A stretch of 64,000 nt of DNA from NCBI RefSeq assembly GCF_004010195.1, contig NC_057718.1, positions 76,954,079 through 77,018,078 on the forward strand. Direction: 5' to 3'. Positions 1 to 64,000 of the stretch are shown one piece after another. Source of the stretch: Chiloscyllium plagiosum. Its lineage: Eukaryota. The notes beneath the pieces are model-generated. The model searched no databases. It was given only the letters and a program-made list of their open reading frames with translations, and was not told the DNA's origin. The translations under genes and the position numbers were made by a program. Numbering within the stretch: the first letter of the stretch is position 1; each line of letters opens with the position of its first letter.

Positions 1-669
1 TAGATCATTCAGTTGGTTAATGGGTTCTTCTACATTGTGTCCCCCGTAGTCAAAATTCTGTTCCAATAAAGAGACCTGAACTAGACAGGGGGTGTCGGCT
101 AAAAGCCACGCTTACATACCACCCTCCTTCCCCATGTCTTTGCAATTTTCATCCTTCCTGCCTTCACTCATCCTCAGGCTGGGTGCTTTGATGATCCTGG
201 ACATCTGGTAATTTCACTGCTACCAGCTGCCAGCTGCCATCTAACGTTGTCCGCACACAGACTTGCCCACCTCTGACCCCCTGGCAGCTCTTGACACACA
301 GGACTTCTTTAACTGAGAGTCTCAGTCACAAAGACGGCCTGACATAGGCCAACTAGGTGCCTGAAGGGTGCTTGATTCCATCTATGACCTCCCCTTGGAA
401 CTGAAAAGGTCATGCTTCCAGTTCTTCAGATGATGGGCTCCTGTATACTTGATGAAATTCTCAGCCATGAACACAAATCATTGTGGTCGATTTCCTCTCG
501 GGGTGGAAAAGTGTTGTTTCCAGGTCATGACCCCAACCCAGGATCAAAGCAGTCACAAGTCCTGATGCTCACAGAGATGCCCTGTAAATTGGCTGAATGG
601 GAAGTTGAACAGCCACTAATGTGCTGCAGAAGCAGGAATGCAGATGGATCTGAGCAAATGCAGACTTAG

Positions 670-1199
670 TTTAAAATGATCAGAGCAGCCATTACTGTTG
701 CTGCCACTTTACTCATTAAATTGCAATAATAGATATGGAACAGGTAAGGCAGAGGGCTGGGGAAGAGCTATCCCTTACAACATCATTGCATATCCAGAAG
801 TCTTCTTTGAAGTACTGAGTAAGAGGAGGTGGGTCCTCATTCCAATGTCCGTCCTCCCAAACTAAGCCGGTGTAGGTTGGAGGTATAAGTAGCTGGGAAC
901 ATGAGCAGACAGTGTATGATTGGGAGGAACTGAATGCAGAGTTGAAGAGGGTTAATTTACCTCTTCACCCTGACAAGGTGAGTGCATTGGCAGGCTTTCA
1001 TTGCAGGTCTCTGGGTATTCAATCTCCACAAACTCTCCAGCTGAGAAGCCTGAAGGTGTATCTGCTCCTGGACATGGATAATTGTGCCTTGGGTATTTCC
1101 TGAACCTTTAACAAGGCTTAAAGCGATTGTGCTGTTGAGGACTGCCAGCACTGATACCTCCAGATCCATGTCTCAATGGATCCATAGTCATAGAGACCT
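670..1199 (+). mobile_element. Highly decayed PIF/Harbinger-like DNA transposon remnant (Myb/SANT-like region)
   Basis: Degenerate YDWEELNAELKRVN segment ending at a donor gacaag|gtgagt (~978); a matching acceptor-like tract lies beyond the PLE insert (~1946). Resemblance only. Confidence 0.25.
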
Positions 1200-1897
1200 C
1201 ACCCCACACCGCCATCCAAGGCCCCAAAGGATCCCTCCACATCTGGCAAAGAAAACCTCATCTACTGTGTCCATTGCTCTCAATGTAGTCTCCTCTACCT
1301 TGGGAAGGCAGGACACCAACTTGCTAAACGTTTCAGAGAACATATCCAGGACACATCCACTAAACAATCCACCACTCTGTGACTGACCACTTCAACTCCC
1401 CCTCCCATTCCGCCAACGACATGCAAGTCCTGGGTCTCTTTCACTGCCAAATCCTCGCCACCCAACGACAGGAGGAAGAACATTTCATCTTCCACCTTGG
1501 GACCATCCAACCACATAGAATCAATGTCGATTTCACAGTTTCCTCATCTCACTTTCCCCCAGCTTATCCCAGATCTAACCCTCCAAATCGGCATCGCCTT
1601 CTTGAACTGTCCTACTTGTCCATCTTCGTTCCCACCTATCCACTCCACCTTCCTCTGACTTAACACCATCACCACCCAGTTTCGAATACTTATTGCATTC
1701 CTAGCTACTTTCCCTCAGCCCCACCCTGATCCATTCCTCTCTCAGCCCCCCCATAGCCACCTATCCCACATTCCTGATGAAGAGCTTATGCTTGAAACAT
1801 CGAATCTCCTGTGCCTTGGATGTTGCCTGACCGGTTGCACTTTTCCAGCACCACATTTTGACTCTGATAACCTGCATCGGCTGCCCTCACTTTCTCC
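1200..1897 (+). mobile_element. 5'-truncated Penelope-like element (family A): GIY-YIG endonuclease remnant plus 3' repeat
   Basis: Frames give HFNSPSHSANDMQVLGL...EEEHFIFHLGTIQPHRINVDF, the GIY-YIG C-terminus of PLEs. 3' repeat has a hammerhead core at 1774. Degenerate TSD catagagacct/catacagactt. Confidence 0.85.
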
Positions 1898-3802
1898 CAT
1901 ACAGACTTAGCGCTGCCTCTTTTGTCTTTCTCATTTGCCTCTACAGGAAATAAAGACACGCAATGTGGTGAACAATGTTTGTGGTATTTTGTGCTAAAAT
2001 AGATATCATTGTATCATTGAAGTACAGAGGGAGACAATTCGGCCTATTCATTTCATGGCAGCTGTCTATTCTGCCTGTTAGTCCTATTCCCCACATCCCT
2101 ACAAGTTGATCTTTTCAATTTTTTCAGAGTCTGTAAGCCACTTGCCTGCTCAATGTGACAGATCATCAGTGAAAAATCTTCAGCTGCTATTTTATTAAAA
2201 ATATTATTCTTACAACTTTAGTTTGTACATAAATTACATGCTTTTGTCCAAGCATTAATTATTTTGTTTTTATTGAATGCTAAAGAAGGCGGAGAGGCTT
2301 CACAACTTTGTTCAGAACTACATATGAGAAAACTGTGACCATGGACAGTAATGTGATCAGTAAGTGCATGTCGTAATGTTTCAGAGCATAGCCAACTGCA
2401 ATTCCAGTACATTGCTGTTAATGTTGTTTTCTGTGCAATTTTCAGAGGTCTTTCCTTTTCAGAGGTAGAAATTAGGAAGTAATTTCGCCACAAGAAAATA
2501 AACTATTTTTAGTTCCCTTATTGTTAGTGCTCCTAGATTCCAGTTCATCAGCTCACCAGTAGTGCTGATTTCCCTTTTCAATGTTAGAGATCTAGAATTT
2601 ACTAAGTTATAAAAGAGCCATATGACCAAAAATATTTACAAATATGTAAATATATATGTGTACGTATAATGAATTTTTTTTTACTAATGTTGCAGCAAAT
2701 AAAAGGGTTGAAGTAGACAAAGCCAATAACAGTATACTGTAAACCCATTAACTGCTTGGGTAAAATATGGAAAAGATCACTAATTAATAGACAAAGTCTG
2801 GCTGCAGGGTGGAAGTAGAAACTAGCTGAGCAGAACTGTGAGCAATGTTAGCTGTCAACATCCTTCCTCCTCTGAATCACAAGTAAACACAAGACACTGA
2901 GGTTGGAATTTACAGAACAGACTTTTTTGTTTCCTAATATGAGTGACTGGCTCAATTTGACGCAGACAGTGGCATCTTCCCAGCCCTTGAATGATGTGGG
3001 CATCGGTGAGAAAGCTGACAACATAGGGTGAGATCAGCAATGACGAGATTTTTAATGTTGAGAGAAAGTAGTCTGATTCTCCAATCAAGTGTTGAATGGT
3101 AAGATGAAAATCTTGCTAGTGAGCAGTGAGAGACCTGGTTGTACTCTTTTGCATGGATTAATATGTCATTATTGTTTTATCTTGCTTCAGTAATATGCAG
3201 TTTCCCAATCTCCATCAACTGGATAGAAACTGGATAGCGACAATTCCCAGCATGAAAATGATGGGTAGCTGGTCACTTCAGCTCGTTATTTACTCCAACA
3301 GGATCCCATGTTGGACAGCAGTCACCAATATCTCAGGACACACTCCTTGGGCAGCAATTGTCTATAGACATTGACATAGGAAAGGCACCAGCCTCTCCAC
3401 ACCTCATCTCCAATCCACTTACAATGCATATTCTGTAATTCAGCATGGGGAGTTTGGAGACAACCAGCATCTTTCATTGCAGTGTCATTGGTAGGACAAT
3501 TTGTAGAGTGACCAATCTCATGGATTGGATTAGACTATATCGTAGGGCTCCCCACTTTGCACCGACTTTTATGCTCACACCATCTCTGCCTTGCCCTGCC
3601 AATTTGCATTTCTCCCACTCAGTCAGAGCTTAAAGATTCACAGACCTTCTGATTTGAATTGCCTTTTATTGCAGACACAAGCTAGGTAGCTTGAAATAGT
3701 TTTCAGCAACGTTTAGTCAAGAGAGTGGACAGGCTGCTGTAAGGCACTGTGTTAGGTCAATCTCTACTTGGTCAAGTCCCAGCAGTTTTGTGGAAAATTC
3801 AC

Positions 3803-4640
3803 TGGGTTGAATCTTTGTTTTTTTTTGGCTAAGGCTAAGTTATATCATTATTTCAGGAAGGTTTGTTGCTGCAGGGACTAGCAGGTTTTACCAGCAAATA
3901 TAACCAAGCCTGCCCACTTAATAACTTCCTCAGCTTCTGTGGTGTTTCTCATGCTCTATTCCCAGTCATCTTACCATGCATAATTCCTGGAACAGCTCAT
4001 AACTTTGAATTCTTCAGTATCCTTGTATCTTTTTAAAATGTCTGTTGTGCACCCAGACAAGAACTGTCAGTTCCCTGTACAATTCTTTATAATTGCACAG
4101 ACATGCCAAAGAGGGTCAAATTGGCAATCTGCTTTATGGACAGCATCCTGCTGAAAATAGTGGTACCAATGTGGAACTTCATCCACCCCCAAGGTCCCAT
4201 TACCATACCATACCAGTCTGCAGTCTGAGGTTATCTCACTTGAGGTAACACAGTCTCAGCTGTCTGGTGGAATATTCAACATGGTAGGAAGAAGGTCAAT
4301 GCCCTTGTTCAATCTCCCAAGTGCCACTATCTTCTCTCCCACTCACTCTATGTCTGCTACAGTACGTACCTCCTACAGAGGTGCATGCTCTGCTACTCAC
4401 ACTATTGCTCTCACCTTCACTGACTGTCAGTAACTGCAACACCAGACACCACTAACTCTGCATGCCCTCTGTGCTGCCTACTCACTTGCTCCAGACACCT
4501 TTCATCTGCACCAGCTGTGAGAGCTGTATCACCCACTTTCACCTTCTGTAATATGTGCCTTTCTTATTCTATGAGGAATACTGCCCTTAATAGGACAGAA
4601 AGTGTCAAGTTGACACAGTTAGACTCAATGAGTCCATTGC
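3803..4640 (+). mobile_element. Decayed Harbinger-like element remnant
   Basis: GGGTTGAATCTT TIR-like start; degenerate Myb/SANT-like text around 4230-4320 (gaagaaggtcaatgccctt, resembling KKVN.L). Confidence 0.25.
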
Positions 4641-4994
4641 AGGCTTAGTAACAATGTCAAGAAAAGTGTAAGTGGATGAAGCTGTAAAAGATTTTATAAA
4701 AGGTGTTTTTCTGTTGAAATTCTCTCAGTGTCATATCATTTTACTTCAAAGGTGCCCTGGTCCATAGTATAGTTTCATCTTTTATTTCATTCAGTGCCTT
4801 AAAAGAAAACCTTTGTCTTCCTTTCAAGCATCAATGTTACAAGAATCAATAATAAATACCAACAGTGTTTCTTCCCATCCCTTCATCTGACCTTATCCCT
4901 TCGTCCAATCTGGGCCCTAGCCATCTTTTACTGACATTTCCTATTCCAAAATGATCAAAGTTAGCTAAGACTTCAGCTTTAGCCCTTATGGTTT

Positions 4995-5875
4995 TTTTCT
5001 TTCATTCTTGTGATGTGAATATCACTGGATCAGCCACCATTTGTTGCTCACCCAGAATGTAGTGGGCTGTCGTTTTGAACCACTGAAGTCATAGAGTCAT
5101 AGAGATGTACAGCATGGAAACAGACCCTTCTGTCCAACCCGTTCATGCCGACCTTGGGGTATATGAACATGTGCAGTACAATTAGGAGGGAATTCTGGAT
5201 TTTGACCCAGCAACAGTGAAGTAACAGTGAGATATTTGCAAGTCAGGATGCTGGGTGGTTTGGAGGGGGAGCTTGCAGAAAATGGTGTTTCCATGTGTCT
5301 GCAGCACGTTTTCTTCTAAATGGTAATAGCCACGCATTTAGAAGGTGCTGTCAAAGAAAATTTGGTGAGCTGCTGTAGTGGATTTTGTAGGTATACACAC
5401 TGCTGCTTCTGTGCATCAGTGGTAGATGGATTGACTATTGAAGCTGGTAGATGGATTGTCAATCAAGTGGGTGGCTTTGTCTGGGATGGAATCTTGTATA
5501 TTGTAGGAATTGCACTCGTCCAGGTAAATGGAGACTACACTCCTGCAGATGGTGGGCAGGCATTGGGGAGACAGCAGATGAGTTCTTCACTGCAGAATTC
5601 CCAGCCTCTGATCTGTCTTTGTCATCACAATATTTATATTCCCAGCCTCTGACCTGATCTTGTAGTCATGATATTTATACGGCTAGTTGAGTTCAGTTTT
5701 TGGTCAAAGTTAACTTCTAGAATGTTGATAGTGAGGGATTTAATAAAGGGGTGATGATCTCGCTCTTGATGAAGATGGTCATTTCCTGACATTTGTATGG
5801 CATCAGTGTTACTTGCAACTTGGTCATGCTGCATGTGTGGGCACGGGCCACTTCAGTAACTGAGAAGTGATGATG
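4995..5875 (-). mobile_element. LINE 3' fragment (CR1/L2-like second family) with a short CR1 3' piece at ~5088-5152
   Basis: Same 3' sequence recurs at 21230-21590, 39815-40100 and 58455-58670; minus frames give an RT C-terminal-like ILEVNFDQKLNSTSRIN. Confidence 0.65.
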
Positions 5876-6524
5876 TTCCCAACCTCAATAAATTTGAGCA
5901 CAATTCAATGTTGAGCTCATCTTTGTCATTTTCATGTCAATATCTTCGGTCAGGATTCTTCTCTTTCCCCCTACATTATTCTCCTCACACTGGTTCTGTC
6001 CTTATATTATCTGGAATCCCATTTCACCCAAACCCTTACCTCTGGCCTTTTACCATCACTTTTTCTTTTTGTACAGAACTGCTGACATGACATCAGACCT
6101 CTCCAATTCTATATTCCCCTTTTTCATGCTAATCTACCCCTGAGATGAACACTACCTTCATGCCTGTGATGGTGACCATTTCCTCCGCCAATTTAAGCCT
6201 GCCCATATTAATCTATTCTTTATTCTATGCATTATTCTATTCTGATCCAGTATCATTCTGTCATTTCTCTCTGCCTTTTAGGCAAAATCCACCCTTAGTA
6301 AGATCTCATCAATGACACCTAATCCTGCTTACTCATGATTTTCTCCAAGCATTTTTGAACAATGAACAGCTGTTTATTCCAGTGCTTTTAATATTTTGAT
6401 GAAATAAATATTTCAGAACTCCTCTCCAACAATCAACTTTTGAATATTACTAGTACAAGTTCCCACCCAACTTAATCATTCTCAACCTATCTGCTTTTAA
6501 TGCACCAAATGAAAACATCTTAGA

Positions 6525-6689
6525 AACATGAAAACCCAGAAGTTAGAAAACTTATAGCACAGAACAAAGACTCCATCATATCTCTCATCCAAAAAGATTT
6601 TGTCTGATCTCACCCCAATTTCAAGCCTTTGCTCTGTAGTTTTTCAGGTTGTAGCACCTCAAGTGCATGTCCAAGTACTTATTAAATAT
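6525..6689 (-). mobile_element. Old CR1 LINE 3' end, continuing at 7490-7698 and 10667-10780
   Basis: CR1 3' UTR-like sequence reads continuously once the intervening inserts are removed. Confidence 0.55.
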
Positions 6690-7489
6690 TCTTATAATCC
6701 CAACTGACAATAATACCAGATAAGTCAAATTCCAGAGTGAGATCTGACTCTATAGACCATAAGTTTTGTTTTTTTCAATTTGATTATTGTGATGGTCAGT
6801 TACCAGACATCTCCGTACAAGGTTGCCTTTGTACTTTTATGAAATAACATAAGTTTATTACAAACACAAAAATGCTTTATATATGACAACTTGGAAAGAC
6901 CTTATCAGAGACGGAAATATTCAATCCCTTTACAGACATGTTGCTGAAGTGAAGTATCTTTATAAATTTCTTGCTCAACTGATGCAGCCATCCCTTTTGG
7001 TGACTTTCTATATATTCATCAATACAATTGTCTCTCTCTCTCTCTCTCTCTCTCCTAGACAGACTGACTCACTGAACTCCAAAGCTCAGAGCTTCTTCCA
7101 GCCATTTGCATTTAGACTGCAAAAACAGCTTAAAATTTCTTTCAGCTCTGGTGGCCTACCAAACCTAAGTTGTCTTTCTGTCAGTATATAACCTTTTTTC
7201 TTCTTCTGAACAGAACCTACTTGTGGCCCTTGACCTTTTTTTTTGCAAGTTGTAAGAAAAACTCAAATTTGTAAACTCTTCAGCAATTATCTTCCAGGTA
7301 GCTTATCTGGTAATTTATCTTCATTCATATGCTTTCTTTGGAATGCTGGTTTCAACTTGTTGCTCAAAATTACTTTCTGACTTTTAAAAAAAAAGCTTCC
7401 TTTACAGAACTTAAACCAAAAATCCATTTACTTCTTCTTTACAATCCAAGTTCCCAAACAATAATAACATACTATAGACTTCTGTTACA
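6690..7489 (-). mobile_element. Probable solo LTR (~800 bp) inserted in CR1
   Basis: Ends tcttataa...tgttaca (decayed TG...CA); flanks atat/atac suggest a degenerate 4-bp TSD; TTTATT (minus-strand polyA signal) near 6854; interrupts a collinear CR1. Confidence 0.5.
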
Positions 7490-7698
7490 ATACAATGAGG
7501 GATTCTGTCTATGTCACCCTTTCAGGTGGTAAACTTTAGATTTCCACCAGCCTCTGTATAATTTGTTTTCTCAGCTTACTGTTAATCTTTCTGCCAGTTA
7601 TTTTAAATCAATGGTTCCTGGCTTTTGGTCTTAGCCAATGAACAAAGTCCTCCTTATCCATTCTATCTCTATCCTTTCAGTTTTACACAAGTAAATCA

Positions 7699-7834
7699 AA
7701 GTTAAAAATTATACAACAGCATCTTATAGTCCAGCAAGTTTATTTGGAAGCACTAGCTTTTGAAGTGCTGTTCCTTCATCAGGTGATTGTGGAGTATAAG
7801 AAGTACTGTGTCCTATGATTTTATACTCCACAAC
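7699..7834 (-). mobile_element. Penelope-like family B fold-back, left part (right part at 10577-10654)
   Basis: Antisense 3' repeat with a decayed hammerhead core, then the fold-back centre. 12-bp TSD acaagtaaatca at 7687-7698 and 10655-10666. Confidence 0.8.
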
Positions 7835-8128
7835 GGTTGGCAGTTATCAGATACTAGTGTCTGTGGATGATGGCTGTGTGGGCCAGTGCGCATGAGTCAT
7901 GCCTGAGATGGTGTTGAGGAGAAAGTGAGGTCTGCAGATGCTGGAGATCAGAGCTGAAAATGTGTTGCTGGAACAGCGCAGCAGGTCAGGCAGCATCCAG
8001 GGAACAGGAGAATCGACGTTTCGGGCATAAGTCCTTCTTCAGGAATGAGGAAAGTGTGTCCAGCAGGCTAAGATAAAAGGTAGGGAGGAAGGACTTGAGG
8101 GAGGGGCGTTGGAAATGCGATAGGTTTC

Positions 8129-8389
8129 GGAGGCTGATGGAAGATTCTGGAACAGTTGAGGAATCTGGAGTGTGGGGGTAAGTACATGAAGGTTTTTAGT
8201 ACTTACTGTCTTTAATTTCCGATATGGCTAGGAAGAACTGTTTGTTTGGAGGCCGATGGAAGATTCTGGAACAGTTGAGGAATCCGGAGTGTGGGGGTAA
8301 GTACATGAAAGTTTTTAGTACTTACTGTCTTTAATTTCTGATATGGCTAGGAAGAACTGTTTGTTTCGGAGGCCGATGGAAGATTCTGG
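8129..8389. repeat. Tandem repeat, 119-120 bp unit, ~2.2 copies
   Basis: Unit starting ggaggc(c/t)gatggaagattctgg at 8129, 8248 and 8368. Confidence 0.95.
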
Positions 8390-8470
8390 AAACCTATCGC
8401 ATTTCCAACACCCCTCCCCCAAGTCTCTCCTCCCTACCTTTTATCTTAGCCTGCTGGACACACTTTCCTC

Positions 8471-8506
8471 ATTCCTGAAGAAGGGCTTATGCCCGAAACG
8501 TCGATT
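8471..8506 (+). ncRNA. Minimal type I hammerhead ribozyme motif (PLE family A)
   Basis: CTGAAGA(8475-8481)-A-GGGC ttat GCCC-GAAA-CG-TC; intact core. Confidence 0.8.
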
Positions 8507-9377
8507 CTCCTGTTCCCTGGATGCTGCCTGGCCTGCTGCGCTGTTCCAGCAACACATTTTCAGCTGAGATGGTGTTGGGTGAACAGAAACGTGGGGACTC
8601 TTCACAGCCAATGATGAATTCAAGTCACCAGGTACCTGCTTCAATTTCCATGTCAGTTTCTCATTTGTTCATGGCGGGTGGTAGGATAGGAAGCTGCATG
8701 TTATTGAGACAAGATGGTGATGTTAACATGGTCACTAACAAACAGTAATTCTCCATAATAGGCATCTTGCTCGTCCCTAGCAAGAATCTTACCTTGATGA
8801 GAATGTAGTGAGTTGCTCCCAATGTTGAGATAAACCATGCTGGATACCTTGTGCAATTCTGCTACATGTCTCGCCATCGCCCACATCATTCAGGCCTATG
8901 TAAGTTTCCGCGGCACAGGAACCAGCCGTTCCTCTGAAATCTTTGCTGGACTCAAGCTTTGACTTTACTTTCTCAAATGCATCTATTCAGATTGCATTTT
9001 ATCTGACCATTGTAACCACTCTGATGGTTCTTGAAGACTCATCCTCACACATGCTTCTCGTAATCAGACCATAATGCATTTGGACATGTGGATCTCCTTC
9101 TCTAGATGCTACTACTTCCATTTTTGCGCAATTTTTTCATTTATACTACAGTACAGTAGTTTGACCGCATAGAAAATATTATGATCTGTAGCTTGAATTC
9201 AGCTTCATATTTCATGCGTTTTGCTAGAGGACCCATTTCTCTTCTTGGCTAGCCATGAGCAGCCCGTGTGCCGTAAGCTCCTGCGTATCATTTATTTATC
9301 TGACCCATATCATCCATAATCTCATCCTAAGTGGAGGAAATGACCTAGTGGTATTATCACTAAACTATTAATCTAGA

Positions 9378-9478
9378 AAGCTGAAAATGTGTTGCTGGAA
9401 AAGCACAGCAGCATCCAAGGAGCAGGAGAATTGACGTTTCGGGCATGAGCCCTTCTTCAGGAATGAGGAAAGTGTGAA
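9378..9478 (-). mobile_element. PLE family A 3' repeat fragment with intact hammerhead core (9433-9460)
   Basis: Reverse complement reads CTGAAGA-A-GGGC tcat GCCC-GAAA-CGTC. Confidence 0.85.
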
Positions 9479-9544
9479 CCACTGATATATCAGCCAGAAG
9501 CTTGAGTAATTGAGTATACTATAGTATGAAAACAAATAAAGGCG

Positions 9545-9645
9545 GAAACAGAAACAGAAGTTGCTGGAAGAGCTCAGCAGGTCCAACGGCATCTGTGGAG
9601 AGAGATCAGAATTGACATTTCGGGTCCAGTGACCCTTCCTCACAT
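9545..9645 (-). mobile_element. PLE family C 3' repeat fragment
   Basis: Reverse complement reads tgaggaa-GGGTC actg GACCC-GAAA-tgtc; related to 25168-25265 and 62063-62160. Confidence 0.7.
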
Positions 9646-9905
9646 TGGAGTTTTTGAAGACTCATTCTGATACGTGATTCTCATAAACAGACCGTTATTA
9701 ACATGATGCATTTGGACAATTATATTAATTGTGAGCCTCTTACATTTGCGCCAAATCTGCACTTGCCATTGTGTTACTGGTGCTCCCTTTTGAGGTCAAT
9801 TGGCTTCCTGACAGTTAAGAGTATGTGTGAATGAATACTGATTGAAGTTGAATGTCTGGTGTCTGTATAGGTTCCAAGATGTCTGGGGTTTTGTAGCCCA
9901 AGGGA

Positions 9906-9934
9906 TGTGTGTGTGTGTGTGTGTGTGTGTGTGT
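9906..9934. repeat. (GT)n microsatellite
   Basis: Direct reading. Confidence 0.95.
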
Positions 9935-10293
9935 CTAATGATCAGATGGCCAACTTGTCATCCAATTATGGACAGAGGGTAGGATCTCGAAGCTGACGTG
10001 CCAAGCTTGAAAACAGTAAGAGTAAGTTATGGCAAAAAAGTGAGGGAGAGGGTGCTTCCATTTGGGAGCATGTTCTCCAACATTTCCAAAGTTGAAGTAA
10101 AAATAGATTAAGCACCCTGGCCACTATTCTGAATGGGATGTCCTGCCAGATGGGGGCTTGGTTGCTGCTTTATCTAGGTGTGTTGGGAATGGTGAGGGAG
10201 CTGTAAACCTGGCAGAGACTGCCTCCAGCTAAAACCACCTTACAGGTGCCAATTTCTAACAGTTACTTTAAGTGGGCATTGAGAGGTTCTATT

Positions 10294-10576
10294 ATGGGCA
10301 GCACGGTGGCACAGTGGTTAGCACTGTTGCCTCACAGCGCCAGAGACCCAGGTTCAATTGAGTTTGCACATTCTCCCCTTGTCTGCGTGGATTTCCTCCA
10401 GGTGCTCCAGTTTCCTCCCACAGTGGAGGTTAGGTGAATTGACCATGCTAAATTGCCTGTAGTGTTAGGTGTAGGGGGATGGGTCTGGGTGGGTTGGTCT
10501 TCGGTGGGTCGGTGTGGACTTGTTGGGCCGAAGGGCCTGTTTCCACACTGTAAGTAATCTAATCTAATCTAATCTA
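10294..10576 (+). mobile_element. HE1-like tRNA-derived SINE (internally deleted)
   Basis: A box tggcacagtgg, B box ggttcaatt, CR1-like 3' end and (AATCT)n tail. Confidence 0.9.
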
Positions 10577-10654
10577 AACCACCTGATGAAGAAGCAGCGC
10601 TCCGAAAGCTTGTGCTTCCAAATAAACTTGTTGGACTGGCACCTCCAAATCATG
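10577..10654 (+). mobile_element. PLE family B fold-back, right part, with hammerhead core
   Basis: CAC-CTGATGA(10583-10589)-A-GAAGC agc GCTCC-GAAA-GC-TT-GTG, followed by the TSD copy. Confidence 0.8.
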
Positions 10655-11067
10655 ACAAGTAAATCAGCCTTCCATCTCCCTGATACAAATAAAACATCCC
10701 CAGTCTATCCAAAGTTTACACAAAATTAAAATTCTGCTTTCTAGCTAATATTCTGATAAACCTTCTTGTATGCTCTCCAATGAAATCATGGCATAGAGTC
10801 ATTGAGTCATGTATGGAGAGAGATCTTCACCAATTATGTTCCCAATCTAAACTAGTCCAACTTAGCTGCATTTGGCCCTGCATCCACCACTTCCTCTGGC
10901 AGTTCATTCCACACATAAACCACTCCCTGTGCAAAAAGATTGCCCCTCAAATACTTTTTAAAACTTTCTCATCTCACCTTAAAATACACTCCCTAGATTT
11001 GAACTCTCCCACCCAGGGGAAAAAAATCATTGCTATTCACCTTATCTATGTCCTTCATATTTTCTTT

Positions 11068-11402
11068 CTTTATTCATTCATGGGATGAGGGCGTCACTAG
11101 CTGGGCAGCATTCATTGCCCATCCCTAATTGCCCAGAGTGCCGTTAAAAGTCAACCACATTGCTGTGGGTCTGATATCATGTGAGGGCCAGATCAGGTAA
11201 GGATGGCAGTTTCCTTCCCTAAAGGATATTAGTGACCTAGATGGGGTTTTCCAACAATCAACAATGGATTCATGGTAATCATTAGATTCTTTATTCCAGA
11301 TATTGTTGAATCAAATTCCATCCTCTACCATGGAGAGATTTGAACCTGGTTCCACAGGGTCTCTGGATTAACAGTCCAGCAATGATACTACTAGGGCATT
11401 GC
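11068..11402 (-). mobile_element. tRNA-headed SINE, probably DeuSINE/SacSINE1-like
   Basis: Reverse complement has a tRNA-like head (tagtagtatcattgctggactgttaatccag...ggttcaaatc), a central ctaatatcctttagggaaggaaactgcc block, and a 3' tail shared with the second LINE family. Confidence 0.6.
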
Positions 11403-11601
11403 TTTATAAACTTCTAGAAGGTCACCCCTCAACCTCCTATGCTCCAGTGAGAAAAGTCCGAGCCTATCCAGCCTATTTTTATAACTCAAACCCTCCAGTA
11501 CTGTTAACATGCTAGTAAATCTTTTCTGAACCCTCTCCAATTAAATAATATCTTTCATATAGCAGGACAACCAGAACTGCAAACATTACTCACGAAGAGT
11601 A

Positions 11602-11914
11602 ATGGGCGGCATGGTGGCACAGTGGTTAGCACTGCTGCCTCACAGCGCCAGAGTCCCGGGTTCAATTCCCGCCTCAGGCAACTGTCTGTGTGGAGTTTGC
11701 ACATTCTCCCCGTGTCTGTATAGGTTTCCTCCGGTTTCCTCCCACATTTTTAAAAATGTGCAGTTTAGGTCCATTGGCCCTGCTAAATTGCTCATGGTGT
11801 TAGGTGAAGGGGTAAAAGGTAGGGGAATGGGTCTGGGTGGGTTGCTCTTTGGAGGGTCGGTGTGGACTTGTTGGGCCGAAGGGCCTGTTTCCACACTGTA
11901 AGTAATCTAATCTA
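11602..11914 (+). mobile_element. HE1-like SINE, full length
   Basis: A and B boxes, conserved body, (AATCT)n tail. Confidence 0.92.
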
Positions 11915-13109
11915 AACAAGAGGCCTCACCAATGTCCTGTACAACTTCAACATGATGTCCCAACTCCTATAGTCAGAGGTCTGAGCAACAAAGGCAAGTG
12001 TGCTAAATGCTTTCTTAACCACCCTGTCTACCTGTGATGCAAATTTCAAAGAATACGTACATGAACCCTAGGTCTCTCTGTTCTACAAAACTACCCAGGG
12101 CTCTACCATTAATTGTATGAGCCCAGCCTGCGTTTGTTTAATCAAAATGCAACACTTCACAGTTATCCAAATTAAATACCATCTGCCATTCCTCAGCCTA
12201 TTGACCCAATGGATCAATATCTCTGTGTAATCTTAGATAACCTTCTTCACTGTCCACGATACCCCCAATTTGTGTTTCATCCACAAACTTACAAAGCATG
12301 CCTCCTATATTCTCATCCAAATCATTTAAACACATGACAAACAAAAGCAGACTGAATACTGATCTCTGTGGAACACTGCTGGTCATAGGCCTCCAGTCCA
12401 AAAGACAATCCTCCACCATCATCCTCTCCTATCTTTAAGCCAATTTTGTGTCCAGTTGGCAAGCTCACCCTGGTTCCCATGTGATCTAATTTTGCTATTT
12501 AGTCTACTATGCAGAACCTTGTTAAATGCTTTACTGATGTCCATGTAAACAAATTCTATCATTCTGTACTCATCAATCTTTTTGATTACTTGTTCAAAAA
12601 ACTCAATCTTCGCACAAAATCATGCTGGTGATACCTAAGCAATCCTTGGCTCTCCAAATGCATGTAAATCCGATCTTTCAGAATCACCTCCAGCAACTTA
12701 GCCACCACCAATACCAGGATCTTATGTCTATAATTCCCAGGCTTCTCTTTACAGCCTTTCTTAAATAATGGGATAACATTAACCACTCTCAATCCTCTAG
12801 CACCTCACCCATGGTTATGTAGGATGCAAATATTTCTGCTAGGGGCCCCACAATTTCTTCCCTAACTTTCCATAACATCTTGGGATACACTTGATCAGAT
12901 CCCGGAGATTTATTTACCTTTCTGTTTTCTATGATCTCCAGCACTTCCTCTTCTGTAATGTGAAATGTTTTCAAAACATCTATATTTATTTCCCTGAGTT
13001 CTCTAGCCTCCATTACATTCTCCACAGTAAAAAACTGACATAAAACATTCACTGAGTATCTCTCCAATGCCCTTCTTGTATTGCGATAATCAGAACTTGA
13101 CACGTTGTA

Positions 13110-14530
13110 TATAGTTCCACTAATCCGCCTGCTATATTGCATATCTTGGCTAATAAAGAAAGGTGTGTTGTTTGCCTTCTTGACCACCTTAATAAACTCT
13201 CCTGATGCTGTCAGGCTTCTGCAGATATGTGCTCCGAGTTCTTTGTTCCTCTACACTTCTCAGCATCCTTGGATTTCTTGTGTTTTTCCTCTATAAGTAC
13301 ACTACCTCACAGTTCTCTGCTTTGAATTTCGTTTGATACTGCCTGCCTGACCAATTCATTATAAGCTTGCTTCAGTCCACGGCTTTCTTATTATCAACCA
13401 AATCATCCATTTTTTGTTTCATTTGGAAATATCTTAATTATGCCCCCTCTAATTAAGTCTAAATTATTCTTGTTTACAAATCCATGCTTCCCATCCAGCT
13501 TTGTCCTGACCAAACTTTAAAGGACCCCTCAACACCAATCTTTACAACAAAATTATTTGCCAACTCTGTAATTCTGCATCCATTTGATCAATTTTTTCGT
13601 ACATGAAATACCACAGGAAGTTTTATCCATTTAATATTTGTCAAATTAATACATTTTATTTCACTATTTTGTTTTAGTGTCAATTGTTTTTCTCTAGCTT
13701 GTATAAGAGATTTTCTTTAAATGTAAATTTACCGAGTGCACAAATATCTTGAACTTATCCATTAATTTCTATCATTGCATTTGAACGACGATAGGACATT
13801 TTCCACTTTACTATTCCTACTATTACTTGCATTAACTGTAAACTATGAAATAGTTTATATTCTTCTTTCGTTTATCTCTTATCACTACCTTCTCTTATTG
13901 TCTTATTGTATTGTCCCATTCAAAAAAGCCAGTTGTTTCTCCTACTGATATCTTTTTTCATTTTTTCTCTGTATCATTTCAGATGTCCTTGTTAGTTTAT
14001 TTTTTCAGCTCCTTGATAGTTAAGATTTTTTTGTCATTCATTTCAGAAGCCAAAACTTTTAGTAATACTGCATTAATTACATTTAGAAGTGTATCAAACT
14101 GTATATTCCTTATGATAATTGTAAAACATCTTTAACTGGTTGCATCTCATGCTTCCTGCATTATTTCAACACTCATTGTGAAAGTTAGATAGCAGTATAC
14201 CTTGTCTTTTACCAGATCTTTCGATATTTATCGAGAATTGCTGTTATGACGTCTGTTGTCCTAGTTTCTCCTCTCCTCTCACTTATCATCAAACTTTCTT
14301 CGAATCTTTGATATTCCAACAATAATAGTGAAAAATATGAGAAACATAATGTGATGATGGGACTTTCTCTGCTTCAAAAAGATGTGCAACGGTTGATCTT
14401 GACCTCACGACTGAATCAAATTATGAATGTCCTGAGTCATTTCATCTGAGGATCTTTCACTATCAATGTCATTGTTCCCTAATGATAAATACAGTTAAGA
14501 TTTACAGGCATGATAGTCCTGATGTTAACA
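13110..14530 (-). mobile_element. Very old CR1 fragments (RT and endonuclease regions)
   Basis: Degenerate similarity to the other CR1 copies in the window. Confidence 0.45.
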
Positions 14531-14599
14531 ACATGCTGAAGTCCTGCCAGACATCTCAACCTTTCTTTGCTATGTTTATCTCCTTTCTAAATATGTCTA

Positions 14600-15330
14600 T
14601 CTATGACAGTACTGATTTGATCTTTTAAAATCTGTCCCTACCATGCCCTTTTACTTTTGATATTCAAGCCATGACAAAGACTACCTCCACATCCTATGTT
14701 TTTTTCTTGATCATTCTTCATACGACCTGATGACTGAACTTGTATTCACCCATAACCACTTCTCTTTAAAGTCTATATACTTCCTTCAGATCAAACTTGT
14801 TGCTATGGGAAGTTACATGCTCCAGGTTATGCTTACTTCTTTATGTTGTATGATAAACAATTCTTATAGCTTTCCTCCTCAGGCTGCTCCTTTTGATTGT
14901 TCTTTTAGACTACTGAACTGTTATTACCAATTCCTGCTCTCATTGTATTCTGAAGGAGTTCATTGGCCTTATTTCTCATTCATCCCTCACTTCATCCAAC
15001 ATTTTAATTGAAAGTGTTTTATTTCAAATGGCAAGGAGCTCAAGCTTCAATAACTTTGAGATACTAACTTTCCTCCTGATCAATAATCTGTATCACTTTC
15101 TTCTGATTCCAACTCTCTTTCCAATCCTGACTGATTGGAATGATCAGTTCTCAACAAGGTCTCACCATCATCTTTTTCTCTCAATTTCAATCCATTTTAA
15201 AAGTCACTTTAGCACCCAATTTCTTGTTGACAGACACTTCTTTCTCTTGCACAGTATGGCCATTTTTCCTTCCTCAGAGTTCTCTTTCCATCTAGACTGC
15301 TTCCTTTGGCCTCTTACCGTCTCCTGATCT
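14600..15330 (+). mobile_element. Decayed PLE reverse transcriptase fragment
   Basis: ELVFTHNHFSLKSIYFLQIKLVAMGS matches the PLE RT at 29064 (ELVLTLINFTFKSSHFLQTKGVVMG). Confidence 0.7.
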
Positions 15331-15449
15331 TGTCAGTGAGAACCACCGATGGAACATCAACCAACACCAATTTTCTGCTCCCCAGACTCTCTGTGACATA
15401 TCTCCCTCTGAATCTAACGTCATTTCCCATGCTTAATGCTCAGTTCTAT

Positions 15450-15985
15450 CACAGTTCCAGAGACTGAAGCAGCAAGAACTGGACAGCATTCAGACATGGA
15501 TTAAAGGCTGGAAAATAATGTTTGTGCCATATAAGTACCAGGGAATGGCTATCTCCAACAAGTGAACATATGACCATTAGCCTTCAATATTCATTACAGT
15601 TGATTCTACTGATATCACCAGCTTAGAGATTGACCATTGACCAGAAATTTTAACTGGACTACCCACATAAATACTGCAACCACAAATGCACACCAAAAGT
15701 TAGTTACCCTACAAATAGTAACTAACTTTAACTCCCTTTCAACAAGGGCATGAATCAGGAATGCAATGGAATATTTTCCATTGGCCTGGACGGGTGCAGC
15801 TCCAACAACACTGAGGAAGCTTGACACTATCGAGGACAAAGCAGCCTATATGGTATGTCTGTATGTGTTTGCCATCTACAAGATGGCACTCTACCATTCC
15901 ACCACTCAGAATGAAAAGAGGAGCATGAACATTTCAGCATTCCCACTTGCAAGATCCCCACCAAATCAGAACAGCATGTTTGGAA
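15450..15985 (+). mobile_element. LINE fragment (second CR1/L2-like family)
   Basis: MEYFPLAWTGAAPTTLRKLDTIEDKAA; similar to 22670-23430. Confidence 0.7.
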
Positions 15986-15989
15986 AAAC

Positions 15990-16880
15990 GTTGCATTTAG
16001 GGAGTGGCATGTTTGAGGATAATGATAGATTTGTGAATAATAGGTTTGGGGAAATTTGGGGAATTGTGTGCTTGGGGAATAGTACATTTGAGATTCCACT
16101 GTTTGACTAACTGGTTTCAGGCTTATTATCATTTGTATGAAAAGACTACTTTTCCCTTGACGAGGAATTATAGCCTGTGGATTGGCAAGAGCAGGAAGCC
16201 AAAATGGTCACTCATTTATGACAGTGGACAGAACTACTCTGAGCATTGTCTTACTGGAATCGAATGTTGGTCATAAACCAGCTAGTTGGTGCCACGTTGT
16301 GGTACCAGTTTGTCACTTTGGTCCATCCCTGGACTTTGTCATAACTGTACAAAGAAAGCTCAAGGAGCTATTCTAGAACCAAAAGCAACACTGGAACACT
16401 ACTGAGCTGCTGAGTCTCCTGTCTAGGGAGAGGTTGGGGAGGGGTTTGGTCAGCCGCCCATGTGCATCCATACCTAGAAAGTGACTTTACTTGCACAGGA
16501 GTGCAAGTCCATCTGAAGGTTGATATTTGGGTAGGGATGTGAATCTTTCTCTGTGATCCTACATCCTTAATCAGAGTCATCCTGTGTTAATTCCCTTAAA
16601 AATGTTGTGAAGGTGTTTCCTCACTTTGTCTGTCACCTGATTGTGCCTGAACACAATGTCATACCTACCTTCCGGAGGCAGAGATCCTCAGTAGAGGGTT
16701 CTCTATAAGACTGTCTATAACCCCTTTCCATTGGGACCTGGAGTGGACTGAATACAGCAGTCAGATATATTTACAGAGGCTCATTGGATGGCAGACCTTT
16801 CTCGCCTGGAGAAACTAAATTCTGCATTTAGTTAGATTGTTCTCAGTTGCGACCTTTATTTATATTTTTTAAAGGACTGC
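15990..16880 (+). mobile_element. Possible decayed L1/Tx1-like ORF2 C-terminal region
   Basis: WMADLSRLEKLN followed by an RP(F)I-like segment near 16785-16870 resembles fish-type L1 C-termini. Confidence 0.35.
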
Positions 16881-17387
16881 TTTTAAAGTTTTAGTTGCAC
16901 TCTAGACCCATATTCCTAACCTATAGATACCCCATTCAAAGAGAAGCAAGATAATTGATGGACCTCCTCCTGGACCTGGCTAAGATGACCATCAACATTG
17001 ATCCAGATGGTGATCCGTGAAGGGTTTCAGATCTCTTGACTGTCTGCCCCTCTTCTGAGATTACATCATGGAGAAAGAGCATGTGGAGTCCATTGACAGG
17101 AAAAAAAAAACCTTAAGTGAAAGCTGAGGTTAATTTTGTTAAGTTCCCATTGAAATATTGAGTGTGTGTTTGTTTTGGTGCCCCACCAGGGACTGTTAAA
17201 AGCGTGATTGTTTATTATTTAAGGTTAGAAAGGAGGTTTGGCTGCAGCATTGTACCCCAACGTTTAGTTTGTTCCACAGCACGTAATACAGAAGTGCGTA
17301 ATAGGTAGAAGGTTGGCTGTATCCGTGGGCCATGGAAAATGCAAATGGCAAAGAGTCGGTGGCGTAATGGAGGAGCATTTTCAGACC

Positions 17388-17612
17388 CAGGGAAGGGCAC
17401 TGTATGTTTAAAGGAAGGGGGTGGGACATTGTCTGTCAGGGGTTGGGGCATTGCCTGTTGTGGGGAGAGGCATTGTCTGTCAGGGGTGGGGCACCATATG
17501 TCAGGGGGGGAGAGGCACCGTCTTCCAGGGAAGGGGCACTCTGTCAAGGGGAAGGGACACTCTCTGTCCAGGGGAGGGGCACCATTTGTCAGGGAGAGGT
17601 ACACTATCTGAA
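17388..17612. repeat. G-rich minisatellite, ~21-bp unit (ggggaggggcaccgtctgtca-like), ~10 copies
   Basis: Direct reading; explains the overlapping Gly/Arg/Pro-rich ORFs. Confidence 0.85.
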
Positions 17613-17771
17613 GGAACCTGCAAATCAAAGGTGCCCCTGAGGTCTAAAAGTGAAGTTCTGAATGGCAGAAGCAGATTCTGAGTTAGTTTGTCTGAGATCA
17701 ACCATGATAATGCGGGAAGGCTGGTTGTTTGTCAATGTTGACTTTGGTAGGTGTTGGTTGGGTTAATCATA

Positions 17772-17902
17772 GAGGAGAAAGTGAGGTCTGCAGATGCTGG
17801 AGATCAAAGTTGAAACTTTATTGCTGGAACAGCACAGCAGGTCAGGCAGCATCCAGGGAACAGGAGATTCGACGTTTCGGGCACAGGCCCTTCTTCAGGA
17901 AT
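17772..17902 (-). mobile_element. PLE family A 3' repeat with tail and intact hammerhead core (17871-17898)
   Basis: Reverse complement reads CTGAAGA-A-GGGC ctgt GCCC-GAAA-CGTC. Confidence 0.88.
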
Positions 17903-18890
17903 AGAGTAGTTGAGTTATAGGTTTCACCTGAATTGGAAAGGGACCAATATCTTTCTGGAAAGATTTACTATTTTGGGAGCCTGTAAATATAGGGACAGGG
18001 GAAGCGTATTGGGAGCTTCCTAAGTAACAGTGAAAATACAAAGAAGGGTGGAAATGGTTCTGAATCAGAAAAGAGCAAGTTATTTAGAAAAGACAGACAA
18101 GAGCAAGTTCAGAGAATGAGGTAACTGAAGAATCTAACTGCATTTATTTCAATGCAAAAGGTCTTACAGGTAAGACTAATGAACTCAGGACATATATGGG
18201 AACATGGAACTAGGACATTGCAGCTATTATAGAAACTTGGTTGAAGGAAGGATGACTGGCAGCTCAATGTTCCGGGTTTTAGATGTTATAAGAAGGGAAT
18301 AAAAGGAGGCAAGAAGGGAGGGGATGGTGGCATTTTTGATTAAGGAAATCATTACTATTGTAGTAGAGAAGATATTTCTGAGGGATCATTTAGTGAAAAT
18401 ATATGGGTTGAAATTAGAAATAGGAAGGGGTGATCCCCTTGTTGGGATTGTACTATAGGCACCCCCTCCATTAGTCAGAGGGAAATTGAGAAGCAAATAT
18501 GTAAAGAAAAGTCCCAAATATATGTAAGAATAATAAGGTTATAATAGTAGTGGATTTTAATTTTCCAAACATTGACTGGGGTTGCCAACATATTAAAAGT
18601 GTGATAGTGAAGAATTTGTTAAATAGTTGAAGAAATTTTCCTTATCAATATGTAAATGTACCTCCTAAAGAAGGAGCAAAATCTGACTTTCTCTTGGGAA
18701 ATAAGGCAGGGCAAGTGACTGAAGTGTTTGTAGGAGAACGCATTGCGACTAGAGGTCATATTACTATTAGTTTTACAATAGTTATGGAAAAGGATAAGTC
18801 TTCCATAAAAGATAAAATTCTTAAATGGAGAAAGGCAAGTTTTAAGTATATGAACCAAGAACTTTCAAAAGTTGATTAGAATAGAGCTTT

Positions 18891-19021
18891 GAGGAGAAAG
18901 TGAGATCTGCAGATGCTGGAGATCAGAGCTGAAAATGTGTTGCTGGAAAAGCGCAGCAGGTCAGGCAGCATCCCTGGATGCTGCCTGACCTGCTGCGCTT
19001 TTCCAGCAACACATTTTCAGC
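18891..19021. mobile_element. Minimal 131-bp PLE family A fold-back
   Basis: ~36-nt tail, then perfect ~47-bp inverted arms around a 2-nt loop; TSD tagaatagagcttt at 18877-18890 and 19022-19035. Confidence 0.92.
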
Positions 19022-21229
19022 TAGAATAGAGCTTTCACAAGTAAAGGGAGGACTTACATTGTCGGAGGCCTTTAAAGTGTCATAACCAGAGTTCAGAGGC
19101 ATTATGTTCCCATTAGAGTGAAAGGCAAGGCTGGTAGGATTAGGGAGTGATGAATGAATATAAGGATTGAGGTACTAGGCAAGAATAAAAGAGAAATATA
19201 TATTAGCTATGTATGGGATCAAATGAATCTCTTGAAGTGTATAAAGAGTGTATGGGCATGCTTAAGAAGGAAATCAGGAAGGCAAACAGGGGATATGAGA
19301 TAGCCTTGGCAGATAAGGTTAATGATAATCCAAAAAGATTCTCCAAATGCATTAAGAGCAAGAGAGCAACTAGAAAGAGTAGGATGCATTAAAGGTCAAC
19401 AAGGTTGTCTTAGTGTTGAACCTCAGGAGGTGGGAGAGATATTAAAGGAATATATCGCATCTTACTGTTGAGAAAGAAATGAAGGCTAGAGAACTCAGGA
19501 CAATAAATATTAATGTTTTGAAAACTGTTCACATTGTGGAACAGGAAGTGCAAAGGTCTTAGAAAACATAAAGATAGATACATCTCCAGGACCTGGTCAA
19601 GTGTATCCCAGGATGTCGTTGGAAGTTAGAAAAGAAATTATGGGGTCTCTAGCAGAAATATTAGTTTCATCTATAAAAACATGTGAAGTACAGGAGGACT
19701 GGAGGGTGCTTAATGTTGTGCCATTGTTTAAGGAAGATTGTAAGGAGAAGCCTGGAAACTATAGACCTGTGAGTCTGACGTCAGTGGTGGGTAAGTTATT
19801 GAAAGTGATTCTAGAAGTTAGAATTCTAGAATCAGAGAATTCAGAGAGGCAAGGATTGATTAGGGATTATCAGCATGGTTTTGAGCAAGGAAAATTGTGT
19901 CTCACAAACTTGATTGAGTTTTTTGAAGAACTAACTAAAAAGATTGATGAAGGTAGAGCAATAGATGTTGTTTGGTTGGACGTTAGTAAAGTCTTGACAA
20001 TGTTCCGCATGATAGACAAATTAGTAAAGTTTGATTACATGGGATTCAGTGCTACTTGGATACAAAATTGACTTGTTGACTAGACGACAGATGATGGTGG
20101 TGGAGGGTTGTTTTTCAAACTGGAGGCCTGTGACCAGTGGTATTCCACAGGGATCTACTCTTGTTTGTCATTTATATAAATGATTTGGATGAGGAGCATG
20201 GTTTGTAAGTTTGCAGATGAAACCAAAGTTGGTAGTAAAATGGACAGTGAAAAAAAATCTAAGATTATAAAGAGGTATTGATCAATTAGGTCAATGGGCT
20301 GAGGAGTAGCAGATGTAGTTTAATTTCGATAAATGTGAGGTATTGCATTTTGGTAATGTAAACAAGGACAATCAATGGTAGGGCCCTGGGTAGGTTTGTA
20401 GAAAGGGAAGCTCAGGTGCATCATAGGTATACAGAGTGGTTAAGAAAGCATTAACATGCATGCTACATTGTTTGGACCTTTGAGTATCGGAGTTGGGATG
20501 CTATATTGAAATTGTACAGGACATTGGTGAGGTCTCTTCTGGAGTACTGTGTGCATTCCGGATACTCTGTTATAAGCAGGATATCATTAAATTAGAGAGA
20601 GTTCAGATAACACTTACAAGGATGTTTTGGGAATGGAGGGTTTGAGATATAAAAATAGACTGGAAAAGATGCAACATTTTTCACCCAAGGGGCAACTCTT
20701 TCACACAGAAGGTGAGTCATATGTGGAATGAACTGCAGAGGAAGTGGTGGATGCAGATACAATTGCAACATTTAAAAGACATTTCAATAAGTTCATGAAT
20801 AGGAAACTCTTAGAGGGATATGGGGCAAGCACAGGCAGGTAGGATAACTTTAGTTTGGGAACATGATCAGTGTGGATTGGTTGGACCAAAGAGTCTGCTT
20901 TCAAGTTGTATGACTCTGTTTACAATCAGGATATATAGACAAGAAAAGCACACTGCAGATTAATCAAAATAGATGCCTATGGAATTAGGCATTGGTTGTT
21001 TGTTAACCAAGGTTTGAGTTTTATTCTTTCAAACATTATTTTGTCTATCTGGTCTGGTTTGGTTCCAGCCTCCTCCAAACTGTAAATCTGCTGCTTGCCT
21101 GAACTCATTTAACTTTTCTGCCAGGTTCAAGGGTGTGTGTTCATGACAAGCAGTAACAGAACAACAAACGTAACTGTAACTCAGCAAAGCTCAGGATAGT
21201 GAGTCTGTGATATGAGAAGCAGCTTTAAT

Positions 21230-21590
21230 TTTGCTCATTTGTGGAAGTTGGGCATCATTGGTTGGCCAGCATTTATGGCCATCCCTGCTTACTGCCTTCT
21301 TGAACGGCTGCTGTCCATGTGTTGTGAGTTGACCCACAATGCCATTAGGGAGGAAATTCCAGTATTTTGACTCAGCAACAGTGAAGGAATGCTGATATAT
21401 TTCTAAGTAAGGATGGTGAGTGGCTTGGAGGGAACTTGCAGGTGGTGTTGTTCCCATGTATCTGGTGCCCCAGTTCTTCTACATGGAGATGATTGTGGGC
21501 TTGGAAGGTGCTGTCTAAGGGTCTTTGGTGAATTTCTGCAGTGCATCTTGGAGATAGTGCACACTGCTGCCACTGTTCTTCCAGTCACAA
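21230..21590 (-). mobile_element. LINE 3' fragment (second family)
   Basis: AAVCTISKMHCRNSPKTLRQHLP; shared 3' UTR. Confidence 0.75.
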
Positions 21591-22124
21591 CTTCATAGAA
21601 TCAAGTCTGCAGTAATTTCCCATACTCAGAAACTGTGAGAAACTAACAGTGTGGGAATTTCTGCTTCCAAACTTTCAGCAATGCCATGGGTTTCTGACCA
21701 GCTTTCAGCTTCATTTTTTAAGAGCCAGCAGTGTTTTGCCACTTCTACCAAATCATTTCACCCTAGGTGACTACCTAGTTCAGCAAGTGACTATACTAAC
21801 CTTGTTTAGACAGACGTTATGAGACCCAGAATTATGGCCCAGCTGGTTCAGCCTAATGCATATCATGGGTGTAGCTCTCAATGCTCAATAGGGCCCTGGT
21901 AGCAGTCCAGCTATCAGTACTCCCACAGATTATGGGTTAGATGAGGGGCAACCCTGATCGAGTCCCTGTGGTGGATGAATCTGTTGTTCAACTGCTGACC
22001 TAATTGCAGCTTTGGTCCAAGTATGGGCAAAAGAGTTGAAATAGTGAAACTGGCATCAATGGCAATCAGAGTTGGAGAAGTGGTGGGAGCGGGGGAAGGC
22101 GGGGGTGGTAGTTCTCTCCATCTA

Positions 22125-22630
22125 TTGGAGTCATATCTAACAGACCCTTTGGTCCAAGTTGTCCATGTCGACCAGGCATCCCAATTTGACCTGGTCGCAT
22201 TTGCCAGCATTTGGTCCATATCCCTGTGAGCCCTTCCTATTCATGTACCCATGTCTTTTAATGTTGTAATTGTACCAGCCTCCACCACTTCCTCTAGCAG
22301 CTCAGTCCCTACATGCACCGTCCTCTGCATGAAAAAGTTACTCCTTAGATCCCTTTTAAATCTTTCCTCCGATGCCCTCTAATTTTGGATTCCCCCACCC
22401 TGGGAAAAAAAAACCTTATCTATTCACCCTATCCTTTTAATTTTATAAACTTCTATAAAGTCATCCTTCAGCCTCTGACTCTCCAGAGAAAATAACCCCA
22501 GCCTATTCAGCCTCTCCGCATAGTTCAAACACTTCAACCCCGCCAACATCCATGTAAATCTTTTCTGCACCTTTCCATTTAACAAAATATTTCCTATAGC
22601 AGGAAGCCCAGAACTGAACACAGTATTGTT
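22125..22630 (-). mobile_element. CR1 LINE 3' fragment
   Basis: KVQKRFTWMLAGLKCLNYAERLNRLGLFSLESQRL. Confidence 0.88.
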
Positions 22631-22669
22631 GGAGATTCATCATCTCCATTCCAGTACATCTGTGCAGGA

Positions 22670-23430
22670 GGGCCTCAGAGTCATTCTTAGGCAATACCAC
22701 CTTCAGCTTCTTTATCAATGACCTTCAATCATAAGGTCAGAAGTGGAGATATTTGCTCATATTCATTCATTGGTCAGGGCCAATCACAACTGCTCAGATA
22801 CTAAAACAGTCTGTGTCCATCTGCAAGACCTGGACAACATTCAGATTTCCGTTAGGCAATGCTCATCTCCAACAAAGAAACATTTACCATTACATAATGA
22901 CCAGTCTCAAAATCATGGGGTTGTCATTGACTGAGGACTAGACTAGCAGTATAAATGCTGTGGCTGTGAACAGATCAAAAGCTAGGAAATGGCTATGAAT
23001 TCTGCAGTAACTCGACTCCCGACTCCCTAAATTTTGTCCACCATCAGAAGTGTGATAGAATATTTCCCACTTGCCTCCAGTAGTACTCAAGAAGCTTATC
23101 ACTATCCAGGACAAATGCAGTCCCATTGAATTGCAGCCCTTTTGCCACTGAATATTTACTCCTTGCATCACTGCTGCACAGTGGCAGCATCAGAGAGAAG
23201 ATGGACTACAGCAACTCACCATGCCTCCTTTGACAGCACCTTCCAAGTCTGTAATCTTTATTGCTTGGAAGGGCACGTACATGTGAACACCACCACCAGC
23301 ATGTTCCCCTCCAAGTGACATACCATTCAAACTTAGAAATAAGACACTGTTCCTTCACTATCGCAGGATCAAAATCCAGAAGTTCACTTCCTCACAAGAC
23401 TGTAGGTATACCTGCACCCAATGAACTTTA
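22670..23430 (+). mobile_element. LINE RT 3' fragment (second family)
   Basis: Decayed PQ..LG.T.FSFFINDL...FA RT motifs and shared 3' region. Confidence 0.7.
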
Positions 23431-24336
23431 GGATTGATGTGTGGTGAGTTGTGTGATACATATTTTAATATCATTAATTTGGAGCATTGAATTTTGACTA
23501 GTTACGTGTGGGCTTTCTGTATGTTTGAAGAAATTTATTGATTAAACTTTAAGTATTGCTGTAGCTGTAACTATTTATTTTAAAACAAAATATTAAAGAG
23601 GGGCTTTGTGGAGAAAACTGAGGATTTCTTTATATTAGGAGAATATGGGAGTGAACGAAGTAAACAATGTAGTGCATTATTCTTTCACATAGAAGATTCT
23701 GGAATTCTTTTGGGTTTAGGAGAAATACCATCACCTTGGGGGAAAGCTTTTTAGTATTAGTTTGGGACATTTTGTTGAAGGCTAAGGAGTTTAGTTTAGA
23801 AGTTTCAGATCTAAAGTGTTTGGCTAAAACTGTGAAGGGGTTATTTAAACTGAGAAAGTCTAAGCTCAGTTGTATGAAGGCTCCAGGAAGAGGCTATCAG
23901 ATTCTCAAAAGGGGAATGTGAAGATGTCCAATTAGAGAGAGAGAGATAAGAGAAATTATAGTGAGAATAAGGAAATGATAGATACATTGAACAAATAATT
24001 TGGCCTGAATTTAAGACAGAGAGCTTCTCCATCATTACAAAAATGGTTTCAGGGGCCAGAATGCGGAGGTACTGTACACAAAACGGTGCATATAATTTTT
24101 ATACAGAGGCAGAGGTGTGTGTGTGCATATGTGTGTGTTTGTGTGTGAGAGGGAGAGAGAGGTTCCACGTGGCCTCTGCTTCCTACTCATTCAGTTGGGA
24201 GTCCACACCACATTCCCCCACCCCCAACACCTGCACTAACAGCTGTGCCAGCCACTTTCATCTCACTCAATCCCTCCCTTTGCCTCATTCCAGGATAAAA
24301 TGGCACAGCGGCAGAAATAGCTGAGGCAGGTAATGG

Positions 24337-24983
24337 TGTGATGATGCTGCTCATTTAACAAGGTTCTGTTGTCCTTGGTCTTTTTCTCAGAGGGCTCATA
24401 AACGGAGATTTGCTGAGAGGTCTAGCTTCGATGGGTTTTAGGGCCAATTTGATTAGAGCTAACAGATGCTTCCTCCGGGAAAAGGCTTTCAAGTTAAAAA
24501 AAAACACTTGTACAGGGAAAGAGAAGTGGCCAGTTTTCCCAGCTGAGCTTCTCTGGTTTGGTTTGGTTTTAGCAATCAGTCAGTTTTGAGGCAGCTGGTC
24601 CAAGAAACAGCTACATGGAAGAAGGTGTTCCATGCTGAATCTCTCCATCTCTCTCTCTCTCTTGTAAGACCCTGTGTTTGATTTTTCCGGTTTTGCTTAG
24701 AGATGTTAATGGGGATTGTTGCAAGTATTTGGAATAGCATCATTAAGTTGGAATACTCTGTTAGGTTTTCAGACAGATTAAATTATTCTATATTCAGTTG
24801 TCTTTTGTTTGTGTTTCATTTGGTAATCATGCAAATAAATGCTGTTTTATTTAAAACTAAGTGTTGGGTCAACTGCATCACTCCTAGACTATCCGCCTTA
24901 TACTTGCTTAAAACAAATAGCAAAGTTAGGGTCTGGGCAACTTTCTTGAAATGTTTTGAGGGGGTCTAGCCGAGTCCATAACA
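24337..24983 (+). mobile_element. Solo LTR (647 bp, Gypsy/ERV-like)
   Basis: TGTGATG...CATAACA ends; exact 4-bp TSD atgg (24333-24336 and 24984-24987); AATAAA near 24834. Confidence 0.88.
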
Positions 24984-25167
24984 ATGGGATACCTGACATT
25001 TGACTCCTCCTCCCCTATGAGGACAGGATCCTGACCATGACTGCCCTGAGCAGCCAACTGATTGTGCCCATACTTCAGACTGGTATCCCCTTGACTGATT
25101 GCATGGGAACCCCTTGACTGACAGTAACCTCCACTTGGGCTTGACAGAGGATTTAGACTTTGGGATT

Positions 25168-25265
25168 GTTCTGAGGAAAGATCACTGGACCTGAAGCACT
25201 AACTCGATTTCTCTCCAGAGGTGCTATCAAAGCTGCTGAGCTTTTCTAGCAATATCTGTTTTTGC
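25168..25265 (+). mobile_element. PLE family C 3' repeat, decayed
   Basis: gtt-CTGAGGA-a-agatcactggacct-GAAG. Confidence 0.6.
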
Positions 25266-25439
25266 TTGTGTTTGAAATGTTTGAATGTTTGCATTCAAAG
25301 GAATCTGGGTGTTTTAAACATGAAGCAAAAAGTTAACATCAAAGAGTTTTGAAAGCTCATGGTATGTTAATTTTTGTTACAATGGGTTAGAATAAAGAAG
25401 TGTCAATGCCTTACAACAATCGTACAGAGGCCACACCTC

Positions 25440-26190
25440 CCTCCCAAACACACACACACAGACACAGACAGTATCTCTCAAACACACGCACTCTCTCAGG
25501 TGTATAGACTCCCTCAGACGCACACACAATCTCCCAAACACAAACACATGCTGTCTCTCTCTTTCTCTGTCTCTCTCTCTCACGCACACACACTCTCTCT
25601 CCCTCTATATCTCTCTCTCTCTCTCTCTCTCTCTCTCCCCCCCCCACCCCACACCTTCACATGTATATACAGATGCACGCACATATAAATCTGTGGGGTG
25701 AATTTGCATTTGCAGATTTATATTTGCAGATACATTCTGTTTTGCTCAAAAAGCACACAAAGACAATCCATTGAAGTGGTGTTTATAAACTTCTCCTTTG
25801 GAAGTAAAAATCAGTCAGACTCCAAACAATTTCTCATGCCTAAAATACATTTTTAGATTGGAGGTGTCACCTCCTTTATACTGAGAACACCTTAAGTTGT
25901 CTCAGGACAGTGACTTGAAACAAATTCTGGGCTTTGCATATTAATTAATTGAAACCTGCACTCCATTCTAACTGATTAAAGATTTAAGAGCCATCTTATC
26001 TGTGTTCAATTTGTTTGCATGAGTTGTATGACATTTTGATCTTTTCATATATATTCTGTGTCTTCCTCTTTCACTAACACCCGATGACAGAGCAATGCTC
26101 CAAAAGCTATGTTTTCAAATAAATCTGAAGGACCAATAACCTGGTGTCTTGTGATTTTTGACCTTGTCCAACACCGGCACCTTCACATTA
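25440..26190 (+). mobile_element. PLE family B 3' region with CA/CT microsatellite-rich 5' part
   Basis: Ends ccaacaccggcacc like the other family B tails; decayed hammerhead ccgatgacagagcaatgctccaaaagcta at ~26081. Confidence 0.65.
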
Positions 26191-26545
26191 TGAAGGACCT
26201 TATCAAAGACTTTGCTGAGGTCCATGTCGACAACATCAACCATTTTTTCCTCATCAATTACCTTCGTCACCTCCTCAGAAAACTCAATCAAGTTAGTGAG
26301 GCACAACCTTCCCCTTACAAAACCAGGCTATTTATTGCTAATAAGTCCATTTGCTTCTAAATGTATATTGATCTTGTCTCTGAGAATCTTTTTCAATAAT
26401 TCCCCTACCATCAATGTGAGACTTACAAGTCTTTAATTTCCAGGATTATCACTGCTGCCCTTCTTAAACATTGGACAACATTGGCTATTGTACAGTCCTC
26501 TGGGGCCTCACCTGTGGCCAAACAGGATACAAAGATGATTGATTG
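26190..26545 (-). mobile_element. CR1 RT fragment
   Basis: CLTNLIEFSEEVTKVIDEEKMVDVVDMDLSKVFDKV. Confidence 0.88.
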
Positions 26546-27731
26546 TATAAACATAGAGAGCTGGTAATCAGTGAAGTGATTGGTTAACTGAAATAAAGCT
26601 CCCACTTAAACTGTGTATTTGGACACTGTGCAAAATCATATGTCTTCTAGGGTGTAACACGTGAACCTTTGTGTAAGAAAATATGAAATCAAGCCCCGTG
26701 AGAAGACAATAGATCAGTTGGCCAGATACATGTTGAAAGAGGTAGTTTTAAGGATAACAGTGAGATAGACAGGTGGAGAAGGGTGGGAAGGAATTCTAAC
26801 TGCAAGAGTGGATCTATCAACATTGGATTAGCTCAAGAGGCCAGAAATGGATGAGTGCAAAATAGTTGTGAAGCTGGAGAATGTTACAGGAAATAAAGAA
26901 GGAAGAAAATTTAAAAATCAAAACATTGTTTGATTGAGAACCATATATTGGGAATGAAGGGATATGGGAATAGAATAGAAAGATGGAGTGGAAGAAGATC
27001 ACTCGTGATCTTGTTGAATGGAGGACTTGACTTGAATAGACAAATGGCCTACTCCTGCTCTTACTTCTTATGGTTTTCTATAAACAATCATTTTGCTTAT
27101 ATTTCCCAACGTTTCATTTTCTTCTTAAGAAAATGCCTCACCATATAGCTTAGATGCTGGTTGTGATTACTTTCTTTCTACGTGACCACAGCTTAATTTA
27201 ATAATCCGCTTTGAACATGCATCAAGCCTTGTTTTGTTAAGTTTGGCCTATTCCACTTCAGTATCTTCTCCAAATTAGTTAATTTTGCAGTTACTTTCAG
27301 AATCTGGGTCATTTGCATAAACAGGAAACAACAGAGATATCAACACAGTGAAACTCCACTCAATTTTGGCTACTCCACCCAGTGTGACAAAATACCATCA
27401 CTGCAATTCCCTGTTTCAGGTGCGTAGTCAAATTTATGTCTGCTCCATTCTTCAACACTGGATCTTCATGATTTTTAGCAGTGTAAAAATGACAAAGGAC
27501 ACAAAGCTCTTCAATCGCTTTGAGGGGAACATTTTAGCCAGTGTGTGACAAGCCAAACAAGAGGGATTGGTGGGGGTGGAGTCAATTCTAGATTTTCTTT
27601 TAAGGGATTGAAGCATATTTGTGGGAGAAAACATTTGTGTCAATGATCTCAATTCAAGGCAAAAAAGAAAAGTTAATGAGAGCTACCATGAACTTAAACT
27701 ACAGAAAACCTAGTAGATTACAATGAAATTA

Positions 27732-27899
27732 AGTTAAAAATCACACAAGACCAGCTTATAGTCCAACAGGTTCATTTGGAATCACTAGCTTTTGAAGTGC
27801 TGCTTCTTCATCAGCTTCGAAAGCTGGTGATTCCAAATAAACCTGTTGTGTGATTTTGAACTTTGTCCAACCCAGTCCAACACCGGCACCTCCGAATCA
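27732..27899. mobile_element. PLE family B small fold-back
   Basis: Antisense arm to ~27812, sense arm plus tail to 27899; degenerate TSD atgaaattaa/acgaaattaa. Confidence 0.75.
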
Positions 27900-28879
27900 A
27901 CGAAATTAAAGTCAATGAAAGGAAAGCAAGGGGAGATGATGAAAAAGTACTCACACGTCAGACAAAGAAAATGTAAACAGTAAATGATAATTAAGGAAAG
28001 AGTAGGACCTATTAGGAGGTAGGCAAAAGTGAGGACTACAGATGCTGGAAACCAGAGTCTAGATTAGAGTGGTGCTGGAAAAGCACAGCAAGTCAGGCAG
28101 CATCCAAGGAGCAGGAAAATCGATGTTTCGGGCAAAAGCCCTTCATCAGTAATGGAGGCAGGGAGCCTCCAGGGTGGAGAGATAAATGGGGGGTGGAGGG
28201 GGTGGGTCTAGGGAGAAGGTAGCAAAGAGTAGAATAGGTGAATGAGGGTGGAGCTGGAGTTGATAGGGAGGAAACTGTTGAAGTCTACATTGATGCCCTG
28301 GGGTTGAAGTGTTCCGAGGCGGAAGATGAGGTATTTGACTTCCAGGTGTCAGGTAGTGAGGAGACCCAGGACCTCTATGTCGTCGGCAGAGTGGGAGGGG
28401 GAGTTGAAATGTTGGACCACGGGGCGGTGGGGTTGATTGGTGCGGGTGTCCCGGAGATGTTCCTTAAAACGCTCTGCGAGGAGGAGTCTGGTCTCCCCAA
28501 TGTAGAGGAAACTGCATCAGGAGCAATGGATACAATAAATGACATTGGTGGATGTGCAGGTGAAACTTTGATGGATATGAAAGGCTCCTTTGGGGCCTTG
28601 GATGGAGGTGAGGGAGGAGGTGTGTGAGCAGGTTTTGCAATTCCTATGGTGGCAGGGGAACGTGTCAGGATGGGTGGATGGGTTTTTGGGGGGTATGGAC
28701 CTGACCAGGTAGTCAAAGAGGGGATGGTCTTTGCAGAATGCAGAAAGGAGTGGTGAAATATATCTCTGGTGGTGGGGACCGTTTGGAGGTGGCGGAAATG
28801 TCAGCGGATGATGCGGTTTATGTGAAAGTTGGTAGGGTGGAAGGGTAGGACCAGGGGGGTTCTGTCCTTGTACACATTC

Positions 28880-29509
28880 GAGAACCAGCCACACCCTCCA
28901 CCTCCTCCAAGGCTTCCGTTTCCCCGGCCCCCAACACCTCATCTTCACCATGGACATCTAGTCCCTCTACACCTCCATCCGCCATGACCAGGGCCTGCAA
29001 GACCTCTGTTTCGTCCTCTCCTGACATTTCCAACAGTACCCTTCCACCGACACTCTCATTCGTTTGGTTGAACTGGTCCTCACCCTTATCAATTTCACCT
29101 TCAAATCCTCCCACTTCCTCCAGACCAAAGGGGTAGTCATGGGCATCCGTATGGGCCCCAGCTATGCCTGTCTCTTTGTCGGCTACGTAGAACAATCCAG
29201 CTTCCTTAGTTACACCGGCACCACTCCCCACCTCTTCCTCCGCTACATTGATGACTGCATCGATGCCACCACGTGCTCCCGCGAGGAGGTTGAGCAGTTC
29301 ATCAACTTCACCAACACATTCCACCCTGACATTAAATTCACCTGGACTATCTCTGACACCTCCCTCCCCCTCCTGGACCTCTCCATCTCCATTAATGATG
29401 ACCGACTTTGACACTGACATTTTTTACAAACCCAACAACTCCCACACCTACCTGGATTACACCTCTTCCCACCCTACCTCCTGCAAAAATGCTATCCCGT
29501 ATTCCCAAT
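28880..29509 (+). pseudogene. PLE reverse transcriptase (disrupted)
   Basis: ORF 29064-29411 with RYIDD; in-frame stops upstream and a frameshift near 29405. Confidence 0.88.
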
Positions 29510-30095
29510 NNNNNNNNNNNNNNNNNNNNNNNNNNNNNNNNNNNNNNNNNNNNNNNNNNNNNNNNNNNNNNNNNNNNNNNNNNNNNNNNNNNNNNNNNNN
29601 NNNNNNNNNNNNNNNNNNNNNNNNNNNNNNNNNNNNNNNNNNNNNNNNNNNNNNNNNNNNNNNNNNNNNNNNNNNNNNNNNNNNNNNNNNNNNNNNNNNN
29701 NNNNNNNNNNNNNNNNNNNNNNNNNNNNNNNNNNNNNNNNNNNNNNNNNNNNNNNNNNNNNNNNNNNNNNNNNNNNNNNNNNNNNNNNNNNNNNNNNNNN
29801 NNNNNNNNNNNNNNNNNNNNNNNNNNNNNNNNNNNNNNNNNNNNNNNNNNNNNNNNNNNNNNNNNNNNNNNNNNNNNNNNNNNNNNNNNNNNNNNNNNNN
29901 NNNNNNNNNNNNNNNNNNNNNNNNNNNNNNNNNNNNNNNNNNNNNNNNNNNNNNNNNNNNNNNNNNNNNNNNNNNNNNNNNNNNNNNNNNNNNNNNNNNN
30001 NNNNNNNNNNNNNNNNNNNNNNNNNNNNNNNNNNNNNNNNNNNNNNNNNNNNNNNNNNNNNNNNNNNNNNNNNNNNNNNNNNNNNNNNNNNNNNN
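29510..30095. other. Assembly gap (586 N)
   Basis: Direct reading. Confidence 1.
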
Positions 30096-30370
30096 CATGA
30101 CCTGTCCTACCTGCCAATCTCCCTTCCCACCTATCTGCTCCACCCTCCTCTCTGACCTATCATCTCCATCCCCACGCCCATTCACCTATTGTACTCTTTG
30201 CTACCTTCTCCCCAGCTCTCCCCCCATTTATCTCTCCACCCTGGAGTCTCCCTGCCTCCATTCCTGATGAAGGGCTTTTGCCTGAAACATCGATTTTCTT
30301 GCTCCTCGGATGCTGCCTGACCTGCTGTGCTTTTCCAGCACCACTCTAATCTAGACCCTATTAGGAGGTA

Positions 30371-31015
30371 AATGATGTGGGTAATGTTCTTAATGAATAT
30401 TTCGAGCCTGTGTTCATAAAGGTGGGAAGCAATGATGAGATAATGGTTAAGCAAGAAGAGACTGAAATATTGGATGGTTTAAACTCTGTCAGAGAAGAAC
30501 TATTGGAAGATTTTGGATCATTTAAAATAAATAAATCACCAGTATCAGAAAGAATGTATCCCAGGTTGTTAGAAAAAACAAACAAGGGAGGACGTTGTCA
30601 AAGCTCTGATTATCATATTTCAATCCTCAATGGTTATAGGAAAAATGCCAGAGGATTGGTTGTTTGCCAAAGGGAGGCCAATGTTTCAAAGAAGAGTGAT
30701 TAATAATCTGGGTAATTATAGTTTAACTTTGACTGTGAACAAATTCTCGTGATCGATTTTGAGAAATCCATTTAGAATAGCACAGATTAGTCAAGGAAAG
30801 TTTGCATTAATTTGTGAATGGAAGTTCTTCTCTGATTAACAATTATTTTGTAATGATTGACATGTGGGGTTAATGAGAGCACTACAGTGCATGGAGTTAC
30901 ATGGATTTTTCACTTTTGGAAAGATCTCACATGGCAAGCTTTCCAAAAACAAAAAGATTCCTTGAAATTCAAGGATATCGCAATTGGGATCTACATTGGT
31001 TTAATGGCAGGAAGA
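30371..31015 (+). mobile_element. Old CR1 ORF2 fragment (also 27900-28020)
   Basis: VLNEYFEPVF...INKSPVSERMYPRLL. Confidence 0.75.
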
Positions 31016-31985
31016 CATTTAGATTTAGATTTAGATTTAAATTTAGATTTAGGTTTGATTATCACTGGTACTCAGTATGGGGTACAAGAGTACAGTGGAG
31101 ATAGTGAGGACTGCAGTCTGGAAAAGACAGTGTCGATAAAGTGTGGTGCTGGAAAAAGTACAGCAAGTCAGGCAGCATCTGAGGAGCAAGAGAGTCAATG
31201 TTTTGGACTTGACCCCTCATCAGGACTGAAAAGTGTGCAATGTCACCATACACGGTACCATCTTAGGTACAAGCTACCTAAATACAAAATCTTAGTTGCA
31301 GAAGTAGATAAATAAATAAATTTAAAAAGTTCAGCACTGCCATCTTTTTAGTATAAAAGTAGAAAAGTATAGAAATAAAGTTACAAAGTCAAACATTACA
31401 GTCTTTTCTTAAGTTATGGGCCTGCAGATGCTCCAAGCTTGGCTTTCCCCTAGAAGATTCACTCTCTCTTGTGCTGGGCATCCTTTTACCTGCATTGGAC
31501 TAAGCCCCACCCATGCTCATCAGCTGCCTTTGCCACTGACCACCATTGCTGACCTTCATTGGACACACCAGGCTTTGCTCCTGCTGTCATCCTTCGTGAT
31601 TGACTGTTGCTGCTACCAGCTTTCACCACTGCTGCCTCATCGTTGACGGGCTTGCACCAGGCCCCAGGTGCAATCATGCTTTGTTGCCAGGTTAGCGCCT
31701 TGCTGCAGAGTCATGCTCTGGCCATCCATGAAGCTGAGATACCCCTGACTGCCAGAGTTCTGCCCGAGCACACCAGCTGCCTCATGGCCGGTTACTAAGG
31801 TTCCCCAGCCACTGCCGTCGCTGCTGCTGCATCCACAACCGAGCTCCCTTCAGAAGGTAAGTAGGGAATGAAAAAAAACTGGAAGAACTAAAAGAAAAAA
31901 GCGAGAAAAGAGGAAAGAAGAAGAAAGACAAGCGGCCGGAGTGGACGTGTTCCGGTCAGGCGCTCTACTCTGCCGCCATCTTGCT
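31016..31985 (-). mobile_element. Non-autonomous retroelement with (TCTAAA)n tail; contains a PLE family A fragment at ~31098-31228
   Basis: Minus strand starts caagatggcggcag (YY1-like motif) and ends in a hexamer tail with a 3' motif resembling the Rex1 element end at 43420-43468. Confidence 0.5.
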
Positions 31986-32860
31986 TGCGCAGAAATATGA
32001 CCATAAGAAGATACAATTAAGGTGTCTGCTCCACCATTTAATAACATCATGGCTGATTTGGTAACAATCTCAAATCCACATTCCAACCTATCCTGACGCA
32101 TTTTTACCACCTTGCTTTTACAATGATCTATGTCTTGAAAATATTCAAAAACTCAGAGACAGGTCTGAGTGATGTGGGCTTTGGTGAGATGTGTGGCAGA
32201 ATTAGGGAACTAGGCTGGTGAAGCGCATCTCAATGTTGAGCCGTTTTGACTTTACCTTTAATACTTTTCTCAAGTGGTGTGACAAGATTCTTGATAGACA
32301 GCAGTGAGATGCCAATTGATGGGGATTAACGCTTGTTAAACACTTTGTTAAAGCCATAACTCACCTCATTAAAATTTAGCCCCTCATTTTACCAAACTCA
32401 GTAAACAAGCTTGACATTGGGAAAACTCAGCAAAAAAAACTAAAGCAAGCATTTAACAGAATCAACTCATCGCTTGCTCCAAATAACATCAATGTTGAAA
32501 AATAGGCTGCAACATGTCAGGGCATGACTCATAGACACCAGACACATACACACGCACACATCATATGCTCAGACATGGGCATCTGACATGTGCCAGTACT
32601 ACACTTTTGGCTGCATTGGCAACTATCATTGTCATGCTGCTGCAGTACTCTGACCACTCAGGAGCACACACTCAGCTCATAGACTGGACTCTTTGCTTGC
32701 TGTCATTGGGCTCACTCAATTTGACCCTACCTAAATTTTCACAGCATCACTGCCTTGCTTTTGAGCTCTCCGTCCCTCAGCCAAAGATACCAAGCTCATA
32801 GTATTGCCATCTTGCCGCACTGTTTGGTGCAGACATAAAGCTAGGATGCTTGCCATAATT

Positions 32861-33085
32861 AGAGTGATGCTGGAAGGGCACAGCAGGTCAGGTAGCATCC
32901 GAGGAGCAGGGAAATTGACGTTTTGGGCAGCAGCCCTTCATTTGGAATTCTGGATTCCTGATGAAGGGCTCGTGCCCGAAATGTCCATTTTCCTGCTCCT
33001 CGGATGCTGCCTGACCTGCTGTGCTCTTCCAGCACTACTCTAATCTTGACTCTAATCTCCAGCATCTGCAGTCCTCACTTTCGCC
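32861..33085. mobile_element. PLE family A fold-back
   Basis: Inverted arms with ~40-nt tail on the right; hammerhead core at 32958; TSD tgcttgccataatt at 32847-32860 and 33086-33099. Confidence 0.92.
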
Positions 33086-33229
33086 TGCTTGCCATAATTG
33101 TCAGCAGGCCTCAGTCAAGTGAAGGTGGGATAGCCTTTGGTCAGGGGATCCCAGCACAGTAAGTTGAGGGCAGTCTCTGATACCGTCCAGGTCTAGCTCA
33201 GGGTGGGCAAATTCAGGATCCTCTCCTCT

Positions 33230-33510
33230 TAACATAAGAACATGAAAAGGTAAAAACTAGGAAGCAGGAGTAGGCAACACAGCCCTTCGAGCCTGCTTTG
33301 GCATTTGATACCATCATGGCTGATCTCTCATTCCTGATGAAGGGCTGTGGCCCAAAACATCGATTTTCATGCTCCTCAGATGCTGCCTGACCTGCTGTGC
33401 TTTTCCAGCAACACACTCTCAACTTATCTTGGCTTCAACTCATTTTCCTGCCCACTCCCCATAACCTGTTAACCTATTACTAGATAAAAATCTATCTATC
33501 TGTCTTAACC
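33230..33510 (-). mobile_element. CR1 3' end interrupted by a PLE family A fragment (33329-33422, + strand)
   Basis: aacataagaacat tail; PLE core ctgatga at 33334 with GAAA mutated to AAAA. Confidence 0.75.
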
Positions 33511-33899
33511 AGGGTGAGGAGCTAAATGATCTGGTCGACATGGACAAGTTGGACCGAAGTGTCTGTTTCCGAAGCATACATCTCTATGAATCTGTGACAA
33601 GTAGCACATCAAATGTCAACAGCTTCTATTGTTTTCCTCACGGAACAAAAGAGAGGCAGGTAGGTTGGTGCAGCTGTTTCTATTAGCGCAGGTGGGAAGG
33701 TGTCCTGAGCAAGTATGTATGGTTTTGGTTTTTGATTTTGGGGACTGGAGTGGGTGAGAGCAATAGAAAAATCTTACAGGCAACATTGAGAGTAGTAAAG
33801 CATGAGCTGTGTACAGTAGCCAAGATAGAGTGAGTGTGAGATATCAGACAGAAGATGTTGGCATTTACATGGTGGAGTGGAGAAGGACATTGATCTTCT

Positions 33900-34192
33900 T
33901 GATTAGATTACTTACAGTGTGGAAACAGGCCCTTCGGCCCAACAAGTCCACACCGACCGTCCGAAGAACAATCCACCCAGACCCATTCCCCTACATTGAC
34001 CCCTTAACCTAACACTATGAGCAATTTAGCATGGCCAATTCACCTAACCTGCACATTTTTGGACTGTGGGAGGAAACCCACGCACACACGGGGAGAATGT
34101 GCAAACTCCACACAAACAGTTGCCTGAGGCGGGAATTGAACCCGGGTCTCTGGCGCTGTGAGGCAGCAGTGCTAACCACTGTGCTACTGTGC
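33900..34192 (-). mobile_element. HE1-like SINE
   Basis: Reverse complement of the 11602 SINE. Confidence 0.92.
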
Positions 34193-34479
34193 ATGCTATT
34201 CTTCCTACAGTGCTGGGCACTTTTCCAAATTGCTGAAACTGCACTGACTCAGGTCGCACCCCTGGACCAGGCTGTCATACTACAGGTCCTGGGGGCCACG
34301 GGAAATTCTATATTGACCCACCCATCCATAAGATCTCTAGAACCCTTGTTGCAATGCAGGGTGCTGATTTCCTGTTGTCAACTGCATCTGGGGCCAATTT
34401 TAGCCACCTTGCAGGGCAGCACTGGACTAACAGTGCTTGTATGGGTGCAGAATAGGCTTTTAAAAATGATGTGAGTGCA

Positions 34480-35372
34480 AAACATGCTGGTGAATTCTGG
34501 GATACCTGCTAAAGGTTGAGTTTTTCTTGGAATAGCACATGATGAAATGGGCAGAGATTGGACCTGAGAGACGCATAAGGGCATTGTAGGTACTTACTTT
34601 GGTGAGTAAGATATAGTGAGAAAACTCACTAGGCTTCACTGCAACAAATCCTTCAGTTGACGCAACTTGGGAGGACAATAATTGGTGAACAGGGAGAATA
34701 TTAGGTATATGTCTGTAGCTGCATAAAGCTTGCAGAACAGGTCAATACGGTGGCTAAATAGGGATATAACATTCTTACCTTTATTGGGGAAGGTAGGAAA
34801 CTAAAGAGCAGAGAGGTTATGTTAAAATTGAAGACTCCAACTTGATCACCGTATTGAGTTGTGGTCACCACATTTAGAGGAATGATGTAATTACAATGGA
34901 GAGATTGCAAAAGAACTTTATGACGATATTGTTAGGGCTTGAAAATGTTATCCATCAGGAATGATTGGATAAACTATGTTTGTTTTCTTTGGACCAGAAG
35001 GTAGGAGGTAACTTAACTTAGGCATGTAAAATTGTGAAGGTCCAAGATAGAGGAATTAAGGATTACCTATTTACTACAGCAGAATGGTTAAAAAAATCAG
35101 GTAGTACAAATTAAAGAACAGAAGGATTCGATTGAAGATGAGAAAGGATTTCCACTTAGACCATGCTAGTGACCTGGAGTTCACTGCCTCAAAGGTTAGT
35201 AGATGTAGAAACTCTCGCCGTGTTTAAAAAGTACTTGGATGTCTACTTGAACAGCTATGACCACTGCCTACAGGGTTATAGACCAGGTGCAGAAAGGTAT
35301 CTGCTCTTCATCAACTGACACAGAGTTGATAGGCTGAATAGCTTCCTGTGTCATGAACTTTCTGTGATTTCT
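34480..35372 (+). mobile_element. Old CR1 3' fragment
   Basis: Decayed RT C-terminus and 3' UTR. Confidence 0.65.
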
Positions 35373-36869
35373 ATAACATCAATAAATTTTACTTCACATG
35401 AAACTTTGTGAAAAGCTTTCTGCAAATCCAGGTAAATTATATTGAAGTGATTTCAACTCTCTGGTACATCTGTAAAATCCCCAAAGGAGCAAGCTTCATC
35501 TTATATTTTCTAAAATAATGTCAGCCAATTCATATCCTAAATTAATGTTCTTCCAGCCAACTACTTAGAATTCAGAAAGAATGTTCCATCGAGGACAGGG
35601 CTCAGATTAACATTAGAATTCATGCAAAGATGTTACTGACAGTGGACAGAGAGGTACAACCTATATACTAGAATTGTCAGGAATATTTTTGCAAGGCTCC
35701 ACATTGATGCTATATGGTTGAAATTAATCTTCCATGGACAGGATGGGCTTAAAAGCAGGAACTGAAAGATGACAATTATTGGGGACATTTCAGACTGGAA
35801 GCACTTTATATTGAATCAGTGAAGACAAATGCAACTTCAGTTTTCTAGTTTACCTTTATTTTGTGAATGTGCAGCTGTTGTTTATTGGTGTGAGTTTACG
35901 TACAATAGGATGTTTTACAACAAAGTAGTGCTTATGTTATCTCCCATAAAATAAGAAACCGAGCATAGATATCATGATATTGAAGAATCCAATGAATGTC
36001 TAATAAAAGGAATTAACATGTATAAACACTGCATTTCAAAAGTATGCAAGTATCTAGACTGGTATTAAACTATGAGGTTGCAACCGTGGAGCATATTTCC
36101 AATAGTGTCATGCTTCAAGTGATTTGAGTTAAGATGGAGTATGAGATTTTTACTTAAGGTCCCATATATGTAACGACTAGGGATGATGCCATTAGCATGT
36201 CTCTTAAAGGCATACTGACATACTGACCATAACACATAACACAACACACCTCACTAAGTTATGAGCAATATAACTAGCAGTTACCTAGTAGTTGTCCCAT
36301 CAAATCACTATAACAATCTGAGTTGTATTGGTAATGATGTCACAAACTGTAATTCTAATACAGGTACACACGTAAGATAAGAGATAGCAGAATACTGCTA
36401 TTTTTCCAAAACTAATTATTACTGAGTTGTCTCATCATACTGAGAGGGGAAACCCCTGCTGACTCCCACTCAGTATGGTTAGCAATGAGGTTAGTGTTAA
36501 AACCACCTGAATTAAGAAATAATTGTATTCATTGTTGGAGACTTGAAGTAGTGGCCCTTTTACACAAGACATTTTGCCTAAATTTGACTTATTCAATCTG
36601 GAAAATGTAATTAAACTGATATTGTGGTAGATTTATATGTAATTTTTAAAAATCAAAACAATAACATTCCTTTTTTCATGAACTGCTGTTTCTAATGAAT
36701 TTGAGTTAACAAAATAACCTCTTCATTAATCAATGCCTAAAATTAACATACATGTGACATCCTAAATTGTTATATGAATTTATAACATCTACAGGATCTA
36801 TGCAGAAAACAATACACATGCAATTTATGCCTTTTATGCTGAGTCTCTAACAATACTATTTTTTGAAAT

Positions 36870-37625
36870 AGCTTTGTGAAAGGGAAATCACATTTGACAA
36901 ATTTACTGAAGTCCATTGTGGACATAACAAGCAGAGTTGATAAAAAGGAACTGGTAGATGAAGTGTATTTGGAATTCCAGAAGGCATTCTATATGGTGCC
37001 ACATACAAGCTTAATGTACAAGATAGGAACTTACAATATTGGGGGTAATGTAATAGTGTGGGTTGAGGATTAGTTAAAACACAGAGAGTTGGAATTAATA
37101 TGTCTTTTTTAGGTTGCTACGATGTAACCAGTGGAGTACGAGAAGGATCAGTCTTAGGGATTCAAGTATCTCCTATCTGTATTAATTATTTGAAAGAGGG
37201 AACTGAGAGTAATGTATCCAATATTGTTTGATGATCCAAATATAGGTGGGAGGGCACGTTGTAGTATGGAATCTGCAAGAGGATATAGGTAGGTTGAGTG
37301 AGTGACAAAAACTTGGCAAATGGAGTTGAATGTAGGAAAATATGAGGTCATGCACACTTAGTAGGAAGAATCAAAAGACAGACTATTATCTAAAATGGAG
37401 CAGCATAGAAAGAGTTGAGTGTCTTGTGCATGAAAACAAAAGAAGTTAGCATACGCATGCAGCAAATAATTAAGAAGGCAATTAAAATTTTGGTAATTAT
37501 TGCGAAGGAGTTAGAGTTAGAAAATAGGGACATCTTGTTACAACAGTACACAGTGTTTGTGAGACAACATCTTGGGTATTGTGTACAGATTTGGCGTCCA
37601 TTTTTAAGAAAGGATGCATTTGGAG
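36870..37625 (+). mobile_element. CR1 RT fragment, continuing at 39320-39800
   Basis: KGKSHLTNLL...VYLEFQKAF; RQHLGYCVQIWRPFLRKD; collinear across the LTR. Confidence 0.85.
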
Positions 37626-39319
37626 TGTAGGGTTCTGGTTTGTAATCAATTATTTTTGATGTTTAAATGGTTCGAAATACCCACCGTTCCCTGCTTCTAG
37701 ACACTGGACCTACTTAGGGAATGTGAACTGTTTCAGGGTAAAAGAATCTGTATGTTTATTTAAAATACAAAAGGTAAATATAATACAAGAAAATATAGGT
37801 AAATGCAACAAACAGGGAAATTGACAGAATCAACTATACAGAAGACAGCAATACTATTAAATACACTTTTAGCTAGATTAAACATGATAGAACCTAAACG
37901 CAACAGTTTAAGTGATAGAATCTTTAATCAGGCTTCCTACTCTTGGGGTCCCAATGCACTGTCACCCCTGCCTTCCCTCCCTGCTAGCTAGGTCAGAACT
38001 TTGGCGTCTCAGGAGTTTCAGCTCAAAACTGAGGAAAATGCAGTTTTAAAATATGCCCGGTTGCTGAGGTTCTTGCCTCTGGTTCTCTTGGTTTGGAATA
38101 GGCCCGTGTCTGGAAGCTCTTGTTTGGAAAGTGCTCAGTTGGCTTCCCCCTTCTTGGGGGTCCTTTGTTCCAATGATGCTCTTAGTTTGGCTTCCCAGTT
38201 CAGCTTCTCTGTCTGGCCTCCGTGGTTCTTGGCTCTGAAGCTGCTTGTTGGGGTGGATGCCTGTTAGTGCAGAAGCTTGTTGTTGAAAACAGAAGCTCTT
38301 CCCATGAGATTGGAGCTGAAAGTTATACTTGATGTTCTCTTTTGAGGTTAATTGGCTTTCCAATGGTTGAAGTATTGGAACGAATTTTGATTGAGGCTGA
38401 ATGTCCAGTACCTTTGTAGGCTCCATATTGTCTGCGCTGGGTAGTCTGAACTCTCAACTTTCTGATTCTTAAGATGTATCTACCTCCTCTTTAAATACTT
38501 TTGGTGATCTAATCTCCACAGTTCATGGGGGGCAGAGAATTTCAGACATTTGTTACCTTCTGAGAGAATAAATTCCTTTGCATTTCAGTTTTAAATGAGT
38601 GCCCCTTAATCTTTAACTGTGTCCTTTAATTCAAGATTCCCCCACTCGTGTAAACAAGTTCTCAACATTCACCCTGTCAAGTTCCTACAGAATCTTGTAC
38701 ATTTCAATATGATCACCCCACATTCTTAAACTCTAATAAGTAAAGGTCTAACCTGTTTAAGCTACACTTGATAAGTCAACCCCTTCATTCCATGAATCAG
38801 CCTCGTAAATTACTTTGGAACTGTCTCCTGTAGGATTGAGCAAAAATCCCCATTCATCTAAAATACTGAATGCCACATGTATGTTAATTTTGGGCATTGA
38901 TTAATAAAGAGGTTATTTTGTTAACTCAAATTCATTATAAACAGCAGTTCATGAAAAAGGAATGTTATTGTTTTCATTTTTAAAAATTACATATAAATCT
39001 ACCGCAATATCAGTTTAATTACATTTTTCAGATTGAATAAATCAAAGTTAGGCAAAGTGTCTTGTGTAAAAGGGCTACTACTTCAAGCCTCCAACAATGA
39101 ATACAATTATTTGTTAGTTTTGGTTGGTTGTCCTCTCAGAAAGGAGATGTAGATTGGTATTCCAGGCTAAACAATGGTTCCAGACAGCCATCTCAGTTCT
39201 GTTAGGTGTGTTTGTGTATTTTCCACAGAACGCATTCCAGCTTCAATTTTAAAAGATTTGAAAAGTCCAAGGTTTTGTCCAGTATTTTAGATGAATGGGG
39301 ATTTTTGCTCAATCCTACA
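37626..39319 (-). mobile_element. Solo LTR (~1.03 kb excluding the inverted insert)
   Basis: Terminal TGTAGG/CCTACA; exact TSD ggag at 37622-37625 and 39320-39323; splits a CR1. Confidence 0.88.
38451..39112 (-). repeat. Composite inverted duplication of two local segments
   Basis: 38451-38868 is the reverse complement of 39280-39731; 38870-39112 is the reverse complement of 36517-36760. Confidence 0.93.
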
Positions 39320-39814
39320 GGAGACAGTTCCAAAGTAATTCACGAGGCTGATTCATGGAATGAAGGGGTTGACTTATCAAGTGTAGCTTAAACAGGTTAG
39401 ACCTTTACTTATTAGAGTTTAGAAGAATGTGGGGTGATCATATTGAAACGTACAAGATTCTGTAGGAACTTGACAGGGTGAATGTTGAGAACATGTTTAC
39501 ACTAGTGGGGGAATCTTGAATTAAAGGACACAGTTAAAGATTAAGGGGTACCCATTTAAAACTGAGGTGCAAAGGAATTCCTTCTCCCAGAAGGTAATGA
39601 ATGTCTGAAATTCTCTGGAGACCCCACCAACATCACCACCCCCACCCCCACCTGCAATGAGCTGTCGAGATTAGATCATTGAAAGTATTTACAGAGGAGG
39701 TAGATACATCTTAAGAATCAGAGAGTTGAGGGCAATGCTGAGCTGTCACAAAAGAGGAGTTGAGGCATGTTGAATGGTGGGGCAGGTGTGAGAGAACAAT
39801 TGTTTAAAATCACT

Positions 39815-40100
39815 TGTGGGCATCACTGGCATTCATTTCCTGTCCCTGGTTGCCCTTGAGAAGGTGGTGGTGAATTTCCTTTTTGAGGTGCTGCAGTCCA
39901 CATGCTGTAGGTTGACTCATAGTGCCCTTATGGAGGGAATTCCAAGATTTTGACCCAGGAACAGTGAAGGAATAACAATACATTTTCAAGGTAAAATGGT
40001 GAATGGCTTGGAGTGGAACTTGCAGATGGTGGCATTCTCATGTATCTGCTGCCCTTGTTCTTCTGGATAAAAATGGTCATGGGTTTGGAAGATGCCTACT
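39815..40100 (-). mobile_element. LINE 3' fragment (second family)
   Basis: Same 3' UTR as 21230-21590. Confidence 0.75.
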
Positions 40101-41799
40101 TGTGCTCCATTTCTCATATTCTTATTTTCTTACAGGGGCTGGATTTTACCTGGTCCTCCAAGGATTGGGATGCACGGAACTGGGGCTTGTGAAAGGATTA
40201 GGGAAGAGAAAGAGATGGGGTATCTGTTGTTTTCTTGCCACCATGGCATTTTACCAGTTGTAGCAAAATGAGTTGCCACCATGGACAACACTTTTCTCTG
40301 CCATCACCAACCAAAGGGTTCTTGCCAGAATCTTCTGGACAAGCCCCAGTGCCCCAGATTCTACTTCCATGGCCTGGTATTTGAAGCTTACCTTAGACAG
40401 AGAACAAGAAATAATTTGGATAATCAGCCTTTAAACAGAACATTTAAAGAGATTAAAGCATTTGAAGATAAGTGGTTGCCTGGAATCACAAATTACTGAC
40501 CGAGTTCGAGGTGAGCATGAATGAAGTTACTCTGTTTGACACTCTAGGAAACTCATCCTGTGATACAGAATTCTTGGCATGGGTAGTAGTCAAACATTTG
40601 AGAGTGGACAAAATCTTTCAATAGTATATTACAGTATGTGTTGGCTGCAAATGTCTGGGCATGTGATGGCACGGATTAGTTCTGTGCTGACCAAAGCTTA
40701 TGATACTAGCTTTCTCTTCTCTTTGCCAGTTGTAGTGCCAAAACCAATATCACTGATGCATAATGACAGTGTAGGTGCTCTGGCTGTTTTGCCAACTTAT
40801 ATGAATCGTTAGTTCTAGCCTTTATTCCCTCAGTACCTGTTAAATTTACATATCGCCTCACGAGGGAATGAGAAAGGTTATTCTTTGGGGCTGTTTTAGA
40901 CATTACATCCTTACCTGTAGGTCTCATATATTATGTGCAGAATTGGCTGTATTTCCAATTACAGATGAGAACAGTCCACCCACAAGACATATAAATAAAC
41001 AGAGGGAGAAAAAGAAAATACGTCAATGCTAAATAGAAAGTGCTCAGAATTAAGAATTAATTATGTGTTTAACTAGATTGATTCCATTTTGCAACACTTT
41101 TTAACTTGACTGACCAATTTTGATTAACTCCACCAATCAAAGGTAACGTTAAGAAGTCCATTCTACTGATTGCCATTGAGCAATATCCAATACCAATGCC
41201 ATCAGGAAGAAAAGCCTCAGGTCTGCAGGTACTGTAGTAATGTGTGATCTACACTCCTGTGGGTGAACAATGGGCTTTATCAAATGCAAATGTGTAGAAG
41301 GTGATAAGATAAGGCATCTTACCTGGAGCCCTACTGACTGAGGTTTCAGTTCCATCTGACCTGATGTCTCTGACAAATTTCCTTTTGCCCATGATCAATA
41401 GCTACCTTTAGAGTAAAGGTATAATGCTCTTAGCTCTGCAAGAACCCCTCAGAAGTGTTCACATTGATGGTGACATTACAGTGCATCGTATAAAAATGGC
41501 TGGCTTTAACATGCTAGGAAATGCACGATTCACAAATGAGTGACTTCATAGCACTATAATATCTGTGCTTGAACAGAGTAATGATTGAAGTGAAGGCAGG
41601 GCTGGAAATGCATGAACAGGTAGATGTTTGTCAAAACCCTGCCAGTCTTGTGTCTGAGCTGTCAAGAATTAAGTGACATACGAAACTTCAAAACTATTTG
41701 AGACCCAACAGCCAGATAGATAAGTTATGGATAAGTTGACACAAAGGCAAAATCACCTGGTTTTGTCAAATGAAAACCAAGCACATAACTATGAAACAC

Positions 41800-42300
41800 T
41801 ATGTAAAACTTACTGGAGTATGGTGCACAGTTCTAAAAGCCACAGTATAGGATAGATGTGAATGCATTGGAGAACGTACAAAAGGTATTTACAAGAATAC
41901 TTCCAGGGATGAATTTACAAGAATAGATTGAAGAGATTGGGACTGTTGAGATGACTAAAAGAAGATCTGACAGAGGTTTTCAAAATCATGAGAAGTCTGC
42001 ATAAAATAGATAGGGAGAAACTGTTCTTGCTCAAAAACGTGCAAACATGAAGTGATTTGCAAAAACAGCAAATATGTGTAAGAAATAACTTATTCATACA
42101 ATGCACTACCTATGAATGTGGTGGAGGGAGGTTCAATTATAGCATTATTAAACAGGGAATTGGACGATCATTTGAATAGAAACAATAGTATGAGGAAAAG
42201 GCAGACAAATGGCCCCAAGTTGTAATGCTCATTTGGAGAGTGGTGCAGACATGCTGTGTGGAATGGCACCCTTGTGGGTCATAATGCTTCTGTAATCCTT
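41800..42300 (+). mobile_element. CR1 3' fragment
   Basis: LEYGAQF...ALENVQKVFTRILPGM. Confidence 0.75.
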
Positions 42301-42340
42301 TGACTTGTAGGTTTCCTGAGCAGTTAAAGTAAGTTAACAT

Positions 42341-44137
42341 TGTGAGATATTGTGATCTGAGATTTTGTGTTACAGGTTATCTTTATATTCATTAATACTG
42401 GGTTCCTACTCATTCATTCATAACCCTTTACTAACCCATTATTTACTATAACACGGTTTCATTCATTCATTCATAAAATCATGGTACTGTAGTATATTTT
42501 ACTATACAAATTTAAAACAACTCTTTCTAATCAAAACAACCCTTTCAAAATTATTGCATTTTCACATCTTATCAGTCCTTGCTCCAAAAGTGTTTATCTT
42601 TGAATAAGTTTATCATATAGAATACAAAATCGGTGAAGATTGGGGACAATATTTTATTCTCACTCACACTTAACACTGGAGCCCCCCAGGGGTGCATACT
42701 CATCCCCCTACTGTACTCACTATATACCCATGACAGCGTCACCAAATACCAGACTAATGCCATTTACAAGTTCACTGATGACGCCGCATTGGTCAGTCGA
42801 ATCTCTGATGGCGACGAAACAGACTATAGACAAGTGGAGAGTGTCAAGCTCTTGGGAGTGGTCATCCACTACAAGTTTTTTTGGACTCTTCATGTGGACA
42901 AACTGATTACAAAGGCCCAACAACGTCTCTTCTTCCTCAGGCAGCTGAGGAAATTTGGCATGATGGCGAATACCCTTGCCAACTTTTGTAGGTGCACCAT
43001 CGAGAGCATTCTGTCTGGATGTATCACTTCCTGGTATGGCAACTGTGTACCATTCAAGATCGGAGACGGTTACAGATAGTGGTGAACTCAGCCTGACCAA
43101 TCACAAAGGCCAACCTCCCATCTATAGAATCCATCTACCAGGCCTGCTGTCAAGGACAGGTCACCAGCATTCTCAATGATGTATCCCACCCTGGCAATGT
43201 TTTTCTACAAACATTACCATTGGGGAGAAGATACAGAAGCCTGAACACACGCACCAACTGGTTTCAAAACAGTTTCTACTCTACTGTTGTTAGAATATTG
43301 AATGGACTCACAAACGCTTTACATTCGTCTATACCTCTGTTTTTATTTTTGCCGCTGTTTACCTATTATTTACTTATCTATGCTACTTAACTATGTGATT
43401 GGCCTATATTGTTCGCAAGACAAAGCTTTTCACTGTGCATCAGTACACGTGACAATAAATTCAATTCAGTAATACCATACTCATCAAGTCTTCACGAAAC
43501 ATTATAATACTAATCAGCCCCTACCAACCATGTCCTGGACCTGAATAGATTCCCCAATTAGTATGAAACTGTTAAATACCTTCTAACTGGACCATTATAC
43601 CTTTCAGAAACTAACTAACAAAACAGCACTTCTATAAAATTGCGTGAATGAATAAAACTCATATTGGCAAATAGTAAACAAATCTCACAAGCCAGCTGCG
43701 ATAAATCAGTTTAAAATTCTGTATTCTTTTATTAAGTATAGGTACAATTTTTAACTTGTTTAGACCTATAGCATAATATAGGCCTAGTTTTTTATTTAAC
43801 TAATATTTACTAATTTAAAAGACAAAAGAATTAACGCCTCTTAATTATGCAAGCAGACAGGACAGACACTCTTAATCCCATCAGAAATAGCAGTCAGCAT
43901 TTAGCACATTTTAACCCATCCCCTATGTCCCAGGATAGAAGCCCTTCAAACCTTAGTCTACTATAGATAAAACAATGTAACACCACAGTAATGGAATTTT
44001 AATATATCTAAGAACTGTGTATAAAGGGGCTCTTGTAAGATTCGATTCCTGCCTAGAACGTGTATTGTGTTTGTTGAATAAAGGAAGCTGTTTTTGCCAC
44101 TCATCGATTCTGGTCATTATTTGAATGCAATCCCACA
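42341..44137 (+). mobile_element. 5' LTR of endogenous retrovirus (interrupted by a Rex1-like LINE)
   Basis: TGTGAGA...TCCCACA ends; TATAAA 44020-44025; AATAAA 44077-44082; PBS follows after 3 nt. Confidence 0.75.
42620..43468 (+). mobile_element. Rex1/Babar-like LINE 3' fragment
   Basis: TLNTGAPQGCILIPLLYSLYTHD, KFTDD, KAQQRLFFLRQLRKF, IESILSGCITSWYGNC; aataaattcaattca tail. Confidence 0.88.
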
Positions 44138-44140
44138 ACT

Positions 44141-44158
44141 TGGCGTAGTCAGCAGGAT
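44141..44158 (+). promoter_or_regulatory. Primer-binding site complementary to the tRNA-Ser 3' end
   Basis: TGGCGTAGTCAGCAGGAT versus TGGCGTAGTCGGCAGGAT (vertebrate tRNA-Ser complement, recalled): 17/18. Confidence 0.85.
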
Positions 44159-44479
44159 CGCTGGGGACATCATCTAAACCAACCGGTCACTGACAGTTCT
44201 TTGAGGGTAAAATGCTTCCTTCTTAGAGTAGTGATCTAGTTCTTGCATGAGTTGGCTATTTTATTTTGAATCCCTTGCGTATAGACCTCAGATCGGCTAA
44301 CATAATCTGTCAGGGAATTGCCCATGATGCGTGCATTAGGGTGATCTTGGGGGACCCAGGGAACTGCCTACAATGTCCAGAGGCGGGCGAGCCCCTCCTG
44401 ACATAACTGAGGAAGAAATGCTGTAGCAGTTGTCAAATTATCTTGAGGTACAGTTCTCCTTACGGAAGACCCTAACCAA

Positions 44480-45850
44480 ACTTGGACAGAAGTAAATATG
44501 CCCAAGGACAGTGAACCCTAAGATGACACAGGACAGGTCTGGGGAGAAACCATCTGACAGAAAAATAAGGACAGAATTAAATGGTCCCTTGAATTAATGG
44601 GACAAATTTGCCAGAGAAATGAAGTCATATCCCGATCAGCCCATGATCGTGAAGTAATCCAACTGAAAGAGTAAATAAAAGCAATGCATGAACAGCTGCA
44701 GAAAGAAAGATTCAAACAGGAAACAGCTCACCTTAAAAGTCAGGAGCTTGAAAAAGAGAACAAGAAACTAAAGGATGAGATAGCAGTCCTAGTCAGTTTC
44801 TTACCCGGTTCCCAAGCACACGCAGAATCTGTACCCGACCACCCGAGATATCCAGGAAGTGATTTGCAAAACAAAGCTACAACCTTGGAAAATAGATGGA
44901 CTCTAGCAGTGAAAGCAATGAGGACTGTATATCCCAGTACCATTTTTATAACCCCATTAAAAGCACAAAAGTAAAGATTGGAAAAATGGTCAGGCAGAGA
45001 TTAGAGGATGGCACTGAGGTGGATGTTCTATTACTACAGACTGAAATGCACACTGTGCATAGACGTAAGACCCCTGAGAATATAGAAAGGAGGTCTAAAG
45101 AAATGCCTCACCCAAAGAAGGGGCCAATGAAGACATGGGAAAGCCTAGACTGGTTAAGGGGGGTATACATGCTCCATCCCTGTGACGGGCTCCAAATTCT
45201 GAATGTGATTGTAACTAAAAGAGAAGGACACCTTCACCATGAGGCAGTGAGAGGTGATCTTGGAGAGTATGAGAAGGTGCTGCAAGCTGGCTGAGCAGTA
45301 ATAAAACAGTGGTTACAGGGATAGAGACTGCATAAGACCGATTGGACAAAAGTCACAGCTTGCTGTCAAAAACCCACAGAAGTTAGAGAATATGAGGAAA
45401 GGTGTAGGTCAGCCTGGAAAGAATATGCAGGAGTCCCAAATGTGCAGGATGACTGGGATTTTGACAGTTGCATTAATGGCCCGCTGAAGTCTGCTTTTGT
45501 GGCTGGACTTAAACCTGAGCTCACTAAAATATTAAAGCTGACCAAAGTGGATTGGGACCAGAGGGGGATTAATTACTATGAATTGGTGAACCGAGCCCAC
45601 CAGCATATGGGCATCAAACTGCGAGTTCTTCAGGCAGGACAAATGAAACAGACCCCCAGTAACACCAGGAAGACTCAAGACAAACCCCCAGGGAAGTGGG
45701 AAGGAAGGCCACTGGGCTAGGGAGTGCTGGCAAAGTGGAAAAGGGGCAAGTCGCCTCTTAAGCAATGAGGAAGAGGAGAACCTGTAAACTGGGAGTAATA
45801 CCAATTTCCTAGAACAGTTAAAAAAAACTAACCACCTAGCAACAGCATGA
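44480..45850 (+). pseudogene. gag: Retroviral gag (disrupted)
   Basis: Coiled-coil region; capsid MHR-like TDWTKVTACCQKPTEVREYEERCRSAWKEYAG; LKSAFVAGLKPEL; zinc-knuckle remnant GKEGHWAREC at 45698-45727. Confidence 0.8.
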
Positions 45851-46227
45851 GCTGCTAAAGTTGACAAAAAACTGAAAGAGCCTGCTCTGTGCCCCTCTAT
45901 GCTCCTACTGGCTTTATGCCAGCAGAGGGGAGACGGACTATATGTGAACATGAGGATGGGCGATCTGGACATGGGGTGCTTTTTGGACACAGGAGCAGAA
46001 TTGACAAGCCTATCCCAGATGTATGAGACCAAACTCCCACTAGACAGGATAGTGAGGACAGCTTGTAGAGCAGGAGCTGGCAGGATTGAAATCAAACGGA
46101 CCAAATCCATAAGCCTTGAATTTGCCCCCGACGAGTTAGTAACTTTTACATGGGTAGGACCTGGAGCATCAGCTGCTCCTCAGGATGGATATCATCACCC
46201 AGCTGAATTCGCCTTTACACTTCGATG
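45851..46227 (+). pseudogene. pro: Retroviral aspartic protease (3'-truncated)
   Basis: LYVNMRMGDLDMGCFLDTGAELTSL. Confidence 0.85.
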
Positions 46228-46343
46228 ATGCTCATTTGGAGAGTGGTGCAGACATGCTGAGTGGAATGGCATCCTTGTGGGTCGTAACAGTTCTGTAATT
46301 TTGTGACTTGTAGGTTTCCTGAGCAGTTAAAGTAAATTGGCAT
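46228..46343 (+). repeat. 116-bp direct repeat of 42225-42340
   Basis: Ungapped alignment by eye, roughly 90% identical. Confidence 0.92.
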
Positions 46344-46684
46344 GATAATAACCCATAGAAGAACATTTGATCTCATCTATTTAGAAGGTCCTTGAATCAA
46401 TAGACAGAGCCTAAAACTGCAGAAATAGAGGTGCAACTTTGCAAGGTAGCACCGTGGTTCAGTTACATCTCTCTGGATATTATATTTTGTTCTCTAAGAA
46501 CCTACAGACTGATTCTGTTTTCTGCAGATGGGGAAGAAGATAATCTTTGAAAACAATCTAGCATAGGACCTGGATATTCAAGAGCATTTGCCATTTCAGA
46601 ACCACAGGAAGAAAAGGAAAAGAGTTGGCATAGCTGTGTTGATAAAGGATGAGCAAGAGTGTTAACAAAAGTGGCTTTGGTTTT

Positions 46685-46998
46685 GGGTAGCACAATGGCT
46701 CAGTGCTGCCTTACAATACCAGGGACCTTGGTTTCATTCCATCGTTGGGCAACTGTCTAGGTGGAGTTTACATATTCTGCATGAGTTTCCCCCCATAGTC
46801 AAACATTTGTAGACTAGATGGATTGGCCATGCTAAATTGCACACAGTGTCCAAGTATGTGTAGGTTAGGTGGGTTAGCCATGGAAAATGCAGGGTTACAG
46901 GGATAGGGTGGGGGTTTGGTCTGGGTGGGTTGCTCTTCAGAGGGTCTGTGTGGACTTGATGGGCTGAATGGCCTGCTTCCACATTGTAGGGATTCTGT
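46685..46998 (+). mobile_element. HE1-like SINE (older subfamily)
   Basis: Similarity to the 11602 SINE. Confidence 0.85.
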
Positions 46999-47047
46999 TA
47001 AAAAAAAGTTCAACGTGTAGAATCAATTTGGGTGTAAATAATTTGAA

Positions 47048-47312
47048 CTCAGCACCGCCTTCCTAACCTGCAATCTTCTTCCTGACCTCTCCGCCCCCAC
47101 CCCACTCCGGCCTATCACCCTCACCTTGACCTCCCTCCACCTATCGCAATTCCAACGCCCCTCTTCCAAGTCCCTCCTCCCTACCTTTTATCTTAGCCTG
47201 CTGGACACACTTTCCTCATTCCTAAAGAAGGGCTTATGCCTGAAACGTCGATTCTCCTGTTCCTTGGATGCTGCCTGACCTGCTGCGCTTTTCCAGCAAC
47301 ACGTTTTCAGCT
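47048..47312 (+). mobile_element. PLE family A 3' repeat, tail-less
   Basis: Matches 8389-8565; hammerhead core mutated (ctaaaga). Confidence 0.88.
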
Positions 47313-47945
47313 GTAAATAAGAAATAACAAGGAAAGTAGTGATTTATACGCCTCCTGTTAGTAGTTGCACTATTGGACAGAATATAAATCAAGAGATAAT
47401 GAAGCCTCGTAAGCAATGTACTTGAATAATCATTGGAGATTTTTTAACCTTCATTTAGGTTAGATGAATTAAGTTGGCAAAAGTAGTCTGGAGGATAAGT
47501 TCATGAGTCATATTTGAGACCATTTCTTAAAACAATATGTTACGGATTTAACTTGAGAGCAGGTTGTTTTAATTCTGATAGTATGTAATAAGACAGATTT
47601 AATCAATTACTTCATTATAAATGGTTCTCTAGATAAGAGTGTTCATAACACATAAGTATCTATGAATAGGATGCTTGATCCATGGCTAACTAATGAATTT
47701 AAGGATGGCATCAAATTAAAAGAACATTCTACAGTACTGAAAAGATTACTGGCTGGTTAGAAGATTTAAAAAAATTAGAAACCAGCAAAGTACAACAAAA
47801 AGAAAGGGAAATTGGAGCATGAGAGAACATTACCAAGAAATATAAAAACAGACAGAAAAAACTTTGAGAGGAAAAGAATAGGGAAAGTTGCCATGGGTCT
47901 CTTAGAGAGGTGAGACCACGGAATTAATAATGGAAATCAAAGAAA

Positions 47946-48362
47946 TGGCCAGTTCTCTAGCTGAGCAGTTTGGTTCAGAACTTGAGTTAGGAGCTCAGCT
48001 GTGGAGCTGTATGGAAACAGGCTGTTAATCTCTTTCTCCTTCTGCTCTTCTAACATCAACCTGTAAGCCTTTGTTTCACTTTTTGTTCTGTGTTTATTTA
48101 TTGGGATTGTTGTGCATATTCAGAACAGCATAATTAAGTCTAGTTTGGACAGACTGAGTTCTGTGGGTATTCTGTATTCTGTTCTTTATGTTTCATTCCG
48201 TAATTTTGTGAATACATTTCTGTCTGTTTTAAAACCTGATAAGTCAACCTATCTAACTATTCTGGGTAATTTTCACTGTACACTTACCAAAACAAATTGC
48301 AAAGTTATGGTCTGGGCTGCCTGCTTAATTTTGTTTTGAGTTGTCTGCCTTAGTCCATAACA
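47946..48362 (+). mobile_element. LTR 3' fragment related to 24337-24983
   Basis: Shares aagtta.ggtctgggc...gtccataaca terminus. Confidence 0.75.
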
Positions 48363-51300
48363 ACAGCAGATCAGGCAAGATAGTCGATGTTTTGGGCACA
48401 GGCCCTTCATCAGGAATGTGGGTGTAGAAGGGAGCTGAAAGATAAATAGGAGGATGGGGAGGGACTGGGGGGGGGGAAGTTAGTTGGGAAGCCCAAAGGT
48501 GGATACAGGTGGGGGCTGCTTTTGATAGGTCAGTGGGGAGGTTGGAGCGGATAGGTGGGAAGGAAGATGGACAGGTTGGACAGGTTAAGAGGGTGGTGTC
48601 GATTTAGAGAATTGGATCAGGGATGAGGTGGCGGGAGGGGAAATTTGGAAACCGGTGAAGTTAGTGCTATGTGGTTGCAGGGTCTCATGGCAGAGATAAG
48701 GCCTTCTTCCTCCAGTCATTGGATGGCTTAGATTTGGCGGTGGAGGAAGCCCAGAACTTACATGTCCTTGGTGGAGTGGGAGGGGGAGTTGAAGTGGTCA
48801 GCCACATGCTGGTGGGTTTTGGGTGCTTGTGCCCCAGAGATGTTCCCTGAAACACTCCGTGAATTGGCGTTCTGTCTCCCCGATGTAGAGGAGACCACAT
48901 TGAGAGCAACAGACTCAGTAGATAAGGTGAGTGATTGAGAAGGAAAATTTCTGCTGGATGTGAAAAGATCCTTTGGGGCCTTGGACAGAGGTGAGGGTGG
49001 AGGTGTGGGCACAGGTTTTACTTCTCTTGCAGCGGCAACGGAAGGTGCTGGGAGTGGAGGGTGGATTGAGGGGGCTTGGACTTAACGAGGGAGTCACAGA
49101 GGGAATGACCTCTGTGGAATGCAGGTCAGGGGTTGGGGGAGGGAAATACGTCTCTGGTGGTGGGGTCTGATTGTTGGTGGCGGAAATGGCAGAAGCCAAG
49201 TGTGCTTTATCTGGATCTTAGTGGGGTGGAAGATGAGGACCACGGGTGTTCTAACCTTGTTTCAGTTGGAGGGATGGGGTTCAAGGGCGGAGGTGTAGGA
49301 AGTGGAGGAATTAAGTTGGAGGGCATTGTTGATTACTTGGGAGAGGAAATTGTGATCCTAGAAATAGGAGGCCATCTGGGATGTTCTAGAGTGGAATTGC
49401 ACCCCCTGCGAGCAGATTTGGTGTAGACAGAAGAATTGGGAGTACGGGAGGGGAGCTGTAGTCCAGGTAGCTGTGGGAGTTGGTGGCTTTGAAGTAGATG
49501 TCCGAGTTGAGTCGGTCGCCAGAGACTGAGATGGAGAGGTCCAAGAAAGGGAGGGAGGTATCCAAGATGGTCCAGGTGAACTTAAGGTCAGGGTGGGAGG
49601 TGTTAGTGAAGTTGATGAACTATTCAACCTCCTCATGAGAGCATGAGGTGGCACAAATATGATCATCAATGTAACGGAGGAAGAGGTGGGGGATGAACAT
49701 AGAACATAGGACATAGAACATAGAACATCATAACACAGCACAGGCCCTTTGGCCCTTGATGATGTGCCAACCTTTTTATCCTACTTTAAGATCAAACTAA
49801 CCTATATACCCTTCATTTTACTATCATCCATGTGCTGCTTAAAAGTCCCTAATGTACCTGATTCTACTAGTACCGCTGGTAGTGCATTGCATGCGCCCAC
49901 CATTCTTTGTGTAAAGAGCTGACCTCTGACATTCTCCCAAACGTTCCTCTAATCACCTTAAAATTATGCTGCCTTGTTATAGACATTTCTGCTGGGAAGA
50001 AGTCTCTGGCTATTCACTCTACCTATGCCTGTCATCACCTTGTACACCTCTATCAAGTCACCTCTTATCCTTCTTCTCTCCAATGAGAAAAGCCCTAGCT
50101 CCCTCAATCTTTCTTCATAAGACATGTCCACCATAAGATGGTGCCTGTGTAAATGTGGACGATGGACTGTTCCTTGTATCCTATGAAGAGACAAACATAG
50201 CTGGGCCCATGCGGGTGCCCATGGCTACCCCTCTGGTCTGACGGAGGTAGGAGGATTGGAAGGAGAAGATATCAAGGGTGAGGACCAGTTCAACATTTGA
50301 ATGTGTATCAGTGGAGAGAAAATGTTGGGTTGGCTTGAGAGGAAGAAATGAAGGGCTTGGAGTCCTTTGACATAGTGCATGGACATGTATAGGGACTGGA
50401 TGTCCATGGTTAAGATGAGGCATTGGGGGTGGGGGAAATGGAAGTCATGGAGGAGATGGAGGGTGGGGTAGTGTCGCAAATGTATGTGGGGAGATCCTGG
50501 ACCAAGGAGGAAAGGACAGTGTTGAGAAATGAGGAGATATGTTTGGTAAGACAGGAGTAGCAGAGACAATGGTCAACCAGGGCAGTCAGGTTTGAGGATT
50601 TTGAGTAAGAGGAAAACCAGGCGGTGTGGGGTTGCAAACTATGAGGTTGGAGACTGTGGATGGGAGATCCCCTGAGGTGATGTGGTTGTGGATGGTCTGG
50701 GACATGATCGTTTGGTGATGGGAGGTGAGGTCATGGTTGAGGGGTGGTAGGAGAAGGTGTCGGTGAGTTGGTGCCTTCCTTCAGTGATGTAGAGTTTGGT
50801 GCACCAAACTACTACTGCACCCCTCTGTCCGCTGGCTGAATGGTAAGGTTGGGGTTGGACCAGAGGGAGTGGCTGAGGAGTGGAATGGGTGTGCGGTTTG
50901 TGAAGGTGAGAGGTTGGAGTGGGTGAGAGGGGTGGACAGGTTGAGGGAGTCAATGTCACAGCAGCAGTTGAAGGTAAAGAGTTTGGGGGAGATAAGAGAC
51001 CAGGACAGGGTGTCCAAGAGGATGGAGTATGTTTGAGGTAGGAGAAGAGGTCCTCGGAGGGTGGGTGGGAGTCACAATTGAAAAAGGAGGCATGAAGGTG
51101 GAGGCAGTGGAAGGAAAGCAAAATGTTACAAAGTGTATGGAATTCATTGACCCAAAAGTGCAGAGGGATGAAAGTGGAACTTTTACTGAGGACTGATCAT
51201 TTATCCTCAGTGAGGGATGGTCTGGGGGATGCTAAAAACCAAGCAGGGCTGGGGGTAGGGCCCTGGTGTAGAGCTGGAGGTGGGAGTTGGGGTGGAGACT

Positions 51301-51741
51301 GCCTCTGGTTTGGGGGCAATCATGTGATCATTGGTAACATCACTGGAGGAAGTGACATAAATAGCAGCAGACATAGAAGCAGAAGCGGTGCGTTCGGTAG
51401 CACCCGTGGGGAAAGAAGTGATGTTCTGGGTGGTGTTTGCGGAAATGGTGTCTTCAGTGGCGTTCTCGCTGGCAGCGAGGCAATATGGTCAAACCTGTCC
51501 ATCTTCCTTCACACCTATCTGCTTCACCCATCCCATTAACCTATCACAATCACCCTCCACCTGCACTCACCTATTGCCTTCCCAGCTATCTTCCTCTCAG
51601 CCCCACCCCACCCTCCTATTTATCTTTCAGCCCCCATCCCTCTCCACGTTCCTGATGAAGGGCTTATGCCCAATATGTCGACTCTCCTGCTCCTCAGATG
51701 CTGCCTGACCTGCTGTGGTTTTCCAGTGCCACACTTTTCAA
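48363..51741 (-). mobile_element. Long Penelope-like element (N-terminal region, RT, GIY-YIG, 3' repeat) with an inverted repeat at ~51488-51741
   Basis: Minus frames [60 protein letters not shown]; sense copy of the 3' repeat with core at 51652. Confidence 0.92.
49697..50148 (-). mobile_element. CR1 3' fragment inserted in the PLE RT
   Basis: (gaacata)n tail; [31 protein letters not shown]. Confidence 0.9.
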
Positions 51742-52120
51742 CATGGAATAAAAATTGGCTCATAAGCAAAACAAAGAGTAGGGTCAATCAAACATTGGCA
51801 GTCTGTGACTAGCTAGGTACGCAAAAATGATTAGGATATCAGTGTCAATTGTATTAGTTCCAAGTTTACAGTTGACACGTAGCTAGGAGGGAATATGAGC
51901 TGTGACATTGATGCAAAGTGGCTTCAAGGGGATTTAATAATTCACTAAAGGCTGACATACAGGTGCAGCAAGCTAGTCAGAAGATTAGTGGGAGATTAGT
52001 TTTAATCACAAGAGGATTTGAGCAACATAGTCTGCTTTAATTTAATAGAATCTTGGTTAGAGTGCTGCTGGAGTACTTTGTACAGTTTTGGTCACCTTAT
52101 CTTAGAAAGGATATTGAGCA
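51742..52120 (+). mobile_element. Old CR1 RT fragment
   Basis: SKFTVDT and LEYFVQFWSPYLRKDI remnants. Confidence 0.7.
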
Positions 52121-52659
52121 AATTTTCCTCTGGCCAGACACTCATTATGACTGTGTAAATAGGAATTGCATGTTGGGCTTTATGGAATTCCCATTGTAGT
52201 TTGTCCCAAAAGAATTACCTGGGAGATTGGATTATTCCCTTGACTATTCCTCTGAAAGTCTTCATAAAAATTATGTAAAATCGTTGCTTAGAAAAAGTTA
52301 GTCTAAATACAAAACTCCAGAGTAACTATTAATCTGATTCAATACTTATCTCACAACTTTCAACTAATCCCACCCCCACCCATCACACCACCAATAACCG
52401 CAGACACCTTACACCCGCCAGACCTGGCACCACAAGGATCTGATATGATCTCTGCTGACCCAAGATTTGATATTCCCACTGGTGTATGACACTCTAGGAT
52501 CCAACATTGCCTGGAAACTACACAAATACTTCCCAAACACACCTAATCCCACAGTTTCTGGAGAACTGACAACCTCTGCCCCAGGACCTGAAATAGTCCT
52601 GAGACCCACCCTTATCTGCACCTGAACCCCTCACAGTCCTGCTCTTCTTGGTCAGGACC

Positions 52660-53332
52660 TATCCCTGACTGCCAAGTGGCCCCTGCTGCCTGCCTGTACC
52701 ACCTCCACTGGTAACACATTCCAGGAGCCACCCCCCCCCCCCACTCTCTGCGTAAAGAACTGTCCAAGTCTCCCTGAAACTTTTCCCCATCTCACTTTGA
52801 ATTCATGACCCTTAGTAATTGAGACCCCACACTGGGAAAAAAGTTTCTTGCTATCCACCCTGTCTATAACTCATGATTTTGTAGACCTCAATCAGGTCCC
52901 CCCTCAACCTCCGTCTTTCTAATGAAAATAATCCTAATCTATTCAACCTCTCTCCATAGCTAGCGCCCTCCATACCAGGCAACATCTTGGTGAACCTCCA
53001 ATGCACCCTCTCCAAAGCATACACATTCTTTTAGTAATGTGGTGACCAGGACTGTATGCAGTATTCCAAATGTGGCCAAACCAAAGTCTAAAAGAACTGT
53101 AACATGACCTGCCAACTCTTGTACTCAGTACCCCGTCCGATGAAGGAAAGCATGCTGTATGCCTTCTTGACCACGCTATTGACCTGTGTTGCCAGCTTCA
53201 GGGAACAATGGACCTGAATACCCAGATTGCTCTGTACATCAATTTTCCCCAGGACCTTTCCATTTACTATATAGTTCGCTCCTGAATTGGATCTTCCAAA
53301 ATGCATTTGTCCGATTAAGCTCCATCTGCCAT
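52660..53332 (-). mobile_element. CR1 RT C-terminal fragment
   Basis: MHFGRSN...VVKKAYSMLSFIGRGTEYKSWQVMLQ. Confidence 0.88.
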
Positions 53333-54060
53333 TTACAGGACAGGTGTACAGGACAGGACAGGTGTACAAGATTCCATGCAGGGACTACAAAAATACTTTA
53401 TAGGACAAATAGGCAGAGGACTAGTGATCCGCATTCATGAAAGATTCTGGGTAATCCAAGATGGAGGATGGGAATAATTGTGGCTATAAGAGCTGCTCCT
53501 TTTTTGAGATATTTTTGGTATTGGAGGTGATTTTCTCAAATTCCAGTAGCAGAGTTTACTGTTTTACTGTTGCATTGTTTTGGAACTTTTGGGGAAAACA
53601 AGTCAAAACAATGGCACTTTTACAAGGAAGAAAGACAGACAAAAGGCAGAGAGCACATGTTCAGTGAGGGCGAGAGAGAAAGAAACCTACATGGCTAACT
53701 GACACGGCAGTGAATCTGCAAAGTTACTGCCTTTGCTCTTTGAGTTCATGTATCTTTGGACATTGGAGTGCATCTAGGAAAAATGAATAAACAGCAAAAT
53801 TCACAACTGACCTTGGAGGAAACTGTATGGAAGAAGTCACAGATAACAGATAAGGGCATAGTTTTTAAAATGTAACCTTGCTGTAAGTCTGCAATAGTGC
53901 AAAGAGTGGGTTCATTCTTGATTATATGCTTTACTGAAATCTGTCTCTTGATTAAATTTTTAAAATATAAACAATAAGTACTAAGTTAGCGTGGAGCACT
54001 TTTTTTTAGAGCAAAAAGACGGTGCTATTTTCTGGGTGTGTAGATTGTGAAGGAGCAAAG

Positions 54061-54972
54061 ATGGCCTTTAGTAGAGTGATATGCTCTTCTACTCGGATGT
54101 GGGAGTTTAGGGAGAGTTTCCAAGTTACTGTTGATTATGTCTGCAGGAAGTGTCTTCGGTTGTGAAACCTATCAGATCAAATTAATTGGTTGGAGCGACA
54201 ATTAGAGGCAATGAGGAATTTACAAGAGTTTGGGGGTGTGATGGATGGCAGTTATAGGAAGGGAGAAAAACCACAGATAGAGTCAGGTTGATGGGTTAAC
54301 TCAATGAAAGGTAGGAAAAGTAAGCAGGTAGTGCAGCAATCTTTCCCTCTTTCAAACAAGTATGCTGTTTTGGAAAATGTAGGGGGTAATGAACTCTCAG
54401 AGGAATGTAGTACAAACAGTCAAGTTTCTTGTACCAAGACAGGCTCTAATGTAATGGGGGCTACGTCGGGTTCCAAGCAATCGATTGTGAGAGGGGACTC
54501 TCTAGTCAGAGGCACAGACTGACAATTCTGTGGTCAGCAGTGAAAAATCAGAATGGTGCGTTGCCTCTCTGGTGCCAGGATCAAGGATGTCTCAGAGCGG
54601 GTGCAGAATGTTCTCAAAGGGGAGTGGCACCAGCAGGAGGTCATTGTACACATTGGAACCAATGATATAGGAAGGGAAAAAGATGAGATTCTGAAGGGAG
54701 AATATAGAAAATTAGGCAGGAATTTAAAAAGGAGGTCCTCAAGGGTAGTAATATCGGATTACTCCCGGTGCTATGAGCTAGTGAGGGTAGGAATAGAAGG
54801 ATAGAGTAGATGAATGCATGGCTGAGGAGCATTTCAAATTTTTGGATCAATGGATTCCCTTCTGGAGTAGAAGTGACCTACACAAGAAGGATGGATTGCA
54901 TCTAAATTGGAAGGCGACTAATATACTGGCAGGGAGATTTGCTAGAGCCGAACGGGAGGATTTAAACTAGTA
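54061..54972 (+). pseudogene. CR1 ORF1: zinc finger/leucine zipper plus SGNH esterase (disrupted)
   Basis: MAFSRVICSS..MWE...CRKC; GDSLVRG; CLSGARIKDV; VHIGTNDIG; DGLHLN. Confidence 0.88.
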
Positions 54973-56088
54973 AGGTGGAGGGCAGTGGGGGGAAGACATG
55001 GGACATAGAGAGATTGTGAAGAAAGAGATCAATCTGAGACTGGTACAGTTAGGAAAGGGAATGAGTCAAAGAGTCAGGGTAGGAAGAAACAAAGCAGAGA
55101 ACAAGGTAGGGCTGATAAATTAAACTGCATTTATTTCAATGCAAGAGGCCAAACATGGAAGGCAGATGAACTCAGAGCATAGTGAGGAAAATGGGACTGG
55201 GATATCATAGCAATTATGGAAACATGGCTCTGGGATAGACAGGGCTAGCAACTTAATGTTCCAGAATACAAATGCTACGGAAAGGACAGAAAGGGGGGAC
55301 AAGAGAGGAGGGAAAGTGATGTTTTTGATGAGGGATAGCATTACAGCTGTATTGAGGGAGGATATTCCTGGGAATACATCCAGGGAAGTTATTGGGTGGA
55401 ACTGAGAAATAAGAAAGGGATTATCACTTTATTGGGATTGTATTATAAACCCCCTAATAGTCAATGGGAAACTGAGAGACAAATTTAAAAGGTGATCTGT
55501 TATCTCTAAGAACAATAGGGTGGTTATGATAGGGGATTTTAACCTTCCAAACATAGACTGGGACTGCCATATTGTTAAAGGTTTAGACGGAGAGGAATTT
55601 GTTAAGTGTGCACAAGAAAATTTTCTGATTCAGTATGTGGATGTCCCTACTGGAAAAGGTGCAAATCTTGACCCATTCTTGGGAAATAAGGCAGGGCAGG
55701 TGACTGAGATGTCAGTGGGGGAGCACTGTGGGGCCAAGGACCATAATTCTAAATGTTTTAAAATAGTGATGGACAGACCAGATTTAAAAGTTGAAGTTAT
55801 AAATTGGAGGAAGACTAATTTTGACGGTATTAAGCAAGAACTTTCAAATGCTGACTGGGGGCAGATGTTCACAGGTAAAGGGACGGCTGGAAAAAGGGAA
55901 ATCCTCAGAAATGAGATAACGAGAGTCCAGAGACAGTAAATTTCGGTTAGGTGAAAGGAAAGGCAGGTAGATATAGGAAATTCTGGATGAATAAAGAAAT
56001 TGAGATTTTGGTTAAGAAAAAGAAGGAAGCTTTGTCAGGTATAAACAGGAAAGATTGAGTGAATCTTGAAAAGAATACAAAGGGAATA

Positions 56089-56374
56089 TATAGGGACCTC
56101 AATTATCCGAACAAGATGGGTGAGCACTATTTTGTTCGGATAATTGATTATTCGGTTATCTGATTTCCTCTGGGGCTTGGAGTTTTCTGTGAAGTCTGCT
56201 CCAGATTCAGGAGACGAGGCAAAAGCACACTGCATGCAAGACCCTGGCTCCCATCCACACCCACCCTGCACCCCTGCCTCCCCTGACCCAGCCCGCCCCC
56301 ACCCCCCCAACTGCCTCCCCACCACCCCAAACCCGTCTGCTCCCACACCGCCCTCCTGCCTGCCCCCACCCTAG
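56089..56374 (+). mobile_element. Tc1/pogo-like MITE end replacing the CR1 RT
   Basis: TA-flanked ggacctcaattatccgaac start; perfect 16-bp hairpin 56099-56114/56132-56147. Confidence 0.5.
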
Positions 56375-57099
56375 GGAGTTTTACTGAACAAAGAGACCTT
56401 GGAGTGCAGGTTCATAGTTCCTTGAAAGTAGAGTTCTAGATAAATAGGATAATGAAGAAGGCATTTGGTATTCTTTCCTTTATTGGTTAGACCATTGAGC
56501 AAAGGAGTTGGGAGGTCATGTTGCAGCTGTACAGGACATTGATTAGGTCACCTTTGGAATGTACTGTGCAATTCTGGTCTCCTTCCTATTGGTAGAATGT
56601 TGTGAAACTTGAAAGGGTATAGAAAAGATTTACAAAGATGTTGCCAGGTTGGAGCATTTGAGGTATAGGGAGAGGCTGAATAGGCTGGGGCTGTTTTCCC
56701 TGGAGCATCAGAGGCTGAGGGGTGACGTTTTAGAGGTTTATAAAATCATGAAGGGCATGGATAGGATAAATAGACAAGGTCTTTCACTGGGGTGGGGGAG
56801 TCCCGAACTAGAGGGCATAAGGTTAGGGTTAGGGATAAAGAATAAAAGGGACCTCGGGGCAACATCTTCATGCAGTGGGTGTGCAAGTATGGAATGAGCT
56901 GCCAGAGGAAGTGATGGAGGCTGGTACAATTACAGCATTTAAAAGGCATCTAGATGGGTAAATGAATAGGATGTGTTTAGAGGGATGTGGGCCAAGTGCA
57001 GACAAATGGAATCAGATTAGGTTAGGATATCTGGTTGGCATGGATGGGTTGGACCAAAGGATCTGCTTCCATGCTGTACATCTCTCTGACTCTATGGTT

Positions 57100-57261
57100 C
57101 CAACATCAACTAGCCACTAAACGCCACCACCAGCTGTCCCTAGTAGCTTTACACAAGGATCACAATTTCGACTGGGACATCACAACAATAATCGGACAAG
57201 CCAAATAGAGGACAGCCAGAGAATTTCTAGAAACATGGCACTCATCCACGGACTCCATCAC
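57100..57261 (+). mobile_element. GIY-YIG C-terminal fragment of a different PLE lineage
   Basis: HQLATKRHHQLSLVALH..HNFDWDITTIIGQAK*RTAREFLETWHS. Confidence 0.75.
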
Positions 57262-57455
57262 TATCTATCTGGCACCCTAACCACCTAGCACCCTACTCAC
57301 CTGGATTCCTTAAAATCACACTGACAACATATTTATCCATTGACAACAGCTGTCAAAGCGACTGCTGGGAACTTTAAATGTCAGATTATGGCAGCTGACG
57401 ACAGTGGAAGTGAATATAGGGGGCACGCGAGGAACAGGCATTAAAGTTGATAATG

Positions 57456-57762
57456 CCTGTGGCACAGTGGCTCAGTAGTACTGCTGCTTCACAGCACCAG
57501 GGACCCAGGTTTGATTCCAGCCTTGGGCGACTGTGTGGAGTTTGCACATTCTCCCTGTGTCTGTGTGGGTTTTCTCTGGATACTCTGGTTTCCCCCCACT
57601 ATCCAAAGGTGTACAGGTTAGGTGAATTGGCCATGCTAAATTGCCCATAGTGTTAGGTGCATTAGTCAGAGGGAAATGGGTCTGGGTGGGTTACTCTTCA
57701 GAGGGTCGGTGTGGACTTGCTAGGCCAAAGGCCTGTCCCCACACTGTAGGGAATCTAATCTA
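57456..57762 (+). mobile_element. HE1-like SINE
   Basis: Similarity to the 11602 SINE; aatctaatct tail. Confidence 0.88.
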
Positions 57763-58454
57763 TGGACTCATGACCTCATCCTGCTCCTAATTTTCTTCAG
57801 TTCATATAATCTGGAGTTTATTTCATATGTTTTGGGGTACTCTAGTTTAAGTTGAAAATGTGTTTAAGCTGCCTCACAGGCACTGGTCCCCCATATCAGA
57901 ACATGACAATGTTTACAAAACTGCCATTTCTTTTTCAATCTCAGAATGCAATGCACATATACTCTTTAAGAGGCCGGTGTAAGGTTACCTCAGTTGTTGA
58001 AGATTAGGTTAGTAAACCTCCATTTTCACCTTTGGAGGTAGATCTTGTTTTGAACAGTGTTTCTCATTTTAGGAAGTGTTGCTTTATAGATGTTTAACTG
58101 CCATTTCACACCTCAATAACACACATCGAAAGGATCCAATCAGAGATACCCATATATTTCTCTGCTTTTTGTTGGCCTGCAGACATTCATAACTATACTG
58201 CAACTGTGGTTAGAAACTGCTTAACTAAAGAGTCATCAGGTATTAGAAACAATCTGAATAAATCAAAAGTCTTTAACATTAACTCTTAAAAGTAGCAAAT
58301 CTATACTTAATTTTTGGGTTCATCATCCTGAAGGAACTTAGAGGAAGTGAGAAAAGCATTGGCATTCATGTGACCCAGTATACTTCAGAATGAGAAGATA
58401 TTGGGTTCAAGTCCCATATTCAACAAATAATCTAGCTTGATACTTCAGTTATGT

Positions 58455-58870
58455 GTTCATTCATTCACAGGAAGTGGCCATCATTGACTAGGCCAGAATC
58501 ATTGCCTATCCCTAAATGCCCTTGAGGCATCGGTAGTAAACCACCTTCTTGAACCATTGGTGGTGAATCTCTTTCTTGAACAACTGCAGTCCGTCTACTA
58601 TAAGTACTCCCACAATACTGTTGGAAGGAAAGTTCAGAATTTTGACTCAGTGACTGTGAAGGTGTTTTCCTGTGCTTAAGTTGATGCTAGGTGATCCATC
58701 TAGTTTCACTCTGCTTTTTGATTTTGTAGTGGTTTGATAAACTGAGTGGCTTGCTTGGCCATTTCAGAGGGCATATAAGTCAACCTCATTTTGGGTCTGC
58801 AATAGGTAAGGATGACAGAAATCCTTCCCTTAAGGTCATTACTGAACCAGGTGACTTTTTCTGACAATGT
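58455..58870 (-). mobile_element. Second-family LINE tail and Deu-like SINE fragments
   Basis: Similar to 11068-11402 and 21230-21590. Confidence 0.55.
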
Positions 58871-58879
58871 ACAAAGCTG

Positions 58880-59215
58880 AATCTAGAATTGGTTGAGTGA
58901 CCTGAAGCAAAGGTCAAGGGGTGTTTTTTTTACTGGAAGCCTGTGTCCTGGGGTTATCATTAGGGATCAATGTTTGGGTCTTTGACATTTGTGGTTTATC
59001 TTAATGACTTAGACTTGGATGAAGGAGGATTCATCAGTAAGTTTGCAGGTGATAAAAATATTGGTGAGTGGTAAATAGTGAGGAGGACAGAGGATTGCAG
59101 GATGATATAGATAGGCTGGTCAGATGGGCTAATTAGCAGCAAATGGTATTCAGTCTGGATAAATGTGAGTTGACGTACATCGACAGGACAAACAAGGCAA
59201 GGGAATACATGATGC
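58880..59215 (+). mobile_element. CR1 RT fragment
   Basis: YLNDLDLDEGGFISKFAGDK. Confidence 0.75.
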
Positions 59216-59216
59216 A

Positions 59217-59733
59217 CAAAGTTATTTGCTACCAAGCCTGGGGATTGTCCAAGTCTTGCTGCATATGGCACAAATTTCTTCAGTATTTGAGGAATTACGT
59301 GTTGATCATTGTTAAATCATCAGCAAACATCGCTATTTCTGACTTTAGGATGGAAAGAAAGTAATTGATGAACCAACCAAAGGCGATTGGGCCAAAGGCA
59401 TTACCCAAGGAAAAAGGACTTTTGTGGTGTAGTGGTAGTGTCCCTACCTCTCAGGCAGAAGGCCTGGGTTTAAGTCATACTTGCTCCAGAGGTGTGAAAT
59501 ACCATTACTTAACAGGTCACTTCAAAAATACTTCTTTCTGAGGAACTAGGTGTTTGTGTGCAGTGTCTGAGTCCCTCCATAGGTGTGACAACATGTTTGA
59601 ACAAGTTGATTAAAAAAATAAATAAATAAACTACTCTGAGGAACTCCTGCTGTGATGTCATTAGATTGGGATGACAGATCTCCAACAATCACACTCACCT
59701 TCCTTTGTGCCAGGTGTGGCTCCAACCAGCAGG
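59217..59733 (-). mobile_element. Second-family LINE RT fragment (continues 61290-61480) with short SINE-like inserts at ~59417-59630
   Basis: Minus frames ITAGVPQ, MFADD, GIEGK; collinear across the nested CR1. Confidence 0.65.
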
Positions 59734-60322
59734 GAGTTTTAGAGTCATAGGGCCATACAGCACAGAAACAGACCCGTCGGTCCAACCAGTCCATGCCGAA
59801 CATAATCCTAAACTAAACTAGTCTCACTTGCCTAATCCTAACTCATACCTCTCCAAACTGTTCCTATTCATGTATCTATCCAAATGTCTTTTAAATGTTG
59901 TAATTGTACCTGCATCCACCACTTCCTCAGGAAGTTCATTCCCTTAAGCGAACCACTCTGTGTAAAATATTTGTCTCAATGTCTTCTGTAAATCTCTCTC
60001 CTCTCATCTTAAAAATCTAGCCCCTAGTCTTGAAATCCCCATCTTAGGGAAAAGACAACTACCGTTAATCCTATGTACACCTCTCATTTTATAAACTTCT
60101 AATAGGTCACCTCTCAACCTTGTACGCTCCAGGAGAAAGGTTCCAGCCTACCCAATCTTTCTTTATAAATCAAACCTTCCATACCCAACAACATCCTGTT
60201 AGATCTCTTCTGAACCTCCTCCAGCTTAATAATATCCTTCCTATAACTGGGCGACTAGAACTGGACACAGTATTCCAGAAGAGGCCTCATCAATGTCCTG
60301 AACAACCTCAACATGACTTCCC

Positions 60323-60410
60323 AACTTCTATACTCCAAGGACTGAGCAATGAAGGTAAGCATGCCAAACTTCTATACTCCAAGGACTGAGCAATGAAGGT
60401 AAGCATGCCA
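60323..60410. repeat. Perfect 44-bp tandem duplication
   Basis: aacttctatactccaaggactgagcaatgaaggtaagcatgcca twice. Confidence 0.95.
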
Positions 60411-60610
60411 AACACCTTTTTAACCATCCTGTCTATGCAAACTTCAAAGAATAGGGACCTGCACCCCTAGGCCCCTTTGTTCTATAACACTACTCAAGGC
60501 CCTACCATTAATTGTATAAGCCCTACCTTGGTTTGTTGTATCAAAATGCAACACCTCACATTTATCCAATTGAATTCCATCTGCCATTTTTCAGCCCATT
60601 GACCTATTTG

Positions 60611-60696
60611 GAAGAAGGGCTCATGCCCGAAATGTCGATTCTCCTGCTCCTTGGATGCTGCCTGACTGCTGCGCTTTTCCAGCAACACATTTTCAG
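60611..60696 (+). mobile_element. 86-bp tail-less PLE family A insertion
   Basis: TSD cattgacctatttg at 60597-60610 and 60697-60710. Confidence 0.9.
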
Positions 60697-60762
60697 CATT
60701 GACCTATTTGATCAAGATCGCTTTGTAATCTTAAAAAACTTTCTTCATTTTTTACTATGCCA

Positions 60763-60928
60763 GGTCTTTTTCAATGTATAATTTCAGTTACATCACACTG
60801 TAAACTTTTGCTATAAATTCTGTGTCTTACAATCTTATACTCCACAACCACCTGATGAAGGAGCAGCACTCCGAAAGCTAGTGCTTCCAATTAAACCTGT
60901 TGGACTATAACCTGGTGTAGTGTGATTT
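60763..60928 (+). mobile_element. PLE family B 3' repeat
   Basis: Degenerate TSD ttttactatgcca/ttttattatgcca. Confidence 0.85.
60849..60883 (+). ncRNA. Minimal type I hammerhead ribozyme motif (PLE family B)
   Basis: CAC-CTGATGA-A-GGAG cagca CTCC-GAAA-GC-TA-GTG; stem I CAC/GTG closes the core. Confidence 0.82.
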
Positions 60929-62062
60929 TTATTATGCCACAAATTTTGTGTTATCTGCAAATTTACTAACTACGCCTTCGATATTCTCATCCAAGTCATT
61001 TGTATAAATAACTCCAAAAGACGACCGAGAACCAAACACTGCTGGTCTCAGACTTCCAGTCTGAAAAGCAATCTTCCACTATTACTCCATGTCTCCTGCC
61101 ATTAAGCCAATTATGTATCCATTTGGCAAGCTCACCCTGAAACCCATGTGAGCTAACTTTACTAATTAATCTGCTATGCGGAACCTTGTCAAAGGTTTTA
61201 CTAGAATCCAAATAAATAATGGCTACTGCACTGCTATCATCAATCTTTTTGATAATTATAATCAAGTTTGTGAGACACGATTTTCCTTCGATTCCCATTG
61301 ACTCCAGTATTGTTTGGACTCCTTGATGCCACACTCAGTCAAATGATGCCTTGACATCAAGACTTGTCACTCTCAACTCATTGCTGGAGTTCAGCTCTTT
61401 TATCGATGTTTGGACCAAGGCTGTAATGTGGCCAGAAGCTAAATGGCTCTGGTGGAACACAAAAGGAGTATCAGCGAACATGTTGATTTGAAGAACTTTT
61501 CTCCTTTAGTATGAAACATGGTTGAATGATATTTCCAATAGTTGGTTATAATAGTTTTATTTTAATATCAATTTAAAAATTCTGGCTCCTAAGTCTGTCC
61601 ATAGTGGACACTGAGTAAATGACTATGGAGAATACACAGGGCTATGGAGGGTGCAAGAGATACATGAAGGAATATGGAAGACTATGAGGAAGAATGGAGG
61701 TGGCAAATATCAGCCTGTGAACCAGATGAGACAGTGACAGTGGGTGAGGGGTGAGGGTTTGACAGCCTGAAATTTATCTTTAAAACACTCAGTAAGTAGA
61801 GGCAGGGGTTTTAGCCTATTTCCCCACCATCCAACCTCCTTCATTGATACCTTAGGTCCTTGGTGGGGCGGACTCCATTCTGCATCCACCTTTCAGGAAT
61901 GAAACACAGCACGTGGAAGTCTTATTGGAAGAACCAGGTCTGCTGGGTCGGGAAATTTCCCAACTTGATCTTCCTGCTTCCCCTATGAAGATCGGGATCA
62001 TAGTGTTTGGTTTCACATCCCAGAAGAGTATTTCATAGCCAAAGAATGAGTCTTTTTAAACG

Positions 62063-62512
62063 TAACAGAAAATTGCTGACGAAACTCAGCAGGTCTAGCA
62101 GCATCTGTGGGGAAAAAGTAGTGTTAACATTTTGAATCTGGTGACTCTTCATCAGAACTGATTGGAGCCCAGAAAAAGTGATAGTTGTGTGACAGATGAG
62201 ATTGAGGATGGTGGGGGAAGAGGTGACTGGATTAGTGAGACAGAGCCCACAGAGAGAGAGGTATGAAAAGGGTAGGCAGATGAAGGGGTCGTGGATAGTA
62301 TGCCAGGACAGAAGAGAAGTTGAATGAATGGTGGTGAGAGGTGAGAGAGGGAGAAAATGAGTTGGCTGTGCTGAAAGCAACCCATGGTCATTAAAAAACA
62401 TGGAAGGATGGAATCAGGCTCTAAAGTCTTTGAACTCAATGTTGAGTCCTAGACTGGAAAATGAGGTGCTGCTTTATGAACTTGCGCTGAGGCTTGCTGG
62501 AACAGTACAGCA
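62063..62512 (-). mobile_element. PLE family C 3' region
   Basis: Reverse complement gtt-CTGATGA-a-gagtc acca gattc-aaaa-tgtt-aac; GIY-YIG terminus remnant near 62430-62510. Confidence 0.75.
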
Positions 62513-62675
62513 AGCTCTACATACCCTTCCTCCAATCCCGTTTAAATTTAAGAAAACTTATTCCTTGGTGATAAAATGTTTTCCTGAGATGTGAAAAGAA
62601 AACACTATGGGCTAGATCTTCATAGGTTGTGAATGTGGATGGGTAAGGGCGTTGCTAATGGTATATGTCTAGACA

Positions 62676-62921
62676 TCTGGATTAGTGGTGCTGGAAAAGC
62701 ACAGCAGTTCAGGCAACATCCAAGGAGCAGTAAAATCGACGTTTCGGGCAAAAGCCCTTCATCAGGAATACAAGCGTTCTTTTCCACCTGTATTCCTGAT
62801 GAAGGGCTTTTGCCCGAAACGTTGATTTTACTGCTCCTCGGATGCTGCCTGAACTGCTGTGCTTTTCCAGCACCACTAATTCAGAATCTAGTTTCCAGCA
62901 TCTGCAGTCATTGTTTTTACC
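62676..62921. mobile_element. PLE family A fold-back with an intact hammerhead core on each strand
   Basis: Cores at 62738-62765 (-) and 62796-62823 (+); tail on the right; TSD tatatgtctagaca at 62662-62675 and 62922-62935. Confidence 0.93.
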
Positions 62922-63674
62922 TATATGTCTAGACAGTTAGCTGGAGATGAATGTGAAGTATATCCCTGAAAATTATAGCTCTAATGTTTTTGGGGAGGTT
63001 GGAGAATGCAGGTATCCAGGAAATTGGTTAGAAAATCAAGAGCTCTTACACAATTCAATGGCAGGATCACATCATACTGTTCTCAACTATTTCCAGCTTA
63101 ATAGCTAACTAAATAGACAGGCTGACTGTCCTAGATACGATAACCAATGTCAGGAGGTCATAGCTATAGACTTTGCGGCACAGATCATCATAATTGGGAG
63201 ACAGCAACAGATTAAAATTTGGAAGAATTGGGAGGGAGGTCATTGTGACAGAAGAGGAGCAGTAATTGGGAATTGCAGGAGTTAGGTTGTTGGCAATATA
63301 TCTTGAAATCTTTCTTTGTTATGCAGATCCTGTTTATTGATCTGAACATTCCTTCAAGATCAGTGCTCAGTTATGTCCATGTGCTTCTTTCAGGAAATCA
63401 CGGCTTGTTTTTTGCACTTGGAGATACATTATCAATTGCCAAGTTACTGCCTGCTTGTTCTACTTGAGAAGAACATTGGTCACCAATTGGGAATTAGAGG
63501 CTGGTGATCATAAGAGGGGACAGAAAGTGGCTGAGATGGTAAACAAAAGGCCAAAGACTGTTTTAACTCAGGTGACAGCCATTTGCTACTTCATTTATCA
63601 GGGCAATGCTTTGATCATTCAGAATGATCTGCCTCATTTTGAAATTAAACAAAGCCTTATTATTAAATCATCGT

Positions 63675-63925
63675 TGAAAAGGTGGCACTGGAAAAGTACA
63701 GCCGGTCAGGCTGCACCCAAGGAGCAGTAGAATCGACATTTTGGGCATAAGCGCTTAATCAGGAATGTGGGGCTGTGGGGGTGAGTTGGGGAGGGGACTG
63801 AGGGATAAATGAGTTGAAGGGTTGACTCTGGGATGAGGTGGGGGGAGGGAAATAAGAAAACTGATGAAATCGACATTGATGCCGTATGGTTGGAGGAATC
63901 CAAGGTGGAAGCTGAGGCATTTGTC
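63675..63925 (-). mobile_element. PLE family A fragment
   Basis: Decayed 3' repeat and GIY-YIG terminus. Confidence 0.8.
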
Positions 63926-64000
63926 AGTCATCAGTACCTGGTGCTTTCTCTATGGCAACAGAGTTCAGAGTTCACTTTTCAATCAATCTGAACTCTTGCC

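Follow-up and report, generated by a model that had tools for sequence, protein, structure and literature searches.

The hammerhead motifs scattered through the window, i.e., the whole 64,000-nt stretch analyzed here (Chiloscyllium plagiosum NC_057718.1:76,954,079-77,018,078, forward strand), are real copies of an already described small hammerhead RNA motif. Very probably they represent minimal hammerheads of type I located in the 3' pseudo-LTR (pLTR) remnants of three families (A, B and C) of Penelope-like elements (PLEs), with selection acting only in the source elements and the scattered copies being inactive and decaying neutrally.

Hammerhead copies in the window

A profile search of the window recovered 29 PLE 3' units (20 of family A, six of B and three of C), 25 of which span the hammerhead region. 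The original prediction of about 20 motifs from three co-resident families was thus slightly low in its count, and all three families were recovered on the sense strand. Its statement that nearly every 3' repeat carries the motif holds for this span and not for the full core, the bases of which are complete in only 12/25 copies. Stem II and stem I pairs 1 and 2 are kept along with the core in 7/25, and all of these plus a Watson-Crick palindrome in 5/25 (C3 at 8475+, 17898-, 60852+, 62765- and 62796+). A strict family-agnostic descriptor found seven sites in the window vs 0.0 in 30 dinucleotide shuffles. An Rfam scan of the window at the gathering threshold returned no hammerhead match, likely on account of the missing helix III and loop 1. 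The individual features are as follows:

1196..1897 (+): 5'-truncated family A PLE with a GIY-YIG fragment (1197-1379, upstream of the hammerhead; PF20815, E=1.6e-4), 3' region and hammerhead 1774(+), whose core and stems pair and whose palindrome has decayed to ACAU
7696..7791 (-): family B 3' unit, C3 7782, with G12A and a stem II mismatch; a short inverted upstream piece lies beside it (7806-7834)
7917..8563 (both strands): head-to-head two-arm family A insertion with a 14-bp duplication (7903-7916, 8564-8577); arms with C3 8042(-), stem II A.C mismatch, and C3 8475(+)
8471..8506 (+): intact family A minimal hammerhead, AUUC CUGAAGA A GGGC/GCCC GAA ACGU C^GAUU; predicted cut after 8502; inverted arm predicted to sequester it (33/33 nt)
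9380..9468 (-): family A 3' unit, C3 9460; intact core and palindrome, with C.A as the first pair of stem I
9553..9649 (-): family C 3' unit, G at the C3 position 9643; GGGUC/GACCC; palindrome AUGU
10576..10644 (+): family B 3' unit, C3 10583; intact core and AGCU, stem II A.C mismatch
17867..17902 (-): intact family A minimal hammerhead with perfect stem I (AUUC/GAAU), in a solo copy (17809-17905) with its 5' end ~36 nt before the cut
18892..19021: family A insertion of two arms with a 14-bp duplication; both arms start 3' of the cut and lack the hammerhead
25167..25260 (+): family C 3' unit, C3 25171; decayed, two core changes
26073..26169 (+): family B 3' unit, C3 26081; decayed, two core changes
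27729..27905: two-arm family B insertion; 27729-27816(-) with G12A, 27814-27868(+) with the 3' half only, tailed
28007..30372: long family A insertion with two arms, flanked on either side by the duplication; contains fragments of RT (YIDD) and GIY-YIG and a 586-N gap; hammerheads with C3 28149(-), stem I A.G and ACAU, and C3 30264(+), ACAU
31138..31229 (-): old, decayed family A 3' unit
32859..33086: two-arm family A insertion, 14-bp duplication; hammerheads with C3 32944(-), three core changes, and C3 32958(+), intact core with C.C in stem I and AUGU
33327..33423 (+): family A 3' unit, C3 33334; G12A, ACAU
47139..47313 (+): family A 3' unit, C3 47222; G5A
48363..49754 (-): family A RT and GIY-YIG fragment, decayed hammerhead at its end (C3 48413; G12A, ACAU)
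51488..51747 (+): family A 3' unit, C3 51652; two core changes
60610..60697 (+): family A solo copy, 14-bp duplication; starts within the core, 26 nt before the cut
60849..60883 (+): intact family B minimal hammerhead, CAC CUGAUGA A GGAG/CUCC GAA AGCU A^GUG, C3 60852, predicted cut after 60880, in unit 60843-60934
62069..62162 (-): family C 3' unit, C3 62155; G12A, AUGU
62675..62923: two-arm family A insertion, 14-bp duplication; intact hammerheads 62734-62769(-) and 62792-62827(+), predicted to pair with each other over 32-33 of 33 nt
63673..63769 (-): family A 3' unit, C3 63762; two core changes

The family B unit at 10576..10644 adjoins a SINE tail. Weak family C scores at 10546, 11894 and 33919 were rejected as SINE tails.

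The predicted coordinates are correct, with the proviso that the minus-strand positions 9433, 17871 and 62738 denote the cleavage nucleotide H17, the corresponding C3 being at 9460, 17898 and 62765. All six cores that had been called intact are present, although the 9433(-) copy has C.A at the first stem I pair. Family B had been assigned a GGAGC/GCUCC stem II; its 60852 copy reads GGAGC/ACUCC, with the fifth pair broken. The GGGUC/GACCC pattern of family C is upheld across the genome, where it has 103 exact matches and its reversed control none, but none of the three family C copies in the window is intact. Stem I of family A is mostly interrupted by U.U (96/142 unbiased copies). Most window hammerheads are broken by mutation and are likely inactive at their present sites.

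Affiliation of the three families

RT and/or GIY-YIG sequence lies upstream of the hammerhead on the same strand in A, B and C, which makes all three PLEs and bears out the proposed identification of the motifs as minimal type I hammerheads from PLE pLTRs. RT and EN fragments of family A are present within the window; for family B, the genomic stretch L172 carries an RT-linker-GIY-YIG ORF, and hammerheads lie downstream on the same strand in 9/12 EN loci; for family C, a GIY-YIG precedes the hammerhead in three stretches (L185, L072 and L074). A C-terminal GIY-YIG preceded by a CX2-5CxxC linker is described as a Neptune-clade marker in the accessible text of PMC8557442, and such a linker is seen in A (CNRKKCKTC, L092), B (CHGGRCKAC, L172) and C (CNRRCNTC, L072). 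By this motif, which is common to Nematis too, the three families appear Neptune-like. Their identity as PLEs draws on GIY-YIG matches, pairwise similarity and Atlas; Pfam did not recognize the PLE RT pieces and a PDB sequence search gave no matches. The long ORFs in L091 and L092, considered as possible full elements, turned out to be N gaps. No full-length pLTR-ORF-pLTR tandem element was recovered, and the source-element step proposed below therefore rests on published work.

Copy number, decay and covariation

In 152 random stretches (1.46 Mb) there are 431 units, 54 of them fully intact, from which 18.7 units and 2.3 intact copies would be expected in the window; with 29 units, it is modestly enriched, by ~1.5x (resampled P about 0.03). 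Every core base is kept in 129/281 random-stretch copies. By extrapolation, the genome holds roughly a million PLE 3' ends, 1e5 of them intact.

Single copies decay mainly at CpG, and essential bases are lost at CpG rates: G12, which is essential and lies within a CpG, is changed in 21/141 family A copies, other CpG positions being changed in 15-27%. In the same family, core C, G and T are kept no better than the flanks (p 0.41, 0.43 and 0.08), whereas A is changed less often in the core than in the flanks (16/704 vs 37/557, p=0.0002), a difference tentatively ascribed to subfamily-diagnostic flank positions. Copy-level decay within the genome looks neutral at C, G, T and CpG and not at A.

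The families hold core, stems and palindrome in common and differ in N7 and in the sequences of the stems. The palindromes anticipated for A and C (ACGU) and for B (AGCU) recur across copies, with the center being CG in 105/197 A copies (77 CpG-decayed), GC in 46/51 B copies and CG in 18/84 C copies (52 singly CpG-decayed). The extra base before stem II is A in all three families, the G10.1-C11.1 pair is G-C in 140/179 A copies and G-U in 26, and N7 varies freely. The covariation that had been claimed for the stems is present as compensatory changes between families and subfamilies, but not among the window's own 17 A copies (84.6% vs 83.9% paired, 136/500 shuffles; covariation score not above shuffle, 32/500). 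In keeping with selection at the level of the family, Watson-Crick-keeping changes pass Bonferroni at 3/34 pairs (A 6-39, A 18-27 and D 7-46, D being a further, Poseidon-like family) in a permutation test that ignores relatedness and hence overstates significance.

Insertion architecture and the 5' wall

Two-arm insertions in head-to-head orientation, with target duplications (TSDs) of 11-17 bp and exactly one tailed arm, make up many of the copies. The single tailed arm was found in 28/28 TSD-flanked two-arm insertions, matching the two RT start sites described in PMC11167929. The 5' ends of copies pile up 30-39 nt before the cut (60/130 in A, 19/41 in B); about half of the copies reaching the cut stop at this wall, just before stem I, in the three Neptune-like families, with the mapping for family C resting on 7 long references. 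In family D, the control run through the same pipeline, 1/35 ends fall there. The wall is also seen among copies with at least 90% identity to a long reference (42/78) and in reference-free TSD measures (17/28). Copies starting at the cut show no excess (19/382 vs 19/379 in neighboring bins), and 2/137 young copies start exactly there. These patterns suggest that the wall reflects uncut RNA beginning at the ribozyme, i.e., that it is a candidate RNA start. A splice-acceptor reading was dropped, given that TSDs abut the copies, there is no shared exon 1 and family B lacks a nearby AG; a cap-derived extra G at copy 5' ends was, by eye, not consistent.

The wall might instead be an RT stop at the edge of a folded or protein-bound hammerhead, a point of antisense fold-back or self-priming, or the end of short non-autonomous RNAs from solo copies, which we regard as a real possibility, if a somewhat doubtful one. 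The ends scatter between -39 and -20 instead of falling on one base, 43/58 fold-back arms at risk end at -39..-30, family B lacks a clear initiator-like motif at the wall, and self-priming on antisense RNA has been proposed for head-to-head PLEs (PMC3846280). However, the ends fall after the whole fold has been copied and not at the 3' side of stem II (11/187 in the -9..0 bin), single-arm TSD copies end there too (11/14 within -35..-23), the pairing of a tailed with an untailed arm in all 28 insertions is more readily explained by two priming events than by one fold-back, and the Poseidon-like D has an equivalent hammerhead and no wall. It is hardly credible, and already largely refuted, that the motif arose by chance and was multiplied as the repeats were copied, or that the wall is an alignment artefact. 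All copies do descend from a few masters, so that copy number is not independent evidence, and family C has only its 7 long references; but four families with different stems share the 11-base core, the extra base, G10.1-C11.1 and the palindrome, stem I of family D varies as U-A/G-C/C-G (12/11/5), and the wall holds in both the high-identity and the reference-free sets while being absent in D.

Cleavage at the locus and dimer compatibility

The suggestion that a transcript through the locus would carry many potential self-cleavage sites does not survive: at most three (+) and two (-) copies are intact, three of these five are predicted to be fully paired with an inverted arm in long hairpins, and compatible same-strand partners lie 54.3 kb and 44.9 kb apart. 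That the scattered copies act on host RNA, through a locus transcript cut at several hammerheads or through domestication as regulators, as exemplified by the amniote intronic motifs, is very unlikely. Family A sequence does occur in polyA RNA reads, in both orientations, and there are about 37 intact copies per Mb genome-wide. Nevertheless, only one close compatible same-strand intact pair exists in 1.46 Mb (L112, 334 bp), and an inverted partner is present for 23/54 intact random-stretch copies. The polyA reads, weak evidence from 2% of one run of a fragmented library, include none on the unique stretch 8608-9291 and show no pile-up of molecule ends; no host exon was recognized in the unmasked parts of the window and 40 kb of flanks, where short exons would be missed.

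Fold energies were predicted for double hammerheads in which stem I and helix III are both intermolecular. The homodimers come to -10.5 to -14.1 kcal/mol for A, -9.5 to -14.7 for B and -17.3 for C, and D+D is weak (-2.9 kcal/mol; -8.5 with a 4-pair stem I). Among mixed dimers, B+C comes to +1.5 to +4.1 kcal/mol, and A+D and C+D to +0.6 to +2.6. The original idea that the palindromes make dimerization family-specific thus finds support in A+B, which is predicted not to form (2/4 helix III pairs, +4.3 to +8.2 kcal/mol), and fails for A and C, which share ACGU and are half-compatible (-2.8 to -8.1 kcal/mol, the C 5' arm pairing with the A 3' arm at 4/4) because stem I, also intermolecular in the dimer, sets compatibility as well. 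The energy ranking is the same with a 4-pair stem I, and the double-hammerhead fold lies 5-22 kcal/mol above the predicted minimum-energy dimer, homodimers included.

Could these palindrome and stem I differences be a selected code that prevents cross-cleavage between PLE families? The predicted energies favor A, B and C homodimers, with A+B, B+C, A+D and C+D all positive, and no treatment of Penelope palindromic-hammerhead heterodimers was found in the open literature searched. Yet ACGU is common to A, C and D, A+C reaches -8.1, D+D is itself weak in the energy model, orthogonality arises automatically from compensatory drift, a tandem element provides its own partner in cis, and CG, GC and UA palindromes with 6-8 families per genome are already published (PMC4209133). 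We consider it improbable that the dimer orthogonality between families is a selected code.

A possible life cycle

In an active tandem element (pLTR-ORF-pLTR), same-family hammerheads would pair via ACGU or AGCU and swap stem I arms, giving a double hammerhead. By analogy with PMC4209133 and PMC11167929, this would cleave weakly, probably helped by the element's protein. From each nick of a staggered cut, the protein likely begins cDNA synthesis, with two internal cDNA start sites at about +60 and +97 from the cut site, and most cDNAs likely run off the 5' end of uncleaved RNA beginning just before stem I. Such run-off would account for copies that end preferentially 30-39 nt upstream of the cut and show no excess at the cut itself.

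Our tentative proposal, which falls somewhat short of being probable, is that Neptune-like PLE transcripts start at the stem I 5' arm, that most of the ~1 million copies stem from run-off cDNAs for which uncleaved RNA was primed twice within its first pLTR, that Poseidon differs in this, and that dimers are family-orthogonal via stem I and palindrome. The stem I 5' arm presumably resembles an initiator, with TCATTC in A and TCAGTT in C. If this proposal is true, the genome records a hammerhead at the very 5' end of the mRNA, uncut before insertion. Were the RNA to start at the wall, the cut would take off no more than a 5' leader of ~35 nt, pointing to a role in decapping, translation or turnover and not in the insertion template.

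Comparison with known systems

Minimal hammerheads in metazoan PLE pLTRs were described by Cervera and De la Pena in 2014, with ACGU, AGCU and AUAU palindromes (PMC4209133). In the accessible text of that work, the motifs share with ours the type I topology, the CUGANGA/GAAA/UH core, the extra base before stem II, G10.1-C11.1, the palindromic 15.2-16.2 (with CG, GC and UA on record, GC coming from turtle), several families per genome that are mostly solo truncated copies, and opposite-strand pairs 100-700 bp apart. The class is further marked by self-cleavage of dimers but not of monomers, to which the predicted dimer folds above would correspond. The host and families are new: neither 'shark' nor 'Callorhinchus' occurs in two supplements of PMC4209133, and no relevant prior description of shark Penelope hammerheads was found in the open literature searched. 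Stem II is 4-5 bp here vs 7-8 bp in Schistosoma, the U.U pair in stem I sets family A apart, and the million or so ends (1e5 intact, extrapolated) compare with 4,000-9,000 copies in coelacanth and Xenopus under a strict descriptor (PMC4209133). The PLE-associated variants of Lunse, Weinberg and Breaker (RNA Biol 14:1499), as summarized in PMC6765202, are alike by description in their short palindromic stem III, PLE association and dimer cleavage, the last being a prediction for our families.

The Poseidon PAc of Anolis has a pLTR hammerhead, an optional tail set by two internal RT start sites, nicking and extension of both strands, uncleaved RNA as the main substrate and no RNA-seq ends at the cut (PMC11167929). 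Unlike PAc, A, B and C are Neptune-like by the linker motif; the accessible text of PMC11167929 reports no 5' wall before the hammerhead, and our Poseidon-like D has none. The insertions resemble those of EN+ PLEs in their 5' truncation, inverted 5'-truncated copy, one-end tail, TSDs and initiator-like pLTR motif, but the TSDs are 11-17 bp vs 8-10 bp in Adineta, and most two-arm insertions here are pLTR ends only (PMC8557442, PMC3846280). Animal non-LTR retrozymes carry type I hammerheads related to those of PLE pLTRs, dimer-dependent in vertebrates, with one chondrichthyan reported (PMC7229834; bioRxiv 10.64898/2026.07.22.740005); unlike these, the window has no head-to-tail array bearing a hammerhead in each unit, nor any intact hammerheads lying close together on one strand.

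The finding adds shark-type families, ordinary for the Chiloscyllium plagiosum genome, to the class described in 2014. The role of PLE hammerheads was called unclear in PMC8557442; the million-copy fossil record offers a test of their function, and the natural set of A, B, C and D is predicted to supply ready orthogonal dimer ribozymes.

Identity and abundance of the hammerhead-bearing elements

The places at which the original prediction had located hammerheads were recovered by a plain core search and an ungapped scan, its minus-strand numbers being those of the cleavage nucleotide H17. A strict descriptor (the core plus a stem II with 4 or more pairs and a stem I with 2 or more) found 7 sites in the window versus 0.0 in 30 shuffles; an Rfam search of the window returned 0 matches at the gathering score. 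Family profiles delineate 29 3' units in the window, 20 of family A, 6 of B and 3 of C, and 25 of these span the hammerhead, with the core kept in 12, the stems as well in 7 and a Watson-Crick palindrome in addition in 5. No family C copy in the window is intact, and its pattern has 103 exact matches genome-wide versus 0 for the reversed control.

Window copies with core, stems and palindrome intact, named by core nucleotide C3
8475, plus strand
17898, minus strand
60852, plus strand
62765, minus strand
62796, plus strand

These hammerheads are further members of an already described class and were correctly recognized as such, but they had been over-read: most copies are broken, their covariation lies between lineages, and multi-site cleavage is implausible.

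The assignment of A, B and C to the Penelope-like elements (PLEs) holds, with GIY-YIG endonuclease (EN) and/or reverse transcriptase (RT) sequence lying upstream of the hammerheads. Family A has a GIY-YIG domain at 1197-1379, ahead of the hammerhead at 1774 (genome-wide, 66,346 first-look candidates); fragments of both RT and EN lie at 28268-29508 and 48621-49754. At another locus, L172, a 400-aa family B frame has RT joined through a cysteine linker to GIY-YIG, with a score of 0.97 against HTH_animal/GIY-YIG clusters in the Atlas; its RT is 27% identical to that of A, and a B hammerhead lies downstream on the same strand at 9 of 12 B-endonuclease loci. For family C, GIY-YIG occurs upstream at loci L185, L072 and L074. 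A fourth family, D, presumably Poseidon-like, has no copy in the window; copies were seen at L119:4919-5009, L103, L170 and L112. The CX2-5CxxC linker is common to A, B and C and, being given for both Neptune and Nematis in the accessible part of PMC8557442, the motif alone fits either.

The window is ordinary for this 3.56-Gb genome. A random background sample, made up of 152 10-kb stretches placed at fixed round coordinates (1,462,452 non-N bases in all), holds 431 units; 281 of them span the motif, 129 have an intact core and 54 are fully intact. The window's 29 units compare with 18.7 expected (resampled P ~0.03) and its 5 fully intact copies with 2.3 (P 0.09), the intact share being equal (5/25 versus 54/281). 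Extrapolation gives ~1 million PLE ends and 1e5 intact motifs genome-wide, and ~46% of the window matches repeats at the other loci compared; the window's repeats appear to be of shark type.

Other elements in and near the window
42621-42911: fragment of LINE-type reverse transcriptase (PF00078, E=0.00026)
43469-46681: no match at other loci; composition skewed towards A, and several plus-strand frames free of stops; judged from its sequence, it resembles the relic of a broken LTR retroelement or of a proviral gag-pro
45851-46225: gag-polyprotein aspartyl protease match (PF13975, E=0.0015, below cut-off)
10294-10567, 11602-11915 and 33901-34192: (TCTAA)n-tailed SINEs, which we take to be tRNA-type
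10576: family B copy starting right at a SINE tail
L096:3586-5850, outside the window (~14-16 kb to its left): long short-unit tandem array, all three plus-strand frames open

Covariation and decay

Stem covariation, which had been claimed for the window, exists between lineages or subfamilies but not within the window's own A copies: in these 17 copies pairing does not exceed that of shuffles (84.6 vs 83.9%; 136/500), and the hammerhead structure outscores every slid control. Of the 34 pairs examined in the random sample, 3 remain significant for Watson-Crick-keeping change after Bonferroni correction, and five further pairs are nominal at p<0.01. Because the test treats copies as independent and ignores their kinship, the significant pairs mark subfamily switches, i.e., few events.

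Pairs passing Bonferroni correction
Family A, pair 6-39, p=0.001
Family A, pair 18-27, p=0.0007
Family D, pair 7-46, p=0.0003; U-A 12, G-C 11, C-G 5, the clearest stem I covariation among the families

Within the core, N7 changes freely and the rest is fixed. The essential G12 is mutated in 21 of 141 A copies, at the rate of other CpG sites, and core C, G and T are retained no better than flanking bases. Core A is retained better than flank A (changes in 16/704 versus 37/557), which counts against pure neutrality and is attributed to putative subfamily-diagnostic flank positions. The ACGU palindrome, a CpG target, is intact in 105/197 A and 18/84 C copies, and AGCU mostly survives (46/51).

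Dimer specificity and cleavage

Double-hammerhead energies, computed on natural copies with helix III and stem I both intermolecular, bear on the proposal that the palindromes make dimerization family-specific.

Predicted dimer energies (kcal/mol)
Homodimers: A -10.5 to -14.1; B -9.5 to -14.7; C -17.3; D -2.9
Heterodimers: A+B +4.3 to +8.2; B+C +1.5 to +4.1; A+C -2.8 to -8.1

By these energies B is predicted to be orthogonal, in keeping with the proposed A+B incompatibility, but A and C would be separated only in part, and stem I weighs as much as the palindrome. The A+C pairing is asymmetric, the C 5' arm being predicted to pair with the A 3' arm while the converse fails. For every homodimer, an alternative dimer is predicted to be 5-22 kcal/mol more stable than the double hammerhead. 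Orthogonality follows as the expected result of drift, and a tandem element carries its own partner in cis. CG, GC and UA palindromes are already listed, with 6 families in coelacanth and 8 in Xenopus, in the portion seen of the PMC4209133 supplement; a literature search found no paper on hammerhead heterodimers. Some same-strand, same-family hammerheads lie 177 bp to 2.4 kb apart, as retrozyme-like or pseudo-LTR (pLTR)-pair candidates for natural substrates.

Close same-strand pairs
L112:2267-2601
L185:1497-1724
G000:C4:54039858-54040069
G000:C36:38224330-38226733

The suggestion that a transcript through the locus would carry many self-cleavage sites is not supported: with 5 of 25 copies intact, three of them (8475, 62765 and 62796) arms of head-to-head insertions with 32-33 of 33 hammerhead bases predicted to pair with the opposite arm, and the nearest compatible intact same-strand partners 54.3 kb (plus) and 44.9 kb (minus) apart, the locus is not a plausible multi-site substrate. 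Of the 54 intact copies in the random sample, 23 have a partner in inverted orientation, and just one close compatible intact pair occurs there (L112, 334 bp). Weak evidence comes from 2% of the polyA single-cell RNA run X19, from an organism given the same label: family A reads occur in both orientations, no read falls within the unique 8608-9291 stretch, and ends do not pile up. For the Anolis PLE hammerhead, the available text of PMC11167929 describes cleavage only with protein, dispensability for insertion in vitro and an absence of RNA-seq ends at the cut.

Copy ends and a possible route of insertion

The sole lead from these hammerheads is a 5' wall, a pile-up of copy 5' ends just before them, in insertions that are often two-armed (head to head). 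The 5' ends were called in 203/241 A, 60/65 B and 70/104 C copies. Among A copies reaching 30 nt before the predicted cut (-30), 60/130 end at -39..-30 versus 25/384 per 10-nt bin farther upstream (p 1e-22), as do 42 of the 78 whose identity to a long reference is 90% or more; the counts are 19/41 for B (p 5e-6) and, weakly, with 7 references only, 22/28 for C. Copy ends show no excess around the cut itself (19/382 vs 19/379), a few-percent excess being beyond the reach of the 1.5-Mb sample. Reference-free measures agree in position: the average reach is 20-37.5 nt before the cut in 17 of 28 two-arm insertions, shorter in 5 and longer in 6 (those >400 nt escape this measure), 11 of 14 single-arm copies with target-site duplications (TSDs) ending within -70..+30 end at -35..-23, and by eye 7 of 8 intact C loci start no more than a few bases from stem I. 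Family D, through the same pipeline, lacks the wall (38 ends called; 1/35 in the corresponding zone).

TSDs of at least 11 bp accompany 68/246 A, 13/67 B, 8/104 C and 1/43 D copies (null 8/276). All 28 of 28 two-arm insertions visible from both sides have TSDs of 11-17 bp, one arm stopping at ~+60 and the other at least 20 bases beyond, mostly at ~+97. Between the arms of 7917-8563 lies a filler at 8125-8392 (~265 bp, with a ~122-bp direct repeat) that does not look like PLE sequence, and short PLE insertions with clean 14-bp duplications are nested in older LINE-like fragments at 59740-60720 and 18110-19100.

The wall could reflect a transcription start just before stem I. The stem I 5' arm is, by what we take to be the initiator consensus, initiator-like in A (TCATTC) and C (TCAGTT); no clear match was found in the B 5' arm. 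An internal Inr/DPE promoter in Penelope and an Inr-like motif within a pLTR are described in the parts seen of PMC2377424 and PMC3846280, respectively. In the portion seen of the PMC4209133 supplement alignment, a few bases ahead of the core, several PLE hammerheads of other animals carry UCA(G/U)U or UUCA, a sequence likeness that fits the initiator idea. Stalling of RT or antisense self-priming would also place ends at the wall and is a serious rival, to which we give somewhat less than an even chance. Were transcription to start before stem I, the PLE protein may prime within the first pLTR from both nicks, the cDNAs would run off the 5' end of uncut RNA and be linked head to head, with a degree of trimming, and the minority of long copies might stem from priming in a downstream pLTR. 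The two-arm end geometry itself agrees with the two RT start sites and the one-sided tail reported in the accessible parts of PMC11167929 and PMC8557442.

Follow-up and report, generated by a model that had tools for sequence, protein, structure and literature searches.

An exact 14-base target duplication flanks all five intact two-armed copies of a Penelope-like element (PLE) in the 64-kb window of shark DNA examined here (the whole stretch of 64,000 nucleotides) and is mostly absent from one-armed copies. This duplication is the new detail; the fold-back architecture itself is ordinary for the PLE class. The inserts are probably 5'-truncated products of a Neptune-type PLE, arising where both ends of a staggered cut served as primers for target-primed reverse transcription. 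The PLE insertion cycle is still termed undefined in the literature consulted. With 14 insertions of this family (family A) in the 64 kb of the window, or about one per 5 kb, the shark genome is a large natural data set.

Identity of the element

A reverse transcriptase (RT), a CX4CXXC linker, a GIY-YIG nuclease and a minimal hammerhead identify family A as a Neptune-type PLE, which bears out its initial annotation as Penelope-like. An RT fragment is 87% identical to a Chiloscyllium protein. Searches by tblastn with the full-length relatives P0037 and P0071 recover the EN+ PLE order, RT followed by GIY-YIG, on the copy at 48375-51319, and on the 28022 fold-back tblastn places the RT in the right arm and the linker and GIY-YIG in the left. 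Pfam reports RVT_1 and GIY-YIG on these relatives and a weak GIY-YIG match on the window fragment (E 0.015); the family-A open reading frames (ORFs) within the window are broken. A further sequence feature of EN+ PLEs, defined in PMC8557442, can be read in translations of 28022-28880 (-) and 1150-1900 (+). A CX2-5CXXC motif in the RT-nuclease linker is common to Neptune and Nematis and absent from Penelope/Poseidon; as CX4CXXC it is present in the left arm of 28022 and in seven of the eight relatives examined. The vertebrate host favours Neptune over Nematis, which in itself is no phylogenetic placement.

Minimal type I hammerheads have been reported near the 3' end of fish Neptune and Poseidon PLEs (PMC4209133). 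Family A appears to share this type I core with metazoan PLEs: a pattern scan finds the predicted core near the 3' end of ten arms. Rfam gave no match on family A, the hammerhead falling below the gathering threshold, and no arm in the window starts at the hammerhead cleavage site. The 64-kb window contains no full-length tandem copy of the kind in which the direct pLTRs of EN+ PLEs arise from a partial tandem. An inverted 5'-truncated arm, a one-sided tail of 30-40 nt and a target-site duplication (TSD) have already been published for EN+ PLE insertions (PMC3846280, PMC8557442), and family A displays this trait of an inverted 5'-truncated copy with an optional tail. It is like the canonical complex insertions of those two reports in having the inverted copy at the 5' end, a tail at one end and a 3' hammerhead, but many of its copies are just 130-250 bp. 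It also differs from rotifer PLEs, whose TSD is 8-10 bp or absent, in having 14 bp in every intact two-armed copy.

Copies in the window

The census took every two-armed family-A copy within the window (Table 1) and left out a match at 9560-9624, which belongs to a different family. It comprises five intact two-armed copies, one older fold-back and eight one-armed copies, three with the tail and five without; none of the eight has a hairpin. The list initially drawn up held only copies bearing a 14-mer. Insert sizes are 647 (7917), 131 (18891), 2335 (28022, including a 586-N assembly gap), 225 (32861), 86 (60611) and 246 (62676), as first described for the fold-backs except 7917, which had been put at ~649. 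The tail arm of 28022 carries the CX4CXXC linker and GIY-YIG at ~28869-28280, interrupted by stops and frameshifts, and its tail-less arm reaches further at the 5' end. The 48375 fold-back pairs a long - arm, with most of the broken ORF, with a 254-nt tail-less + arm. About seven unassigned bases separate the arms of 62676. Further copies were proposed by pattern scan at 10 metagenome loci and three genome-contig loci and were rejected as chance, with only 23-34 nt matched; the same kind of scan of viral contigs gave no family-A match.

Table 1. Family-A insertions in the window and their component parts.
Feature	Position	Strand	Remarks
Old one-armed copy with tail	1196..1898	+	At best an 11-mer with 2 mismatches
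Left TSD, 7917 fold-back	7903..7916	+	Exact 14-mer; 1 copy in empty version
Tail-bearing arm, 7917 fold-back	7917..8125	-	Tail 7917-7953 (37 nt); predicted hammerhead core 8042-8018
Foreign filler between arms, 7917 fold-back	8126..8391	.	119-bp unit x2.2, not family A
Tail-less arm, 7917 fold-back	8392..8563	+	5' end at identical element base to partner arm
Right TSD, 7917 fold-back	8564..8577	+	
One-armed tail-less copy	9380..9476	-	No TSD found
One-armed copy with tail	17773..17903	-	No clear TSD
TSD, 18891 fold-back	18877..18890 (left), 19022..19035 (right)	+	
Tail-bearing arm, 18891 fold-back	18891..18973	-	Tail 18891-18927 (37 nt)
Tail-less arm, 18891 fold-back	18971..19021	+	Extends 5 nt further 5'; arms overlap 3 nt
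TSD, 28022 fold-back	28008..28021 (left), 30357..30370 (right)	+	
Tail-bearing arm, 28022 fold-back	28022..28872	-	Tail 28022-28056 (35 nt); 3' part of ORF
Tail-less arm, 28022 fold-back	28873..30356	+	RT core 28884-29508; N gap 29510-30095
Old one-armed copy with tail	31097..31229	-	No TSD found
TSD, 32861 fold-back	32847..32860 (left), 33086..33099 (right)	+	
Tail-less arm, 32861 fold-back	32861..32951	-	
Tail-bearing arm, 32861 fold-back	32952..33085	+	Tail 33042-33085 (41-44 nt)
One-armed tail-less copy	33327..33424	+	No TSD found
Young one-armed tail-less copy 47042-47311	47033..47320	+	9-bp direct repeat
Older sixth fold-back	48375..51741	.	Left end deleted, TSD not scorable
One-armed tail-less copy 60611-60696	60597..60710	+	14-bp TSD 60597-60610, 60697-60710; within another repeat
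TSD, 62676 fold-back	62662..62675 (left), 62922..62935 (right)	+	
Tail-less arm, 62676 fold-back	62676..62772	-	
Tail-bearing arm, 62676 fold-back	62780..62921	+	Tail 62886-62921 (36 nt)
Old one-armed tail-less copy	63673..63923	-	No TSD found

The 14-bp target-site duplication

Six 14-mers each occur exactly twice on the + strand (7903/8564, 18877/19022, 28008/30357, 32847/33086, 60597/60697 and 62662/62922), confirming the 14-nt direct repeats originally described. At all six sites the match ends at 14, and no longer exact repeat reaches the two outer boundaries. As a null, the left boundary of one insertion was set against the right boundary of another; the longest repeat in 182 such pairings was 8. 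The 14-mers are duplicated target DNA, in line with the first reading of them, as the position is single at empty versions of three sites. For 7917, a contig of run X5 (depth 34.8) joins 7839-7902 to 8564-8770 with a single 14-mer; for 60611, two paralogous sites hold the 14-mer position once; for 18891, the flanks meet with an overlap of ~14 nt on a paralogous repeat near 55856, which is only ~70% identical and was compared by pairwise alignments. For the one-armed copies without a TSD, no informative empty paralogue was found.

As a rule for the whole family, the exact 14-bp TSD proposed at first has to be narrowed. It is present in five of five intact two-armed copies and in one of eight one-armed copies (Fisher p 0.005); among the other one-armed copies, one has 9 bp (47042) and six have no clear TSD. 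The average age of the one-armed copies is greater, with six of the eight at 80-89% to the nearest arm, so erosion may account for part of this contrast. The uniform 14 could also be a selection effect, in which TSD lengths are broad and matching ones were picked. The seven one-armed copies without a 14-mer and the 9-bp case would agree with this, as would the description of PLE TSDs as variable in PMC8557442 and the rotifer values of 8, 9, 10 or none. However, all five intact two-armed copies of the full window census have 14, and these span at least three sequence variants, making such an effect improbable. A fixed 14-nt cut, also part of the initial annotation, is consistent with the six sites and with a weak genome-wide base bias; it is read from the scorable 14-bp sites (n=6, in the window) and not from a measured distribution. 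In a hand count of plurality bases, G leads at the position 16 bases ahead of the tail junction in six of six contig rows and at 15 ahead in five of six. Among the window fold-backs, GG lies just outside the TSD in none of five and G at -16 in two of five, so the contig-row bias is not reproduced locally. A fixed 14-bp PLE TSD was not found in the literature searched, although Repbase entries and subscription papers may already record such a length. A second PLE family has a fold-back with a 12-bp repeat containing one mismatch.

Tails, arms and inversion points

Exactly one arm bears the tail in all five fold-backs (p 0.02-0.03 if the ends chose independently). Tail lengths are 37, 37, 35, 36 and 44 nt for 7917, 18891, 28022, 62676 and 32861, with an ambiguity of 0-3 nt because the TSD edge matches the continuation of the element. 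The tail of ~35-40 nt on one arm described earlier is thus one-sided throughout and 35-37 nt in four cases, with 32861 falling outside at 41-44. Many copies agree on a sharply defined end of the tail: loose ends at 7916/7917/7918 number 233/972/452 in X9 and 257/875/409 in X15. Tail-less ends were not seen among the 24 loose-end rows listed (2917 more are unlisted), nor inversion junctions among the 15 joints listed (1253 more are unlisted). The tail folds back on the upstream unit in five of five arms, with z-scores that spread from +0.15 to -2.46, and for that reason tail folding is not counted as evidence.

The inversion point differs across all five fold-backs, as had been claimed, and so do centres and sizes. 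Each fold-back arises de novo at its own insertion. The short inverted-repeat shape and the uniform TSD in five copies could suggest MITEs, non-autonomous units that a DNA transposase leaving 14-bp TSDs would spread whole. This reading is largely refuted and very improbable: a tail of 35-44 nt sits on one end, sizes run from 131 to 2335 and centres differ, contrary to what defines a MITE or terminal inverted repeat, while arms extend into PLE coding sequence and one-armed copies exist. The asymmetric ends, the coding sequence and the one-armed copies agree with the original view that these MITE-looking fold-backs are retrotransposition products.

A feature that had gone unremarked is the near equality of the arm 5' ends, which lie no more than 10 nt apart in four of six fold-backs (permutation, 4 of 720; the 10-nt threshold was chosen after the data were seen). 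Near-equal ends point to one shared RNA template and, taken with the single tail in five of five insertions, suggest that both target ends were primed on one RNA. Alternatively, two RT subunits could act on two RNA molecules truncated independently, with arm symmetry arising from shared stall sites. Immediately 5' of the hammerhead there is a truncation hot spot, used by seven of 19 arms at 75-77 nt upstream from the anchor; one-armed copies share it, and it is the turning point in two of the four symmetric pairs. The highly unequal arms of 28022 and 48375 would also agree with two RNAs, as would those of 32861, which differ at 13/89 positions and of which one has its nearest neighbour in another insertion. 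Nevertheless, arm symmetry outside the hot spot is seen in 7917 (153/153) and 18891 (26/31), every one of the five has a single tail, and no arm pair mixes clearly different subfamilies, leaving two RNAs an unlikely source. Eight of ten arms have their nearest neighbour in the partner arm.

Self-priming is another proposed source of inverted arms. A hairpin cDNA, proposed to form on an antisense template, would have the tail trimmed off one arm by the nuclease, and the double-stranded product would integrate with a TSD. It was put forward in PMC3846280 from palindromes at inverted junctions, and the tail was ascribed to nuclease resolution in PMC8557442. Near-palindromic centres occur at 18891 and 32861, the 7917 filler has 3-nt inverted ends, and near-equal arms of the same variant would fit as well. 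In 28022 and 18891, however, each arm contains sequence absent from the other and the tail-less arm is the longer one, an outcome that a single target-primed cDNA snapping back on itself cannot give. One-armed copies both with the tail (3/8) and without it (5/8), none a hairpin, also argue against self-priming, as does the in vitro result that the tail matches the spacing of two RT start sites (PMC11167929). Self-priming is therefore rather unlikely.

Proposed priming from both target ends

Priming from both ends of the cut, the favoured reading, can be set out as a series of steps. The nuclease would nick both strands ~14 nt apart. Priming would begin at the distal start from one target end and, probably on the same RNA, at an internal start ~36 nt upstream from the other. 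Microhomology or filler of 0-3 nt would then link the two cDNA ends head to head. With both ends extended, the full 14-nt stagger would survive. With a single end extended, the other would be joined by host repair and the duplication often trimmed or lost. Tailed and tail-less 3' ends are each found on their own as well, which makes both of them primary start sites. A related process is L1 twin priming, where a single RNA is primed from both target ends and an inversion is left inside the TSD. The L1 cDNAs cover different parts of the RNA, whereas in family A the 3' end recurs in each arm and the second start has a set position.

The initial annotation had both ends primed and the cDNAs head to head, and at least two of the five fold-backs do need two priming events. 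Both strands are cut and extended in vitro by Poseidon PAc of Anolis carolinensis, with two RT starts one tail apart (PMC11167929), so this portion has already been shown for the anole PLE and is not new. The same source predicts a PAc dimer and has uncleaved hammerhead RNA serving as template. PAc is of the Poseidon clade, whereas family A has the Neptune/Nematis linker motif, and the available account of PAc gives no stagger, TSD or head-to-head joining model.

If the TSD is fixed in two-armed and eroded in one-armed copies, the order of events is set, with both nicks preceding the end of cDNA synthesis. The 14-nt stagger, if true, is a number that can be tested in the existing in vitro PLE system. 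A more specific geometry is offered tentatively: a PLE dimer may make a fixed 14-nt staggered cut and place two RT subunits on one RNA at a spacing of ~36 nt, with the leading cDNA displaced by the trailing subunit and the cDNA ends priming each other. Such a geometry would explain the tail and the inverted arm, as well as the correlation of arm ends and the fixed two-armed TSD. It would contradict the published position, in which a late second nick makes the PLE TSD variable in length. A strict lead-and-follow model does not predict the arrangement in 62676 and 48375, where the arm without the tail is the shorter of the two.

Direct repeats and empty sites

Each of the six 14-mers proposed in the initial annotation as exact target-site duplications (TSDs) of family A, a Neptune-type Penelope-like element (PLE), occurs twice in the window, at the positions originally given. 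All six are the longest exact repeats touching both outer ends of their insertions, none exceeding 14 nt; as a null control, mismatched boundary pairings (n=182) gave repeats of at most 8. Mismatches between arms (0 to 15 per fold-back, see table) mark the fold-backs as aged insertions rather than artefacts of the reads.

The 14-mers are duplicated target DNA. At 60611 the 14-mer position is single in two paralogous copies of the surrounding host repeat, and at 18891 the flanks join, overlapping by ~14, on a paralogue of only ~70% identity near 55856. At 7917, one contig (depth 34.8, 270 letters) from X5, a sequencing run with the same species label as the window, spans 8564-8770, and its other 64 letters fit 7839-7902, a join inferred because depth and end distances agree between two tables. 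With 8 of 206 letters differing from the window, this contig could represent either an allele or a paralogue. Likewise, a piece of a contig from a further source, organism B, stops at 7903, its other half being absent among the matches listed. Positions 8560-9640 exist in X5 in two versions: one matches the window almost exactly, and the other is ~4% different with deeper coverage, pointing to either a haplotype that has diverged or a duplication of the region.

Coordinates and anatomy of family A and related elements. Tail lengths are ambiguous by 0-3 nt where bases at the edge of the TSD agree with the continuing element sequence; mismatches are between arms, over aligned positions.
Feature	Position (strand)	TSD copies	Size (nt)	Tail (nt)	Mismatches	Remark
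Two-armed	7917	7903/8564	647	37	6/174	
Two-armed	18891	18877/19022	131	37	0/46	
Two-armed	28022	28008/30357	2335	35	15/204	
Two-armed	32861	32847/33086	225	44	13/89	
Two-armed	62676	62662/62922	246	36	4/97	
One-armed	60611	60597/60697	86			
Older sixth fold-back	48375-51741					most of broken ORF; other sequence intrudes at ~49691-50140; left end deleted
RT	28884-29508 (+)					
Linker and GIY-YIG nuclease	~28869-28280 (-)					
Second hammerhead PLE family, fold-back	27721-27909 with repeats, 27733-27897 without			~36, one-sided		12-bp direct repeat, 1 mismatch
Second-family relatives	7703-7801, 10577-10650, 26079-26182, 60763-60931					
Third related end family	9560-9624, 25170-25267, 62064-62160					hammerhead-like start

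TSD length in two-armed and one-armed copies

BLAST recovers 14 family-A insertions in the window. Eight are one-armed and six two-armed, five of the latter intact and one with an end lost by deletion. All five intact two-armed copies have a TSD of 14, against only one of the eight one-armed copies (Fisher p 0.005), so the claim of an exact 14-bp TSD stands for the two-armed copies only. One-armed copy 47042 has a TSD of 9, and the other six show no exact repeat above 6, with 11-mers carrying two mismatches at 1196 and 17773. Age confounds this contrast: of the eight one-armed copies, six show just 80-89% identity to their nearest arm, and the two youngest have TSDs of 14 and 9.

The feature is real, and the kind of insertion is already known: PMC3846280 and PMC8557442 describe PLE insertions with an inverted 5'-truncated copy, a tail of 30-40 nt on one side and a TSD. 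The former gives TSDs of 8, 9, 10 bp or none, and the latter terms them variable. A fixed 14-bp PLE TSD was not found in the literature searched, Repbase and key subscription reviews lying outside its scope. Sources drawn on also include PMC9977147, PMC8969392, PMC7599744 and preprint 10.64898/2026.07.22.740005.

Contigs and RNA reads were also compared with 7650-9700 for loose ends, which are sharp at the tail tip (7916/7917/7918: 233/972/452 in run X9, 257/875/409 in X15, 151/419/150 in X21). By hand count among the matches listed, G is the plurality base at -16 in all six contig rows that end at 7917 or 7918, and at -15 in five of them, directly outside the expected 14-nt TSD, with most other flank positions A or T and CT immediately before the tail junction; these rows give plurality bases without frequencies, and insertions are shared between species. 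The matches listed include neither tail-less ends nor inversion points. Nuclease preference and priming microhomology are possible sources of the G and CT. GG lies outside the TSD at none of the window's own five sites, and the G bias is suggestive but does not prove that the cut is fixed.

Identity of the element

Of 228 candidates, 97 are related to the RT fragment; the best (87%) comes from Chiloscyllium punctatum, followed by other sharks and rays. Full-length relatives, used to map the coding pieces, also span most of the older copy (48375-51319). The linker motif is CX4CXXC, and two cysteines separate the motifs of the nuclease; according to PMC8557442, a CX2-5CXXC linker marks Neptune/Nematis and the cysteines mark PLEs generally. 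Every coding piece of family A in the window is broken. A minimal hammerhead core is present in 10 arms, and such cores have been described for PLEs (PMC4209133). The 5' ends of 7 of 19 family-A arms form a hot spot just upstream of this core, not at the cleavage site (an internal deletion affects one of these seven arms, and some boundaries were placed by eye).

Start sites and mechanism

Among one-armed copies, the tail is present in three of eight and absent in five; because either end occurs, tailed and tail-less 3' ends are both primary start sites. This matches an anole PLE whose RT starts at two sites one tail apart, and which cleaves and extends both strands, with a dimer predicted (PMC11167929). 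Self-priming has also been put forward (PMC3846280). The tail-less arm of 28022 carries RT sequence that its tail arm lacks, and that of 18891 is 5 nt longer at its 5' end and overlaps the tail arm by 3 nt, structures that one target-primed cDNA folding back cannot produce. They call for two priming events, unless a free hairpin lost its tail by later cutting. Twin priming in L1 is a known mechanism for comparison. The mechanism proposed initially (a fixed ~14-nt staggered GIY-YIG cut, both ends primed, cDNAs joined head-to-head) is largely right and was partly anticipated in print.

Exactly one tail is found in each of five fold-backs (p 0.02-0.03 if ends chose independently). From a common anchor, arm 5' ends lie at 153/153 nt (7917), 26/31 (18891), 76/77 and 86/77 (two further intact fold-backs), 793/~1461 (28022) and ~2900/234 (48375), the last two arm-length figures being rough. 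They fall within 10 nt of each other in four of six fold-backs (4/720 pairings by permutation), a threshold picked after data inspection, and two of the four symmetric pairs sit on the hot spot. Compared by sequence, 8 of 10 arms are closest to their own partner. The single tails, near-equal ends and partner relatedness suggest that two RT subunits would work on one RNA; both target ends would be shielded through extension. What is left of value is a testable refinement, based on five or six events: a 14-nt stagger preserved in two-armed insertions, together with signs of one RNA as the source of both arms.

Both arms of 7917 terminate at one identical element base beside a filler (8124-8391; a 119-bp unit repeated 2.2 times) found nowhere else in the window. 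High-depth contigs of three runs cover this filler, which points to a repeat with multiple copies that was caught up in the junction.

Related families and other repeats

The second-family fold-back has the same overall shape as family A, and the one-armed copy at 60763 has a repeat of up to 14 with one mismatch, partly shared with the element end. Outside family A, a large inverted repeat occupies 38453-39730 (arms ~450 nt, 88%), of which 38852-39129 also matches 36501-36779, inverted. ORFs at 45325-46228, with a weak Pfam match to gag-polyprotein aspartyl protease (E 0.0015), mark a decayed LTR-type element. Smaller features, also unrelated to family A, are an inverted pair at 61982-62060 and 62547-62626 (80 nt, 76%) and an imperfect 50-nt palindrome at 56099-56147.
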